This document shows, piece after piece, positions 1 through 64,000 of a DNA stretch of 64,000 bases. The notes under the pieces are model-generated. The model searched no databases, had not been told where the DNA came from, and saw nothing but the letters and a program-made list of their open reading frames with translations. Source of the stretch: Chrysemys picta bellii (Eukaryota). The stretch covers positions 1,178,001-1,242,000 of the forward strand of contig NC_088814.1 of assembly GCF_011386835.1 (NCBI RefSeq). Direction: 5' to 3'. Every line of letters starts with the position of its first letter. Position 1 is the first letter of the stretch. The translations under genes and the position numbers were made by a program.

Positions 1-9
1 TTTTTGCAG

Positions 10-3000
10 TTTTTTGGCACTGACTTCCCTTCGGCTGGTGTTCTTGGTCGCATTTGGCCTGATAATAATCGTTTGTTTAGATCAATGGAAGAATAAAATC
101 TGGCCTGAAATTAAAGGTAAGATGCAGCAGTAAGAGCTCGCCCCTGAAAATGACACCTGTTTCTCAACTTCCCACCATGCGCTCTTTCTCTGCACCATTT
201 GGCTTGAAATATGTCTCGGACAGTCACAAAGGGCTAGATTCGCAAAAGGACTTATGCGGGTAAATCCCAGAGCCAGGCCCCACGCGGACTTGCAAAATCC
301 CCGCAGAGCTGCTGCCAAACCCTGCATGTGCCTAAACTCGCTCGGCACCTAAGCTTTTGCAGTAAAAGTTCGCTAGGTGCCTATGTTTTTGCCCCCGAGC
401 ATGTGCACTGCAGTCCCATGCTGGCCTGTGAACGCCTAAGCCCCGGTGCAGTGCCCGAACTGGGGAAAGGAGATCTGCCCTCTGTCTAGCTTGCCTGTGG
501 AGCCTGATCCATTAAACTGCCTCAGAGTAGGCCACAAATGTGAACAGCTGGTGGGGGGGCTTCCCTCATAACTTCTAGCCCAGTGGTTGGGCTGCTCACC
601 TGGGATGTGGGAGAACCCCTGGTTCAAGTCCCCCGAATTTGAACAGGGGTCTACTACCTCTCAGGTGAGTGCTCTAACCTGTGGGCTGTGCGATCCTGAG
701 GGGAGATGCACGCTCTCCCTCTCCTAATGAAGCTGTTCCACAGTGAATAAATAATGTAAAAAGTTGTTGGAACAGGAGGACTGGATCCTGGGTCTCCCAC
801 GTCCTGGATGAGTGCTTGGCCCACTAGGCTGCAAGTCGCTCTCCTGACTATGGGCTTGTGCGGGCAGTTTTGTTGCTCTCTGGCCCAATGACTTTTTAAA
901 ATGATTTTTGCACAGTGAGGTAGCCCCACATCAGAGTATCCTGTAGCCCAGTGTTTATGGCTCTTAGCTGAGATGTGGCAGATCCCAGTTCAAATCCCTT
1001 CCCCGCTGAGGTGGAGGGGGGACTTATCTGGGGTGTGGAGACCCCCCCCAAGTTTGAGGGCCCTAACCACTTGGCTAAGAGTTCTGAGGGGGGTCGTCGT
1101 CCTTCTCCTCTTCCTCTCCTTGCACAAGGTGCCTCGTGCCAAGAGCGGGTTTGAATCCCAAGCAGAAGCAGGTGCCTATATCAGAGGGGCGGGGCATAGC
1201 ATAGACCCCCGCAGCTTGGCTCCTCGCAGTGGCTGGCTTACGTGAGGAGCCAGTCAGTGACACGCTTTGATATTCCAGTAGTGCCCACAATGGATTGACT
1301 GCACAGAAGACACAAGTCTGCCCCAACGAGCTTCCAATTTAAGAAATCAGAGCTTGCAGGATAGGACTGAATTAGTTTTCTCACTTGAACACACTGGAAA
1401 TTGTTTTCAGAGTGTTTGTAAGGTAGTAAATGGTGGTTGTCAGAGACCCAGCCTCATTATGGAGATTTGAGAGGGGCGGAATCTTCAAGAACTGTCAGTT
1501 ACTTGAATACCAAAGTGTTGAGTAAATCACCAGCTCGAACGTAGAACTCCGCCATCCTTGCCTTGAACCCGTGATGAGATTTGATGCCCAGTCCATTCAC
1601 CACCTAAAAACAAATCGGTGTGTGATCTGCAGGCTCCCAAGGGGTAACTCCCTGGCTAGCTAGTTGAGGTTAGGTAATAAGCGTTAATATTGTCTTCCAA
1701 GAGACAACACAAGCTGAGGCATAGAAGCTGGCAGTGATTCCTGGCATCAACTTTCTTTGGAAGGTAGGCAGGCTTACGGTGGCTGTGTGCTGCTAATGGT
1801 TTCTACTTATCTTGAGGGTTGCATAGTCAAGTCCCTCAGTAGCCCTGAGCTGTGCCAGTTCCCTAAGCTAGCCCGTCCCTGGGTCACTTATCCACCCCAG
1901 TCCGGGAAGTAAGGCTCTCCTGGATGTCTCCAAATTATGAGCAAATTGTCCATCCCTCAGCACACCCAGTGCAGTAACGGGTGTGTAGGCTGTATGTTGA
2001 AACAGGACTGGTAGTTCTTGCTTGTGGTTAAGACTAAAATGAGCTATTAGTGATTTGCAGAACAGACTAGCCACCCAGTCACTCTCTCTAATAGTAGCTG
2101 TTGTGACACAGAGGGGAAGCCTGTCCTATGAGAATATGATGCAGAGCAACAGATTTTTGGTTAATTACCTTTATCAATCACACTGGTTGTTTCTCAACCT
2201 CACACAAGCTAAACATTCTTACAGCAAAATTCCTTGCAACTAATTCAGTGTCTGTTCTTAATATTTTAGTGGCAAGATCTGACGAATTGGACAATGAGAG
2301 GTATGGAACGCTAATTAAATCCCTCTTCTTTTTTTTTTTTTTTGGTTTGCTGCTGTGTTGGTACTTTGTTGTGATGACAGAACTTACTCACTTTTTGCAC
2401 ATGCTTCTCATATCTGCTCAGTTTCAGAGGAAGCGTTGAGTGGGGGGGTTCTGTTCTGCCACAAGCTTTGGTTGTGACCTTGGGCCAGTCACTGAATCTC
2501 TCCCTGCCCACACAGCCCCCTGTGTAAAATGGGGATAATGTTCACGTCAGCTTTGTAAAGACCCCACTGTTAAAAACGTTTTCTGTTGTGCCTTTAAAGT
2601 GTATTGAGAGCTTCCTTGCAAGTGATGGACTAGAACCCTTCTTGAAACGAGAAACTTGTCAAACTTCTCTGACCAGAGCTGGATGTGCTGCAGGCTTCCC
2701 TGGTAGTTAGTGAGACCCTGAGTGCAGCATTAACAACAAAACTAGAACTCTCTTGGGGTTTTGTCCTCCCTAACAGTACTTTCCTCTCTCCAGGCACAGC
2801 TTACATAGGAATGGTCAGACTGGGTCAGACCAATGGTCCATCTAGCCCAGTATCCTACCTTCCAACAGTGGCCAATGCCTGATGTCTCAGAGGGGATAAA
2901 CAGGGCAATTTCTGTCAATCCCGTGCGGTCTAGTCTTTTTTTTTAGATGGGACGAACAAAACTGCACATCAAGATGTGGGTGTACCATGGGTTTATATAG

Positions 3001-6000
3001 TGGCATTATATTTTCTGTCTTCTTATGTATCCCTTTGCTAATGGTTCCTAACAGTGTTAGCTTCTTTTTTTTGTCGGCTCTGTTGTTCACGTGCACTAAA
3101 TAGCCAAATCAGTCTGTCAAAAGTTACATTGTAAAACTCCTCAAATGTTCGAAAACCACCTAATCAAGTGTCAGCAAAGCACGTTTCTTGCAAGTGACCT
3201 GGCCCAGGAGGAAGCACTCTTCCGAAGGCACAGATACCATGTGACCGAAGGTTAATGAGCACCAGCAGGCACTGCCAACAGTAGCCTTTCAAAAGTGACA
3301 ACGAATTTCCACCAACTAGGTCATAGGGCTCTTTAGAAACTTGGCACTGAATTCTTACAGGGAGTGGGGAGGTGTAAACACCAAGAAATAACTCTACTGT
3401 ACTGGCTAAATCCCCCTGCCTCAGGCGTAACTGAATCTTCAAGCAGGGCTTTCCTCCATTTCACTGCAACTCATTCTAAGCTGTGCTAGTGATCCCCAAA
3501 TCCTTGTGTGCTCTAATCGGATGCACGTGATTGCTATGGGAGTTTGCACAACATGAGGCCTGCCAGCTGCCTTTGACGTCCAACAACTTGCAAGTTCTTG
3601 CATTCTAATTGCAGTACTCAGCTAATCATTAGCTGTCTGTAATTTAAAGAAAAATGGGGTGCATATTGAATGGCATACCGGTCTAGCTATTTGATTTTTT
3701 CCAAATACTAGGTCTGGTCTTCCAGACTTTGGGCAGCTGGTGGAGGGGGGAGAAAGTGGTCTTGAAACAATCCTTCTGTAGTGAAGAGTGCCCTATATTA
3801 AGGTCAGTTTAGTAACACCATATGGCTCAGTAGACACCTGCTCACTAATTATTCTGCCTTCTCTGCAGCTGGGGCTATGTTCACCCTCAGTTGCTGAGTG
3901 TGCCGGAGCTGTGTCACCATTTAGCTGATGGATGGGTTACTGGGGTCACCTTCTTAAGGAATCTCTTCATTTTCAAAAGGCAAAATCCCGGCAAGGTAAG
4001 AGCACACTTGCTTGGGCAAACTAAACACTCGGCATCTAATCTTTGATGCAGACAGCCACTCTGTGTATTGCAAGAGCATCCAGAATGGGTAAGTGTATTC
4101 CAAACATGAGATGTTCCCTGCCCTGAAGAGCTCCCATTTTGAAAAAGGGAGGTGGGAAGGGATCGAGCGTACAAGTGAATGGGACGGGGAGGTGGGAAGG
4201 GATCGAGCGTACAAGTGAACGGGACGGGGAGGTGGGAAGGGATCGAGCGTAGGAGTGAGCAGGGCGGGGAGGTGGGAAGGGGTCGAACGTAGGAGTGAGC
4301 AGGGCGGGGAGGTGGCAACTTTGCTTGTTGATTTCATTTTGTTTTATTTAGCAGTAAATGTAGCTGTTCCCTCTGTGGGTATTGGTCTGAAGTGTCTGCT
4401 ATTAACCTCACAGTTCTTTCTCTGAGTCTGGCTTTTAATAACTTAAAAACCAAACCAGAAAGTGGTTGAGAATCTTTTTTTCCCCTCAAGTCCTATAGAA
4501 CCAGTGTTAGCCTAGTGACAACTGTGATTGTATGGGTAGTATGAAGAGGCTGAATACTTAGATGCTTATTACTGTGATCACAGCCTCATGAAACATGCCC
4601 CTACTCCTTCCTTTGGAGGGGACCGTCTCCCACAACCTTACATCTGCTTGTCAGCACAGACACCGTAGAATCCTACCCTGCTTACAGCAGTGAGCAGTAA
4701 CTTAAGTTCCCTTTAAATTGCCAAGGTGTCTTGGGATGATAGACAAAACCTCTTAAAATGAGACTGTGTTGGTACCTCTCCTAATGAAATAGGATTGCCT
4801 AAGAAGACCGGAGTATCCAAACAGTGTTGCTGATATTTGATCTGTTGTTTCTTGGCTGGAACTCTCTAGAAAACAAACCAGTTACACCAGCTGAAGTCAC
4901 CTGATTCCGTTATTTTAATGCTATGGAAACTCATGCTTTCTCCTGTGCCTCCAGTTTTGCCTTGTAGTGTGTGGAGTCTTTACATTCTTGGCTGTTCTGG
5001 GCCGATACATTCCTGGGCTCTTGCTCTCATACCTTATGCGTAAGTACAATATTCCTCAGTCAAACCAGGGGTTGTATACAGAGCGCTGGGGCAGTATCGC
5101 TAACGTAGACTCAAAGGTGCAGCTGATATGAACGGCTAACGTTCTGACAAATAGAATGTAAAATGCCGTTGCTCTTGTGCTAGAATGGTAGTGTTGGGAC
5201 AGATTGGCCAGCTAGCCCCAAACAGGCTCTAGGTGCATGTCTGTCTAGGCAGATAAATGCTCTAGCATGTTGGTTGCTATCTTAGTTCTAGTAAATCGGC
5301 ACAGATCTGCACTGCTCTCTACCTAGCTTCTGACGCATTGGATTGTGTGCATACAGCACAGCAAAACTGAGTCTTGAATCTTTATACTGCATCCCAAAAC
5401 ACTTGATTGACAGATCTGTTAAGTAGCACAGGCCAGTTTCTAACCAGCCTCCCCATTTACCTCAGTGCTCTTCATCCTGCTGTGGCCTCTCGCCGTGTAC
5501 CACAGACTGGGGCAGCGCATGTACATGAAGCTGGAGCCAGCTCTGCAGCGGTTGGATTTCAGCGTTCGAGGCTACATGATGTCAAAGCAACGAGTGAAGC
5601 AATGTAAGACTCCAAGAGTGTCTGAAACTAGCCAGACAAACAGCCGGCCCTTGAAATCGACAAACAGTTGCTGACATGAACCCCCAATCATAGGGCGTGA
5701 CAGCAACCGCATGGGTAGTACAGCATTCTTTTCGAGTCCTCTTGTCAAATATTCGCAGCCCCTCCACAGAGATGAAGCTGGGCAACTAGACTGGGTCCCT
5801 GCTTCAGATAAGAGCTTTCTACAAATTCCCATGGCTCCCAGCCGTTCCCCCTTTCTCAGCCATGGGAACACAAGGGCACTAAGCGCTGCTTGGTGAAGGC
5901 TGATTTGTGCCTGTAGCATCTCTCTCCAATGTGAGGTTGCTGCTCAGCATGTTCCATGTGGCACTAGATCTGCAACAGCCCAAACCAGACACTAGAGAGC

Positions 6001-8456
6001 CCACGTTTAACACAACGGCTTTTTGAGCTGTGATAGATTGACACCCTTTGGGCTACATTTGAAGTGACTTTCTGCTGTGCCTAATGTTATGCTTAAATGT
6101 TGCCTTGTCTGCCCTGGCAATAATGGGAGATTTCTGCTTTGACTCATGGCAGTGCGCCAGCGAGCGCCGAACCAGGAGCCGCCTGATGCTGGGACTGACA
6201 GTGAAGAAGAACTTGCTGCGTTCTGTCCCAAGGTAACCAGGCATCTCTGCAAATTTCAAAATCAAGCAAGAAAGCCTCCAGTGCATTGATGGCTTTGGTG
6301 TGTCTGAATCAGGTTTGTGATAAAACTGCAGCCTTGGAATGCTCTCTGGCCTCAAGCCTAGGGTATCAGGTGGAGAGGAATATCTGGGCAGGGTCTGGCT
6401 GCAGGCTTTCATACCCTGTCAAGCCTTCCTGTGCTCCGAGATTAGTCTGGCTGCAGTGCTCCCAGCCCACTTAATTAAAGCCACATCTTATCTGTGTATC
6501 TTAAAAGCTTGAACTTTCCAGTCCTTCCGTCTGAAGGACCCAACTCCCAAAGGACATCCATTACCTTTTCCACACCCCTGCTCTGAATCCTGTCTAAAGC
6601 CAGATGTTGCACCTGGATTGGCCATCAGGGTATTGTGGAGCAGTGTGGAGCCAGCACCCCACACCCCCTCCTTCACCCGCCATGGGGTAGCAAAGCAGCA
6701 AGCCAGTCTCATGTGAGAGCCTGTCATGCTGGGTCATCAGAATCTTTCTAGCTTGGAGCACAGAAACAATCTGAGCCAGTAGCGCTGATGTTCTTCTAAC
6801 TGTGTTTTCTTCTCTGCTTCAAAGCTGGATGACTCTGTAGTTGCTAAGGAACTGACTATCTCCGACTCTGAGCATTCAGATGCTGAAGTTTCCTACACTG
6901 AGAATGGGACGTTTAACCTGTCAAGGGGACAAACTCCACTGACCGAGGGATCTGAAGGTGAGAGAGAAGAAACAGCCTCCTAAAGGCAAAGGGACTGTAC
7001 TCTTCCCTCCTCAGCATCCACCACCCTGAAATGAGGAAAATAGACCAGATGCATTCCCTGAGAATTGAGCTCTGGTGTATAATGTTCACCTGCTACCTGG
7101 CACGGGATGAAGAGCTCACTGTCCTGTCCGAATAGATCCAGTTTCCACATATGGTGCCTCGATATGGCACAGAGTGCTTGGGAAGAACAGCATAACCTGA
7201 TGCTGGTACAAAGTGACGGCGTTAGCACGTTTCCTATTCACGCCATTAGTGAATGGAGGCAGCTAATTCTCTGCTTTAAGGAATATTCCTATTCTGTTTA
7301 CAGCTACCCAAAGAGGGAATGTGAGCTGTCAGACTAGGCCTTCTGCGAGATGGTCTGACTAGAAAGGGTCTGCCAGGGCAGGCACACAGATGATCTAAGC
7401 CTTTTCAGTGTGGAAACGTTGCACTGGTTTAACTAAAGGGGTCCTTTTAAACTAAGGCAATTAAACCCATGCAAATTCCTGGGTAGATGCTTATTCTGGT
7501 TTACCTTAATCAGTTCCTAATTAATTTGAGAGAAACCAAAGTAAGCCTGGTTTAAACCGAGATGAGTGTCCACACAGGGGTTTGTACCAATTTAGTTAAA
7601 TGAGTTCAAAATGTAACCCCTATAGTAAAACCAGTGCAATATACCCATATAGCCGAGCCCTTAATCTCAGAGGGTTCAACATCTGAGCACCCTCTGCTGG
7701 CTGACGGTGAAAGAAGCCTGGGAGGACATGCTTTCTCTCCGCACTAGCTCTCCGTACTCCCCTGCAGTATCCTCACTCTCTTGGATAAGAAATCAACTTT
7801 TGTCTGTCGTGCCTGCCAAAGGAACGTGACACTAAGTGTAGCTTGGTCAGAGGAGACAAGCGGGTGGTGTGTTTGGGGACCAGGATGCTGGTTTCTTTCA
7901 TCAAAGATGGCGGAACTCTGCAGGGGATCAGTATGACACTGTCTGTGGCACTTGCCTGATGGGTTTGGATAGTCCATGCTATAAGCTTACAGCTGTTTCT
8001 TGTTCCCTTCTAGATCTTGATGGTCACAGTGACCCTGAAGAATCTTTTGCCAGGGATCTCCCTGACTTCCCTTCCATAAATCCAGAGGTGACTGGAATAG
8101 ATGATGAAGATGACACCAGCATTGGGATTCCCAGCCTTGCTTACCGCTCGCAGGGCATGGAAGAGCTACGTCACCCGTATGACCAAGAAGAAGCTGTCCC
8201 TGCGCTCCTACTAGGGGCGCTGCCCTCTGCACACAATCTCACAAATAACTTAGCTGGATTTGTCACCAGAGGCATGATACAATTAGCCTTGTCAGGAGCC
8301 TCTGAGCCAGGCCCTGTATACAGTGACAATCCCCAGAGAGGCACAAAAACCTATCTTAGAACCTCCAGCTCTGACTTGGACACTGACGCAGAAGGGGATG
8401 ACTTTGAACTGTTGGATCAGTCCGAGCTGGACCCAGCTGGCTCGCGAGGCCAGTAA
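10..8456 (+). CDS. RETREG3: Reticulophagy regulator 3 (FAM134C), partial: coding exons 2-9
   Basis: Exons 10-116, 2270-2300, 3869-3995, 4955-5039, 5466-5603, 6153-6232, 6825-6957 and 8014-8456 (TAA). All have AG/GT flanks and compatible phases. Peptides include FLALTSLRLVFL..DQWKNKIWPEIK, WPLAVYHRL..LQRLDFSVRGYMMSKQ, DSEEELAAFCP and the C-terminal LIR DDFELL. Exon 1 lies upstream of the window. Confidence 0.97.
230..1320. mobile_element. Composite interspersed repeat with several tRNA-like heads in alternating orientation
   Basis: B-box-like GGTTCAAGTCCC (~641) and GTTCAAATCCC (~988) occur on +, with similar segments reversed at ~760-830 and ~1040-1085. TAGGTGCC/GGCACCTAA motifs are also present. 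Confidence 0.5.
2800..3075 (-). mobile_element. CR1 LINE 3' fragment, degenerate
   Basis: The - strand translation LTLLGTISKGIHKKTENIMPLYKPMVHPHLDVQFCS resembles the CR1 ORF2 C-terminus, and it adjoins a CR1 3'UTR-like sequence (GGTCAGACCAATGGTCCATCTAGCCCAG). Confidence 0.8.
4147..4316. repeat. 41-bp minisatellite, ~4 copies, RETREG3 intron
   Basis: GGGAGGTGGGAAGGGATCGAGCGTACAAGTGAACGGGACGG repeats at ~41-bp spacing. Confidence 0.9.
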
Positions 8457-11400
8457 GCAATCACACTTCCTTTCCTTCTGGTTTTTCTGTCATGAGTAGC
8501 CGAGGGGAATCTTCAGAAGAAAAAGCGTTGTACAGTAATCTAAATGGTCTCCTGTGGGTACAAGTAGTATGGCAACCAATCCTGGCTGGGTACATCACTG
8601 TGCTGTGAATTTGTGGGGCTAGCTTGGATTTCAAAATAAACCATGCTTTGGTCATTCACAGGGCAGAGGCTTTTGATGCGATAGCCCCAGTAGCATCCAC
8701 ACATCACTCTGCATTGTCTATTGTGACACTCCTTGCCCTAAACCAAACCTGCTCACTTGAAACAGTAACTGCTGAGTGTGTCTGCAGCTCTAGTGCCCCT
8801 TGGCAGACCGACCTCAGTCTCCGTTAGGAATGTTCTTGCACCAGCCCAGTCTCTCGCAGGCAGACACTCAGCAGAAGGTGAACAGGACTGGCTTCCTCTT
8901 AGAAACCTGGATTATGCTATTTTAACTTTAAAACCAAAATTCCCTACTCCTAAGTCACGCATAAAAACAACTGACTTTTCTCCGTCCTCCCTCAGCAGTA
9001 TCCAGCTGTCTTGGGTAGAAACAAACACTCTAATGGCAAAAGCAGTTTCCTCACAAGCAATGACAGAATTCCTATTGCTCCCATCAAAACCCAAGCTTTC
9101 CAGTGACGCTAGTTTATAAAAGTCATAATGGCAATAACTCATCTACTGTGCTGGTCCCAGTCCTTCGGGGAGCAGCTGTGCAGCACCGGCGATTGCATTG
9201 CCTTTCTGAAAGGAAGGGGCTTAGTGCTGGATTGACACGCCGCAGAACTAAATTCTCCCACTTGACTCTAGAGCAGCTACCGCCTGGGCAACCGCAATAC
9301 TACATGCCCTGCCCTGCCCTGCCCTGGAACTCCTCCTGCCTGGGGGGGTGGAGGGGATTCCGTCTCCATGGCCCATTTAGTTCTTGGCCTCTGTGACATT
9401 GCCCAGTCTTGTGCAGTGAGGACACCTGGCCACTAGACCGCCAGTTCATGTCACACAAGCCACCAAACAACTAGGAGCTGGTGACTATTCTGGTCACTTT
9501 TAGTCTTGAGCCAGCAACCTGAAGGGGAGGCTCTGTAAACTGACTGGCCTGAGCCATGCAGTCCCTACATTTCCCCATGCTTTTGTAAGCCATAGAAATG
9601 GATACCGATTACACTTCAGGGAAATTCTCTTGTTCAATTCAATTCTAGCTTTCGTTTCATTGGTGCATTTTTAAGTCAAAGTTAGGCAGAATGTAGACTA
9701 CCTGTCTGGAAATCATGGCCATATAGAAATCTAAGCTATAAACTGGACATGTGTTGGTATTGGATTTAAATTCAGGAATTAGGTGACCTTTCTAGGTTAT
9801 GAATAAGAAAAAAACTAAGGCTGTTTTATCCATACTTAGTATCAAATCAATCAGTAGGATAAAAGTCCACCTTCGCTATGGTGCAGCAAGGGCACCTCAT
9901 AATAACCAAAATGGACCTGGGCCTAAATTGGCATTGAAAACAAAATATAGAAATAGCTCCAACCCCCGATCCTTAATTGGGTTAATTTGGACACTGTGTG
10001 TACTTGGCTATTCTACAGTGTTAAAATTCCCATTAAAAATACAAAGATCTTGATCACGGAGCTTCGGAAGGAATCCGTGCCCTTTACCTACCATCAGACC
10101 TGCTTCTGGCTGCCTCTGCCGACACTCCTGCGTCAGTGCTGTGGTATCCAGGGTGGCTGGGATTATTCCAGTACCATGGATATGACTACAGAAAGTGCTC
10201 TGTGTAGGCTGCCTTCTCAGGAGTCTCCTGTCACTGCCTGCAGCTTTCATGTCAGTAAATGGCCATTTTTTCTTGGCTTGCAGGCTACATTAATACATGC
10301 AAAAGATTAGAATCTGCCCCATATCACTTGGGAGCAATAACTAAATGAGCCACTAACTAGCACTTTAAATTGTTTGAAACCATTAACCTGGGACTAGATT
10401 CTAAAATCTACTTAGTATAGTCATTCTGCTCACCTACAAGGCTCTGATGGTGTCCTCCTCAGCTGATCTAGTGACATTTTAATTCTTATTGTAAGGGAAT
10501 TTCTGGGAATCATTCTTTAACGTAAGAGGCGCGTATTGCAGGAAACTACCATGTTACTGGAACTGCCTTTCACCAAGGGCATGGAATGGGTGTAGAGAGC
10601 AGATCTCAATCTGTCACGCTGGACAGGTTGTCGGTCTCACTTGGGGGTTGAGAGGCCTGTGATATAGGGAGGAGGAGCTGCCTCTTACAATGTGAAGCAC
10701 TAGATTCTGGAACCGAGCACAGCAGCAGCCCAGGCATGCATATCTTTAGTAAAGCCCTAATGCAAACTTGCATGCCATAGTTTTGTTAAACAGAAGCCCT
10801 ATGTGAGCACTTTGCAAACACTGAAATGAACTTTGTCATAAGACTTAATGTCTTGCAGATTGTTTGAAGAAAATGGATCCTCACTGTGCCAAACTGTACA
10901 ACTATTGCATGAGTAACTTACAGCACCAGAGGTTCAAACTTCAGGTACAACATGACAAGTTGACTTTTTTTTTAAACCTGGAAAAAGTATTTAACTCTTA
11001 TGTGATATCTTGCCTTTTTCCTACTGTTTCCTCTTCTCTGCTGTGAGGAAGAACAAACCTTGTATGAAATCAGCCTTTTACACTCCACATTGGTGTTAAT
11101 ACCATGCTGTAAAACTGTTCAGAAGTTCTGGTGACCCTAAGTACTTTAAAACAAAATTTGCAGCTCCCCAAGTCAGAGGAAGTGCTCTAAACTCAGTTGG
11201 CTTTATTAGACAACAGGATAGATTGATTAATTGTATCAAATCAGGGTAAAACAAGTCAATATAAATCTAGAGTGGTGGTGTTCTCTGAAACATCCCTGTT
11301 TAATTGCATCTCTTTGTAAGCAATCAGCATAATCAAAACTAGAACTGAAAAAACAATGCTCAGTGCTAATGATTAGTCTATTTTCAGATGCGTCCACTAG

Positions 11401-13189
11401 CGATTTAAGAGTCTGTGAACACCCAGTTTATTCCCTGAAGTACTAACAACACTTCCTGTATCACAGACTCGTTTCTTCAGCCATTCCTTTGACCCCAAAC
11501 CCCTAAAAAGGCTGTGCGTTATGGGGGAGTGTTGTGGTACGAGCAGAGCTAGGACACTGGTGTTCTGAGCATGGATCTCCAACGGATGGCCTTCTCTGCC
11601 ACCGGGCAAGTAACTTTGCTTCTCTATACTTCATTGTTCCTATTTAGAAGTTACTAGCCTCTTATGGGGGCTGTCAAGAGGAGAAAATAAACAAATCCAT
11701 GATGAGCAGTGTAGGTTTCCTCAGACTATTCCCACTCCTTTTGCCAGCGCAGGCTCCAAAACGAAGCTTCATACACACCATGTTGTGAATTTTTGGATCC
11801 ATATTTCCATACTCATTTCAGCCCTCCTTGTCCATTGTGTAGTTACCACCATGGCTTTTAAGGCTGAAGAAGAATGCCGTACTCCACTTAAATCTCTGAA
11901 AATTCTTATGAGTTATGTCTTTACTAGTATAGGGTGTTGTAGCAGTGTTGGTCCCAGGATATTTTGTCTTTACTAGTGGCAGTCTACCTGTCTTTTCTCT
12001 CGTAGGGCCAGATAGAAAACAAACACCTTCTGCAGACTTAGGGGGACATTTTTTCTTTAATGTTCTGTGCTGAAGAAAATGACTTTTGTAGCAGAAGCCC
12101 TCCAACTGATATATAACTATGGATGAGTGATGAGCACCTCTAGGTCAAAGTGCTTTCTTTGCTGCAGTGCAGAAAGGGAGAGCTAACCCATTGTAACAAA
12201 CGGGGATGTCTGTTCTCAGCTGTGGCACAAGTGATACTCGGGCTGCTTAAATATAATTCTTTGGAATACTCCTGACTGGGCCAGTCTCTCCCCCTCCCCC
12301 ACACATAAATAAATAACTAAAATCTTCTAAAGTGCTGCTGCTTCCTAAGGATGGAAATGCAGAATCCTCTGCAGCAGTAAATGTTTGAAAATAGCATCTG
12401 TTAACTTTTTAACATTCTTTTGGAGCAGGGCCTGTTAAGTTCTAGTAGCATTAACAGATGCTATGCCCCACATTAATAAGCTACTTTTAAACAGGTTGCT
12501 TTTTCTTCTTTGGTTAAAATGCAGGGACCTCTGTGCTATGGTCCCCACCAAAAGTGTAAATTTGTAACTCCACCTAATGCCAAATCAGGTTTGTAGCCCC
12601 CACTGGGAGCAGAGTTCACCTGGTTTTGTGAACAATGTGAGACTTGGGGGAATCATGTGATTTTACATTTTAATGGCTCTCTGGCAGTTTCCAAGATCTT
12701 TAGTAACTTGTGAAAACGTGTAAATTTGCTCCACTGACACTTTCTGTAGACCAGCATATCCACTGTGAAAGCATCTAGTTCCCACTAAAGTTGCACCATC
12801 TCTAGACTTCATTAGTTTAGAATTTCATGACTTTAAAGCATTTTAAGACAGATGATACCACCCTGCCCTTTTTTGCCAAATAATAATGTGAAGTCAGTAG
12901 TCACAAAATCAATGACGTTTCTAGGGAACCAATACACCCCCAGTCCCGCCTAGCACAGCGTGCCGGGCTTGGTAACTTTTAAGGGGGTTGGTTTTGATAT
13001 CATGGGTGTGGCAATATCATCCTGCGTGTTTACAGCAGCCATCATTGTGAACGTTTATAGTCATTTGTCAGTTTGCAGTTTTTTGAAGTGAGTTAAGTAA
13101 AATGTTGACGATAACGTAGTTTTTGTCTCTTTTGTTGGTTATTCTCCCGGCTGGGGGTAGGTGGGATGAAATAAACACCGTTTTGTTCC

Positions 13190-13385
13190 TTGGGGGGTGG
13201 GGTGGGGGACAGAGGTAGCTCTGCCCTGGGGGGGGGGCATCTCGAGGGGGGATGGGGGACAGGGGCAGCTCTGCCCAGGGGGGGTGGGGCTCTCGAGGGG
13301 GGGTGGGGTGGGGGACAGGGGCAGCTCTGCCTGGGGGGGGGCGACCCTGGGGGGGGGCCCTCTCGAGGAGGGGGGGGACAAGGCA
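13190..13385. repeat. G-rich degenerate tandem repeat upstream of PSMC3IP
   Basis: Units like GGGGGACAGGGGCAGCTCTGCCC-GGGGGGG-CTCTCGAGGGGGGG. Confidence 0.85.
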
Positions 13386-13429
13386 TGGGGCGCAGAGCGG
13401 TGCTTTCTCCCCCCCGCGGGGAGGGGTCA

Positions 13430-13700
13430 CGGCCCAGGGACCATCTGCACTAGCCAATCAGATCCCAGTTCTCCTATCAAGCGGCCCACGCCTAGGCTCC
13501 GCCCCGTCCCCGAGCCGTTCCCGCCCCCCTCGCCGAGGCGCGTTCTGATTGGTGGAAAGGGGACCGTGGGCCGCCTACCGGAAATAGGGATGGTAACCAT
13601 AGCAGCAGTCGAGCGGGCTGCTGGGGCTACGTTCCTTCCGCTTCCGGCTCCATCTCCGCGGGCCCCGCACAGAGACCGAGAGGATGAGCAAGGCCCGAGA
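13430..13700 (+). promoter_or_regulatory. PSMC3IP CpG-island promoter
   Basis: CpG-dense, with CCAAT boxes (AGCCAATCAG ~13452, reverse CTGATTGG ~13546), ETS-type CCGGAA/TTCCG sites and an RFX X-box-like GTAACCATAGCAGC at 13593-13606. Confidence 0.7.
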
Positions 13701-16700
13701 GAGCCCCGCGGCGACAGGTGAGAAGAGGCCCCGCCCCCTTCCTCCATCTCCCCCCCCCCCCGGCCCGACCCTCCCCTACTGGGCCACCGCCCCCCCTTAG
13801 GCCTGATCCCCCCCCGCTGGGCCCCTTGATCCCTCCCGATCCTTTCCCCCCCCCCGCGGGGCCGCCCCCCCCCAGGCCCGACCCTCCCCTACTGGGCTAC
13901 CCCCCCCCGCCGCCCTCCTCAGGCCCGACCCTCCCTCCGCCGGGCCGGCCCCCTTCGACCCTCCCGATCCTTCCCCCCCCCCCCCCCTCAGGCCTGATCC
14001 TCCCCTCCCCCCGCTGGGCCCCTTCGTCCCTCCCGATCCTTCCCCCCCCCCCCCGCTGGGCCGCCCCCCCCCCCTCAGGCCTGATCCTCCCCCCGCTGGG
14101 CCCCTTCGTCCCTCCCGATCCTCCCCCCCCCTCGTGGGGCCGCCCCCCCCCCCCAGGCCTGACCCTCCCCCATTTCTCCCCCCGCTGGGCCGGGCCCCCT
14201 TCACTCCCGCCCAATCCCCCCCCCTTCCTCCTGCCAGAGTCTGCTCCCCCTCTCCCCAAGGACCAAGCCACCCTTCCCTCCTGCCTGACCACCCCCCACC
14301 GGACCTGGCCCCTTTCCGACCTCCCACCCGACCTCCCCTCCGAAGGGCCAGGCCGCAGTCCCTTGCCTCTGCTGTGGCCAAGCCCTGGCGCTGAGCCTCT
14401 TGTCCCGCTCTCTTCCCTGCAGGAGGAGCCGCTGCAATCCTGCTCCGCTACCTCCGGGACCAGAATCGGCCACACAGCGCCCAGGACGCCTTCGGGAACC
14501 TGCAGCGGGAGCATGGGCTGGGCAAGACGGTGAGAGGCAGGCAGAGCTAGGCGCCTGCCCCGATGCACCTGCTATAGAGGCTCCCCAGTCTCCCCCACCC
14601 CCATGGCTTGGATGCTTGGAGCAAGGCCCCTGTGGCACCAAGGCGGGTCAGAGCCTTCCACCCAAGCAAGAAGCTGGTAGGGAGCGGGAGACTTAGTGAC
14701 CCTGCCAGATGGGTGGGAGCTCACTCTGCCACTGCCTCCCTTCCCCAGAGATTGTCCCACAGCAGCGCGAGAAACCCCCAGCCTCTCACTAACCCATATT
14801 GCAGGCAGGTGGTGGGTGGCAGCGAGAGCCCCTTGGAGAGATGCACAGATGGTTGGCTGCGTGGGCAGATACCATATCTGTAGCTGTAACAACACACACA
14901 GCCCTTAAGGCCTGTCTAGTTCATCTCTTCCCTGCCCAGCTTAGACCCCAGGGTAGCTTTCTGGTGCTCTGTCCAGTTCTCATGTGGACTCCTGTGCCTC
15001 TTTGCATCAGGCTGTGGTGAAAGCACTGGAGCAGCTGGCTCAACAAGGGAAAATAAGAGAGAAGGCTTATGGGAAACAGAAAATATACTTTCCAGACCAG
15101 GTGAGATGAATCAGTTCAATTTCCCTAGGAAACAAAAACAATGTTGAGTGAAAAACTAAACAGACCAGCCCCAACGAAAGCCTTTTGGCGAGGCACGGCC
15201 TTCCCTGCGGTCTTCGTTAACGTGCTGACAGCACTCTTGGTGCTGCCTCAGGCACAGAGGAGACACTGTCAAGAAGCTTTTATTTACATAGCGGTTCAGC
15301 ACAAAATGCACTAGGAGACTCCAGTATGTATGTTTATATGGGCACCTGCGGCTTTCCTCACACTTCAAAGCAACGTAAGCTGGTTTGCGTTTATTCCATT
15401 CAAATGCTTTGGTTCTTCCTTTTACTTTGGATTATTTGTTTAAAGAAACCCAGCACTCCGCTGTTCAATAACGTAAACCCTGCTGTTTCTGTAACATCCT
15501 AGACAATGTCACCAGTTTAGACTATAATGTAATAAATACGAACTTTTGTTAATATTAACAATGACCAAAGCTATGCCATTCTAGCCCATTTATCAGCACT
15601 CTTCCCATCCCCTCATAACCAATGGAGATGATACCTTTAGGAGCACACTGTGTATGGCTGATCTCGAGAACTGCAGCAAGCTGTCATGGGAACAAATGTC
15701 TCTAAGATCTGTCAAAAATGGGTGGTGGTGACTGTCCAGGGAACATGTTTTCTGTAATTCATAATGCGTCCTCTTTCTTCTCTCTCAGGATCAGTTTCCC
15801 ACAGTGAGTGACTCTGAGCTTAAAGCCTTGGACAACGAAATCTCGGAACTTTCTTCAAAAGTACAAACCCTTCAACAGAGCTGCCGCCATATGGAATCAG
15901 GTGTGTTTGAATGTCCACTTCTACTGCCAGGTTTATTTCAAAGTAGATTAGCTCTGAAGCTGAACCGGCATGGAGTGTGTGTGAGGCAGCGCAGTGTGGC
16001 ACCAGCATGGAGCGTGTGTTTTGAGGCATCGCATTGCGGTGCCAGCATGGAGTGTAGCGTCATGCAGACATTAATGCTAGCTGTTGAGCTTTAGCTGTGG
16101 GCATCCCTGGGTAACTAGCAATTCCATTCCAGAACTGAAGGATCTGAATGGCTCAATGACAACCCCAGAGATGATTAAAGAGATTGAAGAGTTAAAAAAA
16201 GATTGTGCCAGTTACACAGAGAAACTGGAGCGAATTAAATCTGCAGCCAACCATGTGACTCCTGAAGAGAAAGAGAAGGTAAAGAGCTGGAAGGGGCTGT
16301 GCCACTGAACACAGCAGCTGAGAGCCCAGCTCAATGCTACTTGTCTTAACAAAATGCTGAATAAATTATCCTTCGAGGTAGACAGGGAATAGCTTGTCCC
16401 TTCTGGACGGGTCTTCTATTTCTGTAAGCAGGTGGTGTGTCTGAATGTGAGGATGAAAGGCACCTTAGAATGCTGACAGACGTTTCGAATCTGACATCAA
16501 ACACTGAAGAATTGGAGTGGTTGTGGGAGAAGTTTGAAACTCTAGCACAAACTGTCCTCTCCTCAATTAACTTCCCAATGTTCCTGTTCATAGGCTAGGG
16601 CTGTGCTTTTGTGGCCTCATCTCTGAAGTGTAATCACGCTACCTGGGCATTACCTGCCAGGCACGCTGAAGTGCTGGTCAGCTTTAAGTATGGCTAACTC

Positions 16701-18297
16701 CAGCATGGAGCCAAACCCAGAGTCTGATGTCGTTGGAAATGTCCTGCTCCCTACTGTTCTCAGCAGACCCTTCACTGTGTGCCTCCTTAGGTTGTGTGTA
16801 TCTAGAGGGGGCAGCTGTAAGTTCCTGAGTGACTCTTGCCTGCAGCCCTTTGCTCTGGGTTGTCATTTTGTTAATACAGAAATTCAACGTTTTAGCCTCT
16901 CAAATCATCCATTTTAAAAGGAGACCCACTTCCAAAGAGCTTATTTGTCAGACAGTTGCCTGCACTGTGTGATGGTCTTGAACATCTTGCTCTGGCCTGG
17001 CCTCCCCTCCTAGCAGTAGTTCCTTGGTTCACACTAGCGAGTGGTTGGGTTTCATGTTACTCACTCAGTCTTGTTGGTTGCAGGTTTACAACGAGAAAAA
17101 GCTGTACTGCAAAGAATGGAGGAGGAGGAAGAGAATGGTAGCCACCTTTATTATGAATACTGGGTAGATGGGCACCATTGGGTGGTGGCAATGATACCCG
17201 AGAGGCGACGTGGTGTTTCATTCAGGGAAAAAATGCTAGCGACTTAATGATTTATGGAGCAGCCCTGTGGGTCTGTGCTCGCTGAGCATCTTGCTTCCAT
17301 AGCCGGCTGCCAAGCCAGCCAAGAACCTCTGTAGCACACTCCGCTTACGCTAGTCTTGAAGTGGCGATGCCTGGGCCCTTCTGGTGTCACCCAGGAGGAG
17401 GAACCACAAGGCCACTTCTCCCCACTCTAATGCTGCTGTTCTCCAGCTTCCATCCCATAGTTTCTAGTTCTGGGAGAGCAGCCATCCTGGTGACCTCTTC
17501 CTGGGCTCTGATTTCTGCTTTCCAATGTATGGACATAGCAAGACAAGCTCCCAACCATCCTCTCTGGCTTGCCAGTGGCAGCTCCCTCTGTCACTCACCA
17601 GTCCTCTTGTTTGGGGGTTTACAGTCTAATCGTGATGCCAAACTGCCACTTTCAATGGACCAGTGGGTGATTATCACTTTCAGCCCTGAAATATAGGGGT
17701 GAAAGGAGCCCCACAGCTGTCTGGTAGGGGCCATTAGCCTCTCCTTTGTGTGTAATGGCTAACTGGGAGGAGACCTGACTTCAGCAGCCTGGGGAGTGGC
17801 CTCTGTTGAGGGGGGGTGCAAGGCAGGCCTGCACCCTAGGAAGCCTCACTGCTTGTGACCACGGGGGCTAATGCTTTGGCCTTTGCTAAGCTGTGTACTT
17901 AAGGCTTGTCCCACTGGTGAGCTTGCCCAGGTTTCACTTACTGTGTCTGTTTCCTGAAGAAACGAAGCTAAATATTCTTTCAAATTATTTTGTCTTACCA
18001 GGCGACTGAGCTCCTTGATGCGATTCTGGAGGGCTACCCCAAAAGCAAGAAACAGTTCTTTGTAAGTACGGCCATATCCACCTGCCTTTGACTAACCCAA
18101 ATCCGCAGTTCTTCTGCTGCAAGTGTAACCCTCAGCAAGTCCCACAGTGCTGGAAAGGGCCCTGTTTCTCTGTGCTGTACAGCCCGCTTAACTCTCCTCT
18201 GTGCTCTTGGTAAAGAGGCTGCATTGTTCTTGTGCAGGAGGAAGTTGGGATAGAGACGGATGAGGATTACAATGTCACTTTGCCGGTGGCTGTCTGA
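13684..18297 (+). CDS. PSMC3IP: Homologous-pairing protein 2 (HOP2/TBPIP), 8 coding exons, 220 aa
   Basis: Exons 13684-13717, 14423-14529, 15011-15100, 15789-15900, 16133-16278, 17084-17137, 18002-18061 and 18238-18297 (TGA) total 663 nt. Peptides include ILLRYLRDQNRPHSAQDAFGNLQREHGLGK, YGKQKIYF, EWRRRKRMATELLDAILEGYPKSKKQFFEEVGIETDEDYNVTLP. Confidence 0.97.
13740..14230. repeat. C-rich degenerate tandem repeat, PSMC3IP intron 1
   Basis: Units like CCCCCCAGGCCTGATCCTCCCCCCGCTGGGCCCCTTCGTCCCTCCCGATCCT. Confidence 0.85.
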
Positions 18298-21193
18298 GTT
18301 GCTGACAGGAGCCACTGCTCCAGGGGAGAAAATTGGCCAGTCTGGAACCCAACAGAAGCCGCTTCTGAAACTTGCACTGTTTGTAGGGCTTGGTTTTGTC
18401 CTGAGTCTTTTATGTATGTTTATGTTTTAAAATGCTTTGCAGTCAGGAGGGTGGCTAGAGGGGTTGAGGCAGCTCCAGGCCCCATCATATTCTCATTTGC
18501 AGTGGAGTCCCGTTTTTATTATCCTTTGTTGCAATGAGCAGTTGGGATGGTGCCTCTCCACTGGGCTAGGGGTGTGTTGGATTGCCAACAAGTAGGTGAG
18601 TTTGTTCTAGCAAAGGGAGGAAAGGAGCGTCTAGGAGAGGGGAAAGAAACTAGTTGTTTAACTGTGTAGGGATGTACTAGCATCTCAGTGTATTTAATAG
18701 AGAGGGTGGGAAACGCTTCCCCCAGCATCTACCATGCCGTAATGCTGTATACAGGAGTGTGATTCATTAAACACCACTGTGTCTCATCTTAGCCCTGCTG
18801 CTTCCATAATTATTTCTCACCCTGCATGTCCTGGCCGTAGCAAGACTGGCTTCCCGCCTGCTCTCTGGAGTCTTGGCCGCTTTGCTCACACAAAAGGGAG
18901 CTTGTTTGCATTCCAGTCTGGTTTAACTACGGCTTTGAGACCAGTCGGAGTCAGGCACCCACATAACGGGGGGGGATGAGCAGCGGGGGAGGGCCGTTCC
19001 CATACAGCTGCCGTAACACTGGCTAAGGGGTCAAGCCGGGCATCCTGAAATCACTAGTCACGTCTGAAAAATTGGCCCTTGCCTCATCACCTCTCCTAGC
19101 AAACCCAATGATTCTGTGTCAGAAATAAACAAACTGAGGGGGACAATCCTTAAAATGCTTAGCAAAAATTTATTATAATTACTTTTCATAATAGAAAAAT
19201 ATTTCATTTCCACCTGAGTGAGGTCTGTAAAAAGCAATGTCCTTTGAGAAATACACATGCCACTTATTAGTAACCAGCACAGGCTATTGGTTCTGCAAAC
19301 AGGTGCTTTCCTTACAGCAAAGCAACATCTTACAAGAGTTACAGGCCTGTGCTTGAGTACGGGCCTAGCGGTAGCTTCCCCTGTTGTGTGCAATTCACTT
19401 CAGCAGTTGGACGTGTCACTGCAAACAAACTCTTGAACTTCCATGGGGCTGTATGCTGCATTTGGACCGACAGGGACACTCAATGCAAGCTTTGTAGAAG
19501 TGCTTTGTTTTATAAAAGACCAACAAGAATATTTCCTTGATTAAATGGAAACATTATGCCCCTGCTTCAGTGTTTGAAAGGCAGACAGACAGCACCCAGA
19601 AACTACCGTACCCCAACTGAAAGACATGCACAACAGCCATTAACATGGGATTTGTAGAGGTGTGGTAGGAACACAATTGAAAATCGACAAATACTGTTGT
19701 AAGAGTGTCACTTTGCTGGGGTAATTCCAATAGTGTCACCTTGTTTGAGTAGTAAAATGCCATTGCTGCTTTAGCAGGCAGCTGCCAGCTGCTGTTAATA
19801 GACCTGTAGGGCTACAGGGAAAGAAACAGGGTGTCACTGATTGAAATTGTCCCAGACAAGCAGCTGTCTGCAAAACGTAAACTGGTAACACCTTAGTGTG
19901 ATTTTTTTTTTCAATGCATTATAAAAATCAAGGCTTTATTATATATAAAACTGTCGTTCTAAACAAGAGCAGACGTCTACTTAGAATCCACAGCAGCTCT
20001 GTGCTACACTAGTCTACTTTCCCACACAGTGTGACTTCATCAGAAAGTGCCCAGTCATATAAAGCCCGACAGAGATCAGCCTCTGTGCCGATAAAGCTGG
20101 AGAAAGCTGCACTCATGTTTAATTGTTTAGGAAACACGGCTAGAGTCGAAAAGGCCAAGTCAGCAGCTGGCTCAAGTGAAGGCCGAGGCCATGATCATCT
20201 GCACAAGAGGGAGAGTCCCTTCACCACTGGGATTAAGTGCCTCTCCTTGTGGCAGCGAGGGGCCAACCCACCAGCTTCCTTTGCATGGCCTTTTGGAAAG
20301 TCATTCTGCACCAGTAAAGCAAGCAGCCTTCCATCCCCAGGCAGAACTAGATGATCGGGATTGAGGCACATCGGAATTGCTAGTCCAGAACCCATCTCGA
20401 CAGTAACTAGAACCAGCTGCTTCAGAGGAAGGTGCAAGAATGGGAGAACCTGTGCCAAGGGAAGCTTCTTCCTAACGCCCTTTTGTAGAGGACAGTTTGT
20501 TGCCTGGTGCAGGAGGGTTCATAGCCCAGCCAAAGTCTTTAATCCTAATGTGGCAACTAGCTCTGGGGGGGAGAGGTCGTCCTGCATTGCCCCATGGAAA
20601 GGTGCCTGGGTAGCTGCAATGTCAGCAAGTGCTTACCTGGAAACCAAAGAGCCTGTGCTCCATCTGTTCTCCAGCTCACGCCCAGGCTCTGTGGTTTTCA
20701 GGGCATGCATCCCACCAGGCAGTAGATGTGCAGTGCTAAGATGATGCCATTCCCCCCCCCCCTCAGGGAGCAGGACAATCTGACTGCTACAAAGCAGATC
20801 CCTCCCACCAGCTGAGCTACTGCCACTCTTGCAAGAGTCAGGGGCTCAGGCGAGGTCCGTTCACTGCCATGCCAGTTTGGGTGAGAGCCCCTCCTGCCTT
20901 CCTTTGGGGCAACGAGAAGTGTATTTAATCCACATCTAAACTCCCTTCTCTGCTGACTGAGTCCCTACGCAGCCTCTAGTGCTACAGACTGCGACAGGGT
21001 CTGTGGAGAGGTACGTACAGCCCAGTTTGGGTTTTTGGTCAATACAATAAATATTCCAGAGAGAAGCTTTAAGAACCACCCCGAGGGAAACAGACCAGCC
21101 CTTCCTGGAGTCTGTTTCCCTGCTGGGCGGCACCCCACAGCACTGGGGATGACGAGCGCAGGCCCGTGCTGCTGGGGCACGGGAGGGAGAGAG

Positions 21194-24100
21194 TCAATAG
21201 AGCTGATTCTTCAGCTGATGCAGAACCCCCAGCACGATGTCCCGCAGAGTCTGAGGAGAACAAGGAAGAGGCAGGATCAGTCACTCTGCGGGATGAAGAA
21301 ACATTCACCTTGGCAATGCCTCTGTGGGTTCCAGAACAGGCCTGGGAACTCCTTACAGAGGGGAATAAGTGTGTAGAAAGGCAGCTGGATAACAGTTGCG
21401 TCAGCCACGCACAGTGGTGTTTATGGGAACAAACCTGAGGGTGGGGGGTATATGGCTTCAGTACCTCAGTATTACTGGGAGTACAGGCCCTGCCAGCTTG
21501 GATCAGACCAAGGGTCAGTCCTGGCCAGCAGAACCAGCTGCTTTAGCGAGAGAGCCTAGGGCAAGGAGTGGTATGACTCAGGGAAGGTTCTCCTTAGCCC
21601 CCATCAGCTAGAGCCTCATCTATGCTCTGAAGCAGGAGGGTTTCTATCCCTCTCAAAGCTCGTGTTTGCTGGTCTCATGCTGGGGCTCTTGTTCGCCAGC
21701 TAAGTGCATCAGGGTCTCTCTCTGCTGAGAAAAGAACCCCACAGCAGCAAGTTTCAGAGCCTGGGTCAGGTAACTCGGGCTTGCAGAGCTTGCGCTCTGG
21801 GGCTCAAAATAGCAGAGTAGATGTCCCCACTCAGGCTAGAGCCTGGACTCTGAAACACTCCCCTCTGCAGGTTTGCAGAGCCTGGGCTCTGAGCCTCGCT
21901 GCTGCAGGGGGTTTTGCAGTGTAGATGTACCCTTGGGTTTGCCTGATCTCCTGTGGCAGACAGCACTACCCTGCCAGCTGCATGTCGGGGGAAAGTTTCT
22001 CCCTCTATTCATTTTGAATTTGCCACTTTCAATTTCACACACGGTCCCTTTGCTCATTATGAGACAGGGAGAACAGAAGTTCTCCATCTCCCTCCTCAGC
22101 ACCAGGCACTATTTTGCATCTCTTTATCATGTCCCCTGTTCTGCCTCTGGTAGACAGTCCCAGGCTTTCTGTGCCCCTAGTCGTTCTCGTCACTTGTCTC
22201 TGAACTGTCTACTTGTGCTTTGTCCTCTTTGAGATGGGGTGACGGGAACCGCATTCACTATCTCCATCCTGGTCTTTAAACCTCCTATCGTGCTTGGATT
22301 GCTGCCAGGTGCTGAACTGGCCCTGGCGCTGGTTAATTAGAGCCCAGTAAGGTGTCGGAATAGTTCAAGCCGTTCCCTCCAACGTGCATTGCTTTGCATT
22401 TGTATCTACTGTAGCTATCTGGCCCTATGCAGGCGCCTGCCCTGTGTTACTATGTGTGGCTCCTAGTTCTTACCTGTGGTTTACAATGCTCTTCAATCCA
22501 GCTGAAGACACAGGCTGAAAGTTCCTGAAAACTTGTTACCGAGATGGAGGCATTAAAGGACTGGAACAGTGAATCCATGATGCCTTGGAAAACATTAAAC
22601 TTGACTTGGTCAGAGACCTGGTCTTTCCCCTCATTTGGATTATCCTGATGAGCTTTCACAATCTGCTCATAGTTTCTGAAACAAACCAAAGAAACCTGGA
22701 TAAAACGGCAGGCTTGGGAAGCCGGCTCTGGCCTCAGACACTTTCCAAAGCTCTGTTTGATCTGTGAGAGAGACCAAAGATGTGCCGCGGAGTTTGCTTG
22801 TTTGTGTTAACTTTGCTTGTTAGGACCATAAGGCAACTCTCAGACTGGTTGTATGGTTAAGGTAGCAGGCTCTGGGCTTAAATTCCTCAAATTAAAAACC
22901 CTTGCTCAGCCCATGCCCCTTGCACTGTACTGGGATCTGTGTCAGATACAAACCACTCTGGGATGGAATTGCACAGGACAGAGGGGGAGAAAAAGGTGAG
23001 TATGGTTGTGTCTGCTGCAGTATGTGTAACACAGGGTGTCTGTCTCCCAGGCCCCTCGGGGTGGGAGATGTGTGACAAGTTGCTCCTTACACTTTCATGA
23101 TCTTCAAAGCTGTGACATCTTTCCTGAGTGTAGAAACTTCCTCCTCCTGCTTCTTCTTCTCCTTATGGAGGAACTGAATGTAGTCAATGGCTGAAAAGCA
23201 AAGGGAGGACGAGGATTTAGGACGCTCGAGACAGGTCACAGTGATGCCGCTCAGCAGGGGACAGGTCGAGCAGACACTGGGGCACCTGCAGGATTGATTC
23301 ATGGCCCTAGATTTCATCCCCACAGGCCTCATGCATCCAAACTGACCAGGAGCCAGGCTCCCCTGTGCCTCCTCTCCTCAGAGGGTCTCAGTGCTTCACA
23401 ACCGGCTCCTGGGAGGGGCAGCGAGGTGCTCTAGATCATATGCTAGCAGTGGCCAAGCTGGGAGGCATCTCAGCCTCCTAAGCCCTAGACAGTCTTCCAC
23501 CCTCAACCTAAGTGATTTTGATGCCTGTGAGCTGCAAGAAGTGGCTGACTGGAGGGTACGGGGGCTGGGCACCTGTAACAGTGTGCCTCCCTTGCACTCT
23601 AGGCTGATTGCACAAGTGTTACCCTCAGCAAGAGACCAGGGCAGTGTTAACCTGCAGAGCCAGCTGGGAGGGAGCAGACAACTCAGTGAGGCCTGGAACA
23701 AGGCACCTGCTGTTTTAGTTTTGAATGTCTGCAGGGAGGGTTTAACAGCTCAGAGGACTTTCCCCATCGAACCCCCATGAACGAGGTGGCTCCAATTCTG
23801 GCTGGCCAGTACCCCACTCAGTGACCAGAGGAGTACAGCCGTCCAGCACAGAAGCTATTTGTCACAGTTGTTAGGAATGCCAGCACAGGCCCCGAAATCA
23901 CTCCCCCCAGACTCACTTTTCTGCAGGACGATGGCTTTGCTCAGTTTCTGGGAGCCAATGGAGAAGTCCTGCTGCTGGCATGTGGGAACAATGGTCTGCA
24001 AGTCATCGTAGCCTTTCTGTGGGGGAACAGAGTGAAGTGACAGTGTGTTTTAGATTCAACAGCATGGGATGATGGCAGCTGGCTGGGTAGATGGTGGAAA

Positions 24101-27100
24101 GCTACAGCTCCCCCAGGTTGATACAAACCCCCTACAGCAGTGTTTCCCAAACTTGGGACGCCGCTTGTGTAGGGAAAGTCCCTGGCGGGCTGGGCCGGGT
24201 TGTTTACCTGCCCCGTCCGCAGGTTCGGCCGATCGCAGCTCCCACTGGCCGCGGTTTGCCGCTCCAGGCCAATGGGAGCTGCTGGAAGCAGCTCTGGCCG
24301 AGGGACATACTGGCCACCACTTCCCGCAGCTCCCATTGGCCTAGAGTGGCAAACCGCGGCCAGTGGGAGCCGCGATCAGCCGGACCTGTGGGACAGGGCA
24401 GGTAAACAAACCGGCCCGGTCTGCCAGGGGCTTTCCCTACACAAGCGGCACCCCAAGTTTGGGGGAACATGGAATTTAACAGCTAAATAAATAACACTAG
24501 GTGCTGGTGCTGTAGAATAATGGGTCCTCTGGGTCTGAGGTGAAAGGAAGGCGCTGTCTGAATTCTCTCCCTGCTAGATGCTCTGAGGTTACCTTGATGG
24601 CATCTCGTCTCTTCTGCTCAGCCTGGGTGTGGGCGCGTCTGCGCCGGTCCTTGTACGACTCTTTGTAGGTTTCCTGGTGATAATCGCTGTCTTCGTCATC
24701 TGCAGCGGAAGAATGGTTACCGTCAGCGCTGGGGGCACGTGGCAGCTCCCAGAGCCCAGGAAGCAGAGACAAAAACGGATACCTCCAGTTACTGAGGCAA
24801 CACAGAACCCACGCAGTGTCTGGACTGGGATCATTTAGACACCTGTGCCTGAGAACACCTCCCAGGGACACCACTTAGCTCCCAATTGGATGGACTAGCT
24901 CCAAACAGCTCTTCCAAAAGGGTGGGGCCAAAACACAGTAAAGATCTGCCTGTCCAAGGGCATCATGAATGAGCAGCTGGGGAAATTCATTATAGCAAAG
25001 GCCAATAACAAAGATACTAGGTGCCAACTGGGCCACCTGCTTCTCCTGCAGGTTGGGCCCTGGCTTGTCTAGGCAGGATTCTCACTAGCAGGGCTCTGCC
25101 GCATTACAGATTTCAAGAGGGACTGGGTGTCTAAGCTGAGATCCCTTCCGCAGAGGGGCCAACTTTTCAGCACTTCCTGGAATCAGGCCCCTTTAAGGTG
25201 TCTCAGAATGGGCATCCATCAGCACTCAAAAACCTCGGCCAAGAAGTTTCTTCAGCACTTCACTCCAGCTCTCCTCTGTTCTCCATTACCAGGAGAGTCT
25301 CATCAAACTGCCCTGCAGGAAGCCAGGACACCATCCTCCCTACCCAAGGGCAAGACTTATGCTCTAGCTGGCAGAGGAAGCTCTTGCAATCACAGTCTCT
25401 TACAGAACAGCTACCTAAGGAGAATGAGACTGAACAGGAATACGAGTGAGAGAGTGGGAAAAGCCCCTATTAACTGAAGTGCTGGAGAAGCTGGTGGAAC
25501 ATAGAGAAGGGACCATACCTGTATTGGGGACTGAGGAGGCACTGGTGGAGCCAATGCTGTTAGCTCGGGACACTATGCTTCCTTTCCTAGTGCTTTCCAC
25601 AAAGAGCGCTGAAAGAGAAAATACCACACCGTATTTCCCTAAGTCATGCAGGAGGCAGTGAGTGAGTGTCACTAACCCCCAGAGACACTGCAAACTGGGA
25701 CAGCCAAGGGATCAACTCTAAGAGGCAAGTCACAGGGCAACCAGCTCCAGGGATGAGCAGCTGTTGCAGGCCCAGTCAGTGTGCAGATAAGTACGATGAA
25801 TGCTGACCAGACGTGAAAGCCAACTAAAGCACAGCAATGAAACTCTAATATCCTTTGCACCCGGTTCCCTGTCTGTAAAATGGGGAAAATACATTCTGGG
25901 AGACTTGCAAAGTGCTTCAAGAGCCTCTCATTAAAGGAGCAAAGAATACATTGATAATCGCGACTGTGCTGCTCTTCCGATGAGGAGATGTTAGTCTGGC
26001 TTTAAAAGGCCAAAGGGTCTGATTAGAGACTCTGGATTTGGGCCAAATTTGACCAGATTGTCCCTCTGCTAACAGCATAAGCTAGAGCAAAGGACAAAAG
26101 TGACCAGGGCTCCTTGGCCCATTCAGTCAGCTGTGACCTGACAGAGTTTGGGAGAAGAGGACACACAGCTACTCACAGGGATCCAGTCCACTGTCACTAT
26201 ATGCAGAATCCACCTGGTGCGTTGTAGGATGAGCGAATTACAGCGTGCGGAAACGGGAAGAGAAGAGAGAAAAAGAAACCAACCAGTGAGTGAGGCAGTT
26301 TCCTCTTTAGTGCATTTGCTTTTTTGCGCAATCAACTATTGTGCCAACACGTGACAGCAAGTGGGAACAATGTGGGTGGTCCCATGAGCCCCCACACAAC
26401 ACATCCGCTTTCCAGAAAAACAATGCTGCCCAATTCCCTTGCAGGCTGAAACACGGGTTTGTTCTTCAGTTTAACAAGGCTGTGACTGCAGGATTGATCT
26501 GGTTACAGTTTTACTACACTTTAGTCTAGGAATACATGGTCAGATTTTCAAAAGCATATGCACATTGAGGACAACAGGAGAAGCTGAGTGTTGAGCAATT
26601 GTGAAAATCTGACCCTGGTTCCTGCACAGACTTTGGGCACTTATGGACACATAGTCAACACTTCCTCCCCCTTTTACGTTGTTATATTTATCTGAATGTT
26701 GAGACTGAATACAAGAAAAGACAAATGACCAGGCAGCTCTGCTCCAGGCATTCAGGACAAAACGTTCATAGAAAGTTAAAGCTCAGCCTCTGGCTATGAC
26801 TCTCAAGATACACTGTTTCCTGGATATGCTAAGCAGGAAACCTAAGTGCATTCAACAGCCAAGTCCTCTGCTTGGTTAGTCTCCCTCCATTGGCAGCAGT
26901 TATGTAAGGCCTCCCCCGAGGAACCAAGGATCAGATTTGTAAAGGTATTTAGCTACCTAAAGAAGCAGATAGGCACTTAGTGGCATACCGAAAAGTGCCT
27001 AAGAACCTAAATCCTGGGTCACACAAACTTCCATTGATTTGAGGTTGTGAGCCTTAGTTCCTTTGCAAAATCCCACTAGGCATCTAAACACCTTTACAAA

Positions 27101-28100
27101 TCTGGCCCGAAGTGTATTTAACTCCTTGGACCTACTTGAGAGATGTTTTCCCAAGACAGTCAAGATTTTGCAGTGACAGAAATGTAGAATTGTGGAATAA
27201 TCCACCCATATTGGATGGTTCCTCCCCAATCCCAGTTGCCCAGAGTTGGCTCGTGTCCGATGCAGGAGGGTTTCTGTCCCTTCCCAATGTCTGGGGGCGA
27301 TGGGCAGAGAGTAAGTCAGCGGTGGTATCTGATTCTCTTTATGCGGTAAAAGGCAAGATGCCCCAGGAGAGGCACCAGCCAGTGGCTTTGCGTCCAGTCA
27401 CATCCCCTCAAAAATCTGCCTCCTCTGGCTCCGAGCTGGGAACCTGCATGGTTGCAGGGAGGTTGGACACATGACCTGACCCCTGGCCCCATCCCTGATG
27501 TGACCCCAGGCCTGATCCCAACCCTGACCTGACCCCTGGCCCCATCCCTGATGTGACCCCAGGCCTGATCCCAACCCTGACCTGACCCCTGGCCCCATCC
27601 CTGATGTGACCCCAGGCCTGGCTCCATCCCTGATGTGACCCCAGGCCTGACCCCACTCCTGACCTGACCCCTGGCCCCATCCCTGATGTGACCCCAGGCC
27701 TGGCCCCAACCCTGGCCTGACCCCACTCCTGAGCTGACCCCTGGCCCCATCCCTGATGTGACCCCAGGCCTGGCCCCAACCCTGACCTGACCCCTGGCCC
27801 CATCCCTGACCTGACCCCTGACCCCATCCCCAGTCCTGACGTGACCCCACCTGACTTCTGCGCCCACAAGCCCCCGCCCTTGGGCTCCCCCAGCCCCGAC
27901 TCACCCTCCCACCAGGCCCCTGCGCCCGCTGTGACCCGGCTCCGGGCCTGGGGGGCGGAGCCCGGCGGGTGCCCGAGGGGGGTGTCGCCCTCTCCCGGGG
28001 AGAAGGGCCCCGCGGTGTGTCCCGCGCCGGCCGCCGTCCCGCCCCCGGGACTCACCTTCCCCCAGGGGTCTTCGGGCGAGGCGCCCGCCTGCTCCGCCAT
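21194..28100 (-). CDS. MLX: Max-like protein X (bHLH-Zip partner of ChREBP/MondoA), 8 coding exons, 245 aa (beta-type isoform)
   Basis: Exons 28100-28056, 26213-26177, 25608-25519, 24699-24593, 24016-23917, 23190-23091, 22675-22474 and 21250-21194 (TGA) total 738 nt. Start MAEQAGASPEDPWGK; basic-HLH RRRAHTQAEQKRRDAIKKGYDDLQ; end TLRDIVLGVLHQLKNQLY. Confidence 0.97.
24138..24467. mobile_element. Near-fully palindromic MITE (hAT-like termini) in MLX intron 4
   Basis: The left arm CAGTGTTTCCCAAACTTGGGACGCCGCTTGTGTAGGGAAAG..TTTACCTGCC..CCAATGGGAGCTG is mirrored by the right arm CAGCTCCCATTGG..GGCAGGTAAACAAA..CTTTCCCTACACAAGCGGCACCCCAAGTTTGGG. Confidence 0.88.
26928..27108. mobile_element. Short MITE-like element with ~33-bp imperfect TIRs
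   Basis: GGATCAGATTTGTAAAGGTATTTAGCTACCTAA on the left pairs with CTAGGCATCTAAACACCTTTACAAATCTGGCCC on the right. Confidence 0.7.
27470..27850. repeat. 53-bp (2 x ~26-bp) tandem repeat in MLX intron 1
   Basis: CATCCCTGATGTGACCCCAGGCCTG...CCTGACCTGACCCCTGGCCC recurs at 27490, 27543 and 27596, followed by variant copies. Confidence 0.9.
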
Positions 28101-28430
28101 CTTCCCGTGCACTCGGGTCATGTGACCTCCCCGCATCAGCCAATCACAGCGTCCGACCATTGCCGGGAAAGGAGCTTCCGGGAGACGCCTGCCGCGGGGA
28201 CTGCTGGGAGTTGTAGTTCCACCGCGGGGACTGATGGGAGCTGAAGTGTGTCCCGGGCCCTGGCCCGCCTGAGCCACCAGGGGGCGCCGTGACACTGAGG
28301 CTCCTGCAGCGGGAGGCGCCGCGGTCTCAGCACGGGGGGGGGGCCGCGAACACCGAGACAGGGGGGGCTCGCGGGGCGGGGGGGGCGCAAAGTGGCAACC
28401 ACGTGTCAGAGTTGCGAACCGGGACACATT
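27880..28430 (-). promoter_or_regulatory. MLX CpG-island promoter
   Basis: CpG-dense around exon 1, with GGTCATGTGACC (~28116-28127), CCAAT (~28140), GGGAGTTGTAGT (ACTACAACTCCC, ZNF143/THAP11-associated motif, ~28206-28217) and E-box CACGTG (~28400). Confidence 0.7.
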
Positions 28431-28470
28431 GGTGGGGGACTGGCCAGGAACACCTGGGGGAGCTGGGCCT

Positions 28471-31400
28471 GTGACCTCACATGGCCCCATTACCTGTCCA
28501 GTGACCCCAGATGACCCCATTCGCTGCCCTGGGTCTGGGGGTGACCCCATTAGCTGTCCAGTGACCTCAGATGACCCCATTCCAAGCCCTAGGACTTAAC
28601 CTGTGACCTCAGATGACCCCATTACCTGTCTAGTAACCTCAGATGACCCCATTTGCTCCCCTGAATCTGGGGCTTGACCTCAGATGACCCCATTACCTGG
28701 CCAGTGACCTCAGATGACCCCATTCCTTGTCCTGGGTCTAGGCCTGTGACCTCAGATGACCCCCATTACTTATCCAGTGACCTCAGATGACCCCATTCCC
28801 TGCCCTGAGTCTGGACCTGTGACCTGAGATGACCCCATTACTTCTTCAGTGGCCTCAGATGACCACATTCCCTGCTCTCAGAGTGGGCCTGTGACCTCAG
28901 ATGACCCCCATTACCTGGCCAGTGACCTCAGATGACCCCATTTGCTCCCCTGGATCTGGGTCTGTGACCTCAGATGACCCCATTACCTGGCCAGTGACCT
29001 CAGGTGACCCCATTCCCTGCCCTAGGTCTGGACCTGTTACCTCAGACAACCCCATTACTTCTTCAGTGACCTCAGATGACCCCCCTTCCCTGCTCTTGGG
29101 GTGGGTCTTGACCTCAGATGACCCAATTACTTGTCCAGTGACCCCATATGACCCCATTTGCTCTCCTGGGTTTGCGACTGTGACCTCAGATAACCCCATT
29201 ACTTCTACAGTGTCCTCAGATGACCCCATTTGCTCTCCTGGGTCTGTGACTGTAACCTCAAATGACCCCATTACCTGTCCAGTGACCTCAGATGACCCCA
29301 TTCCTTGTCCTGGGTCTAGGCCTGTGACCTCAGATGACCCCCCCCATTACTTATCCAGTGATCTCAGATGACCCCATTTGCTCCCCTGGGTCTTTCTGTT
29401 ACCTCAGATAACCCCATTACTTGTTCACTGACCTCAGATGACCCCATTCCCTGCCCTGGGTCTGGACCTGTGACCTGAGATGACCCCATTACTTCTTCAG
29501 TGGCCTCAGATGACCCCATTCCCTGCTCTCAGGGTGGGCCCGTGACCTCAGATGACCCCATTACTTGGCCAGTGACCCCAGATGACCCCATTTGCTCCCC
29601 TGGGTCTGGGTCTGTGACCTCAGATGACCCCATTATCTGTCCAGTGACCCAAGATGACCCCATTCCAAGCCCTAGGAGTGGCTCTGTGACCTCAGATAAC
29701 CCCATTTCTTGTCCAGTGACCCCAGATGACCCCATTTGCTCTCCTGGGTCTGTGCCTGTGACCTCAGATAACCCCATTACTTGTCCAGTGACCCCAAATG
29801 ACCCCATTTCTTGCTCTGGGTCTTGACCTCAGATGACCCCATTACTTATTCAGTGTCCTCAGATGACCCCATTACTTGTCCAGTGAGCTCAGATGACCCC
29901 CATTCCCTGCCCTGGGTCTGGGGCTTGACCTCAGATGACCCCATTACTTGGCCAGTGACCCCAGATGACCCCATTTCGTGCTCTGGGTCTGTGTCTTGAC
30001 CTCAGATGACCCCATTACTTATTCAGTGTCCTCAGATGACCCCATTACTTGTCCAGTGAGCTCAGATGACCCCATTTGCTCTCCTGGGTCTGTGTCTGTG
30101 AACTCAGATAACCCCATTACTTGTCCAGTGACCCCCAGAGGACCCCATTTCGTGCTCTGGGTCTGAGTCTTGACCTCAGATGACCCCATTACTTATTCAG
30201 TGACCCCCAGATGACCCCATTTGCTCTTCTGGGGCTGGGGCTGTGACCTCAGATAACCCCATTACTTCTTCAGTGTCCTCAGATGACCCCATTACTTGTC
30301 CAGTGACCCCAGATGACCCCATTTGCTCTCCTGGGTCTGTGTCTGTGACCTCAGATAACCCCCTTACTTCTTCAGTGACCTCAGATGACCCCATTCCCTG
30401 CCCCGGGTTCGGGGCTTGACCTCAGATAACCCCATTTCTTGTCCAGTGACCCTAGATGACCCCATTTGCTCTCCTGGGTCTGTGCCTGTGACCTCAGATA
30501 ACCCCATTACTTCTTCAGTGTCCTCAGATGACCCCATTACTTGTCCAGTGACCCCAGATGACCCCATTTGCTCTCCTGGGTCTGTGTCTGTGACCTCAGA
30601 TAACCCCATTACTTCTTCAGTGACCTCAGATGACCCCCATTCCCTGCCCTGGGTCTGGGGCTTGACCTCAGATGACCCCATTACTTGTCCAGTGACCTCA
30701 GATGACCCCATTTGCTCTCCTGGGTCTGTGTCTGTGACCTCAGATAACCCCATTACTTGTCCAGTGACCCCAGAGGACCCCATTTCGTGCTCTGGGTCTG
30801 AGTCTTGACCTCAGATGACCCCATTACTTATTCAGTGACCCCCAGATGACCCCATTTGCTCTTCTGGGGCTGGGGCTGTGACCTCAGATAACCCCATTAC
30901 TTCTTCAGTGTCCTCAGATGACCCCATTACTTGTCCAGTGACCCCAGATGACCCCATTTGCTCTCCTGGGTCTGTGTCTGTGACCTCAGATAACCCCCTT
31001 ACTTCTTCAGTGACCTCAGATGACCCCCATTCCCTGCCCTGGGTCTGGGGCTTGACCTCAGATAACCCCATTTCTTCTCCAGTGACCCCAGATGACCCCA
31101 TTTGCTCTCCTGGGTCTGTGCCTGTGACCTCAGATAACCCCATTACTTGTCCAGTGACCCCAGATGACCCCATTTGCTCTCCTGGGTCTGTGCCTGTGAC
31201 CTCAGATAACCCCATTACTTGTCCAGTGAGCTCAGATGACCCCATTCCCTGCCCCGGGTTCGGGGCTTGACCTCAGATAACCCCATTTCTTGTCCAGTGA
31301 CCCTAGATGACCCCATTTGCTCTCCTGGGTCTGTGCCTGTGACCTCAGATAACCCCATTACTTCTTCAGTGTCCTCAGATGACCCCATTACTTGTCCAGT

Positions 31401-32600
31401 GACCCCAGATGACCCCATTTGCTCTCCTGGGTCTGTGTCTGTGACCTCAGATAACCCCATTACTTCTTCAGTGACCTCAGATGACCCCCATTCCCTGCCC
31501 TGGGTCTGGGGCTTGACCTCAGATGACCCCATTACTTGTCCAGTGACCTCAGATGACCCCATTTGCTCTCCTGGGTCTGTGTCTGTGACCTCAGATAACC
31601 CCATTACTTGTCCAGTGACCCCAGAGGACCCCATTTCGTGCTCTGGGTCTGAGTCTTGACCTCAGATGACCCCATTACTTATTCAGTGACCCCCAGATGA
31701 CCCCATTTGCTCTTCTGGGGCTGGGGCTGTGACCTCAGATAACCCCATTACTTCTTCAGTGTCCTCAGATGACCCCATTACTTGTCCAGTGAGCTCAGAT
31801 GACCCCATTCCCTGCCCTGGGTTCGGGGCTTGACCTCAGATAACCCCATTTCTTGTCCAGTGACCCTAGATGACCCCATTTTCTCTCCTGGGTCTGTGCC
31901 TGTGACCTCAGATAACCCCATTACTTCTTCAGTGTCCTCAGATGACCCCATTACTTGTCCAGTGACCCCAGATGACCCCATTTGCTCTCCTGGGTCTGTG
32001 TCTGTGACCTCAGATAACCCCATTACTTCTTCAGTGACCTCAGATAACCCCCATTCCCTGCCCTGGGTCTGGGGCTTGACCTCAGATGACCCCATTACTT
32101 GTCCAGTGACCTCAGATGACCCCATTTGCTCTCCTGGGTCTGTGTCTGTGAACTCAGATAACCCCATTACTTGTCCAGTGACCCCAGAGGACCCCATTTC
32201 GTGCTCTGGGTCTGAGTCTTGACCTCAGATGACCCCATTACTTATTCAGTGACCCCCAGATGACCCCATTTGCTCTTCTGGGGCTGGGGCTGTGACCTCA
32301 GATAACCCCATTACTTCTTCAGTGTCCTCAGATGACCCCATTACTTGTCCAGTGACCCCAGATGACCCCATTTGCTCTCCTGGGTCTGTGTCTGTGACCT
32401 CAGATAACCCCATTACTTCTTCAGTGACCTCAGATGACCCCCATTCCCTGCCCTGGGTCTGGGGCTTGACCTCAGATGACCCCATTCCTTGCCCTGGATC
32501 TAGGCCTGTGACCTCAGATAACCCCATTCCCTGCCCAGTGGCCACAGATGAACCCATCCCAGCCCTAGGTCTGGGTCTGTGACCTCATATGACCCCCATT
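28471..32600 (-). repeat. ~4.1-kb minisatellite (~27-33-bp units) with a DR4 core GGGTCA-TCTG-AGGTCA and higher-order blocks
   Basis: The + strand unit is approximately GTGACCTCAGATGACCCCATT(ACTTGTCCA/TGCTCTCCTGGGTCTGT). The marker GAGGACCCC recurs at 30138, 30773, 31624 and 32187. Confidence 0.95.
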
Positions 32601-33362
32601 CCCTTTCCTTGGCGTGGCTCCTTGACCCCCAGGTAACATCCCCTCCCTTTGCTGGCCCACCCGCAAGACCCCCAATCTCTGCTGTGGGCCTGCCCTCCCC
32701 ACCCCCTCAAGGGTTCTCCCATACCAAGCCTGTACCTGTGACCTCCGTTGACTCATCTCCCTGCCCTGTGCCTATGACTGCAGGCGATTTCACACACACA
32801 CAGCCCCCACCAGGGCCTGGGTCCAGGCCCATGAGCCTAGGTGACGTCACTCCCTGCGCTGGGCCTGGGAGCCCCATCGGCTCAGACCCACCCCTTCCAG
32901 CCCCTCAGATCATGAGATTTTCATGTTACACACAATCAACCATTGAGGGTTTCAGTTTTTTTCTTTTCTGTGCCTTCTGGATTTGATCCTTAGGGTCATG
33001 TTTCCTACTTGTCTTCCCAACCAGGAGTGCCAGGCATGTATTGGTTTACATGGAAGCTGAGAGTCGCCTGTAATCACAGGACTCCAGGAGCTGAGGCTTT
33101 GATATGAGGCTCCTGATGAAACTAAGAGTTCGCCACACTGTGCAGTTGGCAGGAGCCAGACTTGGCCAGGAGAGCTCTGAGCCCCAGGGCTGGTTATTGG
33201 CAGGGGCAGGACAGTCCCTGGTCTAGGCCTGTAGAAAATCCCCAGGGTCTGCATCCAGAGAGCCAGAGAATCTAAAGTTCACTGGGGACATCCCTGCAAA
33301 ATCCCTGGCCTCAGGAAGTGGGAATCCCGGGGGCAGTATCAGGCAGGAAGCAGAGTCACCTG

Positions 33363-33580
33363 GGGGATGGGGGCCAGCACAGGAAGCGGGGTCCCTGGGG
33401 GGGGTGTCACAGGGGCCAGCACAGGAAGCGGGGTCCCTGGGGGGGGTGTCACAGGGGCCAGCACAGGAAGCGGGGTCCCTGGGGGGGGGGGTCACAGGGG
33501 ACAGCACTGGAAGCGGGGTCCCTGGGGGGGGGTCACAGGGGACAGCACTGGAAGCGGGGTCCCTGGGGGGGTCACAGGGT
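33363..33580. repeat. ~33-bp G-rich minisatellite
   Basis: GGAAGCGGGGTCCCTGGGGGGGGTGTCACAGGGGCCAGCACA, about 6 copies. Confidence 0.9.
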
Positions 33581-36500
33581 ACATGAGGGGTGTGGGCAGG
33601 TTGAGTTCAGTTCACTGTGCTACATTCAGAGCAGCATTTGCCAGCTGGGGTCTTTGTGGGACGTTTCCTCTGACGAAGCTGATGCCCCCAGACCAGGAAA
33701 GGAAGCTGCTTCTTGCCCAACATGATACCAGCCCAAGTGGGGTTAGCTGGAGGCGCTGGGAGATGGTGCAGGCACCTGTGTCCCCCTGCCCCCCTCAGCG
33801 ATCTGCCTCAGGGCTGGGGTGGGAGGCGGGCAGGGGCGGTGCCCCTCAGCCACGGCTCATTGAAATGGCGCAGGAACCGTGGTCGTCTCTGGGCCCCGTG
33901 GGCTCCGTGCCACTCCAGAGCACCTCGGTCCAGCCAGGCCTGCTGGGCCCTTTGCACACTGGTGTGAGGGGCTCTCTCCTGGAGCTCTGGGCACTGGCTG
34001 CCATGAAGGGCTTGGTCCAAGCAGCCAGTGTCATAGGCGAGGGGCGGGCCCCCGGCCACTCTGCCAAGCGCATGCCCTGGAGCCACCTCCTACCTGCTCC
34101 TTGCTGTGGCCCTATCCCCAGAGCTACCCAGGCCCATGGGACTCTGGCAAGGGGGCCTCCTGCCTTGGCTGAGAACTGCCCCCGCCTGGGGCAATTCCGG
34201 AGCCCCCTGCAGCCAAGGCTGTGAGGCCCCAGCCCCTGGAGCTGAGCATGGGGCTGGGATTCTGGGGACAGGCAGCTGAAGGGTTTCCAACCACATGGGG
34301 AAATGTCCTGCCCTGCTGGGATGCACATCCCCACCGGGGCTGGGCAGCGGTGCCCACCAGAGGAGGGGCTTTGAGCCTCCCGGGGTGACAGGGTGGGGGG
34401 AAGGTGCCAAGCAGGGACTGCAGCAGGCTGGCTCAGTGCTGTCCCTTGGCACATTCCTGCCTGGCCACTGCAATGGGGCCCTGCTCTGGGCACCGCTCGC
34501 TGCAGCAGGCTGTGTTTGGCCTGGGCTCTAAGCCTCTCCCGTCACCTCTGCCACCGTCAGCACCCTCCCACTGGCTGCGCTGGCCTCCCCGGAGACCTGG
34601 CAGCCTGGGCTCCTGCTTCTGCCTAGCGGGGAATGAGCTGATGCTACACGGCCGGTACTGCCTCCCTCCCAGCACCAGCAGGACGAGCCAGTTCTGGCCG
34701 AGACACAGACATGAGACAGAGACATGACGGGGGCAGTGGGGACTCTCCCCGGGCAGCGCAGAGCAGAGAGGGGTGCAGGCTGGGCTGGGAAGGGGTGTCC
34801 CATGTAGCACTGCAGGGCACTCGCCTCCAGGCCATGAGCACTGCACAGCCCTGAGACGGAGCTGGCCTGGCCTCAGCACGTGCTGTGAGCACATGGAAGT
34901 AACATGCCAACGTCCCCTTAAGCCCTAGCGTAGGCGAGGCCCTGAGCTCAGCCGCTGCCTGGGAGCACGGCCAGGCCCCCAGGCTGGCGCAGGCCGCAGA
35001 GCCGCCGGTGCCACGTGTGACTGAGCGCGGCACTCGGGGAGCTTCTGTCAGGGTTCCTGGGCTCGGCTCTCATGCTGCCCTCGGCCACAGGCCTCACCCG
35101 CCACCAGCTGCTCCCTGCTCCCAGCCAGTCCTCGGCCCCCCTGGGAAATCACCGCCATTCCTCCCCTGTGCGCAGAGCTGCTGCGAGGCAGCTCAGCCGG
35201 GGGAGGGGGGGGCTTAGTCCTTCTAGCAAGGCGCTTGGCTGGCCCCCAGCCGCACCAGCAGTGGGATTTTCCCTTTCCTCACCAGGTGGGACAGGTAGCA
35301 CCTGGGGCGCCGGGCAGATTAGGTGACTTGCCCCAGGTCGTGGAGGTGCGCTGTGTCAGAGCCAGGAATCGATGCCCAGGGCTGCTGACGCCCGTCACCA
35401 CTAGAGACCCAGGCCACCCTTCTCCCCGGCAGTCTGCCTCCAGCAGCAGCCGACACCCCATCATGCACCTGGCCACTTGGGCCATTCTGCACCTGGGGTG
35501 ACCAGCTGGCACCCTATAGCAGGAGAGGGCAGTGGCTGCCTTCGCCGGCTCCCTGGCTCCCCCCACCCCAGGTGTTGTTCAGCAAAGCCTGTGCAGAGCC
35601 CACTCGGTGTCGCCCCACCCCCGCCCCCGCACAGAGATCGTGAGCTGCCATTGGGCAGCGGGACGCACACCTCCAGGGCACTGGGGCATAGGCAATGTTG
35701 ATTCAGTCAGCAGGGGCTGGAGAACCCGCCTCCCTCCCATTGCATCAGTGGGAGGTCCCCTCCCATCCCGCTGCCAAGCCAGCAGGGAGGGCAGCCTCCC
35801 CCATGGAGCCCCCTGGACAGAACCAGCAACTGGGCTAGTAAACCAGGGACCCCCATTGCCTCCCCCCCCACACCCGCTGCAGACCCTGTGGTCAAGAGCT
35901 CAGGGCACAGCCCTGCCAGCCACAACCTGGAGTAGGGGGAGGCTGCACCTGCTCCCGGCTTTGGGACCCACATGGCAGCCCTGAGCCCCTGGGCCCAACT
36001 TCAGCGCACTTCCCACCTGCAGCTCCCCAGCTCAGATGCCTGCGAGTGCCACCGAGAGGAGACAGTTCCCCCGGGGCGCCTCATTGCTCCTCTCCCTGCC
36101 CCCTCGCCCCGGGACATCCCCTGCATCCTGACAGCGCGTCATGTTCTCCCGCTTACGCCAGGTGCTGCTGGCGTAACCAGCCCTGAGCTAACAGTCACCT
36201 CCTGTTCCCGGTGTGTCCCTCCTGACGCTGCTGCAGGGCCAGCACAAAGTCCGTGCTGACATGCCATCTGCCCTCTGCTGGCTGCAGCCCCAGTGGAACC
36301 AGAGGGCACAGGTGCAAAGGCCCTTTGCATCACTCCGGCCACGGTCCTGCTGGGGCTGCACCGTGACACGCCTGGGCTGTGACGGGTGGACAGCACAAGC
36401 CCTCGCTTCCCCTGGGGGCTGCAAAGGGAGTAGCCCTGGAACCCCGCTGGGCCCCACTGACCCATGATGACGGGCTATTCTCTGTCCAGCGACAGGGCCC

Positions 36501-37978
36501 AGAGCCCCCCCGTCACTGACCGGGCCCCGCTTGTGCTAGGTGATGTTCACACAGACCCTTCTCTAGCAGCTGGCATGCACCCCTAAAGGCCAGCGGCTCC
36601 CGCCATTGGCTCGTCTGCAACAGACGTTTGCTTCATGATGAAAAATCCAATCCAGGCCGGGCTAACGGGGGTTTCTACAGTGGATACTAGCTGCATCCAG
36701 GAGGGACCCCCGGAGCCACCTACTCGGACCCCAGCCGCTCACAGAGCCTGACATGCTAACACCTGACACCTGCAGAGAGTGTGTCCTGCCCCATCCCTGC
36801 TCAGAGCCTCCCACCAGAGGGGCCTGCCTGGCATCAGGTACTTCGAGGCAGCCTCCCGCTCAGCACCCCAGTGGCGGGATCTGTGGGGGGCACGAGGAAC
36901 ATTCCTGGGCCACGCAGCCCCTGGCCCTGGCCCAGCGTCTCTCTAGCTGGGCCGTTCCAGCACAGTGCGTTTGTGAGCACAGCTGTGACGCAGATGGGGG
37001 GAGAGCACCGGGAATCGGTGACCTTCCCTCCCCCTGCCTGCAAAGGCCACACACCTCCCTGCGCAGAGAGAAAACATTCTGTGCTTTCCCCCTGACCCTG
37101 GACACGGAGCCTAGGTCCCCCCGCGCAGCGACTGGGGGGGCTGCCCCCCCAGGCTCCTTCAGTCACTTGCCTGGATCTCCCTGGTCCGACAGCCTGTGCA
37201 GCACAAGGCGGTGGGGGGTCCCCAGCCCGCCCCTCCCCCTTTGCATGGTTTGGGCAGCGCCTGCCCAGCCCCCAGTGCAGCTCTGCGGGGGAGGCCAGAG
37301 CACGGCAGGGAGCTGTGAGCCGGCTGCAGGGACCCCTGCGCCCCAGCCGAGCTGCCTGGTGCTTGTCCCTGGGCTGCAGGGCAGGAGCCTGAAATTGGTT
37401 CCTTTGGTGCGGGTCTGGTTTGCTTCTGCCCACACGGGGGTCCTGGCTGCTAGTAGGGAAGGAAGGAGCAGGTGGTTCCCAGCCGGGCTGCAGCACTAAC
37501 AGGACTCAGCTCTGTGAAGCAGGAGGGGGCAGCCGCTCAGATCCCACCGTCCATCCTGTGGGAATTCCAGCCCTGGCCCAGACACGACCCCGGAAACCTG
37601 AGCCCAACCCCAAGCCCAGGGGCAGGCTGCCAGCAGGACCCTGGGCCCAGGGATTGGCTTGCAGACCTGCCAGCAGGCTGCTGGGATCACCTGCACAGAA
37701 ACCCAATTAGCAAGTGGTGTAGAACTGATGAATGAAATTGTTTTTAATTGTTCACTTTATTAATGTAACTTCATAAGTAAAGTTTTATGAATGAAACAAT
37801 ATTCATTCATAAAACCGGTTACCCCAAAAACCGGCTAATTAACAGTTAAGATGCTTGTTAAGAGCCATAGCTGTTCAGTCAGCTGCCTTTGTAAGTTTCA
37901 CTATCAATCCAATTCCTGCTTAAATCACGAGACTTGCACTGTTTCAGTATTGGAACTTCTGTTCACTGTTTGCCATAT

Positions 37979-38747
37979 TGTAATTCAAACCCCATTTTAA
38001 AACGCTGACTCCATTTTGTAAGGGCTTGCTGCAACCTTCATTTCTGCAAACCCTGCTGTAATCTTCTTAGTTTAGTTTAGATGTGTGAATGAGGGATGTA
38101 TGGATGATGGAATCAACCTCCAGCCCCAGCCTGTCCTGATTAAATAGAGTTCAAACACCAACAGCTGAAGATGCAGACAAGAGCCCTAACAAAGTAAGAA
38201 GAATCCACCCTAAAAAGAAAAGGTACAATAGAAGGAAGATCAAAGCCCGGTCCCAGGCTGAAAGTCATGTCTGCAATTGACGGGTGATCAATCACCAAAC
38301 CCAGAGGCAGCGTGACACAGGGAGACCTGTAGACTCTGGATTTAAACTAAAGCCTACAAAAAGGATGGGTGAGATGGAAAACTTTGGAGGAGGGTAACAT
38401 TTTGCTGCCAACATGGAAGGGCATCGGTGCGCCCAACAGAGACCCAGCTCGTCCTTGTGCCCGGCTTTCCTGGCCAGTTACCGCCACAAGCTACGAACCC
38501 AAGCTGCAAACTCAAGCCACAGATTCAAGCAGGACTGGTAACTATGCAGCAGCTGCAGAACATCTGATGGATGTGTGTGTGTGTGTGTGTGTGAATGTGT
38601 GTGTGTGTGTGTATAGGTATTAGGTATAATGTGTATTAGGATTAAGATATTAGTTATTGGTCATAAATCAAATTGTTATCATAATAAATGTGGCATCTTT
38701 ATCTTGTCCCCTTTAATAAGATCCTGCTAGTTTTTATTGGTATAACA
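37979..38747 (+). mobile_element. Probable solo LTR containing a (TG)n microsatellite
   Basis: It ends ..ATAATAAATGTGG..TTATTGGTATAACA, and its A+T richness contrasts with the flanks. The left boundary is uncertain and no TSD was found. Confidence 0.5.
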
Positions 38748-39789
38748 GTGGCAGGTGCAGGCCCATGGAGGGATTGGAGCTTAATCAGTCTGAGAATCTG
38801 CCCCTGGGACTCGACCCCATCCCACTGGGCACTGCAGCCACACTGCCCCAGCACCAGCATGGGGCCCCTGCGACCAGCAGCAGCTCCACTGGGCCGCACT
38901 TTGTATTCATCAGAGCACGCCTGGCCGGGGGGACACGGGGGGACAGGCCATTCGCCTGGACACTGACAGGCTGGGATGCAGAGACACCAGCAAGGGGCGC
39001 ACGATTCAGTCAGTCAGGGCAGCTCTTGCCCGGGCTGTAGCCATTTGGGACACAGCCCCCCCGCAGGTGAGCAGCACAGGGGCAAGGCCTGGGTTCCCCC
39101 AGAGCAGCGCATCTAGCCGGGCCTGCCCTGGGGTACAGGTTACAGGGCCAGTTCCCCGGTGGGGGTGGGTTTAACTGTTCCACGGCTGGAGGTTGCCAGG
39201 GCCAGAACACAAACGCCCTCCAAGCTGTTCTATATCCACCTCCCCCACGACGCGGGGCTGTGACGTGGACAGGAAGCTGGGATCACACTGGACTCCGCAG
39301 CCCTTCCCTGTTCCCATGGCAGTTTCCATTTCCTGTTTGCCTTGCTAAGCTCAGTGCACTGACATCACGGTTACGTAACTTCCCAGAAGCCGGGGAAGGA
39401 GTCTGCTGAGAAGCGATAAAGGCCCCAAGGCGGAAGTGAGGCTGGTGGGTGAAAAAATGTTCAGAACAACAAGACTTCATTCCAAATTTTATTGAGGTCA
39501 CATTAAAAACAGAACAGGACATAGAGTCTACAAACATTTGATATTGCAACAGACACATAGATCAGGACAATAGACTTTTGGTCTTTGTGGCACCAAAATT
39601 AAATAGAAACAAAAAAGGATTAAAAAAATAATTTATCTCCAAGGTGTGTGGATTAAATAGACATAAATAGAGCAAGGGATCTGGGTGGCGTCCAGCCAAA
39701 ACCTGGACAGAATGAAACGAAGACGGAGTCTTCTGCTGAGCTCAGAGGGGTGTCCCATTGCGGCTGGAGATGCTGTTCCCGAGGTATCG

Positions 39790-41991
39790 TCACATGCAGC
39801 GGGCTGCCTGCAAACACTTCTGGGGATGCACGTCCGTCTGCGGGCCGTACAGCTTCTCCGCCCACCTCTCAAAGGCCGTCACCATCTGCTTCACCACCTC
39901 ATCGAAGAACAGGTTGGCCAAGTGAGAATGCAGGATGGACTTGAACTCAAAGGAGACCTGGCAAGGAAACACAGATCTTAACAGGGGGCTGCCCTGGGAT
40001 CTCTTTGCCCGATTGCAGCTGCCCTCGACTTCTTGCAGAGGGGCAGCCTGGCAGAACCGCAGGCCGCAGCGTCACTGGGGTGGCCTGTGTAAAGCATTCA
40101 CTAGCCACACACGGTGACCCCCCCAGGAAAGAAGGACTGTTCTGTGCAGGGCCAAGCCTGCCTCTTCCACCCCCGGCCCAGCCTGCCTCGGGGATTGGCC
40201 CAGACGGGAATACTCACATAGAAGTCTAACGTGCAGGTGTCTGGCTGCCCCGGCAGCCCCGGGCTAAACCGCCACAGCGTCTCCAGGTGGCTGAAGATGC
40301 GGCTGTCGTTGCATACAGCCTGCAGGAGGAAAGGGGGCTCGCGTCAGTTTCACCCCACAAGGCTCTCAGCTGATTTCAATCCACCCACACCCAGGAGTGC
40401 CCAGCAGCCAGTGACACTGAGCCCGGGCTGCTGGAGCCAGTAAGAACCGGGCTCCCTGTTCACACACGAGTTCACATCTGCGTGAGTCTGTGAACGTGGA
40501 ACCGGGCTACACAGGCCGTGTGGTAACAGGCGAGCCCCTAGCCGTAGAGAGGCTGGGGCTGCCAGTTCACTTGGGCAGAGGTTCCTTATCCGGCACCCGT
40601 CCCAAGCACTGACTTATTAGTGTGACGTCCGCCTCTCCTCAGCCCTGATCTGCCTGGAACTGGACCCACACAGCTCAGCACCAGATACAACCCTGGTTTT
40701 GTCTGGCTCCTTGGAGCCCGACTGCTGCCTCAGGGGGGGGAGAGGAGCTGCATCTCACACACAGACGCTTTTCGAGAACGGGGCAGACGGGGGTCACAGC
40801 CACAAGCACGAGGCCTGGGACCCACAGGAACCTCCCAGAATGTCTGGCCCTGGGATCCCCACAGGCCCCTAGGCTCCCTGGTGGCCCCTTACCCGGATCT
40901 GGTGCTGGGGAGTCAGGGAGATTTCAGAGACGTAGCGCTCCACGAGGGGCGCGAAGCCGACCTCCAGCTCTGCCCGCGTGAGCCCTTTGCGGTAGGACAA
41001 GACCTTGGAGCTCTTGCACCACGGCACAAAGAGCTGGTAGCTCTCCACGTTGGCCACCACGTTGTACATCTGCTCCATCGAGTAGCTGGAAGAGAGGGGA
41101 GACAAGCCGCCTGTGAGCGGGTGCCGGGCGGGTGACGCGAGACAGGCAGCACCTGGCGCGGGGGTCATCAGGCTGGGAACTCAGCCACCGACCTGCACCC
41201 TCCCCCCTTCCCTGGGCAACAGGCTCCTGCCACTGCCCTCTGCCCACCGGAGACAACTCCCACTCCCAGCCCCTTGGCCAGGTCCCCCCGGCCGAGCCGC
41301 CGAGACCCCCTTGGAGCCGCTGAACACCCCTGCCCGATGGGCGACTCTGGGCTCCACACTCACCCCAGCACTCGCGCTTCCGCGTACTCCATCCGCTTGC
41401 CACCCAGCAGAGGGGCTGCCAGGTTCAGGAAGGTCCGTGCCGGGGGCTGCAGCACCTGCGTCGGGGTGACGGGAGGTCGCTTGGGGGCCTGTGGCGTGGC
41501 CAGGATCCCACAGGAACTTAAATGCCTGAAACACAGAAGGGCGGTTACAGGGGTGAGCATCAGGGCACAGCCCGGGGGCCGCGCAGCCCCTTCAGCGTGG
41601 AACCCCCCCCACGGACAGCTCAGCCCCATGGGGTCCGGCTGGGCTCAGCCCCGGGGATTCAGATCCACATCCCCCCCGACCCCCAACCCTGGGCCCCAGC
41701 GCAGGACTGGGGCTCTTCCGGCGCCCACGGTGCCCCCGCCGGCTGGGGGGCAGGACACGAGAGGACGGGCCCGGGGGTCCCACCCGAATCCGGACCCAGA
41801 GTTGGAGCCACGTAGGGCGGGCAGGGGCCGCCCCATCCCCGGGGCCCGGGACCAGGCGGCGGCCCCCGCTCCCCCCGGCCCGGTCTCGTCCGGTCCGGTC
41901 CTTACCGAGTCCCGTCCCCGGGGCGCGGGCGGCCCCCAGCTCCCCGCAGCGCCCGCAGGAACGCGGCTCCCCGGCTGCTGCTCCCGGCCAT
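39790..41991 (-). CDS. Coenzyme Q-binding protein COQ10-like (START/SRPBCC fold), mitochondrial, 5 exons, 236 aa; probable third paralog
   Basis: Exons 41991-41906, 41525-41364, 41085-40893, 40319-40218 and 39957-39790 (TGA) total 711 nt with an intact frame. Motifs: [74 protein letters not shown]. The N-terminus is an Arg/Ala-rich presequence-like segment. AATAAA on the - strand at 39488-39493. The family call is secure; A versus B orthology is not, so no symbol is given. Confidence 0.93.
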
Positions 41992-42130
41992 GGCTCGCGG
42001 CTCGGTCCGTCTGCGCCGCCCCTGCCCCGGCCCCGGCCCCGGCTCCCCCGGGGTGGGTCCGCCACGTGCTCCAGCGACATGTGGGGAAACTCCCACGGGG
42101 CGGGGCCGCGGCCGGGACCGCCCGGAGACG
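41740..42130 (-). promoter_or_regulatory. COQ10-like CpG-island promoter/first exon
   Basis: A CpG-dense island encloses the ATG exon and includes GC boxes and a CACGTG at ~42063. Confidence 0.6.
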
Positions 42131-42435
42131 GGCCAGGGGGGGCCCTGGGCAGCTGTATGGGGGGCAGGTCCCAGGATGGGTCTGGGGCCCGGGGGAGCAG
42201 GGTGGGGGGCAGGTTCCAGGATGGGTGTATTGGGGGCGGGTCTGGGGCCCGGGGGAGCAGGGTGGGGGGCAGATCTCAGGATGGGTGTATGGGGGGGGGC
42301 AGGTCTGGGACCCCAGGGAAGCTCTATGGGGGAGCAGGGTGGGGGGCATGTCCCAGGATGGGTATATGGGGGGCGGGTCTGGGGCCCCAGGGAGCAGTGT
42401 GGGGGGCAGGTCCCAGGATGGGTGTGTGGGGCAGG
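42130..42435. repeat. G-rich tandem repeat upstream of COQ10-like
   Basis: Units like GGGGGGCAGGTCCCAGGATGGG(TGTAT..)TCTGGGGCCCGGGGGAGCAGGGT. Confidence 0.85.
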
Positions 42436-42738
42436 TTATGGGCTCACTGGGGCAAGGAGCAGGGACACGTCTCCCTGTTCCCTGGCACCGTCTGGACACA
42501 GCCCTGGGCCCGAGATGGAGCCATGTCCTAGTGCGAGTTCGGGGGTCGCTGAGTGTGTGTGTGTGGGGGGGGGGGAAGGAGCGTGTGAAGACAGGGGGTG
42601 AATTAGAGAGGTAGCTGCCTGCAAACACCAGGGCTCATTTAGGGCTCCAGCGAGACTGGCCCCAGGGAACATCCCCAGCCCCAGGGCACGAGACAGACAA
42701 TTGCTGGCTTTGCAGCCCTGGAACCTAGAGTTCTAGGC

Positions 42739-42965
42739 CAGTGGGTCTCAAACTTTCATAGTGGTGCCCCCTTTCACATCACAAGCCTCTGCGTGTGTGC
42801 GACCCCCCCTTGTACATTAAACACACTTTATTTATATATTTAACACCATTATAAATGCTGGCGGCAAAGCGGGGTTTGGGGTGGAGGGTGACAGCTGACG
42901 ACCCCCCCCATGTAATGACCTCGTGACCCCCTGAGGGGTCCCCACCCCCAGTTTGAGAACCCCTG
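42739..42965. mobile_element. hAT (Charlie-like) MITE
   Basis: TIRs CAGTGGGTCTCAAACT / AGTTTGAGAACCCCTG, with 8-bp flanks TTCTAGGC / GTCTAGGC (7/8 TSD match). Confidence 0.85.
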
Positions 42966-44059
42966 GTCTAGGCAAAACTCCAACCTGACCTACAGGCGGG
43001 CGGCTGGTTTCCCCGCTCTGAGCGAGGGCCGGTTGTGTAACAGACACTTGACAAACCTGGCTTCCGTTGCAAATGACTCACACTCCAAGTATGTTGGCCA
43101 GCCCAAGGGAGCGGGATTGCAAACAGCCAACATATCCAGACCTCCTGGCCCAGCTACTCTGACGCCCTCTCAGTCTGGAATTGAATTTCCTCTTTCCCTC
43201 AGCTAAAAAGTGTCCTTGACTTCCTGCAGCAGACTCAGGCCTAGGGAAGGAAAGTGTCCGCTCACTGCAGTCTGAAAGTGAGTTTTCATGAGGCGTTTCC
43301 ACCAGCTCCAAGGGCTGGAACCTCTCGAGGGACGAGTGACAGCAGCATTGGGAGACGGTCTGAAACCCGCCAGCGCTGTCGCTCTGCCGCCAGCATCAGG
43401 GAATCAACGTTCTCCTTGGTTGGAGGCAGAAGGGACAGGCCCCAGCTGGGCCTGGTTTCTGGGATGGGCTGAAGTTCAGTATCACTCAGCTCTGCTTCCC
43501 CTCTGGGTGTGTCTTGTACCTCACCAAGAGCTCAGGGACAGTAGGGTGGGACCTTTCCTTCATTGACCCTTGGTGACGGACCCACCCTATCCTCAGAGAT
43601 GAAGCTTCTGTGACCAGAACACAGCTTGGGGGAAGAGTGCAATAGGTTTGCGGGAGGAGAAACACCCTGGTCTACTGTAGGGCTGAAAAGAGTGTGAACA
43701 GCAAGCCCTGCTCCCGCCCAGTAAGGAGCAGTCAGGGTTTGTCTACATGGGAAAGTTTGACCGGTTATACCGGTATCGCTAAACCAACAGTCGTTCCAGT
43801 ATAACCCCACATGGACCCTGAGAGTCCACTATCCAAGTAAAAAGAACAGGAGTACTTGTGGCTTTTTCAGGTTAGCTTAAGACCCTTCCTAAATGTCATC
43901 AGCAACGCTGAAAAAAGCCCCTGGTCCACTGAATTTCAGTGGCAACAAGGATGGGGCATGGTGTTACTATACTGTTCCAACTCTCAATACCAAGCTGGGA
44001 GGGGTTGCAACAGGCGCCGACTTCCCCCCTGTTCCGTGGGTGCTCGACGTAGAAAACAT

Positions 44060-44455
44060 GACCTATAAGGGAAGATTGAAAAAAACTGGGTTTGTTTAGT
44101 CTGGAGAAGAGAAGACTGAGAGGGGACTTGATAACAGTTTTCAAGTACATAAAAGGCTGTTACAAGGAGGACGGAGAAGAATTGTTCTTAACCTCTCAGG
44201 ATAGGACAAGAAGCAATGGGCTTAAATTGCAGCAAGGGCAGTTTAGGTCGGACATTAGGAAAAACTTCCTGTCAGGGTGGTTAAGCACTGGAATAAATTG
44301 CCCAGGGAGGTGGTGGAATCTCCATCATTGGGGATTTTTAAGAGCAGGTTGGACAAACACCTGCCAGGGCTGGTCTAGATAATACTCAGTCCTGCCTTGA
44401 GTGCAGGGGACTGGGCTCGATGACCTCTCGAGGTCCCTGCCAGTTCTGTGATCAG
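44060..44455 (+). mobile_element. CR1 LINE 3' end
   Basis: The translation [51 protein letters not shown] is the typical CR1 ORF2 tail. It is followed by a CR1-type 3'UTR (GAGGTCCCTGCCAGTTCTGTGAT). Confidence 0.92.
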
Positions 44456-46426
44456 TTTAAAGTCACACCTTGGCTTAAACCAGTATAACCTTCCTTCCCA
44501 TGTAGACAACCCCCCAGACTCTGAAGGGAGGGGGGGCACTGCTTCCCTCCATTGCTCTTTGGCCAGAGGAATGGGGGAGGGTGGACAGGTCTCCTGGGTT
44601 CTGCCTGGGAGTGGGAATGTTTGTCCCCACACCAAAGAACATACAAGGAGAGATTAGAGGTGCTGCTTCTTATGGGGCATCTTTATTATTTGCACCCACC
44701 GATTCGCTGCTACCCTCTTGGTGGCTGAATGGTCTTTTTGATCCACCCAGGAGACCTCTCCATCCATCCAAGATCTTATTCTGCCATCAGCTTTGCCTTC
44801 CCGTGCCCATCAACCTGCCTCACCCGCTGACCCTATAACACGGGCCTTGCACTAGAGGTGCTAGTGGGAGTAAAGTGAATCTCAAATCATCAGCACCCCC
44901 AAAAGTGGCATGGAATTTAGGTCCCTCTGCCCCGTGCAGTGGTGATAGCTGGTTGAATGAGAGCAGCGCCCCCTGCTGGCCACCTGGCACAACTGCTAGG
45001 TCTAGTTTTTAAAAGTGAATTAAGCGCCTCGGTTACGGAGAGCCGGAGAGAGCAGCCGGGCCGGTTCCGGCACGCGGCTTTGGTGCTGTCTGTTGGGACA
45101 GTCGGGTGGAATCAGCACTCTACTGCAAGGCGCAGAAGGGCAGGTCCTGGGAGGCTAATGAAGGATTCAGAGCTGGCTGGTTAGGGCACCGTACAGACTC
45201 ACCCCTCACAGGGCCAAGCCCAGCATCTACGCCATGTCCAGGGCTGAGAGAGAACCCAGTACATGCTGGGCACGAACTCAGCCTCTGCCGCTTCCAGTCC
45301 ATCGACCCGAGGGGCGTCTACATCACCCCTTCCTCACTGCACCCTGGATCCAGGGAGGAGCGGAGGGCACGGCTGCTTTGCTGCACTAGTGTTGTGCAAT
45401 TTGGATCCGTTTCCCTGCTGCACAAGAGCTCTGCACGGGGGCTTTGTAGCATCCCTATGAACAGCCTTAAGCTAACGTCAGTTGAGGCGCTGAACACACT
45501 AGGCTGGCACTGGCAGTGCTCAGAGACTGGGGAAAAGCCCTCTCGGGTCCCCCTAGTTCAACAGAGCTCGGGCCCGGTGCTGGCCCAGTGCTCAGCACCT
45601 GTGGATGCAGGAGCCTGTGCTCCACGGAGTGACACGAGGGCTCGTGAAGCTCCCATCACGAGCCAGCAGGAGTCTCCCCTACGGCGGGGAGAGCTGCGTT
45701 ACCGTAGACCTGCGGCACAAATGCAGCCTGCTCGGGGACAGGCCCTTGGGCTCGAGCTGAACAGAAGAAACGGGCCTGGCAGAACAATTACCACACAGAG
45801 ACAGACTGCGCAAACTGGACCTTTAACTGGCACATGCCCGCAGGGTACAGCGTCCGCCCAGGTCTGGCAGCCCATGCCACCGCGGCCCATGCACTGAGAA
45901 AGGGGGACAGTCCAGGCGATACTGATCATACAAGGGGGGTGACGGCGCTCATGTCCCCGCTCCATACAGTGTAGCCCAAAGATGTTTAGGGTGGCAAATG
46001 GAGCTGGGCCTGGGCCTGGGACGTGCTGTGGGGCAGTGTTCTCTGGCTCCTGGGAGACTGCGGCCTCAGGGGGTGCAGGGAACATCAGTCACTACCTTCC
46101 TGGCTTGTGCCTCTCACTGCCCTTTGAGCCCACAGCAGGGGGCTGCCTCTTGGTCAGGGCCTTTAGCGACAGTAAAGCAGGATGCCTCTGCCCCCAGCCC
46201 CACCCCCTTGATACCAGACAAGCCATTTTAACCACCCAGCTGAGACCTGAACTGCGCCCGGCTGACTGACGATGTGCGATGCTCGAACACGGTGTGAGAT
46301 AGAGTGGGGTCAAGAGCGCAGGCCCTCAGCCCCTGGCAGCAGGGCCCAGCAGTGCTGGGATTCCCAGTCTGGCTGTGCAGGAAGATGAGACGGGAGTGAT
46401 GGGAAAAACCACCAGGTCCCAAGACT

Positions 46427-49400
46427 CTAGTCTTGGCCGATGCGCTGCTGCAGGAGGGCCCAGGCCTTCTCCACCTGCCAGAACAAACGTGGGACAGCAA
46501 GTCAGGGTTCAGAAGCAAAAAAGGGCACCAACTGCAGTTGTGCCAGGGCGGAGATGGGCACAGCCTGCTAGAGCACTGGCGCAGGGGCAGGCGTGAACTC
46601 CACTTACAGTGCAGTGCGCACAAAGCCCCGCAACCTTTCACTCCTTCCAGGCTGTGTTTAGGACTCATAACCCAGGCGGGGGGCGGATCTGCCAGGGGTG
46701 GCTGCAGCACAGACAGGACTTGGGGGTTCTCACTGGCCACCCACTAACCCCTGATTCCGCTGAGCTAATCAGCAATTGGGCATCTACCAGAATGCGCTGC
46801 GTTCCACGGAGACGACCCTCATCCCGGGAAGGAAAGAGCCAGCAGCCATCGCTCCTCCATAGGGAGAGGGACACGGAAGATCTCTGGCTCCGCATCTGAG
46901 CCAGCTGTAGGGACCAGATATTGCGTAAGCCCCGTTCCACTAGAGCGGAACAACGCTCTCACCCGATCTGAGCATAACCCGGCGAGCAGTGGCTTGTCCG
47001 AGGCCCTACGGGTAGCCCAGGCAGGACTCCTATCTAACCACGTGGTATCTAAGTCCTCGGCTGAAGCCGCAGGGCAGGTAGGGCTTGCATCTCTGCCAGA
47101 GGGATGGACCCCAACGGCTCCCCTCTGTCCCTGCTGGCCTGTCCTAGGCAAGACAGCAAGCACTCCTGGATCCCCAGCCGGGGGCCCCTGGGCTCTCACC
47201 TGCTTCTGGGTAGCCTCCGGCTCCCAGAGGGTGCACAGCACAACATGGGACTGCTTCACCCTCTGGGCGTTGCTCAACTGGCTTTGCAGCCTGTTGCGAG
47301 CAGCCTCTTCACTCAGCCCATCTCTGGCCACAATGCGGCGCAGGGCCTGAAAAGACCAAGAGGGGACGTTCACTTCCAGGCAGGCACACCAGGAGCCAAT
47401 GGCTGGGGCAGGGAGTCACCTACCTCCTTCTCCGGGACGCTGGCCATCCAGACCTCATGGACCATATCTGTCCAGCCGGCCTCCAGCAGCACGGCGACAT
47501 CCAGCACACACACCACTTTCCCTGTGGAACGAGGCCATTCCCCATGAGTGCTTGGGAACCACAAGCGCCCAATTCCCTGGGGCTGCTCCTACGAGCCAAT
47601 CCAAGCAAGCCTGAAATGTCACGCGTTGCTGCAAACGGGCAGCGCAGACACCTTACCGCGGAGCAAGAGAACCCCGTGCAGAAGAGAAAGCAGCATGCCC
47701 CAGACTGTTTCCAGCCTAGCACGTGCACACAGGCTGGGCCGGGCCACGGAAGCGTCTCCAGGAAAATGCCTGTGAGACTAGCAATGCTCCAGGGGCGTTC
47801 CATTTCCCCAGGGAGCTAGAGGAATTCTCTCCCGGGGAAACTCACTGCTGGGATTTGGAATTACAAATGCACTCATGGCCTTTTCTGGAGGGGGGGGGGG
47901 GGGCAGAGTATCCAACCATTTCATGCAAAGGCTCCCAATCCAAGTCTGGCACTTACCCAACTGCAGGAAGATGCAGTGGACGAGCTCCCAGTAAAGCACA
48001 GAAAGGACTGAGCTGGGAAAACCTACCAGGTGCAGACGGGGGCTTAGGACAGCAGTTACCCAGGGTCCCTGGGCCGCGCGGTGGTAACGGGATGATAAGT
48101 CCCAGTCCCCTTTGGGTTCAGAGGGGAAGATCACGCTCACCCTGGTCTGCTGCTTCATTCAGCTGCCTCTTTGTCATCTTAGCAATCACCGGCCACACGA
48201 TGTCCGTGAGACACTTTAACCGCTCCTAGCAAGGGCACATGGCTGGACATCAGTTATTTGCTTTCATACGATCAAGTGACAGATTTCCTGGGTAACCCCG
48301 CAAAGGGAGTCACCCACCAGCATCCCTACTGCCTCCTCCCCCAAGGGCCCCACGTTTCCAGCTTGCTAGGTTAGCCCCCGATGGAAAGTGGTGATACTGC
48401 CCTAGGAAGCAAGGTGCTCGCCTCCTCTTTCCTGCCCTGCAGGGAACAGATTCTCCGAGCGACTCCATCAGTAGTAGCCTGATCTCAGTCACTGCAAGAG
48501 CTCAGCGGAGATGATCTATCACCATGTAACAGAGGAAGCTGGGGAAGTGGGAGTCGCAGTCCAGGCCCCAGCAGAATGGTGCCCACACAGGGCTCCCACT
48601 CAGACAAGCCAAGGAACGACGAGGTCGTGGAGACTGAACTCCCCTTCCACACCTCAGCTGCAGCTCAAAATCCAGGGTTGCCAGTCTCCCACTAGTGAAA
48701 GGAGGAGCACAGGAGCGGACCAGTGGTCCGTGTTCCCATCACCGTGTTGGTTAACTCTGCTCAGGGAAACCCCAGGACACACAGGGTCAATCGGCCTGGG
48801 CCACATGTACGCCAGCACTTAGACCAACATTGGGAGATGTCGCCCTGGAAATGGGTCTCCCCTGGTAGGTGGCTTGGGCTGCGGAGGGGATCCGGGGATC
48901 CAGCACTGCCAACACCTTCACACTAGAGAAAAAACAGCCGGTGGGAGCCGAGGGAGCAGCAGAAGCACAGAGGGGAAGATACCGAAGCCTTGGCAGCAGT
49001 GGGGACAGGAGAGGTGAAATACTGACACGGAGATGGGCGGGTTTTACCTGGTTTCCAAACACTTTGGCCCCCAGGATTTTCCTGTTAATTGTCCCATCTT
49101 CATTCAAAATGTCTGGAAGACAAAGAGGAACAGTAAAAAAAAGGACTCAGTTCAGATCCTCATGGGAGAAGGGCTCCCAGGGAAGCAGGAGCTGCTGAGT
49201 GGGGTCTCTGCCTGGCATTCCCTTAAAGGGGTCTGCAAACAAACCCCGGGCTTCTTTAAAGTGTAGAGAGGGCAGGAAAGGGCTTTTTCCTTCACGTTGG
49301 GAACATTAGGAATGTCAAGTCCAGCCTTTCCTGCTCTAGCTGGAGAACTTGTTGGCGGGCACAGCTATGGAGTGGGAGGTCTCCTGCCTTACCAGAAATG

Positions 49401-52400
49401 TCCTTTCTCCCTACGGTTCATTAGGCAGTGGAATTCAACAGGAGTTAAAAACAGCTCAGTGATCTTCCTAAGAATCTCGCCCCCCTCCACTGCTCAGCTT
49501 TCACATATCACGTCGCCAGGTCTCCAAGACCTGAATTTCTTATGGAAAAGACAACAGATTTTTGGACAACCTTACAGGCTCGTCTCTAAGTCCCTTTCTC
49601 CTCACCTTCAGGCAACTTTTAAAGCAGAAGGGTGGCCAACATGCTCATGGCACAGAGGCAAGGCCTAAAAATGCTACAGACCAACATGCTAGGTTTCGTC
49701 TTAATGTAAGCACCTTCTGCTTGGTTCACACCAGAGCAGTGGTTCTCAACCAGGGGTACAAGTCCCCCTGGGGATACACACAGGTCGTCCAGGAGATACA
49801 TCCACTCATCTAGAGATTTGCCTAGTTTTACAACAGGCTACGTAAAAAGCACTAGTGAAGTCAGTGCAACTTAAAATTTCACAGGCAGTGATTTGTTTAT
49901 ACTGCTCTGTTTACTAGACACTGAAATGTACGTACAATATTTCAATTCCCATTGATCTGTTTGATAATTATATGGTAAACGAGAGTCAGCCGTTTGTCAG
50001 TACTAGTGAGCTGTGACACGGCTGTATTTGGATGTCTGATTTTGTAAGTTTTTAAGTGAGGTGATTCTTGGGGGTCCCGAAGACAAATCAGACTCTTGAA
50101 AGGGTACAGGAGTCTGGAAAGGGTGAGTGCCACTGACCTGGAGCACTGTATGCTGGGCCCTGTGTACTAAGGATGAGGGCACCTGCAGCTGGCACCATTT
50201 TCTGCCAATCACGAACAGCCTTTATGCTACCACAACTCTGGTTACAACACAGTCCTTCGATCAGCGAAGCTTGGCTCCCCGTGTCTTACAGGGCCCTGCC
50301 CAGCAGTTCAGGCTTCCAAACCAACCTATGTCCAAGAGTTCTCTGCCAGTAGCACCCTCTGGAACCCAAAGAGCTGTACGTTTGGTTCCGAGACACCAGC
50401 TAGGGACAGTCAGCCAACAGACACACGCTAGGTAGTCTGGCGTTTTGCTGCTTCAGTGGCCACGAATATCCAGTATAGGGAAGCACAAGTTAGCGAGTAT
50501 CCTGGGTCCAGGGCAAATAATCCTGGATGCTGTTTACAGCCAAAGATGTCAGTGGATAAGAAAACTACCTCCAGCACTTCACTTTCAGACACTAGCTCTC
50601 CACAGCCCTGTGAGCTGGGGAAGTGCAGGGGACGCGGACTGCTCCCAAACCAAAGGAGGGAGAGATTTGGAACTCAGAAGTTACTAAGATGATTAGGGGG
50701 GAGGGATAGCTCAGTGGTTTGAGCATCGGCCTGCTAAACCCAGGGTTGTGCGTTCAATCCTTGAGGGGGCCATTTAGGGATCTGGGGCAAAAATCTGTCT
50801 GGGGATTGGTCCTGCTTTGAGAAAGAGGTTGGACTAGATGACCTCCTGAGGTCCCTTCCAACCCTGAGATTCTAGGAGTCTATGATGTGTCCCCGTCACC
50901 CTTGCTGCCCCGGCATTCTATGCAGAATATGCTCGCTGTACCTTCTCCGAACTCCTCTGCCACCTGCTCATATGCAGGGCCACCTGGGGCATAGGCTTCG
51001 TGGCCCAGTTTGTCAACATCGATGAGGAAAGCTCCGAGGCGTTCCAAGTGTCTGGCAATGGAACTTTTCCCACTTCCAGTTCCTCCAGTCAGACCGATCA
51101 CATAGGGACGAGAAGGCTGGGCCGGGCCTTTCTACACAAAGAAGAGTTACAGCGTCAGAAGATTCCAAAGCTACTCAGCGCTGGTGGGGGCAGGAAGGGC
51201 TGGGGAGAAGAGGCCCTGATCGTGAATCCCCACGAGCTCTGAGGATGGATGTGAAAGCTGATGCAAGCAGACAGCTCCTCCCGGGGACTGTGAGTAGAGA
51301 CATGGTCTGGTCTTGGTATGTTCCATGGATGCCCCTGAGAGGGAGACCCCGGCACACCCCAGTCTCCACCACACCAGGCTGCCACACCTCCCCCCAGACC
51401 CGCTCAACGTCCAGCTGCACTTCTCCCTGTGCTTAGTTATGGTCACAAGATCCAAACTAAGCCCAGGAACGTCACCGTCAACCTCCTTCTGGCATCAGTC
51501 CAGGAGGAGGATGCAGTTACAGGGCCCGGGGCCAGCTGACTCCAGCAACGGGCCCTGTCCAGGCCTCTCTGCTCAGCGCTCCCTTGTGTCGTCTCTATGT
51601 CCCCACTCTCATCGCCGCCCTTGTTATTTGACCCTGTTGTCTTGGTGTCACCCATTGTTGTTTCTGGCCCCCACTCACTGAGGTGGAGTAGACCAGCATC
51701 TCTCCCCAGGGCTAGAAGCCACACAAAACCCTACAGGCCGGAGGTTGCTTGGCAAACGGACGGGAGTGCCGGCTGCAGAGCCTCCAGTTACTGTGCCTTC
51801 CTACCTGTGGCGGCTGCAGCAGCGTTCCAAGCAGCCTCTGCCGGATGCTGGAGGAGCTGATCTTTTCCTCTTCGTTCTCTCCGTGCCTGAGATCTTTCAC
51901 CAGCAGGATCTCGTGGAGGGCCAGCTCGGAGAGCCCCTGCAAACAGAATGTGCAGCACAGCGTGGTCAGAGGGTGGGGAGCCACCAGCAGCCCTTCAGTC
52001 AGACCGGCCCCCCAGCAGAGTCACAGTGAAGGCAGCATCTTCACACCAAGCTCTGGAGGCCCCCTGCAATCAGCCGGCCTGTGGGCAGTTCTGCAAGGAG
52101 GCTGGAGGTTGCTGCCTCCCACGATTAGTCCCCACCTGCCTGCGACTGGGCAGTGCTACAGGCCGCTGCTGGGCAAGGACTGGGGTGACAGAAGGGGACT
52201 CTGGAGTCAGGAGGGAAAGCAGCCGCCAGAGAAGGGGAGGGTCCCAAGGAATCAGGAGCCTCTTTCTACCTACAGGACACAGCTCCCCTACTATCCTTTG
52301 GGGCCAGGCCAACGAGTAACTGCCTGGGCCCAGGAGAGAGCTCCCCTGGGGCAGGCTCTTCCAGAATTGTCCATTAAGGGGATCCATGCACTGGGCACCA

Positions 52401-54975
52401 GCTGCTGTTGCAGACAGAAATCTCCTGCTGGGTCCAGGGCCCATCTGATGGGGCTGGTGGTTCCTATACGCGACAGTGGACAGAGAAACAGCCTCAACAG
52501 GGACTGCTGAGTTCCCAGGTGCGTCACTGGGGTGCTCTTGCTCAACCAGTGAGAGGAGATGACGGGAGGAAAGGGTCCCCCTTGGGTAGCTTCCCCCCAC
52601 TGCTCCAGAGGGGGGTATGACTGGAGGGGCAGGGCTTTACACCTCGTGACACGAGCCACAGATCGGGGGAGGTTTCTGCAGAAGGCCAACCCCAATGAAG
52701 AGGTACAGCCTTAAGGGGCAGGGTCCCCGCCATGGAGGGGCCATCTCTGTGGAGCTCAGAGGAGGACAAAACCCAATAAACGGTTTGTCCCATTTATCCC
52801 TTGCACGCTCCATGCCCAGCTCTCTGAGTTTTCATTCTTTCCCTCCCTTCCCAACACACTTAGGAAGGACAACCAGGCCCCGAGGGGCATTGGCAGAGTT
52901 GAGGTGGGGGGGTGGGGAGGAAGCCCAGGCCTGGAACAGCAGGGGGAGTGCAGGTCAGGACTGCTGCTCACGGGAAGAGTCAAACTGGGGAGCTTGTACA
53001 GCACCTGCTGCCCTATGCCTGGCTCTGGCGAGAACTCCCAGGCCCCCACTTTCAATGCCACCGATTTCGCCCCCCAATTAAGGAATGAATAGCAGGAGGG
53101 GGTGTATTCCGCTAGGTCAGCTTTAAAGGCATTACATTTTCAAGTCTCTTCTTGTTCACGGCCACCCCTCCCTTGCGGGTCTCCTCACTGACTACTATAC
53201 ACTCCAGGTCAGGGTCCGTTATCGATGGGCCATAGGGGTCTACCAGAGGCACAATGTCATAACGCAAAGAGGGCTTCACGTCCACCAGGAACTCACAGAG
53301 CTTCTCCACTCGTTGCTCGTATGGTTGGATCAGCTCCTTCAGCGTCTTATCTGGAAGGGACAAGAAACAGGGAGGAAGCCACAGTGTGCAGCTCCCCGCA
53401 CCCAGAGCTAGCAGCAAATAGTGACAGTTAAAGGAGGGGCTAACAGAGATGCTACAAAGGCTTTAGCAACCTCTGGAATGACCTGAGCCCTCACTTCCCG
53501 AGTGCCAAAGGGCATTGCGCTCCCCAGGTTTCTGGGTGTTGGAGAAAGGAGTCACTCTGGCAAGACGACAATGCTGCAATTCCTTGGGTTTGCTATCAGA
53601 GGAGCATCATCTCTGCACAAAGCAGCAGCGAGCACAGACAAGTGACTCAGCCTTGGGCTGCTTGGCAGGGAATATTTAACTCCAAGGGCAGCACATCTGT
53701 CATGAAAACACAGACGGCAAAACAGGCTCAGGGGACAGGAGCAAGATACCAATCACTATGACAGCCCTCCCCGCCGGGACATTGAGACAGCTCCTCTTTT
53801 CCCCGGAGATGCCATTGCACCTTGGCTCAGGCAGTGGGAGTAGTCTGGTGATTCTCACTTATCAGCTCTGGCCAGTTTCCAGTTCTCAGGCGCAAACCCA
53901 AGGCTACTGCCGGGGAAGGGTGCGCGATACAAACCACCGAAAGAAGGTTTACAAAATCTCCTCCTAAAAGCCAACAAGCCTAACCGCTGGGCCTAAATGA
54001 CTCTCCTGTCTCGTTAATAAATGCTGCTTCTCTATTACCGCTGTGCCCACATGGTTCAAATGTGCTTTACATCTCCACTGATGTGAAACCTCCTCTCCCC
54101 CTTCACCGCAATGAACACACTCCACCTTTAAACATCCTAGATACTTGGACAGCACACCCATTGCAGAGTCCAAGCTGGCCCAAGGGAAACACTAGAGAGC
54201 GATCGAAACGGCTCCCTTCACTGCCATCGGGAGCGAAAGGAGTGACGGCCCGAGGAGAACGAGCGTAACTGGGGTTTTGCTTCCTGGTTTGGGACGAGGA
54301 TTCTCACTCACTCTCCAGAAGATCCTTGTCAGAGACACCAACCAGAAGCCGGTTCTCAGCCAGCAGGCAGCAGGCACTCAGAAGGATCTTGTGAGCATTA
54401 TGGAGTCTGTCGAAAGTGCCCCCTACAACGACATCGCTGTAACTCCGCAGAGCCCCGCCATCCAAGCCTGGCTCCCATGGGGGCAGCTCGCTTGGGTCCA
54501 TCATGGGCTCGTAGTCTGGGTACAGCAACACAGAGATAAGATTGGGCCTGCAACTGTAACAGCTGGTGGCATAACGCTCCAGGCGCTGCTTGACTGGGTT
54601 GTACTGGCCCCCATCACTGGTCTGAAAGTCGGTCAGGATCACCTCGGGCGGGTGGGAGAGGTTCTGCACCGAGGACAGCGACTGCTGCGTCAGGCTCTGG
54701 TTGCGGATGTTTGTCAGCAGGACCCGCACGTCCAGGTGGCTGTGGGTGTCAGCGTCCGCATACAGCTTGTTGATGAGGCTATAGACCTCAGGTGTGGCTG
54801 GCACGTAGGTGGACCCGGGCTGCGAAGAGCCGGTCAAGCTGAGGCCCGGCTGTAGGTGAATGTAGAGCGTATCCTCCACGATCCGGGAGGCCGAGGCCAG
54901 GATGGGCACAAGGCGCAGAGACAGGGCAGAGAGCGGGGCCGTGAGCACCAGCAGGCCTGAGCGGAAGACAGACAT
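46427..54975 (-). CDS. COASY: Bifunctional coenzyme A synthase (PPAT + dephospho-CoA kinase), 9 coding exons, 547 aa
   Basis: Coding exons 54975-54312, 53350-53136, 51936-51805, 51131-50942, 49112-49048, 48225-48141, 47521-47424, 47346-47200 and 46474-46427 (TAG) total 1644 nt. Start [12 protein letters not shown]; PPAT motif [12 protein letters not shown]; DPCK P-loop [11 protein letters not shown]; end [15 protein letters not shown]. Confidence 0.97.
49737..50135. mobile_element. Older hAT-like non-autonomous element, COASY intron
   Basis: It starts CAGTGGTTCTCAACCAGGGG and ends ..GAGTGCCACTG; the TSD is only partly conserved. Confidence 0.6.
50696..50886 (+). mobile_element. tRNA-derived SINE with a CR1-derived 3' tail (tortoise polIII/SINE type)
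   Basis: The head has A/B boxes (TAGCTCAGTGG..GTTCAATCC) and the tail reads GGACTAGATGACCTCCTGAGGTCCCTTCCAACCCTGAGATTCTA..CTATGA. Confidence 0.88.
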
Positions 54976-55084
54976 GGTACCTGGAACAGACACGCAGGAG
55001 CAAGGGAGGGGGTTACGCCGGTGACAGCAAAGCGTGAGCTCTAGTAACATGGCCTCTGAGCTTCACTCGCCCCCAGCCTCACCA

Positions 55085-56500
55085 CCCAGCCCCCCGCCTC
55101 ACTGCCCTGTCCTCACCACCCCCCGCCACACTGCCCCCAGCCTCCCTCCCCACCCCACTGCCCCCCATCCCCAGCACCCCCTGCCCTCACCACCCCCCGC
55201 CACACTGCTCCCAGCCCCCCATCCCCACCACACTGCCTCGCCCCCCATCCCCATCCCCCCCTGCCCTCACCACCCCCTGCCACACTGCTCCCAGCCCCCC
55301 TCCCCTGCCATCCCCATCCCCCCCTGCCCTCACCACCCCCCGCCACACTGCCCCCAGCCCCCCTCCCCACCCCACTGCCCCCCATCCCCAGCACCCCCTG
55401 CCCTCACCACCCCCCGCCACACTGCCCCCAGCCCCCATCCCCTGCCATCCCCATCCCCCCCTGCCCTCACCACCCCCTGCCACACTGCTCCCAGCCCCCC
55501 TCCCCTGCCATCCCCATCCCCCCCTGCCCTCACCACCCCCCGCCACACTGCCCCCAGCCCCCCTCCCCACCCCACTGCCCCCCATCCCCATCCCCCCCTG
55601 CCCTCACCACCCCCCGCCACACTGCCCCCAGCCCCCCTCCCCACCCCACTGCCCCCCATCCCCAGCACCTCCTGCCCTCACCACCCCCACCCCACTGCTC
55701 CCAGCCCCCCCATCCCCACCACACTGCCCCCCATCCCCAGCACCCCCTGCCCTCACCACCCTCTGCTGCACTGCTCCCAGCCCCCCTCCCCCAGCCCCCT
55801 GCCCCCATTCCCAGCACCCCCTGCCCTCACCACCCTCTGCCACACTGCTCCCAGCCCCCCTCCCCTGACATCCCCATCCCCCCCTGCCCTCACCACCCCC
55901 CGCCACACTGCCCCCAGCCCCCCTCCCACCCCACTGCCCCCCATCCCCATCCCCCCCTGCCCTCACCACCCCCCGCCACACTGCCCCCAGCCCCCCTCCC
56001 CACCCCACTGCCCCCCATCCCCAGCACCTCCTGCCCTCACCACCCCCACCCCACTGCTCCCAGCCCCCCCATCCCCACCACACTGCCCCCCATCCCAGCA
56101 CCCCCTGCCCTCACCACCTTCTGCCACAGTGCTCCCAGCCCGCTCCCCCACCACACTGCCCCGCCCCCCCATCCCCATCACTCCGTCCTCACCACCCCAT
56201 CCCCCCCTGCCCTCACCACCTTCTGCCACACTGCCCCCAGCCCCCCCTCCCACCCCACTGCCCCCCATCCCTAGCACCTCCTGCCCTCACCACCCCCACC
56301 CCACTGCTCCCAGCCCCCCCATCCCACCACACTGCCCCGCCCCCCCAGCCCCAGCACCCCCTGCCCTCACCACCCCCCGCCACACTGCTCCCAGCCCCCC
56401 TCCCACCCCACTGCCCCCCATCCCCAGCCCCCCCTGCCCTCACCACCCCCCGCCACACTGCTCCCAGCCCCTCTCCCCACTGCTCCCGTCCCCAGCCCCA
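55085..56500. repeat. ~1.4-kb C-rich minisatellite (G-rich on the COASY sense strand) filling COASY intron 1
   Basis: The core CTGCCCTCACCACCCCCCGCCACACTGCCCCCAGCC recurs at irregular ~50-70-bp spacing. It produces the spurious 568-aa Pro-rich ORF. Confidence 0.95.
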
Positions 56501-57110
56501 CGCACCCGAACCAGCCCCGGCGGCGCTGCCAGCCCGGGGGCGTGGGGGGGGGGGGGAGCCCGCGGGGGATGCTGGGTAACGCCCATACCCCAGCGGGGGC
56601 GGGGCCCGCCGTCACTCACCGAGCGGCCGGGCCAGGGGCCGCCTCTCGCCGCCGCTCCGCGCCTGACCCGGAAGCGCTCCCCGCTGCCCGCCGGAAGTGT
56701 GTCATCGCCATTTTTTAAATCTCCGTTTAAATTTCAATAACAACTTTATCGACTTTGCGGGCGACCTCTGACCCCGGACTCTCGCGAGAGGGCGCGTGGA
56801 AGCGGGCTCACGAGGGAGAGTTTGGGGCGGGGCTCCTGGAGGGGGCGGGGCTAATGAGCGAGGTGGGGAGGGGCTCATAGAGGGGGCGGGGCTAAGGGAG
56901 AGGTTGGGGCGGGGCTCATGGAGGGGGCGCTAAAGAGATAGGTGGGGCGGGGCACTTGGGGGCGGGGCTAAGGAGAGAGGTGGGGGCGGGAATCCTGGAG
57001 GGGGAGGGGCTAAGGGGAGAGGTGGGGCAGAGCTCCTGTAGGGGGCGGGACTACGGGGAGAAGTGGGCGGGGCTCCTGGAGGGGGCGGAGCTAAGGGGAG
57101 AGGTGCCCCC
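56500..57110 (-). promoter_or_regulatory. COASY CpG-island promoter with GC-box array
   Basis: Two CCGGAAG ETS sites (~56667, ~56691), YY1-type CGCCATTTT (~56707), palindromic TCTCGCGAGA (56780-56789) and about ten GGGCGG boxes in a tandem array at 56822-57100. Confidence 0.7.
56620..56760 (-). other. COASY: Probable non-coding first exon of COASY
   Basis: Donor CG|GTGAGT at 56620/56619 lies within a CpG island. The ATG exon begins with the acceptor TTCCAG|GTACCATG at 54980. The exon's 5' boundary is approximate. Confidence 0.7.
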
Positions 57111-58897
57111 TCATGTCACTAAGCATCACCTGGGGCGACTCTGCCGAGTGGGATGGGGGTCCTGGGACCCATTTAGGGCTCTGAGCGACTTATAGACTCT
57201 GGGCTGGGAGCTGGCGGTTGGGGCCCGTGGTCCCTGCTGATCCACTGCAGCTCACCAACCTGCTCGTGCTCGGCTCAGACTGATCACAACTAACTGGAAA
57301 CCCAGAGGGGGACACGGAGCCTCAGCCGAGCTGCCTTTCAGAGACACCCCCCCAGCCACGGGAAAAGAGAGGGGGTCTTGAGCCCTTGAGCCCTGCTCAG
57401 GAACCCCAGTTTGCTATAGAACCCATCAAACAGACAAGAAATAAACACCCTCTACAACAAAGGAACCCTAAACCCACTCCAAGAGAGTCTGACCCCGTCC
57501 TTCCCCCATTAAACCCCAGTTTTTAGCCATTTAGATGTCACAGCATTGCTGGTAACCTAGAGGCTCACCCGTTTCGTTGCTTATGGAGCCAAACTCATTG
57601 CACACGCGAGCGGCTCCTTGCATTTCTCCATTTCCCCCAACCTCCCCTTCTCCTCCCTTCAGGGACCCCCTGCAATCTCTCCCCACCCCCTCCCTCGTAC
57701 CCGGGGGTCTGGGTGCCCTCCCTTCCCTCATTGCCCTTCTGATAATTGGAGTGGCTCTTCACGCCTCCCTCCTCCCATGCCCCTCATACCAGGGTTCCCT
57801 TTCCCACCTGCCAGGGATGCTGTTGTGCACCCCCATTCCTCCCACTATTCTTATTTATTTTCTTTCTCCTCTGCTAACCAAATGCCAGGGGCTCCATGAC
57901 CCCACATTTCTCCCCTTTGGGTTCCCCCCCCCCCAGTTTTTCCCAAAATCAACAGGGTTCTGCTCATCAATGCTTAGAACATTCCCTGAACCTTCGGAAT
58001 TGATCAGACTTGGTATTCAAAAGTTATCGCATTACAGCCAGAGAAAGGCCCTTGAGTCACTTCACGAGGCCAATAAGCCTCTTGGATAAGGGACTATGTT
58101 GTCTGGGGCTTCCAGCAAACCTATGCAGCACCGACAGCAGCTTTTCCATCCAACTGGAGTTGTGAGCATTAAGCTTCTCTGCAGAACAGGCCAGTAGTGT
58201 TGGAGAATGGACTCCGGGATGGGACAGGATGGTAGGGTGACACTGAGGGAATAGGTTCTGTGACAGACGAAGCTTCTCCATCTCTAACTACTGTGTCCCT
58301 GCCTAGAGATGAGGCTCTGGGAACAGCCTTTCCCACCTGGCCTCAGGCCTTTCTGAAGCAGCTTCTTTCCACACTTAGGGCAGCTTTCTTAATTCTTCAG
58401 AATACATTTCTTCTCCCTGCATGACCCGGGCCAGTCCTTGGTACCAGCAGGGACACCCTACATCCTTATCTCACTAAGGAAACAAAACCAAAATACGCCA
58501 GAAACCTCTTCTGCAGCACCAGGTCGCATCCTTGCTGTGACAGGCCGCAGGACTGTGCCCTGCTCAGGTGCATGGGCCTGGGGAATTCCTGACTGCAGGT
58601 GCCTGGGACTGGGTGGGGGTTGCTATTTTGATTGTCCAGGGCAGGGGGGTGAGATCAAGGCAGCAGAAGCTGTTTGGCAGCGGGAGGGGGAAGAAACCTG
58701 CCCAGGGATGGTGCTCTCTGGGGCTTTGGGCACAATCTGGGCTAAATCCTTTCATGACAGCAGCAAAGACACTAAAGAAACCTACTTTTAAAAGGTCCAG
58801 ACAAAATTTCTGAGTTCAAGAGCTGAAGCAGGAGCTCCAGGTGTCCCCCAGAAAAAACGGGGAGGCAGGTAGTGACCAGATACTATGGTGATGGGTG

Positions 58898-59371
58898 TGT
58901 GACGAACTGGGACTGTTCTTGCTGGGGTGTGTGAATGCTGACAGGGGAGTGTGACTAGGATGGTCTGCATCGGGGGATGGGAGCCGGCCCAAGGGAACAT
59001 ACCTGAGCTTGTAACATGAGAACCCAGGAGGGGGTTGGAGGTCAGATGACTCCGGGGCCCGGGGAAACTGAACAAAGGCTGTGGGAGGGGTCGCTGAAGG
59101 CAGAGGGCTGGAAGCAGGCTGGAAGGAGGCTGGAGAGATGGCTGGGAGGCAGAGATGGCTCTGACCCCCCAAGGGGGGTGGGCTGGCATGCCCTGGGACC
59201 CCAAGCTGGACCTAACTGAGGGGGGCCCTGTTGTCTGTGCCTGCAAGACCTGTCTTGGACTGTATTCCTGTCATCCAAATAAACCTTCTGCTTTACTGGC
59301 TGGCTGAGAGTCATGGTGAATCGCAGGAAGCCGGGGGTGCAGGGCCCTGAGTCCCCCAATACTCCGTGACA
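58898..59371 (+). mobile_element. Solo LTR (474 bp)
   Basis: Termini TGTGACG...CGTGACA, an internal AATAAA (~59278) and a 5-bp TSD GGGTG on both sides. Confidence 0.88.
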
Positions 59372-59796
59372 GGGTGCACTATAAACAATAGGTAGATTAG
59401 ACAATTATGGTGACGGTGGCTACTCCATCGTTAAGGATGCAGCAGTGTTCTCATTATATAATATTAATGCTTTCCTCACTCCCGGGAGGTACTCAGGGAC
59501 AGTGGCTACGTCTTGTCTTTTCTTTTCAACACATCATTTTGAATTCCCCTGGTTGTATGACAGACAGTGCAAATCCTTCTTGCCGACTCCTGGACTGCTC
59601 TGGGGGAAGGAGCAGGTATCTCACGTGCGGAGACACAGCCAAATGGCAGCTCGTCTGCTGCTGGTATTCACAAAGAAGGTGACATGACAAGCATTAGAGA
59701 GTAGAATTTATTGAATCCAACCCTACAGCGCAGTACTGCAGGCAGAGCCCAGCAAATATAAAAAGGTCACTCGTGTGTGTGTGCGTGCGTGCCCGT

Positions 59797-60002
59797 NNNN
59801 NNNNNNNNNNNNNNNNNNNNNNNNNNNNNNNNNNNNNNNNNNNNNNNNNNNNNNNNNNNNNNNNNNNNNNNNNNNNNNNNNNNNNNNNNNNNNNNNNNNN
59901 NNNNNNNNNNNNNNNNNNNNNNNNNNNNNNNNNNNNNNNNNNNNNNNNNNNNNNNNNNNNNNNNNNNNNNNNNNNNNNNNNNNNNNNNNNNNNNNNNNNN
60001 NN
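59797..60002. other. Assembly gap (N run), next to a (GT)n/(GCGT)n microsatellite
   Basis: A run of N bases. Confidence 1.
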
Positions 60003-60175
60003 CAGTGCATCACTGTGAAGTACTCAGAGGCAGAAGCGATCGTATTGCCAAGACTCCACCTACGGGAAACGGGAACGGACGAAGGTGGAATCAGTCAGCG
60101 CGAGACTCCGGAAGGCAGAATGCTTGTAACAGAGAGTTCCTGTACATACTGGAGCAGAGCATTGTCCCCTCTAGC

Positions 60176-60372
60176 CAGGGCCGGCTCCAGGCACCAGCTT
60201 AACAAGCAGGTGCTTGGGGCGGCCAAGGGAGAGGGGCGGCACCTGCGGCAATTTGGGGGCGGCAGGTCCCTCGCTCCCTCTAGGAGCAAAGGACCTGCCG
60301 CTGAACTGCCGCCGTCGATCGCGGCTTTTTTTTTTTTTTGGGGGGGTGGCAGAAATGCTGGAGCCGGCCCTG
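60176..60372. mobile_element. hAT MITE, young insertion
   Basis: Perfect 15-bp TIRs CAGGGCCGGCTCCAG / CTGGAGCCGGCCCTG and a perfect 8-bp TSD CCTCTAGC (60168-60175 and 60373-60380). Confidence 0.93.
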
Positions 60373-61120
60373 CCTCTAGCCTGGAATCCCGCTTCCTGCC
60401 GCACCGGCGCCGACCCTCAGGCCCATAGAGCCCGTTATTCCCATCGGCTCCAGCATCCTGCCTCCTGGTGTGCAGCCCAGAACTTACACGCCTCTATTCC
60501 AGGCTCCTCTTCCAGCAACGGCTTATGCCTGTTAGCTCACAGCGGCATCCAACCCCCACAATGCACCTGGTCAATCATGAAAATTGTCTGGAATTTTGCA
60601 TATTTCGTTTCTTATAGAACAATCACCAGGACAAGGCTGGTGTGGTGCCTGGGCCTGCCCTCCCTTGCACGGTCGAACTCGAGGGTACCAGGTATACTGC
60701 AGGTGCTTGGAAAGCAATGCAGAGGTGGGGGCCGACGCCTGTCACAGAGCAGGGCTCGAGCAGTCACCATGTGATGGCTGGGAAGCAAACAGTGGAACAA
60801 CTCTGTCTAGTTCTTGCGTGGGGTTTTCCCCCTGAGCACTCTTTGTAGACATTGCGGAGTGAAGCTTCACCCCCCCCCCGGGTCACCCCCCCATCAGAGG
60901 GACAAGGCCACACTGCTAACAATAAACCCGCTGGCTCCTGGGTTCCAGCCCCATTTCCGCTCCACTAGCCCACGCTGCCTCAACTCGGACAAATGCATTA
61001 CAGAGGGGACAAAACTACCTCCCCCCCGGGGCCCCCTGCGTCGTCTGTCTTCTGAGTGCCAAGCCAGCCGGTCCCGAGCAAAGACAAGGAAAGGGAGCAA
61101 TTACCTGCCATCAGCTCTTC

Positions 61121-62666
61121 CTAGTCATCTACCCCCCTCTCGGGGGCCATCAGCTCTCGTCCTTCCTGGTCCCCCTGGTTGCGATCCCTCGTGGACAGCA
61201 CGAAGGCCGGCGCAGCCTTCTCGACGTGGATCCCTCTGCTGCCGAAGTAGCTCTGCAGGGCACTTAGGAACTGTGGGGGAAACCAGGCCTGAGTCAGCGG
61301 GTGCATTAACCACCTGGGTCCTGGTAAGTGCTGGAGCCTGCGCCACAGGGCCTGCTGGGAGCTGCTCTCAGGCCTGGGGCGAAGGGGCTGGACCCCAAGC
61401 TCACCACCTGGTGCACGAGGCGGAACAGCTCCTGGTTCTGCAAGGCTGCTGGGCGTGAGCAACTCAGGCCCACAAACCCACTTCCCGGGCCTTAGCCTCG
61501 CTGGCGCTCACAGCCCCCTGGAACAGCCAGCCCCAGGGCTCCGGTACCTCTGCCCCTCGGCGTACGTGGGGCTGCGCGGCCCGGAGGCTTCCGCTTGCTC
61601 CTTCTCTGTCCAGCAGCGGCAGCCGGGGAGAACGTTCCCAAGGGGCAGCAGCTCTGGGCTTGAGGTGTCATCTGGGGGGGTCTGTTCTCATTCAGTCTGA
61701 AGGGGCTGGCCCGTTCCGATCCCGGGGCACCCGCCTCACCCGCTTTGTCTGGCTGAGAGCCAGGCGGACGGGACGCTTAGGGCTGTGCTGAGCTCAGAGC
61801 GCTCTCACCGTAGGGCGTGGGCACGGGCCCCCGGCCGCCTCACAAGGGGACCCTGCAGGGAGCAGCAGACGGGCTCCTTGCGGAGTCAGGCTGAGGAGCT
61901 GTATCTGATCCCAGCGTGAGGGCGACAGGCCACAGCCTTGCCCTCGTGTCTCGTACAGACACACGTGTTAGCCACGTGACCCTTTGCTTTTAGGCCCCCA
62001 TTGAGCCTGGACTCCCCGGGAGGGGGCTTTGCCTGCTCTCCCCCAGACAATGCCTCCCGCAGACCAGGAGCCGGGCTGGCCCTGCAGGACCCACCGTGGC
62101 ATGAGTCACCATGGCGAGAGCGAATTCATCTGGCACCGGTATTGTGGTTCATTAGTGAGGCCCTAATGGGCACTTGAAATGAAGCCTCCTGTACAGCACG
62201 CGGCTCCAGAGATGGCAGAGAAAGCCCAGAGGCCCCTCTCAAGGGCTTGGCTAATGTAAACTCAGCCCAGAGGTATTTCGCTGTCTCCCCACTTCCTTTG
62301 ATCCCAGCCGCCCCCTCCCCAAGCCTGTGTTATGGAAAAGAAAGAGACTCTCCCCCCATATAATAGCTACAAGGGAGACGCGATCAGTTATTCATCAAAA
62401 GCCGTTCCACACCCCCGCCTTGGGGGTAGCGAGAGCCGCTTCCAGCCCCGCTCAGCTCCCGCGTCGTGGGAATGCCATGTGCCAACAGCCTCAGCCCCCC
62501 GATCTAGGAGAGAGACCAGCCCCCCAGCCCCCCAGCTCACCAGCTCTCTGTTCTGCGGCAGGTCCAGCTGGCTCCATCTCTCACGCTGCAGGGATCTGTT
62601 CTGAACCCAGCCCTGCACCAGCAGGGACAGGAGACCCAGGAAGGTGACTTGAAGCATCAGGTTCAT
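61121..62666 (-). CDS. C2orf66-like small secreted protein, 2 coding exons, 91 aa
   Basis: Exon 62666-62541 encodes MNLMLQVTFLGLLSLLVQGWVQNRSLQRERWSQLDLPQNREL, followed by donor GTGAGC. Exon 61270-61121 follows acceptor TTTCCCCCACAG and encodes FLSALQSYFGSRGIHVEKAAPAFVLSTRDRNQGDQEGRELMAPERGVDD*. The junction is phase 0. There is a hydrophobic signal peptide. The spliced core resembles human C2orf66 as recalled ([30 protein letters not shown]). Confidence 0.8.
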
Positions 62667-63574
62667 CTCTGGAAGTAGCCTCAGCTGACTGTAACAGAAG
62701 AGAACTTGCCATGTCACGGCCCCCGGGGGCCCTCAGCCCAGGGCTGGCCTGGAGCAGCAGCAGCACCCCCCTGGGGGGGCCCGGGAGTGCACCGGGGCAG
62801 GGAAAAGCCTTTGGCACCGAAAGCCTCCCACGGCCAGAGTGGGGCAGGGCTCAGCTGGAGGAGTAACACCAGCTCTTTGTCCTGCGCCAGCACCTCCCCT
62901 GCGGGATACCCAGCCCCAGCCACGGATGAACAGCTCCCTGTGAGGCTCTCGTGGGACAATACCGTCTTCGCTGGTGCACACGAGGGAGAGGGACTGGCCC
63001 ATGGTCACACAGCCAAGCCCCTGCCCTGGCCACTGCTCCACACAGACAGGACAGAGTGAACCAAACCGAGGGCAGAAAGAGCCCCAGGCCCTCTCCAGGC
63101 CACCCACGGGCCTGGCTCTTCACAGGCACCGTCCACACGGGACTCAGCCCTGACGTGGGAGAGGTTTGTTCCACGGGGCTGGGACCGAAATGCAGCGTGG
63201 TCAGACTCTGCTGGGAGAGATGGGGCAGCGTGTTTTCAGCTGGATGACCTGGGCGGTTACTGGAGTGAACCTCAGGGCGTGTCCCACACAACCCATAGAC
63301 CTGGGCTGCGGGGCTCGTGCTGTGACTTGACATTGTGGCTCGGGCTGGAGCCTGGGGTGGGGTGGGGGGCATTAATGGCAGGTCGTTTTCTGCCAAGCAT
63401 GAATTCCGTCCTCAGTGGCAGCGGCTTTGCAGAGAGCGGGAGACGGTGAGCAGCCCTGCATGGACAGGGTGTGGACAGTGGCTATCCCTCTGGCCAGTCC
63501 ACTGCCTAACAGGGGTGGGGGGGGCTCCCTGGTTTTTTCATTATCCTCCTCCCGTGGCTGCTTGCGGGACCTAC

Positions 63575-63647
63575 CTGCTTCTGCCTTTCCTGCCTGTGGG
63601 CATTGCGCTCAGCAGGGCGGCTAGCCCCAGCTCTGCGGCTGAACACC
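63575..63647 (-). other. Candidate upstream exon of the C2orf66-like gene
   Basis: Acceptor ACCTTCCTGCAG and donor CAG|GTAGGT bound a 73-nt exon. The ATG exon has its own strong acceptor (TTCTCTTCTGTTACAG, exon start 62688), which implies an upstream exon exists. Confidence 0.45.
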
Positions 63648-64000
63648 CTGCAGGAAGGTCAGCCCAGTGACGTGATTTGTGTGAGGGGCTGCAGAGGCTC
63701 TGCTGAATTATTATTAGTTCTCAGCAACTCATCCTGAAGCCTTTTAGTGGGAAAAAGTCCTAAAGTTTCCTAAGCAGAGAGTCTTTGCTAACCCTGCTGC
63801 CAGCCGACAGGTTCACCTCTGGGGGGCCCTGGATGGCAAGCGGCTTGCTTTGATTTAAACAGTGGTGAGAAGGATGGGGGCCATAAGACAGCCGTGAGTT
63901 AGCCCCGAAAAGCAGCCAGGCGACCCGGCCCCCCTGTAATTTGAGCACCGCTGCGGGGTTGATAGAGCCGGTCCCAGGAGTCCCTCCTCCCTCCTTTCCT

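Follow-up and report, generated by a model that had tools for sequence, protein, structure and literature searches.

DR4 sites in a tandem array upstream of turtle MLX: probable by-product of an old minisatellite

Introduction

Directly upstream of the turtle MLX gene, within the 64-kb window considered here (the whole stretch of DNA analysed, 64,000 nucleotides), lies a tandem array in which nuclear-receptor half-sites recur as direct repeats with a spacing of four nucleotides (DR4). The question that this locus raises is whether the array was built, or has been kept, as a response element, as the original prediction had it in proposing a repeat-built super-response element or receptor sink, or whether the DR4 sites merely accompany the amplification of a repeat. 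The evidence presented below leads us to consider it probable that the array represents a compound minisatellite that is old in the turtle lineage, and that DR4 is a by-product of the repeat and not a maintained response element. Neither DR4 minisatellites nor the array upstream of MLX were the subject of any paper retrieved in a literature search.

Results

The array occupies positions 28472–32624 and comprises 116 units, counted by anchoring on a 20-nt core, which are arranged head-to-tail in a single orientation. Spacings of 30 bp (53 times), 42 bp (41), 41 bp (10) and 31 bp (7) occur between units, and TRF reports a 72-bp dimer in 53.6 copies, which consists of a 30-bp and a 42-bp unit, each carrying the module AATGGGGTCATCTG-AGGTCA. 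The MLX-proximal part (28472–30098, minus strand; units 1–45) exhibits 30/42-bp alternation and more diverged units, and the distal part (30099–32624, minus strand; units 46–116) contains higher-order duplications at offsets of 636, 851 and 2050 bp. The same-orientation, head-to-tail units within the range of about 10–100 bp, the variant repeats with several linker subtypes, and the recent higher-order copies of 95.7–97.6% identity, as would be produced by unequal exchange, are typical of a minisatellite or VNTR. The proximal junction at 28471 is identical in a contig from a second individual (27862–28695), and the distal junction is confirmed by contigs spanning 32457–33096.

As had been predicted, the array is nearly devoid of CpG (13 observed versus 279 expected; observed/expected ratio 0.05), because the unit consensus contains none; it is also strongly strand-asymmetric (GC skew about −0.25). 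About nine other GC-rich minisatellites are present in the window. Searches of the genome with a 401-bp array query and with the 20-nt core (at most one mismatch) matched the MLX locus only, save one unrelated C5 site, and an origin of the exact unit from a transposon or dispersed repeat was rejected on this ground. Likewise, a 10-bp period as the source of the 30-mer was set aside, since it is backed solely by the TGACCYCA duplication and the lag-10 autocorrelation is weak (0.317 versus ∼0.28). Bins of the distal part are poorly covered in the close relatives C and D, and array contigs are present in an RNA run of a relative.

The predicted core GGGTCA-TCTG-AGGTCA and its named variants are real: on the minus strand, i.e. 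that of MLX, the array contains 35 copies of the core, 26 of GGGTTA-TCTG-AGGTCA and 12 of GGGTCA-TCTG-GGGTCA. With a loose definition of DR4 (RGKTYA-N4-RGKTYA), 87 sites are found on the minus strand of the array, none on its plus strand and a single one in the remaining 59.9 kb of the window; 57 sites satisfy the strict definition (RGGTCA-N4-RGGTCA). The expectation of well over 100 units is borne out for the units as such (116), of which, however, only 87 (75%) are DR4-competent; the spacer is TCTG in 104 of the 116. The density exceeds the genome-wide average (24,810 loose sites in 2.37 Gb) by ∼2000-fold, a figure that has to be read with an effective sample size of one, the sites being copies of a single amplified module and not independent events.

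The units represent good, sequence-perfect DR4 elements, for which receptor binding in vitro is plausible; the half-sites of the GGGTTA-type unit agree, but for one base, with those of the gel-shift probe used for LXR at SREBP-1c (PMC3909891). The original prediction had also asked whether variation spares half-sites and spacer. Per-position identity within the array amounts to 0.96–0.98 for the spacer, 0.93–0.99 for the flanking CCATT and 0.85–0.99 for the half-sites, so that spacer and flank, reaching 0.98 and 0.99, equal the half-sites and conservation is not half-site-specific. Among 13 distinct half-site variant types listed, five retain RGKTYA (∼38%, versus ∼21% by our own estimate for random change), which gives no clear sign that variation would spare the DR4 sites.

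The identification of the downstream gene as MLX was confirmed by a homology search yielding named MLX matches at 91–97% identity. Pfam did not match single MLX exons, because introns split the HLH domain; a PDB search for the identity of the gene gave no match, and an atlas search gave a weak HLH lead only. The ATG is located at 28100 on the minus strand, and the first array core lies 372 bp upstream, in accord with the anticipated ∼370 bp. As read from the sequence, the coding part of exon 1 (minus strand) extends from the ATG (28100–28098) over 15 codons to 28056 and is followed by a GT donor at 28055. Exon 2 starts near 26210, and further exon-bearing open stretches on the same strand, within 22453–26210, are found at 25418–25711, 24500–24874, 23090–23377 and 22453–22806. 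A spliced contig joining exons 1 and 2 was found in run X25. The CpG-island promoter together with exon 1 (27850–28470, minus strand; GC content 0.74, CpG observed/expected 0.69) adjoins the array. It contains what we take to be two ACTACAAC-TCCCAGCAG-like boxes (28247–28231 and 28217–28201), as well as a presumed ATTGG box (28144–28140) and a presumed AGGTCACATGACCC (28128–28115).

Inside intron 1 of MLX resides a second GGGTCA-rich tandem array (27472–27848, minus strand) with a 29/53-bp period, and Macrochelys possesses an array at the matching position (L024:10307–10529). Comparison of the intron-1 array with the upstream array yields a score of 28 versus a shuffle maximum of 24, which is only suggestive of kinship, and its half-sites would be 6 nt apart, versus 4 in the upstream array. 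On the other side, the upstream neighbour is a COQ10-like gene (39790–41180, minus strand; Polyketide_cyc/START, Pfam PF03364, E-value 8.9e-15), with its coding end ∼7 kb away from the array. The order COQ10-like gene, array, MLX is the same in Chelydra and Macrochelys.

Orthologous arrays with alignable flanks were identified in Chelydra serpentina (about 3.0 kb, 94 units, dominant unit 61 bp) and Macrochelys suwanniensis (about 1.6 kb, 50 units). At least two deep lineages of turtles have the array in the same place, with flank identity of only 79–89%, and the number of units (116, 94 and 50) varies more than two-fold between species. A comparison of TRF consensus units shows that the 72-mers of the window species and Chelydra differ at ∼4 of 72 positions. 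The sequence common to all three arrays is GGGTCA-TCTG-AGG, not a full DR4: a core of 13–17 nt is at least 90% conserved in each, whereas the second half-site varies in its final three bases. In both snapping turtles this half-site is mostly AGGACA or AGGTAA, and DR4-competent units amount to 8 of 94 (9%) in Chelydra and 5 of 50 (10%) in Macrochelys. Most units of the chelydrid arrays thus do not have both half-sites, and the proposal that the array owes its origin or its maintenance to a role as response element finds no support in this comparison. At the MLX loci of chicken, a lacertid lizard and a rattlesnake the array is absent, as is its core, with one 3-mismatch site in chicken as the sole match; the Logan contigs L027–L029 likewise represent compact loci devoid of the array. 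The further sequence clusters inspected comprised birds, squamates and mammals only.

At no fewer than four other loci (C5 at 16.48, 17.48 and 24.80 Mb; C18 at 22.07 Mb), the same genome contains a 143–144-bp satellite, which accounts for the majority of the clustered strict DR4 pairs genome-wide (246 versus 7 in the control). Its module, GGGGTCATCT-RRGGTCA, is that of the MLX array, and each unit carries two strict DR4 sites. The satellite carries 81–100 strict sites per 10 kb and holds more of these than the MLX array does, and the notion that a DR4 array is special to MLX is therefore not supported. The two repeats have in common an exact block of 15 nt as well as ACAAGYAAT(T)GGGGTCAT, and local alignment of satellite and MLX unit gives z-scores of 6.4–7.9 against shuffles, although repetition within each of the two sequences inflates these values. 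The MLX array hence shares the GGGGTCAT module beyond chance, but differs from this satellite family in period (72 versus 143 bp) and in that its unit is confined to the MLX locus. The satellite is furthermore distinct in its AT-rich filler and in extending over tens of kb at several loci that do not adjoin MLX.

Discussion

Since most DR4 sites are missing from the snapping-turtle arrays and the same motif is present in unrelated satellites, the DR4 sites at MLX appear to be a by-product of the repeat. The array lies in the intergenic DNA between the COQ10-like gene and the CpG-island promoter of MLX, and its module is one of a broader family of GGGGTCAT-based tandem repeats in the genome. 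We infer the following mutational path. The DR4 geometry would result from a 10-bp direct duplication of TGRGGTCA within the module. Unequal exchange and conversion would enlarge and shrink the array and alter its mix of units, so that each lineage would have amplified its own variants, the window species units of the AGGTCA and GGGTTA types and the snapping turtles those of the AGGACA and AGGTAA types. The DR4 content would accordingly be fixed by whichever variant was amplified, and a dedicated receptor function would probably be absent. Four observations bear on this view from the other side: (i) the fixed position and the conservation of the core would agree with constraint on the core as well, (ii) perfect DR4 elements lie beside an active promoter, and AGGACA half-sites are present in candidate thyroid response elements (PMC3340398), such that receptors could still bind the arrays of all three turtles, (iii) the consensus 72-mers of the window species and Chelydra differ at so few positions, and (iv) an RNA run of a relative contains contigs of the array.

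An explanation along the first of these lines, which we regard as unlikely but worth consideration, is that some factor recognizes, in each of the three turtles, what is conserved of the unit (a CATCTG E-box that overlaps with a GGGTCA half-site, both inside AATGGGGTCATCTGAGG), and that the array serves them all as an enhancer, boundary or spacer element of the MLX promoter independently of DR4. The conserved core next to a second half-site that diverges in its final three bases, the persistence of the array in diverging flanks, and the second GGGTCA-rich array that the window and Macrochelys both have beyond exon 1 would agree with such an element. Concerted evolution by itself could keep the core constant, however, and the module also occurs in satellites unconnected with MLX, the binding factor is hypothetical, and the more than two-fold difference in unit number among species fits poorly.

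Somewhat more doubtful is that the array of the window lineage acts as a working DR4 platform, where RXR, together with TR or LXR, binds many units and renders MLX responsive to thyroid hormone or oxysterols, tuned by unit number. TR prefers half-sites with a TG extension, and both half-sites of the unit have one. The 87 matching units all share the orientation of the gene and start 372 bp from its ATG, the likeness to the SREBP-1c probe points the same way, and promoter VNTRs with transcription-factor sites provide a precedent for the tuning of expression (TRIB3, PMC7425993; CDH2, PMC12064536). Yet DR4 competence is lacking from most units of the orthologous chelydrid arrays, conservation within the array extends beyond the half-sites, the module recurs throughout satellites at loci unrelated to MLX, and the MLX promoter resembles a self-sufficient housekeeping CpG island. 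The receptor-sink version fails on quantity, the array contributing a negligible 87 of 24,810 loose (0.35%) and 57 of 2,527 strict (2.3%) sites of the genome. It is tempting, though decidedly speculative and in our opinion improbable, to go further and to propose that amplification of the AGGTCA and GGGTTA types turned a neutral, inherited minisatellite into a landing pad for TR:RXR or LXR:RXR at the MLX promoter, which would give this lineage a new hormonal or sterol input to the ChREBP/MondoA-MLX glucose-sensing axis that snapping turtles lack.

There is little to suggest that the array matters instead as a transcribed repeat, i.e. as an upstream or read-through transcript, or as a G-rich RNA or R-loop former near the promoter. 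Run X25, which is RNA as judged from its spliced contig, holds seven contigs within the array and a further one at 32850–33068 with a depth of 3.5, versus 35.6 for exon 1, and the strand asymmetry would suit such a role. However, almost every other RNA-like run of the species is nearly free of array words, the depth of contigs in repeats adds up over all copies, the contigs reveal neither strand nor ends, and weak intergenic signal is commonplace. Finally, it is scarcely credible that the array is a coding repeat, given that 20 of the 115 spacings between units are not divisible by three, every frame is broken and Pfam finds no match, despite unit lengths in multiples of three and open stretches of 140–158 codons on both strands (the coding reading was rejected on the broken frames and the Pfam result), or an assembly artefact, given that both junctions recur in independent individuals and species and the array is found in two other assemblies (Chelydra and Macrochelys).

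If the reading as a minisatellite is right, the locus represents a cautionary case, showing that 87 textbook response elements next to a metabolically relevant gene can arise from the simple amplification of one module. It further documents a minisatellite that distant lineages of turtles have kept in place, with its core, despite turnover of its unit mix, and a satellite family whose units are based on direct repeats of nuclear-receptor-like type. If, on the other hand, the units do function as DR4 elements, the window lineage and the snapping turtles would constitute a natural experiment, with a DR4-rich and a DR4-poor array at one promoter, and this contrast could serve to probe how the number of tandem sites affects a hormone response.

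Promoter-proximal VNTRs with transcription-factor sites are exemplified by the INS 5' VNTR. Another is the 33-bp VNTR in the promoter of human TRIB3, which comprises 1–5 units, has a demonstrated effect on expression, and repeats a segment that other mammals carry in single copy, as a conserved regulatory element (PMC7425993). The MLX array resembles it in lying a few hundred bases upstream of its gene, in having a recognizable factor site in each unit and in a copy number that is labile over evolutionary time, here among species. Unlike the TRIB3 VNTR, however, it is far larger (116 versus 1–5 units), would have a merely conjectural effect on expression, and lacks an outgroup counterpart, the absence of its core from the chicken, lacertid and rattlesnake loci setting it apart from repeats derived from a conserved single-copy regulatory element. 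The VNTR in intron 1 of human CDH2, with 24 units carrying steroid-receptor, RBPJ and ZEB1 sites, is supported by binding data and has been proposed to act as a binding hub (PMC12064536). Its units contain nuclear-receptor response elements, as those of the MLX array putatively do, but the steroid-receptor sites there are inverted repeats, and the VNTR is intronic and human-specific, whereas the candidate DR4 sites at MLX belong to an array common to distant turtles. Natural DR4 elements, such as the LXR element of SREBP-1c (PMC3909891) and DR4 thyroid response elements (PMC3340398), occur in single or few copies and were validated by binding and reporter assays. The MLX array shares with them the GGGTTA, GGGTCA and AGGTCA half-sites, the 4-nt spacing and the direct orientation, and differs in presenting 87 clonal candidate copies, recognized by their sequence.

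Results

The stretch at 28472–32624 is a head-to-tail tandem array for which TRF yields a 72-bp period and 53.6 copies. With the 20-nt plus-strand core TGACCTCAGATGACCCCATT as anchor, 116 units are identified, and the predominance of 30-bp (53) and 42-bp (41) spacings over those of 41 bp (10) and 31 bp (7) marks the 72-bp period as a 30+42 dimer. On the minus strand, that is, the strand of MLX, the core reads GGGTCA-TCTG-AGGTCA, and degenerate DR4 sites (RGKTYA-N4-RGKTYA, the response-element type of LXR:RXR and TR:RXR) occur 87 times on this strand, never on the plus strand, and once in the remainder of the 64-kb window. The DR4 tandem array of the original prediction is thus real, and its named core variants are present (GGGTCA-TCTG-AGGTCA, 35; GGGTTA-TCTG-AGGTCA, 26; GGGTCA-TCTG-GGGTCA, 12), as are the near absence of CpG (13 observed versus 279 expected) and the start ∼370 bp from the ATG (372 bp to the first core); 'well over 100 units' holds for the units but not for DR4-competent cores. 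CpG is absent from the unit consensus, the 13 cases being located in a few variant linkers which were afterwards copied. A coding repeat was rejected, as 20 unit spacings that are not multiples of three break all frames; open stretches in the array yielded no Pfam match.

Per-position identity across units is 0.85–0.99 in the half-sites, 0.96–0.98 in the 4-nt spacer and 0.93–0.99 in the following CCATT, while the linkers exhibit 0.75–0.89 compared with high values throughout the 20-nt core. The spacer sequence carries little weight in DR4 recognition. Since spacer and CCATT are as fixed as the half-sites, conservation is not focused on the latter, and the proposed check for variation sparing them thus revealed no half-site-specific constraint. 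The most diverged units are those closest to MLX, and the distal half contains duplicate copies offset by 636, 851 and 2050 bp (95.7–97.6% identity), which are the mark of recent unequal exchange. Both array junctions are reproduced with zero differences in contigs from a second sample labelled as the same species, and are likewise present in two relatives differing by ∼1–2% in the flanks. Poor contig coverage of the distal higher-order part in these relatives is consistent with species-specific turnover, although little can be concluded from such gaps. In a further relative, an RNA run yielded contigs inside the array and at 32850–33068, at about a tenth of exon 1 depth; the array is nearly missing from almost all other RNA-like runs.

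Orthologous arrays with the same flanks are present in Chelydra serpentina (L023; ∼3.0 kb) and Macrochelys suwanniensis (L024; ∼1.6 kb). The window locus aligns with the snapping turtle locus at 79–89% identity and in identical gene order, which identifies the window as turtle DNA. When all three arrays are anchored on the common 17-mer AATGGGGTCATCTGAGG, 87 of 116 units (75%) are DR4-competent in the window species, versus 8 of 94 (9%) in Chelydra and 5 of 50 (10%) in Macrochelys. The dominant snapping turtle unit comprises 61 bp, and in these two species the second half-site is mostly AGGACA (37 Chelydra and 16 Macrochelys units) or AGGTAA (30 and 15). Units with AGGTCA and with AGGACA occur in all three species, so that different inherited variants were amplified in each lineage. 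GGGTCA-TCTG-AGG is at least 90% conserved in all three arrays, but conservation does not extend to the final three positions of the second half-site. Neither an array nor any DR4 occurs at MLX in chicken, a lacertid lizard or a rattlesnake.

The array is located between a COQ10-like gene (PF03364; 39790–41991), which directly precedes MLX in this order also in both snapping turtles, and a 620-bp CpG island (GC 0.74, CpG O/E 0.69) containing MLX exon 1 (ATG at 28100, minus strand). The last large exon matches named MLX proteins at 91–97% identity, and an RNA contig of a relative splices exon 1 to an exon at ∼26210. By eye, we recognised housekeeping-type promoter boxes in the island (28115–28247, minus strand): an ATTGG (CCAAT) box and two ACTACAAC/TTCAG-CTCCCAGCAG-like boxes which we take to be ZNF143/SBS-like. 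AGGTCACATGACCC, 15 bp ahead of the ATG, places a TCACATGA E-box between inverted AGGTCA-type half-sites. MLX intron 1 harbors a GGGTCA-rich tandem array of 29/53-bp period (27472–27848) with a positional counterpart in Macrochelys (L024:10307–10529); in these two species, arrays of similar flavour thus flank exon 1 on both sides. A CoaE (COASY) gene adjoins MLX in the bird-like contig L027, and the genes called at the chicken locus (L025) include no COQ10-like one.

About nine further GC-rich minisatellites lie within the window. A C-rich compound minisatellite of 1.4 kb (55105–56480; periods 15, 63, 74, 137 and 359 bp) has as its neighbour a 41-bp G-rich array (56814–57105). Just past the distal flank, a 42-bp repeat (33370–33571; 4.8 copies, 96% identity) looks young. 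The short element at 33050–33100 is a very high-copy interspersed repeat, with contig depth of ∼1600–1970 in three DNA runs versus ∼20 in the flanks and many differing loose ends; contigs also show a form without 32922–33068. An open stretch at 44080–44379 (plus strand), for which Pfam gave no match, presumably carries a CR1-type reverse-transcriptase tail, and a 206-N run (59797–60002) is an assembly gap or masked.

Across the 2.37-Gb genome we counted 24,810 loose DR4 sites (control, 31,876; MLX array, 87) and 2,527 strict ones (RGGTCA-N4-RGGTCA; control, 2,704; MLX array, 57). Strict pairs 8–38 nt apart number 246 versus 7 in the control, and most belong to a 143–144-bp satellite on contig C5 at 16.48 Mb (C5:16483300–16492000, L030) and 17.48 Mb (C5:17476900–17492000, L031), with more arrays at 24.80 Mb (C5:24798216–24799284) and on contig C18 at 22.07 Mb (C18:22068242–22075010). 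The GGGGTCAT module is present four times per unit, together with two strict DR4 direct repeats, and higher orders span 287 and 431 bp. Two 10-kb samples hold 100 and 81 strict sites, each exceeding the entire MLX array, and the satellite accounts for a sizeable fraction of the genome's strict sites. It is identical to the MLX unit over a 15-nt block and bears additional resemblance to it (z 6.4–7.9 versus shuffles, inflated by internal repetition in both sequences). DR4-type direct repeats thus characterise a repeat lineage of this genome and are not specific to MLX.

Discussion

We consider it probable that the array, which fits the definition of a minisatellite, is a (nearly) neutral compound minisatellite. 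Ongoing unequal exchange and conversion would keep it in existence, and the receptor-like DR4 sites would arise as its by-product. What neutrality accounts for least well is that the array and its core have persisted for so long. The conserved core overlaps a CATCTG E-box, and a putative role independent of DR4 appears unlikely, if conceivable.

That the array might serve as a working DR4 platform in the window lineage we regard as quite improbable. The array does not pass two tests that a maintained DR4 element should, both half-sites being retained in few orthologous units and half-site-specific constraint being absent from the window array. Judged from sequence, in vitro receptor binding of array units is plausible: both half-sites of the GGGTTA-type unit match the SREBP-1c LXR probe except for one base (PMC3909891), and AGGACA half-sites are listed among candidate thyroid response elements (PMC3340398), for which reason we keep such a platform in consideration. 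The proposed receptor sink is dismissed, since the array holds too little of the genome's DR4 sites (0.35% loose, 2.3% strict).

Our literature search turned up no paper describing this array. Promoter-proximal or intronic VNTRs with factor sites are already known as a class, with those of TRIB3 (PMC7425993) and CDH2 (including steroid-receptor sites; PMC12064536) tuning expression.

What the first reader, a model, noticed from the sequence alone, without database searches (positions are those of the whole stretch)
39790..41991. Intact COQ10-family gene between COASY and MLX: likely a third vertebrate COQ10 paralog
Seen in the sequence: five exons with an intact frame, a CpG-island promoter, a presequence-like N-terminus and a polyA signal. 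The introns rule out a retrocopy. Established: in human, COASY and MLX are adjacent, and COQ10A (12q13) and COQ10B (2q33) lie elsewhere. Compared with the recalled human proteins, this one departs from both at positions they share: EYAEARVLG vs YSERRI(L/M)G, FSHLETLW vs [18 protein letters not shown] vs FRSLLHSQLA, FERWA vs FERRA. Inference: a retained 'COQ10C' with possibly altered quinone-binding or tissue role. It may already be carried in annotations as an uncharacterised 'COQ10 homolog-like' locus.
Basis: partly seen in the sequence, partly recalled or inferred. Interest (0 to 1): 0.75.

Follow-up and report, generated by a model that had tools for sequence, protein, structure and literature searches.

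The report
Third ancient COQ10 gene in turtle
[quoted passage not shown] It belongs to a third, old vertebrate COQ10 lineage that fish, amphibians, reptiles and birds keep between COASY and MLX, that was not found in mammals, and that databases label only as "COQ10B-like".

Summary
On the minus strand at 39790-41991 there are five GT-AG exons, 711 nt in total, giving 236 codons. All four introns are confirmed by spliced RNA contigs in four runs from four studies and two turtle labels.

The product matches RefSeq XP_005313975.1 (Chrysemys picta bellii, "COQ10 homolog B, mitochondrial-like"). So the locus is already annotated, but under a misleading name.

A 77-protein maximum-likelihood tree puts it in a separate clade, here called "C", with 100/100 support. 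That clade contains teleosts, bichir, coelacanth, amphibians, tuatara, squamates, alligator, birds and turtles. Its branching broadly follows the species tree. AU tests reject a turtle-specific duplicate of B (p = 8e-5) or of A (p = 2e-4).

Turtles also have COQ10A beside citrate synthase and COQ10B beside HSPD1. A ratite bird shows the order HSD17B1-COASY-C-MLX-PSMC3IP. Intron positions are the same in the B and C genes.

No mammalian, shark or lamprey C-type copy was seen among the named hits. The branching order of A, B and C is unresolved.

The protein has a well-modelled START fold, the invariant FVPWC motif and a basic N-terminus. It evolves about twice as fast as A and B, and it lacks their conserved C-terminal tail.

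A coenzyme Q chaperone function is inferred, not tested. No paper describing this paralogue was found.

The parts
41906..41991 (-). Exon 1. ATG at 41991-41989; 28 codons plus 2 nt; Arg-rich start of the presequence. RNA contigs run on to at least 42007 as 5' UTR.
   Evidence: joint 41525|41906 in 4 runs
41364..41525 (-). Exon 2 (162 nt). Remainder of the presequence and linker, including the RHLSSCGIL and [12 protein letters not shown] motifs.
   Evidence: joints at both ends
40893..41085 (-). Exon 3 (193 nt). First half of the START domain, with the invariant FVPWC motif.
   Evidence: Pfam PF03364, E = 1.4e-14, 54.8 bits against a cut-off of 23.4; 1T17, E = 0.0035; joints
40218..40319 (-). 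Exon 4 (102 nt, 34 codons). Central beta strands of the START domain.
39790..39957 (-). Exon 5, coding part (55 codons plus TGA). Long C-terminal helix and a clade-specific tail.
39497..39789 (-). 3' UTR, as far as the RNA contigs reach.
   Evidence: contigs 39497/8-39957 in X1, X2 and X9; from 39524 in X13 (table 8)
39488..39493 (-). AATAAA hexamer. Its use is not shown: the contigs stop 4-5 nt before it.
41500..42200 (.). CpG-island promoter region. GC 0.77 and CpG o/e 0.66 overall; core 41700-42100 has GC 0.80 and o/e 0.80.
46822..55062 (-). Upstream neighbour COASY. Exons are collinear with the Rhea COASY gene; the dephospho-CoA kinase P-loop exon lies at 50880-51101.
22453..25711 (-). Downstream neighbour MLX. 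Core exons, including the bHLH exon at 24497-24874.

Best explanation
The stretch holds an intact, transcribed, five-exon nuclear gene. Its 236-residue product has a basic, disordered N-terminal presequence followed by a COQ10-type START (helix-grip) domain.

The gene belongs to a third vertebrate COQ10 paralogue group, here called C, distinct from COQ10A and COQ10B. This group arose by a DNA-level duplication no later than the common ancestor of ray-finned and lobe-finned fishes. A vertebrate whole-genome duplication is the most likely source.

The gene has kept its place in the HSD17B1-COASY-[C]-MLX neighbourhood in sauropsids, and beside an HSD17B1-like gene in teleosts. It has apparently been lost in mammals.

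By inference from yeast Coq10 and human COQ10A/B, the protein is imported into mitochondria. There it would hold the head group of coenzyme Q in its hydrophobic tunnel and chaperone the lipid between its site of synthesis and the respiratory complexes. The faster rate and the different C-terminal tail suggest some specialisation.

Shown here: the gene model, its splicing, its clade, its synteny, its fold and its conserved motifs. Inferred: mitochondrial import, coenzyme Q binding, whole-genome-duplication origin and loss in mammals.
For: Gene model and splicing: (four introns, four runs, four studies).

Identity: all five exon peptides are substrings of P0250, which is XP_005313975.1.

Family: PF03364 on exon 3. 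The AlphaFold model has a START fold with pLDDT 85-95 over residues 70-220. Foldseek matches START/SRPBCC proteins, including Caulobacter CC1736 (1T17) at 25% identity. Twenty residues are invariant across A, B, C and two invertebrate outgroups, including F102-V-P-W-C106.

Separate ancient clade: in the careful ML tree, C has 100/100 support, B 95/94, and vertebrates against outgroups 98/93. Inside C the branching broadly follows the species tree. Twelve further top hits of the exhaustive search also fall inside C. AU tests reject turtle C + turtle B (p = 7.8e-5) and turtle C + turtle A (p = 2.2e-4).

All three genes occur in turtles, each at its own locus. Dermochelys COQ10A lies between a 1073-aa gene and citrate synthase. 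Mauremys COQ10B lies beside Cpn60/HSPD1. Coelacanth, Microcaecilia, Discoglossus and Sinocyclocheilus also carry A, B and C.

Synteny: the Rhea locus reads adh_short / COASY / C / HLH (MLX) / TBPIP. In Pygocentrus and Mugil an adh_short gene lies directly upstream of C.

Intron positions are the same in turtle C, turtle B, teleost C and alligator C.

Constraint: among turtles the START domain changes far less than the presequence, for example Gopherus 5/150 against 11/70.

Function of the family: Coq10 binds the coenzyme Q head group in the START tunnel, and human COQ10A and COQ10B rescue respiratory growth of yeast coq10 deletion mutants (PMC11541779; PMC13684178).
Against: No biochemical or localisation data exist for any C-type protein.

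The C stem is long (0.69) and C evolves about twice as fast as A and B. Its position as sister to A+B could therefore be long-branch attraction. B+C held together is not rejected (AU p = 0.13).

No shark, lamprey or hagfish C-type was identified, so a date at the two rounds of genome duplication is not demonstrated.

Absence in mammals rests on the lack of named hits in word-limited or representative-level searches, and on recalled human gene order.

COQ10A and COQ10B were located in other turtle genera, not in this genome itself.

C lacks the strongly conserved A/B C-terminal tail. It also has derived residues (Q88, Q145, R147, D174) whose effect is unknown.
Confidence: 0.82

Rival explanations
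1. It is a relocated COQ10B (or COQ10A), or a recent reptile- or turtle-specific duplicate, as the RefSeq name "COQ10 homolog B-like" suggests.
For: Only the database name and 48-56% identity to A and B.
Against: C forms a clade with 100/100 support, running from teleosts to turtles. AU tests reject turtle C+B and turtle C+A. Turtles have A and B at their usual loci on other chromosomes.
Confidence: 0.01
2. The gene is an ancient paralogue, but not from the two vertebrate genome duplications. It would come from a segmental duplication in the bony-vertebrate stem, or from an older duplication lost elsewhere.
For: No cartilaginous-fish or cyclostome C-type was seen among named hits. The order of A, B and C is unresolved.
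Against: All vertebrate copies group together against amphioxus, hemichordate and other outgroups (98/93). From memory, A, B and C lie on the 12q13 / 2q32-33 / 17q21 blocks that also carry the STAT gene triplets.
Confidence: 0.15
3. The C-type protein keeps the fold but has changed its job: a different lipid ligand, a different partner, or a conditional role such as fasting-induced expression in liver.
For: C evolves about twice as fast as A and B. It has a long stem branch and four clade-wide derived residues. It has lost the A/B C-terminal tail. A sea bream "COQ10" transcript induced 14-19-fold in starved liver (PMC5637328) has primers that fit the C-type N-terminus.
Against: The FVPWC motif and 20 invariant START positions are kept. 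No ligand or expression data exist for turtles. The sea bream link rests on two short primers.
Confidence: 0.2
4. It is a transcribed but decaying gene, that is, an expressed pseudogene.
For: The family has been lost in mammals. Some bird entries are flagged low quality or sit on long branches.
Against: The frame is intact. The START domain has 0 changes among Chrysemys, Trachemys and Malaclemys, and 5-11 of 150 across other hard-shelled (cryptodire) turtle families. Splicing is correct, and spliced contigs are much deeper than intron contigs.
Confidence: 0.02

Closest known systems
Vertebrate COQ10B (human 2q33.1; turtle gene beside HSPD1)
   Same: PF03364 START domain. The same four intron positions. 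The RHLSSCGIL presequence motif, the FVPWC motif and about 50-56% identity.
   Different: A separate clade at a different locus. C has Q88, Q145, R147 and D174 where A and B have E, L, K and R. It has FEFKS where they have FEFRS. It lacks the PETxIPRELMxHEVHxT tail. It evolves about twice as fast.
Vertebrate COQ10A (human 12q13.3; turtle gene beside citrate synthase)
   Same: Same family and same fold. Two intron positions were checked and are shared.
   Different: A separate clade and locus. In mammals COQ10A is enriched in striated muscle (PMC13684178). The tissue pattern of C is unknown.
Yeast Coq10 / S. pombe Coq10 / Caulobacter CC1736 (PDB 1T17)
   Same: START helix-grip fold with a hydrophobic tunnel. 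1T17 is found both by sequence and by fold. These proteins are the experimental basis for coenzyme Q binding (PMC11541779).
   Different: Only about 25% identity. The C-type carries the vertebrate-style long presequence and linker.
Zebrafish si:ch73-141c7.1 and the teleost entries named "COQ10 homolog, mitochondrial"
   Same: Same C clade. Carp and coelacanth UniRef entries carry this zebrafish name. Same exon structure.
   Different: Teleost copies lie beside an HSD17B1-like gene, with no COASY or MLX within 10 kb. About 52-56% identity to the turtle protein.

Membership tests
COQ10 family (PF03364 START-domain coenzyme Q-binding proteins) | Pfam PF03364 match above the gathering score | tested here: met
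   Exon 3 alone scores 54.8 bits against a cut-off of 23.4, E = 1.4e-14.
COQ10 family (PF03364 START-domain coenzyme Q-binding proteins) | Helix-grip START fold | tested here: met
   The AlphaFold model has pLDDT 85-95 over residues 70-220. Foldseek probability is 1.00 to START/SRPBCC structures, including 1T17.
COQ10 family (PF03364 START-domain coenzyme Q-binding proteins) | Conserved family core motifs, including FVPWC | tested here: met
   Twenty columns are invariant across 60 A, B, C and outgroup sequences, including F102, V103, P104, W105 and C106.
COQ10 family (PF03364 START-domain coenzyme Q-binding proteins) | Mitochondrial targeting presequence and import | tested here: inconclusive
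   The first 45 residues have 8 basic and 1 acidic residue and are disordered. The RHLSSCGIL motif is shared with A and B. No targeting predictor or experiment was available.
COQ10 family (PF03364 START-domain coenzyme Q-binding proteins) | Binds coenzyme Q and complements yeast coq10 deletion | not testable with these tools
   Known for yeast, S. pombe, Caulobacter and human A and B (PMC11541779). Never tested for a C-type protein.
COQ10B orthologue (the RefSeq label) | Groups inside the COQ10B clade | tested here: not met
   The B clade (95/94) excludes it and the C clade has 100/100 support. AU p = 7.8e-5.
COQ10B orthologue (the RefSeq label) | Lies beside HSPD1 | tested here: not met
   In the window it lies between COASY and MLX. 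Turtle COQ10B lies beside Cpn60.
COQ10A orthologue | Groups with COQ10A and lies beside citrate synthase | tested here: not met
   AU p = 2.2e-4. Turtle COQ10A lies beside citrate synthase on another chromosome.
Ohnologue from the vertebrate genome duplications | Orthologues in both ray-finned and lobe-finned lineages, with vertebrate copies monophyletic against invertebrates | tested here: met
Ohnologue from the vertebrate genome duplications | Gene structure shared with its paralogues (DNA-level duplication) | tested here: met
   Introns fall at alignment columns 112, 181, 245/246 and 280/281 in both C and B.
Ohnologue from the vertebrate genome duplications | Lies on a paralogous chromosome block; present in cartilaginous fishes | tested here: inconclusive
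No shark C-type was seen among named hits.
Processed retrocopy | Intronless, with a poly(A) tract and no promoter of its own | tested here: not met
   Four spliced introns and a CpG-island promoter.

The most novel reading that the evidence does not exclude
Non-mammalian jawed vertebrates run a three-member COQ10 system. The fast-evolving C-type, which lacks the A/B tail, would be a conditionally expressed specialist, for example a fasting-induced liver form. It might differ in ligand or partner preference. Its loss in mammals would then have changed how coenzyme Q is handled.
Probability: 0.2. Interest if true: 0.55.

Novelty: new member of a known kind. Interest (0 to 1): 0.38.

Why it matters
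Work on coenzyme Q chaperones assumes two vertebrate COQ10 genes, because human and mouse have two. Zebrafish, Xenopus, chicken relatives and reptiles carry a third. It could mask knockout phenotypes of coq10a and coq10b, and automatic names confuse it with COQ10B. Recognising it as a distinct old paralogue gives it a proper name and corrects several mis-annotations. It also offers a natural experiment, loss in mammals, for asking what each COQ10 form does. The practical consequence is modest: this is an extra member of a known family, not a new mechanism.

Tried and rejected
Joined model. Instead I searched exon 3 by reference. I then used the database protein P0250, which contains all five exon peptides.

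Pfam on the other exons. Exons 2, 4 and 5 gave no hit when scanned alone, because they are too short.

Literature. Searches for "COQ10C", for COQ10 with "ohnolog", and for ch73-141c7.1 found no description of this paralogue. The paper PMC6602128 is not held.

Synteny look-ups. The coelacanth protein is not on record for a locus look-up. The Spea (frog) and Alligator loci showed no neighbours within reach, and tblastn found no COASY or MLX there.

Tree tests. B+C held together as one clade was not rejected, so I make no claim about the order of the three paralogues.

RNA runs. They are coded and carry no tissue labels, and the material is contigs. I therefore make no statement about tissue, expression level or transcript ends.

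Rejected readings: retrocopy, relocated A or B, recent duplicate, pseudogene.

Full report
**What is in the sequence.** Reading 39000-42600 and translating the minus strand gives five exons:

| Exon | Window coordinates (minus strand) | Length |
|---|---|---|
| 1 | 41991-41906 | 86 nt |
| 2 | 41525-41364 | 162 nt |
| 3 | 41085-40893 | 193 nt |
| 4 | 40319-40218 | 102 nt |
| 5 (coding part) | 39957-39790 | 168 nt, TGA at 39792-39790 |

The exons total 711 nt, which is 236 codons plus the stop. Every intron begins GT and ends AG. The region around exon 1 is a CpG island: at 41700-42100 the GC fraction is 0.80 and CpG observed/expected is 0.80. An AATAAA lies at 39493-39488 on the minus strand.

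**Transcription and splicing.** Contigs from four runs (X1, X2, X9, X13) were laid on 39200-42300. They come from four studies and carry two organism labels, and the run tool guesses they are RNA. All four runs show exactly the four predicted joints: 39957|40218, 40319|40893, 41085|41364 and 41525|41906, each CT..AC on the plus strand. Exon contigs are 5-10 times deeper than intron contigs, as expected for spliced mRNA with some pre-mRNA. Coverage runs from 39497/8 to 42007. The contigs stop 4-5 nt short of the AATAAA, and in X2 an adapter abuts 39497. Contigs cannot define transcript ends, so use of that hexamer is not shown.

**Neighbours.** On the same strand, upstream ORFs carry COASY signatures, including the dephospho-CoA kinase P-loop exon at 50880-51101. 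A downstream ORF at 24497-24874 carries the MLX bHLH domain. A tblastn of window ORFs against a Rhea pennata locus (L002) is collinear for COASY (window 55062-46822) and MLX (25711-22453). The gene therefore does lie between COASY and MLX.

**Family.** Exon 3 alone matches Pfam PF03364 (54.8 bits, cut-off 23.4) and the Caulobacter COQ10-like START protein 1T17. An exhaustive HMMER search with exon 3 gave full-length relatives. A word search with the best of them listed 91 proteins.

The turtle cluster contains P0250, XP_005313975.1, [quoted passage not shown]. All five exon peptides of the window are substrings of P0250. The locus is thus already annotated in RefSeq under a "B-like" name. I used P0250 as the reference for the product and did not submit the joined exon translation.

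**Phylogeny.** Two further word searches supplied COQ10A and COQ10B sequences from fish to mammals. I built a careful IQ-TREE analysis of 77 proteins: 25 C-type, 22 A, 23 B and 7 invertebrate outgroups, over 242 columns with LG+C20+F+G4.

- The C-type group has 100/100 support, B has 95/94, and A is recovered in 55% of bootstrap trees.
- Vertebrates against outgroups have 98/93 support.
- Inside C the branching broadly follows the species tree. Teleosts and bichir are outside, followed by coelacanth. Next come the caecilians and frogs, and then the sauropsids, which include tuatara, squamates, alligator, birds and turtles.
- Coelacanth, Microcaecilia, Discoglossus and Sinocyclocheilus each contribute one A, one B and one C.
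- Twelve more top representatives from the exhaustive search also fall inside C. HMM scoring classed 47 of the 150 representatives as C-like. Those that carry names are frogs, lizards, teleosts and ducks or swans.
- AU tests reject the trees in which turtle C groups with turtle B (lnL difference 180, p = 7.8e-5) or with turtle A (difference 196, p = 2.2e-4).
- The order of the three paralogues is not resolved. The free tree has C outside A+B, but B+C held together is only 2.8 lnL units worse (p = 0.13), and the C stem is long.

**Synteny of all three genes.**

| Species and locus | Gene | Neighbours seen |
|---|---|---|
| Rhea pennata, L002 | C | short-chain dehydrogenase (position of HSD17B1), COASY, C, HLH protein (MLX), TBPIP (PSMC3IP) |
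| Pygocentrus, L001; Mugil, L004 | C | a short-chain dehydrogenase gene directly upstream on the same strand |
| Dermochelys, L006 | COQ10A | a 1073-residue gene on one side, citrate synthase on the other |
| Mauremys, L007 | COQ10B | Cpn60/HSPD1 |

From memory, the A and B neighbourhoods match the human neighbourhoods of COQ10A and COQ10B. In both turtles the C-type protein is recorded on a different chromosome-sized record. I checked A and B in other turtle genera, not in the window's own genome.

**Gene structure.** Mapping proteins onto their loci shows introns at the same alignment columns (112, 181, 245/246, 280/281) in the window gene, turtle COQ10B, teleost C and alligator C. The two boundaries recovered for turtle COQ10A also coincide. 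The paralogues therefore arose by DNA-level duplication, not by retroposition.

**The protein.**
- An AlphaFold2 model built on a 60-sequence alignment has a disordered N-terminal 70 residues.
- Residues 70-220 form a confident helix-grip domain with pLDDT 85-95.
- Foldseek matches START/SRPBCC structures with probability 1.00, including 1T17 at 25% identity.
- Twenty columns are invariant across A, B, C and two outgroups, among them F102-V-P-W-C106.
- The first 45 residues hold 8 basic residues and 1 acidic residue. The RHLSSCGIL motif is shared with A and B. This fits a mitochondrial presequence but was not tested.

**How C differs from A and B.**
- Four positions are derived and nearly fixed in C while A, B and the outgroups agree with each other: Q88 for E, Q145 for L, R147 for K, and D174 for R.
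- C has FEFKS where A and B have FEFRS.
- C lacks the C-terminal tail PETxIPRELMxHEVHxT, which is strongly conserved in A and B.
- Patristic distances for the same species pairs are about twice as large in C. Turtle to coelacanth is 1.29 in C against 0.59 in A and 0.61 in B. Turtle to alligator is 0.71 in C against 0.22 in B.
- The domain is nevertheless constrained. Among turtles the START region changes much less than the presequence: Trachemys 0/150 against 3/70, Gopherus 5/150 against 11/70.
HSHLA is not clade-wide: it is seen in turtles, one frog and one ratite. The S in FSHLETLW is also not clade-wide.

**Mechanism.** For the family, experiments show several things. Yeast and S. pombe Coq10 co-purify with coenzyme Q. 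A photoreactive coenzyme Q probe labels the tunnel of the START domain. Mutants of the tunnel fail to respire. Human COQ10A and COQ10B rescue respiratory growth of yeast coq10 deletion mutants (PMC11541779; PMC13684178). By homology, the turtle C-type is most likely a mitochondrial coenzyme Q chaperone. That step is inference.

[quoted passage not shown] Its published primers encode SKTTPLL and RNLGSCG. The forward primer finds its best match at codon 2 of both teleost C-type loci. This fits the C-type N-terminus and not those of A or B. It is suggestive only.

**Age and loss.** The C clade dates at least to the bony-vertebrate ancestor. An origin in the vertebrate genome duplications is attractive for two reasons. 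First, from memory, COQ10A (12q13.3), COQ10B (2q33.1) and COASY/MLX (17q21.2) lie on the blocks that also carry the STAT2/6, STAT1/4 and STAT3/5 genes. I tested neither point. I also found no shark or cyclostome C-type.

No mammalian C-type appeared among the named hits. The human gene order is from memory.

**Novelty.** Full-text searches found no paper that names or describes a third vertebrate COQ10 paralogue. Recent papers state that there are two, which is correct for mammals. Databases hold the gene under inconsistent names:
- "COQ10 homolog B-like" and "homolog A-like";
- "COQ10 homolog, mitochondrial";
- si:ch73-141c7.1;
- "homeobox protein HMX2-like", for a mis-spliced Platysternon model;
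- "Coenzyme A synthase", for a duck entry.

I therefore rate it as an undescribed member of a known family, already present in annotation, and of moderate interest.

Noticed in passing
window 42100-42450: A G-rich tandem repeat with units of about 37-40 bp lies directly upstream of the promoter. One RNA/DNA contig of X1 "goes back 110" at 42300->42191, which suggests a difference in the number of units.
   Followed up: no
window 44092-44382 (+): An ORF resembling the tail of a CR1-type LINE ORF2 (my recognition of the family, not tested). A tblastn of an overlapping minus-strand ORF (44258-44374) hits several places in the Rhea (L002) and Alligator (L003) loci, so this is a dispersed repeat.
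   Followed up: partly
window 39488-39498: RNA contigs of three runs all stop at 39497/8, 4-5 nt before the only AATAAA. In X2 an Illumina adapter abuts 39497. No other common poly(A) hexamer lies just upstream. The true 3' end is unexplained.
   Followed up: partly
L001:10005 and L004:10005 (teleost C-type loci): The qPCR primers for the sea bream "COQ10" (MF438156, induced 14-19-fold in starved liver, PMC5637328) encode SKTTPLL and RNLGSCG. The forward primer fits best at codon 2 of the C-type gene in both loci. That transcript is therefore probably the C-type paralogue.
   Followed up: partly
P0001 (Platysternon) and P0032 (Anas, UniRef A0A493T9T6): Two mis-annotated C-type entries. One is named "homeobox protein HMX2-like" and reads through intron 4. 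The other is named "Coenzyme A synthase", probably because it was merged with the adjacent COASY gene.
   Followed up: no
P0004 (Diaphorina citri, 844 aa): An insect protein with 14 repeated stretches that match the start of the COQ10 START domain. This is possibly an assembly or annotation artefact.
   Followed up: no
window 33000-39300: About 11 kb separates the 3' end of this gene from the MLX promoter, against about 0.9 kb in Rhea (L002). The interval holds GC-rich stretches (36000-37600, GC 0.65-0.69) in addition to the minisatellite already noted at 28471-32600. Its content was not examined.
   Followed up: no

Follow-up and report, generated by a model that had tools for sequence, protein, structure and literature searches.

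A third COQ10 paralog and a DUF4720 gene flanking COASY in the turtle Chrysemys picta bellii

The COASY region of the turtle Chrysemys picta bellii raises the question of whether two genes that flank COASY, one related to COQ10 and the other to C2orf66, go back to the two rounds of vertebrate genome duplication and have survived here while being lost elsewhere. In human, COASY and MLX map to 17q21.2 on the HOXB chromosome, COQ10A maps to 12q13.3 on the HOXC chromosome, and COQ10B and C2orf66 both map to 2q33.1 on the HOXD chromosome. These genes are adjoined by the STAT1/4, STAT2/6 and STAT3/5 clusters at human 2q32, 12q13 and 17q21, respectively, and the usual relationship of the Hox clusters is ((HoxC,HoxD),(HoxA,HoxB)). 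The window analysed here (the whole stretch of 64,000 nucleotides) appears to contain the turtle equivalent of the human 17q21.2 block, with RETREG3, PSMC3IP, MLX and COASY inside the window and HSD17B1 outside it, and this turtle version holds two extra intact genes. On balance we favour the reading that it is a 17q21.2-type block with a third COQ10 gene, the HOXB ohnolog, and a DUF4720 gene that is a probable ohnolog of C2orf66.

The COQ10 gene (39790-41991), COASY (46819-55050) and the DUF4720 gene (61121-62666) all lie on the minus strand, and 19.1 kb separate the start of the first from the stop of the last. This confirms the arrangement described in the first-pass annotation, namely a COQ10-like and a C2orf66-like gene on either side of COASY, on one strand and about 20 kb apart. 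All splice sites of the two flanking genes are canonical (Table 1). Gene calling at the Rhea, Xenopus and Podarcis loci gave COASY genes that match the COASY exons of the window, and in Rhea and Xenopus it gave HLH genes, adjacent to the COQ10 paralog, that match the MLX exons. In the direction of transcription, the assembly gap (59797-60002) comes 1.1 kb after the DUF4720 stop and approximately 5 kb before the COASY start, and it is crossed by no exon and no reading frame. As both gap flanks are collinear, and in the same orientation, with two gap-free contigs of the sea turtle Natator depressus (window 60179..60003 aligned to L001 12363..12527, and window 59787..59372 to L001 12573..12990), the scaffold join is considered sound. 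The minisatellite next to COASY yields a spurious proline-rich ORF of 568 aa on the plus strand.

Table 1. Genes, exons and other features of the window, with window positions.
Feature	Position	Strand	Remarks
COQ10 exon 1, ATG at 41991	41906..41991	-	start context gccATGG, donor GTAAGG; 100% to P0171 residues 1-29
COQ10 exon 2	41364..41525	-	acceptor ttctgtgtttcag, donor GTGAGT; 94.5% to P0171 residues 29-83
COQ10 exon 3, START/SRPBCC domain begins	40893..41085	-	donor GTAAGG; 100% to P0171 residues 84-147
COQ10 exon 4	40218..40319	-	acceptor tcctcctgcag, donor GTGAGT; matches P0171 residues 142-183
COQ10 exon 5, coding 39793-39957, stop TGA 39790-39792	39790..39957	-	acceptor tttccttgccag; 100% to P0171 residues 182-236
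DUF4720 exon 1	62541..62666	-	donor GTGAGC; 93% to turtle gene models; hydrophobic signal-peptide-like N-terminus
DUF4720 exon 2, coding 61124-61270, stop TAG 61121-61123	61121..61270	-	acceptor cccccacag; aligns with P0001, P0002
COASY coding exons (bifunctional CoA synthase)	46819..55050	-	ORFs match CTP_transf_like and CoaE
MLX exons, gene downstream of COQ10 paralog	24497..25693	-	ORFs
C-rich minisatellite, units of ~74, 137 and 359 bp	55105..56480	.	immediately upstream of COASY start
Assembly gap (N), intergenic, between DUF4720 gene and COASY	59797..60002	.	

The COQ10 gene is intact, with five coding exons (708 nt, 236 codons) and GT-AG boundaries at four of four introns. A RefSeq-type emydid protein of 236 aa, P0171, was used as its full-length proxy in trees and scans. 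On the Pfam model PF03364 (Polyketide_cyc), window exon 3 alone reached 55.7 bits against a cut-off of 23.4, and P0171 reached 92.4 bits, covering positions 2-126 of the 126-position profile. In addition, residues 78-219 of P0171 matched chain A of 1T17, a solved COQ10-type START structure (E 6e-11). The PF03364 domain is common to the window gene, mammalian COQ10A and COQ10B, yeast Coq10p and bacterial CC1736 (PDB 1T17). As in COQ10A and COQ10B, an N-terminal extension precedes the domain, and the START domain is divided among three exons, which in the window gene are coding exons 3-5 of five; the N-terminus encoded by exon 1, read by eye, is rich in Arg and Ala. The predicted product is a START/SRPBCC protein whose most likely role, like that of COQ10A and COQ10B, is to bind coenzyme Q in mitochondria.

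Phylogenetic analysis placed this gene in a vertebrate clade of its own. In the main tree (IQ-TREE, LG+C20, 49 proteins, sponge as root), COQ10A and COQ10B were sisters (100/97; A 100/96, B 89/82), and a third vertebrate clade was separated from the rest by a branch (62/95) and largely tracked the species tree from teleosts to birds; in a FastTree analysis of 139 rows its support was 98. P0171 fell within the turtle branch of this third clade in both trees and not with A or B, and identity of the window gene to A and B is about 55-60% in the best-conserved exon. Unlike COQ10A and COQ10B, the gene lies outside the A+B pair in a clade in which no mammalian member was seen. An origin of the duplication within reptiles is contradicted by the third clade itself, which contains teleosts, bichir, coelacanth, amphibians, reptiles and birds. 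Ray-finned fishes and tetrapods are present in each of the three clades (cartilaginous fish and lamprey were not among the sampled COQ10 sequences of any clade), and the duplication therefore predates bony vertebrates and is not reptilian. The sequence data give good support to the view that the COASY-adjacent COQ10 gene stems from an ancient vertebrate duplication which predates the bony-vertebrate ancestor.

Its position next to COASY, MLX or HSD17B1 also extends beyond turtles, as seen in a microsynteny comparison. The gene order is HSD17B1-COASY-COQ10-MLX-PSMC3IP in the ratite Rhea, COASY-COQ10-MLX in Xenopus laevis, COASY-COQ10 in the lizard Podarcis, and HSD17B1-COQ10-ACLY in grass carp; the A and B loci differ from the window in that COQ10 adjoins COASY and MLX only in the latter. 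The best explanation is that the paralog has kept its place by HSD17B1, COASY and MLX since the bony-vertebrate ancestor. In mammals, no third-clade member was found among the annotated proteins covered (91 named hits and the C-type representatives). The COQ10 topology ((A,B),C), with C denoting the third clade, matches the usual ((HoxC,HoxD),(HoxA,HoxB)) relationship. By the human map positions, there would be one COQ10 member per Hox-bearing chromosome, as in other Hox-linked paralogons of the two duplication rounds such as the STAT clusters, and COQ10A and COQ10B, the copies of the HOXC and HOXD chromosomes, are most closely related to each other, as is also the case in Hox-linked paralogons. 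Unlike in the STAT paralogons, the COQ10 member of the HOXB chromosome would survive only outside mammals. The COQ10 paralog is most likely the HOXB-paralogon ohnolog of COQ10A and COQ10B and was apparently lost in mammals; differential loss of ohnologs is common.

The gene upstream of COASY is likewise intact and consists of two exons with a product of approximately 91 residues. Scanned separately, exon 1 scored 12.3 bits (profile 9-37) and exon 2 scored 15.3 bits (profile 38-67) on the DUF4720 profile, the two stretches being contiguous. Two turtle gene models, to which the window gene is 86-93% identical, exceed the Pfam DUF4720 cut-off of 27 with 37-38.7 bits; full-length orthologs in this range of identity scored 38.7, 37.0 and 36.6 bits, and the skink copy 26.0 bits (gathering score 27). 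It is a real gene that, by the scores of its orthologs, belongs to the family DUF4720 (PF15846), which we take to be the family of human C2orf66. Four lineages whose divergence dates back more than 250 million years have all preserved its reading frame, its signal-peptide-like start, its core motif and the phase of its intron; in all four, the intron is in phase 0 with conserved GT-AG sites, and a hydrophobic stretch follows the conserved Met. From its signal-peptide-like start, the product is predicted to be secreted. An alternative upstream ATG for exon 1 is located at 62717.

Presumed membership in PF15846, small size and a hydrophobic N-terminus are features that C2orf66 (zebrafish c16h2orf66) has in common with the window gene. 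The latter is located between HSD17B1 and COASY, unlike C2orf66, whose locus is presumably GTF3C3-PGAP1. A literature search found no paper that names DUF4720. C2orf66 itself has been described as a small uncharacterised protein with low and restricted expression (PMC11323535). Given that zebrafish has an annotated homolog, c16h2orf66 (PMC11403715), the C2orf66 family is at least as old as bony vertebrates.

Alligator mississippiensis has the gene order HSD17B1-DUF4720-COASY, and both the skink Lerista and two haplotypes of Natator have DUF4720-COASY. Since the gene occupies the HSD17B1-COASY slot in alligator and skink, it dates back at least to the ancestor that turtles, crocodilians and squamates share. 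The C2orf66-like gene of the first-pass annotation is a real DUF4720 gene in a slot that is not peculiar to turtles; outside reptiles none was found. Among 5.8 billion proteins, DUF4720 matches consisted of four gene models and one chimera of HSD17B1 and DUF4720 (P0289), and a word search with the DUF4720 protein returned only reptile copies at an E value of 10 or better, other database proteins being too divergent. The gene is absent from the Rhea locus, the only bird locus that spans the HSD17B1-COASY interval, for which loss in at least one bird is the best explanation, and it is absent from the HSD17B1-COQ10 interval of grass carp.

We infer that the DUF4720 gene is probably the HOXB-paralogon ohnolog of C2orf66, and that it would then have been lost in mammals. 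Alternatively, it might be a later small-scale duplicate of C2orf66 that arose on the amniote or sauropsid stem and landed beside COASY by chance, independently of the two genome duplications. We regard this as less likely, despite the finding of the gene in turtles, alligator and a skink only, the lack of anything similar in the Rhea and grass carp loci covering the relevant intervals, and the fast evolution of the protein (omega 0.45-0.9), all of which would be in line with it. Omega was approximately 0.45-0.65 for deep pairs among turtles, alligator and skink, and 0.58-0.92, on very few changes, for the window against Natator; such fast evolution could also account for the weak similarity to the Pfam model. 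By the human map positions, a chance insertion within some 20 kb of the COQ10B paralog, on the matching Hox paralogon, would be very unlikely, and the retained intron shows that the gene is not a retrocopy. Moreover, the amphibian and bichir loci examined end before the interval upstream of COASY.

The first-pass annotation had gone further and proposed that the two genes were linked before the two genome duplications and that both HOXB-chromosome ohnologs survive in this turtle. Tree and synteny bear out the COQ10 half of this proposal, and the C2orf66 half is dated to reptiles only. A linkage of COQ10 and DUF4720 before the duplications is suggested by the human map positions and a positional argument, and we advance only tentatively, at somewhat less than even confidence, that both extra genes are ohnologs of the two rounds and formed a linked pair beforehand. 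If this holds, the reptile DUF4720 gene would be a second C2orf66-family member with hardly any annotation so far, and its product a peptide-like secreted factor lost from both mammals and birds.

For the COQ10 paralog, the competing explanation is that the third clade is older than vertebrates, i.e. a bilaterian or still older duplicate lost in all sampled invertebrates and not an ohnolog of the two rounds. The best tree rooted on sponge agrees with this in that invertebrates and A+B form a group that leaves out the third clade (90/40), as does the FastTree analysis, in which green-algal and sponge sequences joined close to that clade. The sponge branch is, however, very long (1.67), and uniting all vertebrate copies costs only 0.55 log-likelihood units, so that A+B+C monophyly was not rejected (p-AU 0.445); against the favoured reading, a grouping of B with C was not rejected either (p-AU 0.17). 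Furthermore, neither the best 150 of 1119 hits (E up to 0.001) nor the 91 named hits included an invertebrate member of the third clade, and the human counterpart of the gene's block lies on a Hox paralogon. A pre-vertebrate origin of the third clade is therefore quite improbable in our view. It is most improbable of all that either gene, or both, persists in this turtle as an unexpressed relic with an intact-looking frame and no function: an omega near 0.6-0.9 against another turtle and the omission of DUF4720 from most annotations might hint at this, but three exons of the COQ10 copy show 100% identity to the related emydid RefSeq model, third-clade COQ10 retains 55-70% identity and all its splice sites over more than 400 million years, and neutral decay would not permit the conservation of the DUF4720 gene in four lineages.

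The third COQ10 orthogroup is already annotated, as 'coenzyme Q-binding protein COQ10 homolog B, mitochondrial-like' in turtles, crocodilians, lizards, birds and amphibians, and as 'COQ10 homolog, mitochondrial' or si:ch73-141c7.1 in teleosts. The window gene belongs to the same orthogroup as these 'COQ10B-like' and si:ch73-141c7.1 models, and the emydid P0171 is nearly identical to it. Such names imply an offshoot of COQ10B, whereas in the best tree the clade does not group with B. A literature search found no paper that treats the COASY-adjacent COQ10 as a third paralog. Among the members of the third clade, the duck protein is misnamed 'Coenzyme A synthase', which fits the adjacency to COASY, and the Platysternon protein is misnamed HMX2-like.

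Gene order in the window was read from ORFs on both strands. It corresponds to the order which we take to hold in the human 17q21.2 block, except for two extra genes, a COQ10-like gene and a small C2orf66-like gene of the DUF4720 family (Pfam PF15846). In tblastn searches the MLX ORF matched HLH genes in both the Rhea and the Xenopus locus; when scanned against Pfam, the ORFs presumed to be RETREG3, PSMC3IP and MLX had no match at an E value of 0.01 or better. No exon or reading frame depends on the single assembly gap. The window was aligned with two contigs, both free of gaps, from the flatback sea turtle (Natator depressus), which had been retrieved via the protein of the small gene; on one of these (L001), window positions 60179..60003 correspond to 12363..12527 and positions 59787..59372 to 12573..12990. 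As both flanks of the gap have the same order and orientation in the flatback contigs, the scaffold join is sound.

Features of the window in the order in which they occur
Feature	Position	Strand	Remarks
RETREG3 and PSMC3IP exons (presumed)	first in order	plus	identified by eye only
MLX exons	about 24.5-25.7 kb	minus	ORF translations by eye and tblastn matches
Long minisatellite	between MLX exons and COQ10-like gene
COQ10-like gene, five coding exons	41906-41991, 41364-41525, 40893-41085, 40218-40319, 39793-39957 + stop	minus
COASY	between COQ10-like and DUF4720 genes	minus
N run	59797-60002		sole one in window; 1.1 kb downstream of DUF4720 gene stop, about 5 kb upstream of COASY start
DUF4720 gene (near 61-62.7 kb), exon 2	61124-61270, then TAG	minus	preceded by pyrimidine tract and CAG
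DUF4720 gene, exon 1	62541-62666	minus	hydrophobic signal-peptide-like start; donor GTGAGC

The coding sequence of the COQ10-like gene comprises 708 nt (236 codons) and is interrupted by four introns, each with GT-AG borders. A single exon scored 55.7 bits with Pfam PF03364, and an exhaustive profile search with this exon as query led to full-length relatives. Window exons were searched individually and not joined; the window protein was therefore represented in trees by P0171, a RefSeq-type model of a Trachemys cluster (236 aa, 'COQ10 homolog B, mitochondrial-like') to which three window exons are 100% and exon 2 is 94.5% identical. P0171 matched 1T17, a solved COQ10-type START protein, with an E value of 6e-11. 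In public records the paralog also appears as 'homeobox protein HMX2-like' (Platysternon) and 'Coenzyme A synthase' (duck); the misnamed database records of the two extra genes are P0002, P0003 and P0034.

A word search of annotated proteins with a full-length turtle COQ10 ortholog yielded 91 named proteins from (i) reptiles (turtles, tuatara, alligator, lizards and snakes); (ii) birds (ratites and several neognath species); (iii) amphibians (caecilians and frogs); (iv) fishes (coelacanth, bichir and many teleosts, including models named si:ch73-141c7.1); (v) invertebrates. None of the 91 was mammalian. The C-type representatives of the exhaustive search, that is, those of the COASY-adjacent gene as opposed to COQ10A and COQ10B, were all closest to members from reptiles, birds or fishes. 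The doubtful ones among them proved to be waterfowl, and the clade near the tree root consisted of green algae.

The genomic position of the paralog is likewise shared. Gene order is HSD17B1-COASY-COQ10-MLX-PSMC3IP in Rhea pennata, COASY-COQ10-MLX in Xenopus laevis and COASY-COQ10-CISD3 in Podarcis, the neighbours in these three being confirmed by positive-control tblastn with the COASY and MLX ORFs of the window; in grass carp HSD17B1-COQ10 is followed by ACLY, which lies on the opposite strand. From teleosts to turtles, then, the paralog has kept its place, which supports the COQ10 half of the first-pass annotation. In the loci of bichir, Spea and Alligator sinensis neither COASY nor MLX was found within 10 kb, which is uninformative and was not counted as absence. 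The block is rearranged in grass carp, where the paralog and ACLY lie tail-to-tail (L004 19457-22478) and COASY is not in between.

Gene trees were anchored by cluster look-ups with COQ10A of cattle, cats and salmonids and with COQ10B of tree shrew, shrew, deer, kakapo and teleosts. In the IQ-TREE analysis of 49 proteins COQ10A (100/96) and COQ10B (89/82) were sisters (100/97), and the third COQ10 clade formed one side of a branch with support of 62/95 (98 in FastTree). Branching inside this clade approximately followed the species tree, with its deepest nodes unresolved in the IQ-TREE analysis. As ray-finned fishes and tetrapods were present in each of the three clades, the duplications predate bony vertebrates. 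A duplication within reptiles, by which the first-pass annotation would have been refuted, is not what the COQ10 tree displays; that annotation had proposed both extra genes as HOXB-paralogon ohnologs lost on the line to humans.

Rooting is weak. When rooted with a long-branched sponge, the tree placed the third clade outside a group of invertebrates, COQ10A and COQ10B (90/40); constraining all vertebrate copies to group together cost only 0.55 log-likelihood units (p-AU 0.445). A grouping of COQ10B with the third clade was more costly (11.5 log-likelihood units) and not formally rejected (p-AU 0.17). The topology ((A,B),C) of the COQ10 tree parallels the usual relationship of the Hox clusters, ((HoxC,HoxD),(HoxA,HoxB)).

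For the DUF4720 gene, the exon-1 ORF was used as query in a word search and retrieved one gene model each from the turtles Natator and Platysternon. These matched Pfam DUF4720 at 38.7 and 37.0 bits (cut-off 27), and the window exons are 86-93% identical to them. Scanned separately, the two window exons matched adjoining stretches of the profile (positions 9-37, 12.3 bits; positions 38-67, 15.3 bits). A profile search with the two turtle models added models from Alligator mississippiensis (36.6 bits) and a skink (26.0 bits) as well as a chimeric HSD17B1+DUF4720 model; neither this nor the word search revealed a copy outside reptiles. The COASY-adjacent copy is almost unannotated: of 5.8 billion proteins, four are models of it and one is the chimera. 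The Platysternon protein is misnamed EFCAB7 ('EF-hand calcium-binding domain-containing protein 7'). The deposited alligator model (L008 10001-13423) ends in a different, non-conserved exon and skips the conserved exon 2, which lies at L008 11674-11805. In the chimera, the metaclust protein P0289, HSD17B1 exons are joined to DUF4720 exon 2, which would fit if the two genes are neighbours in some turtle, and which points to possible read-through or mis-annotation.

In both Natator haplotypes the DUF4720 gene and COASY share a strand, with the former 4.6-5.3 kb upstream. Gene order is HSD17B1-DUF4720-COASY in alligator and DUF4720-COASY in the skink Lerista. Common to all four lineages are a 42-codon first exon, a phase-0 GT-AG intron and, where the two exons meet, a short core motif. 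Nei-Gojobori omega was 0.45-0.65 for deep pairs and 0.58-0.92 for the window versus Natator, the latter derived from about 14-19 changes. The family HMM run on six-frame translations detected no copy in the Rhea locus, where the HSD17B1-COASY gap measures only about 480 bp, nor in the HSD17B1-COQ10 interval of grass carp. Presence of the DUF4720 gene in turtles, alligator and skink makes it at least as old as the common ancestor of turtles, crocodilians and squamates, and the empty Rhea interval implies its loss in at least one bird. A weak tblastn match a short way downstream of COQ10 in bichir was dismissed as chance, being in a frame without an ORF. In one Natator haplotype a retroelement polyprotein ORF of 1602 residues (L001 124-5008), which encodes SCAN, RT, RNase H and integrase domains, lies upstream of the DUF4720 gene at a distance of 5 kb; the gene calls for the other haplotype do not include it.

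Human C2orf66 is presumably a member of PF15846. Published descriptions of it go no further than a small uncharacterised protein whose expression is low and restricted (PMC11323535). A zebrafish 'chromosome 16 C2orf66 homolog' (c16h2orf66) has been listed, so the C2orf66 family reaches back to bony vertebrates (PMC11403715). Assignment of this homolog to a paralogon would bear on the history of the family. We assume that zebrafish chromosome 16 is not the site of coq10b or of the neighbours of coasy. The DUF4720 gene is not a retrocopy because its intron is kept. That it landed by chance within about 20 kb of a COQ10B paralog, on the matching paralogon, is improbable. We infer that the copy probably stems from the two vertebrate genome duplications; the best argument is positional and leans on the human map positions, which we take to be 2q33.1, 12q13.3 and 17q21.2, with neighbouring STAT clusters.

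In many genomes the annotation already includes the third COQ10 gene under '-like' names; no paper describing it as a paralog in its own right came up in literature searches, nor did an agreed name. In fish, frog, reptile and bird models COQ10 genes should be counted as three rather than two, and the third copy could buffer the loss of coq10a or coq10b in zebrafish or Xenopus knock-outs. The DUF4720 gene would provide the uncharacterised C2orf66 family with a second, independently evolving member, and its short conserved core is an entry point to the function of the family. Both genes would be added markers of the HOXB paralogon and an example of lineage-specific ohnolog loss. Ohnologs kept outside mammals are a common pattern that will hardly surprise a specialist; as such loss is common, the two genes refine the picture and do not change it.

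Two repeats lie close to coding starts. Just upstream of exon 1 of the COQ10 paralog is a G-rich tandem repeat (42178-42431; 60-77 bp units) within a CpG-rich stretch of 67% GC. A C-rich minisatellite with units of about 74, 137 and 359 bp (55105-56480) immediately precedes the start of the COASY coding sequence and gives rise to a spurious proline-rich ORF of 568 aa on the plus strand and to a strong negative GC skew.

Follow-up and report, generated by a model that had tools for sequence, protein, structure and literature searches.

A C2orf66-family gene beside COASY in Chrysemys picta bellii is probably the turtle ortholog of an old paralog encoding a small secreted protein

The window, by which we mean the whole 64,000-nt stretch of Chrysemys picta bellii contig NC_088814.1 analyzed here, contains on its minus strand a single-copy, intact and transcribed gene of three exons, two of which are coding. 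Exon 1 (62541..62832) is covered unbroken by a contig of run X2 spanning 62541-62832, which takes the 5′ UTR to at least 62832. Its coding part (62666..62541, 42 codons) begins with the ATG at 62666-62664, in the GAGATGA context given by the initial annotation, and encodes the predicted signal peptide plus the initial half of the conserved core, up to PQNREL. Intron 1 (61271..62540) is 1270 nt long, GT..AG and in phase 0, with the donor CTG/GTGAGC at 62540 and the acceptor CCCCACAG, which ends at 61271. Exon 2 (61105..61270), defined from its translation and from RNA contigs of runs X2 and X4 that cover 61103-61271, contributes 49 codons (61270..61124), which open with FLSALQSYF..RGIHV and then pass into an acidic tail of variable sequence. 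The stop codon, TAG, lies at 61123-61121 and is followed by 16 nt of 3′ UTR before the donor (CAG/GTAAT) of a second intron, located inside the 3′ UTR at 60060..61104 and placed by a joint 60057->61103 (cut +2) in both X2 and X4; its acceptor ends in CCCGTAG. The arrangement recurs in alligator, with an identical stop, a 16-nt spacer and a GTAAT donor. Nonsense-mediated decay follows a 50-nt rule, and as the stop is only 16 nt upstream of the second junction, no such decay is expected. Exon 3 is non-coding and starts at 60059: past the second junction the X2 contig continues for 94 nt, of which 48 map to 60010-60057, the mapped part of the exon being 60010..60059, and the exon extends below 60010 toward a masked N stretch at 59797-60002.

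The spliced coding product is 276 nt and 91 aa, reproducing exactly the phase-0 splice from 62541 to 61270 proposed earlier, including the quoted core and its REL/FLS break; as had also been said, no single ORF displays this protein, and the ORF of neither exon shows the 91-aa product. The transcript is larger than the earlier span of 61121-62688, with exon 1 reaching at least 62832 and a third exon starting at 60059. A search of the genome with a profile of the clade to which the gene belongs (clade B, see below) found the locus cleanly and in single copy, with 52.2 bits for exon 1 and 53.5 bits for exon 2.

The coding junction (62541/61270) was sought in RNA-derived contigs and is present in two runs, X2 and X4, which carry two organism labels. 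In X2 the joint 61270->62541 skips 1270 nt, reads CT..AC, and has a depth of 13.1 with 168 nt on the shorter side; the contigs of both runs carry both junctions, including that of the 3′ UTR intron. X2 and X4 are assembled contigs whose RNA origin is only guessed, and they carry no strand, level, tissue or start-site information. Unspliced contigs from the locus are also present among the runs. An upstream, out-of-frame ATG (62710..62712, minus strand; context gacATGg) opens a 43-codon reading frame running across the main start as far as 62581, its frame being listed as ORF 62581..62817. This ATG is conserved in Platysternon and Natator and could possibly act as a translational damper, if the mRNA truly starts upstream of 62712.

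The frame is intact in two other turtle lineages, where a search for frameshifts and stops found none. Pairwise Nei-Gojobori dN/dS among the turtles, proposed as a further check, ranges from 0.72 to 1.40 with only 2-5 synonymous changes; there are too few substitutions for this ratio to be informative, and intron-calibrated divergence and indel counts were used instead. Coding substitutions alone do not allow purifying selection to be demonstrated in turtles. The ratios speak for a transcribed gene drifting toward a pseudogene, its frame surviving only through the slow evolution of turtle DNA, and the same reading is favored by the strong-context upstream ATG inside the RNA contig and by the 9-12 amino-acid differences between turtle lineages, of which many fall in the tail. 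Against it, divergence among the three turtles is 0.040-0.069 in the CDS and 0.080-0.107 in the intron, so that the CDS diverges at half the rate of the intron, and the 276 nt of CDS contain no indels in three lineages, versus 8-20 indel events per pair in the ~1.2-kb intron. Intron rates predict ~1.8-4.6 CDS indels per pair and ~5 over the three-taxon tree, which by our arithmetic leaves about a 0.01 chance of seeing none. No family-invariant residue has been lost, nor has either splice site or the start codon; spliced transcripts occur under two organism labels, and direct reading shows alligator exon 2 to be intact. We consider pseudogene drift improbable.

Homology to C2orf66, which the initial annotation had proposed from the pattern of residues, is clear from both the Pfam profile PF15846 (DUF4720) and an HMM built from C2orf66-proper proteins only. 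In the Pfam, protein-database and structure work, the exons, near-identical orthologs and local HMMs stood in for the spliced 91-aa protein. Scanned apart, exon 1 matches DUF4720 at 12.3 bits (profile positions 9-37) and exon 2 at 15.3 bits (38-67), the two matches being collinear across the splice, while turtle orthologs with the same splice (90% and 87% identical) score 37.6 and 39.7 bits, compared to the curated cut-off of 27 bits. The C2orf66-proper HMM gives the spliced window protein 46.9 bits against a best score of 9.5 for 5000 shuffles, and the match is thus beyond chance. Alignment with the true C2orf66 of the same genome shows the conserved core W..L....NR[DE]LF...LQ.YF..[RK]G, in the window protein as W-x-x-L-D-x-P-x-N-R-E-L, interrupted by the intron, and F-L-S-A-L-Q-S-Y-F-x-x-R-G-I-H. 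All 11 of the 11 invariant columns of clade B are kept, and the protein carries the clade-B signature NRE[LA]-FLSALQSYF-..-[KR]G-I-H together with (T/A)AP.F. The phase-0 intron after NR[DE]L falls at the same codon boundary in the window gene (AGAGAGCTG/GTGAGC and CACAG/TTCCTA) and in the true C2orf66 (CGAGATCTG/GTAAGG and TTCAG/TTTTTC), and where ORFs run on in unspliced contigs from other species (P0021-23, P0030, P0034, P0052) homology ends at this same intron point. The Pfam match extends no further than position 67 of the 96 in the profile; the clade-A C-terminal tail, SAFADYE..K..F.N[YF][LF]KG, is absent from the window protein, whose own tail is unrelated.

Phylogenetic analysis bears out the earlier proposal of a divergent family member as opposed to a translocated C2orf66 ortholog. 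The window protein groups in clade B (19 rows, support 98/95), which contains turtles, alligator, squamates, salamanders, frogs and teleosts and whose internal topology follows the species tree. The true C2orf66 of this genome, at 55.60 Mb on contig C11, matches the family at 79.1 and 41.3 bits, has the full family tail, and groups in clade A (99/97) with mammalian, coelacanth and shark C2orf66. Pleurodeles possesses both A and B, and Arapaima both B and a third group, clade C. The gene is therefore a divergent paralog as claimed, but "second" understates the family, as it is one of three old paralogs. The core motif and Pfam family that the window protein has in common with C2orf66 would also be seen in a relocated ortholog, or in a young turtle-specific duplicate or retrocopy, but such an origin is already refuted, and we give it a negligible probability: a separate full-tail C2orf66 resides on C11 in clade A, the family intron is retained, so that this is no retrocopy, and orthologs occupy the same COASY-adjacent site in a teleost, a frog, a lizard and alligator. 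The genome-wide Pfam search, whose first-look filter scored just three candidates, did not list the window locus; its third match (C19, locus L003, E 1.39) has no family-position intron and no syntenic marker nearby, and was treated as chance. Taken together, the gene, family and paralogy elements of our interpretation are highly probable as a set, and almost as firmly we regard the whole as the turtle ortholog of an old C2orf66 paralog encoding a small secreted protein.

The initial annotation described the gene as hidden. This is correct for single-ORF views here, but the same spliced model has already been deposited for other species, including Platysternon and Natator as well as lizards, alligator, amphibians and teleosts. 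The deposited Platysternon protein is misnamed EFCAB7, both it and the Natator model carry N-terminal extensions (wrong ends), and a chimeric model, P0016, joins HSD17B1 to exon 2. The long alligator branch in the tree was discounted as a sign of divergence: it is an artifact of a mis-spliced deposited model, and the aberrant tail disappears when exon 2 is read directly.

A COASY-adjacent gene, suggested earlier as something to look for in other vertebrates, was found in Xenopus tropicalis, Arapaima, Platysternon, alligator, Natator and Podarcis. In every genome checked, the clade-B gene lies between HSD17B1/NAGLU and COASY on the same strand as COASY; the observed orders are B then COASY in X. 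tropicalis and Natator; COASY, B, NAGLU in Arapaima; HSD17B1-like, B, COASY in Platysternon and alligator; and NAGLU, B, COASY in Podarcis. The window has minus-strand COASY exons at 54.3-55.0 kb and at 46.8-47.4 kb, and HSD17B1-like exons are located 4.8-8 kb beyond the window end. Clade A adjoins PGAP1 in Amia. The clade-C locus is upstream of an HACL1-like TPP enzyme, and beside BTD in Pristis. HACL1 was discarded as a marker in this genome, where PF02776 gave only twin matches on C22, probably to another TPP enzyme, and BTD (PF19018) was used in its place; the only trace of clade C found here was a stop-riddled exon-2 relic beside BTD. COQ10-family matches are found both in the window (40890-41087) and at 56.018 Mb on C11, 0.42 Mb from the true C2orf66; that A and B each have a COQ10 paralog near them suggests an ancient block duplication. 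Clades A and B would have come about when a chromosomal block carrying a COQ10 gene as well was duplicated, most likely in the early vertebrate genome duplications, with clade B lost later in mammals. Very large protein searches brought up no clade-B protein from mammals, and this is the support for the putative absence from human 17q21 put forward in the initial annotation; none was found from birds either, and the suggested loss in these groups rests on this absence of predicted proteins. Sampled mammals have only A, turtles A, B and a decayed C, sampled frogs B and C, and Arapaima, the one teleost genome checked, B and C. In a broader scheme, which we offer as speculative and rather unlikely to hold in full, DUF4720 would comprise three members, all small secreted helical proteins, that go back to the early vertebrate genome duplications (A beside PGAP1, B beside COASY and C beside HACL1/BTD); the family would have undergone lineage-specific losses, and B and C would be unrecognized extracellular signaling ligands.

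The predicted features of the 91-aa protein are consistent with secretion. By simple hydropathy, a hydrophobic h-region peaks at residues 7-15 (Kyte-Doolittle mean over 9-residue windows, maximum 2.76 at residues 9-17), V17-Q18-G19 fits the -3/-1 rule, and the hydrophobic N-terminus is kept in 12 of 12 aligned clade-B proteins; against this, the n-region has no basic residue in turtles. The mature part is ~72 aa with no cysteine. An NRS sequon pointed out by the initial annotation is present at residues 23-25, but in the clade-B alignment it is specific to turtles and not a family feature. AlphaFold2 predicts a helix at residues 37-53 (pLDDT ~86) and a disordered tail at 64-91 (pTM 0.29), too weak a model to serve as a query for fold searches. 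We propose that the protein enters the secretory pathway, where the signal peptide would be cut near G19 and a small soluble protein released, and that the conserved central helix (residues ~37-53) may form an interaction surface, followed by the fast-evolving disordered tail. An amphipathic character for the core helix was considered and dropped, as the hydrophobic-moment scan did not single this helix out.

Whether such a product would be a signal is a separate question. Signaling-peptide function is a guess drawn by inference, and we hold a role of the window protein as an extracellular ligand to be plausible but somewhat doubtful. The gene and its paralogy may be as described without the product being an extracellular signal: it could be an accessory protein, luminal or secreted, a partner or stabilizer of another secreted factor, or a local peptide acting without a receptor. 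To this reading we give slightly less than an even chance. Clade B has neither cysteines nor a conserved dibasic processing site, the protein offers only one short conserved helix beside a tail that evolves fast, and the hydrophobic-moment result is likewise in keeping with a non-signal product. In the literature, C2orf66 is mentioned only within screens, with no ligand role reported; no paper mentions DUF4720 or "C2orf66-like", and no experimental function was found for any DUF4720 family member. What speaks for a ligand is that a core of ~30 residues behind a signal peptide has been conserved for >400 My, by our estimate from the known date of the teleost-tetrapod split, which is typical of ligands. 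Clade A also ends in a conserved C-terminal K/Q-G, and such an ending could be an amidation donor in peptide processing.

The window gene does not represent a new kind of system, and the clade-B gene is not new to databases, where its orthologs are deposited as hypothetical proteins. What the analysis contributes to this genome is a small gene, missed in single-ORF views, that lies between HSD17B1 and COASY. Among human secreted proteins, C2orf66 is one of those still lacking a known function, and it appears to be all that mammals retain of an old gene family. Xenopus, a model genus, and teleost fish still have intact copies of both sister genes, B and C, providing a practical route to C2orf66 biology; if B and C are indeed ligands, Xenopus and fish would allow direct work on them, and mammals may still have their receptor. 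The comparison also exposes errors in the public record, including clade-C proteins labeled as C2orf66 homologs in frogs and fish, the EFCAB7 misnaming, and chimeric or mis-spliced models.

The closest counterparts of the window gene are the deposited clade-B orthologs, which have the same signature, splice, COASY-adjacent position and clade. Ambystoma mexicanum XP_069489041.1 bears the RefSeq name "uncharacterized protein C2orf66-like" and belongs to clade B, and hypothetical proteins of the clade include Xenopus tropicalis KAE8574667.1, Alligator KYO33367.1, Podarcis CAI5790218.1 and Arapaima KAL4593788.1. Identity to the window protein is 90% in Platysternon, 87% in Natator, and ~35-55% in the other clade-B orthologs.

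C2orf66 proper (clade A), exemplified by the copy at C11:55.60 Mb, Latimeria XP_005989583.1 and Elephantulus XP_006878987.1, is like the window protein in its length of ~100 aa, its N-terminal signal-type sequence, the lack of cysteines in the aligned mature part, and its uncharacterized status. In both genes the coding sequence is divided between two exons, with the phase-0 break after NR[DE]L, and their proteins possess the common core W-x-x-L-x-x-x-x-N-R-[DE]-L-F-x-x-x-L-Q-x-Y-F-x-x-R-G. They differ in that clade A has FF-R-T-LQAYF and a conserved tail, whereas the window protein has FLSALQSYF..RGIH.(E/D)(K/R)(A/T)AP.F and a variable acidic tail; clade A is found in mammals, while clade B was not found there. 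Clade C comprises proteins named "C2orf66 homolog" or "C2orf66-like" in sharks, rays, teleosts and frogs, such as Pristis XP_051872856.1, Ranitomeya XP_069586046.1 and Misgurnus XP_055067795.1. These match Pfam DUF4720 at 44.9-47.7 bits, have a signal-type sequence and the core WKSL..P.NRDLFF..LQSYF.GR, and fall on the clade-A side of the A/B split yet outside clade A itself.

The minus strand of the window carries a gene with two coding exons. Exon 1 opens with an ATG at 62666-62664, in exactly the GAGATGA context described in the initial annotation, and ends at 62541 after 42 codons, its final residues PQNREL being followed immediately by GTGAGC. The intron closes at 61271 with a pyrimidine-rich run ending in CCCCACAG, and exon 2 begins at 61270 with FLSALQSYFGSRGIHV and continues in frame for 49 codons to a TAG stop at 61123-61121. 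Joining the exons gives a 276-nt coding sequence and rebuilds from the minus-strand sequence the same 91-aa protein that had been proposed from a phase-0 splice of 62541 to 61270. As had also been claimed, no ORF reveals this product: neither of the single plain ORFs listed at the locus contains it. The suggested hydrophobic signal sequence with cleavage after VQG19 agrees with a maximum 9-residue Kyte-Doolittle mean of 2.76 and with the conformity of V17-Q18-G19 to the -3/-1 rule, and the N-R-S sequon was located at residues 23-25. The predicted mature part of 72 aa has no cysteines and no dibasic sites.

The proposed homology to C2orf66 was upheld by profile searches. The Pfam DUF4720 profile matches exon 1 at profile positions 9-37 (12.3 bits) and exon 2 at positions 38-67 (15.3 bits), matches that are individually weak yet perfectly collinear over the splice. 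Orthologs spliced in the same way in Platysternon (90% identity, 37.6 bits) and Natator (87%, 39.7 bits) exceed the Pfam cut-off of 27 bits, and an HMM built from eight C2orf66-proper proteins only assigned 46.9 bits to the spliced window protein, against 9.5 for the best of 5000 shuffles. A whole-genome DUF4720 search located the true C2orf66 of this turtle on contig C11 (exons of 41.3 and 79.1 bits, profile positions 2-38 and 37-96). It encodes a 101-aa protein, with exon 1 ending ...PRNRDL|GTAAGG and exon 2 starting TTCAG|FFRTLQGYF..., and its phase-0 intron falls at the identical codon to that of the window gene. A further weak DUF4720 match at G000:C19:16785794-16785874 (stretch L003; 19.6 bits, E 1.39) lies in one open frame, reads NQSLFFRNFQTFYIKKGLD and lacks the family intron; it is probably a chance match, or may be a very old retrocopy.

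Relatives of the window gene fall into three groups. Querying a word index with exon 2 brought up spliced models from Platysternon megacephalum and Natator depressus, an exhaustive profile search returned 35 matches among 1.84 billion representatives, and a clade-B profile search returned 20 among 5.8 billion proteins; no mammal or bird member of clade B was present among the matches of the two profile searches. Clade A, C2orf66 proper, has the tail SAFADYE...KG and includes mammals (Elephantulus, Manis, Fukomys, Diceros), Latimeria, Pleurodeles, Amia, Mustelus and this turtle's C11 gene. Clade B, with the pattern NRELFLSALQSYF..[KR]GIH..(R/K)TAP.F, comprises turtles, Alligator, Podarcis, Lerista, three geckos, three salamanders, four frogs (including two Xenopus laevis copies), Arapaima and three serrasalmids. 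Clade C is a third set from Pristis, Chiloscyllium, Arapaima, Misgurnus, Ranitomeya and Engystomops. Maximum-likelihood analysis of 33 full-length rows set B apart by a starred branch (98/95) and A by another (99/97); C falls outside A, though on its side of the A/B split, and the branching order within B mirrors vertebrate phylogeny. As Pleurodeles carries both A and B, and Arapaima both B and C, these clades are paralogs rather than divergent orthologs. The initial annotation's second, divergent family member is thus an ancient paralog of C2orf66, neither its ortholog nor a young copy, and the alternative that it is the true C2orf66 after translocation is ruled out by the placement of the C11 gene in clade A and the window gene in clade B.

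Several public records of the family are in error. The Platysternon clade-B protein (P0001) is misnamed EF-hand calcium-binding domain-containing protein 7 (EFCAB7), P0016 is chimeric, fusing an HSD17B1-like protein to clade-B exon 2, the tail of the alligator model KYO33367.1 (P0010) is mis-spliced, and clade-C proteins of frogs and fish carry the label "C2orf66 homolog".

The clade-B gene has a conserved genomic position. In the window, COASY is represented on the minus strand by exons at 54.3-55.0 kb (cytidylyltransferase start) and 46.8-47.4 kb (CoaE end), and HSD17B1-like exons lie on the same strand 4.8-8 kb past the window end, so that the turtle order is HSD17B1, B, COASY on a single strand. 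Platysternon and Alligator have an HSD17B1-like dehydrogenase, B and COASY, Natator has B and COASY, Podarcis has NAGLU, B and COASY, Arapaima has COASY, B and NAGLU, and in Xenopus tropicalis COASY lies 3 kb downstream of B on the same strand. Clade A of Amia adjoins PGAP1, and clade C lies directly upstream of an HACL1-like thiamine-diphosphate enzyme in Pristis and Arapaima, with BTD on the opposite side in Pristis. The clade-B profile matched the window locus alone in this genome. The COQ10 family (PF03364) occurs at three loci in a whole-genome search: a window exon at 40890-41087 (minus strand, 54.1 bits) between COASY and MLX, 20 kb from B; G000:C11:56018451 (56.018 Mb), 0.42 Mb from the true C2orf66; and G000:C22:12969672. 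Because two unrelated families each have one paralog in both blocks, this indicates that the A and B loci arose by duplication of a block, not of a single gene. We take human C2orf66, PGAP1 and COQ10B to lie on 2q33, and COASY and HSD17B1 on 17q21. These regions are HOX-linked paralogons that also carry STAT1/4 and STAT3/5, respectively, a placement consistent with the two whole-genome duplications of vertebrates. The occurrence of B in both teleosts and tetrapods, and of A and C in cartilaginous fish, dates the splits to bony vertebrates at the latest and probably as far back as jawed vertebrates.

The best clade-C match in this genome, G000:C2:68291851-68292000 (L018:3840-4013, minus strand; 22.5 bits), has four in-frame stops and reads ...ttag|FFRVLQSYYTGQ...*...NEIFDV*. 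Its position, divergent to and about 10.7 kb from a BTD-like Vanin_C exon (C2:68302735-68303181), corresponds to the BTD-side location of clade C in Pristis, and it probably represents the decayed remains of the third paralog; the 4 kb upstream yielded no exon 1. Elsewhere, two TPP_enzyme_N exon sets lie 28 kb apart (G000:C22:9317710-9318962 and 9345957-9347209), their first exons scoring identically (63.8 bits) and their second 35.0 and 35.8 bits, and represent a TPP-dependent enzyme gene that was either recently duplicated in tandem or duplicated in the assembly.

Assembled contigs from presumed-RNA runs, placed on window positions 60010-64000, show that the spliced form exists; they bear on its existence, not on strand, level, tissue or start site. 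Four small runs contain about one-fifth of the window's sampled words, the amount expected from exons alone. A 554-nt contig from run X2 (organism A) covers 62832-62541, then 61270-61103, then 60057 and lower, and both jumps recur in X4, a separate study of organism B, so the 62541/61270 junction is crossed in both. The first jump omits exactly 1270 nt with CT..AC ends, or GT..AG on the minus strand. The second, moved by two places, is the removal of 61104..60060 (donor CAG|GTAAT, acceptor ...CCCGTAG|) and therefore defines a third, non-coding exon heading toward a masked N block. The stop codon lies 16 nt ahead of this last junction and, under the usual 50-nt rule, nonsense-mediated decay is therefore not expected. 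Unspliced contigs over both borders of intron 1 are also present, at lower depth. An X3 contig at 62270-62560 (depth 2.2) that overlaps exon 1 and intron 1 omits 289 nt with GT..AG on the plus strand (cut +2), and may reflect either a spliced antisense RNA or misassembly. Contigs over 60144-60411 reach depths of hundreds to thousands in all four runs and show numerous variants, internal joints and loose ends, marking this segment as an abundant interspersed repeat within intron 2, the 3'UTR intron. Upstream of the start, an out-of-frame ATG at 62712 in strong context lies inside the RNA contig and is kept in turtles, a caveat for translation. In both Platysternon and alligator, the in-frame translation of the 27 nt directly 5' of the start is RQQRLLPE (window 62667-62717; L013:10248-10307). 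In-frame upstream ATGs, matched in the window by GTG at 62717-62715, account for the N-terminally extended models annotated in Platysternon, Natator and alligator.

We read the overall constraint on the gene as moderate, with the core strongly and the tail weakly constrained. The frameshifts or stops that the initial annotation suggested seeking in related turtles are absent: the coding sequences of the window, Platysternon and Natator contain no indels or stops, and both splice sites are kept. Nei-Gojobori dN/dS among the three is 0.72-1.40, which settles nothing because it derives from just 2-5 synonymous changes. For the three turtle pairs, p-distance is 0.040, 0.069 and 0.054 in the coding sequence versus 0.080, 0.107 and 0.101 in the intron, and the 8, 20 and 15 intron indel events, in the same order, predict about 2-5 in 276 nt, where none was observed; by our arithmetic, an indel-free outcome across the three-taxon tree has a probability of about 0.01. 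The turtle amino-acid changes all fall outside the 11 invariant clade-B columns (M1, L34, N39, R40, F43, L44, A46, L47, Q48, Y50 and G55). The long alligator branch does not reflect real divergence, being an artifact of the mis-spliced deposited model; read directly, alligator exon 2 encodes FLSALQNYFSSRGIHVERTGPAF, with the stop, 16 nt and GTAAT donor arranged identically to the turtle.

An AlphaFold2 model from the clade-B alignment has a signal helix, a confident helix at 37-53 formed by the conserved NRELFLSALQSYF core (pLDDT ~86) and a disordered tail at 64-91, with low global confidence (pTM 0.29). As no cysteines, conserved processing site or membrane segment past the signal were found in the clade-B protein, the simplest reading is a small soluble protein, predicted to be secreted, whose conserved helix would be a candidate binding surface. 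We found no paper on the clade-B gene in the literature, where the sole statement found on C2orf66 describes it as small and uncharacterized, with low expression in few tissues (PMC11323535); a zebrafish "C2orf66 homolog" is listed in one differential-expression table (PMC11403715). The initial annotation was correct in both its gene and its family assignment. The window gene adds to a functionally uncharacterized family already known by sequence: clade-B products have been deposited under hypothetical or "C2orf66-like" names, and Pfam DUF4720 already covers them.
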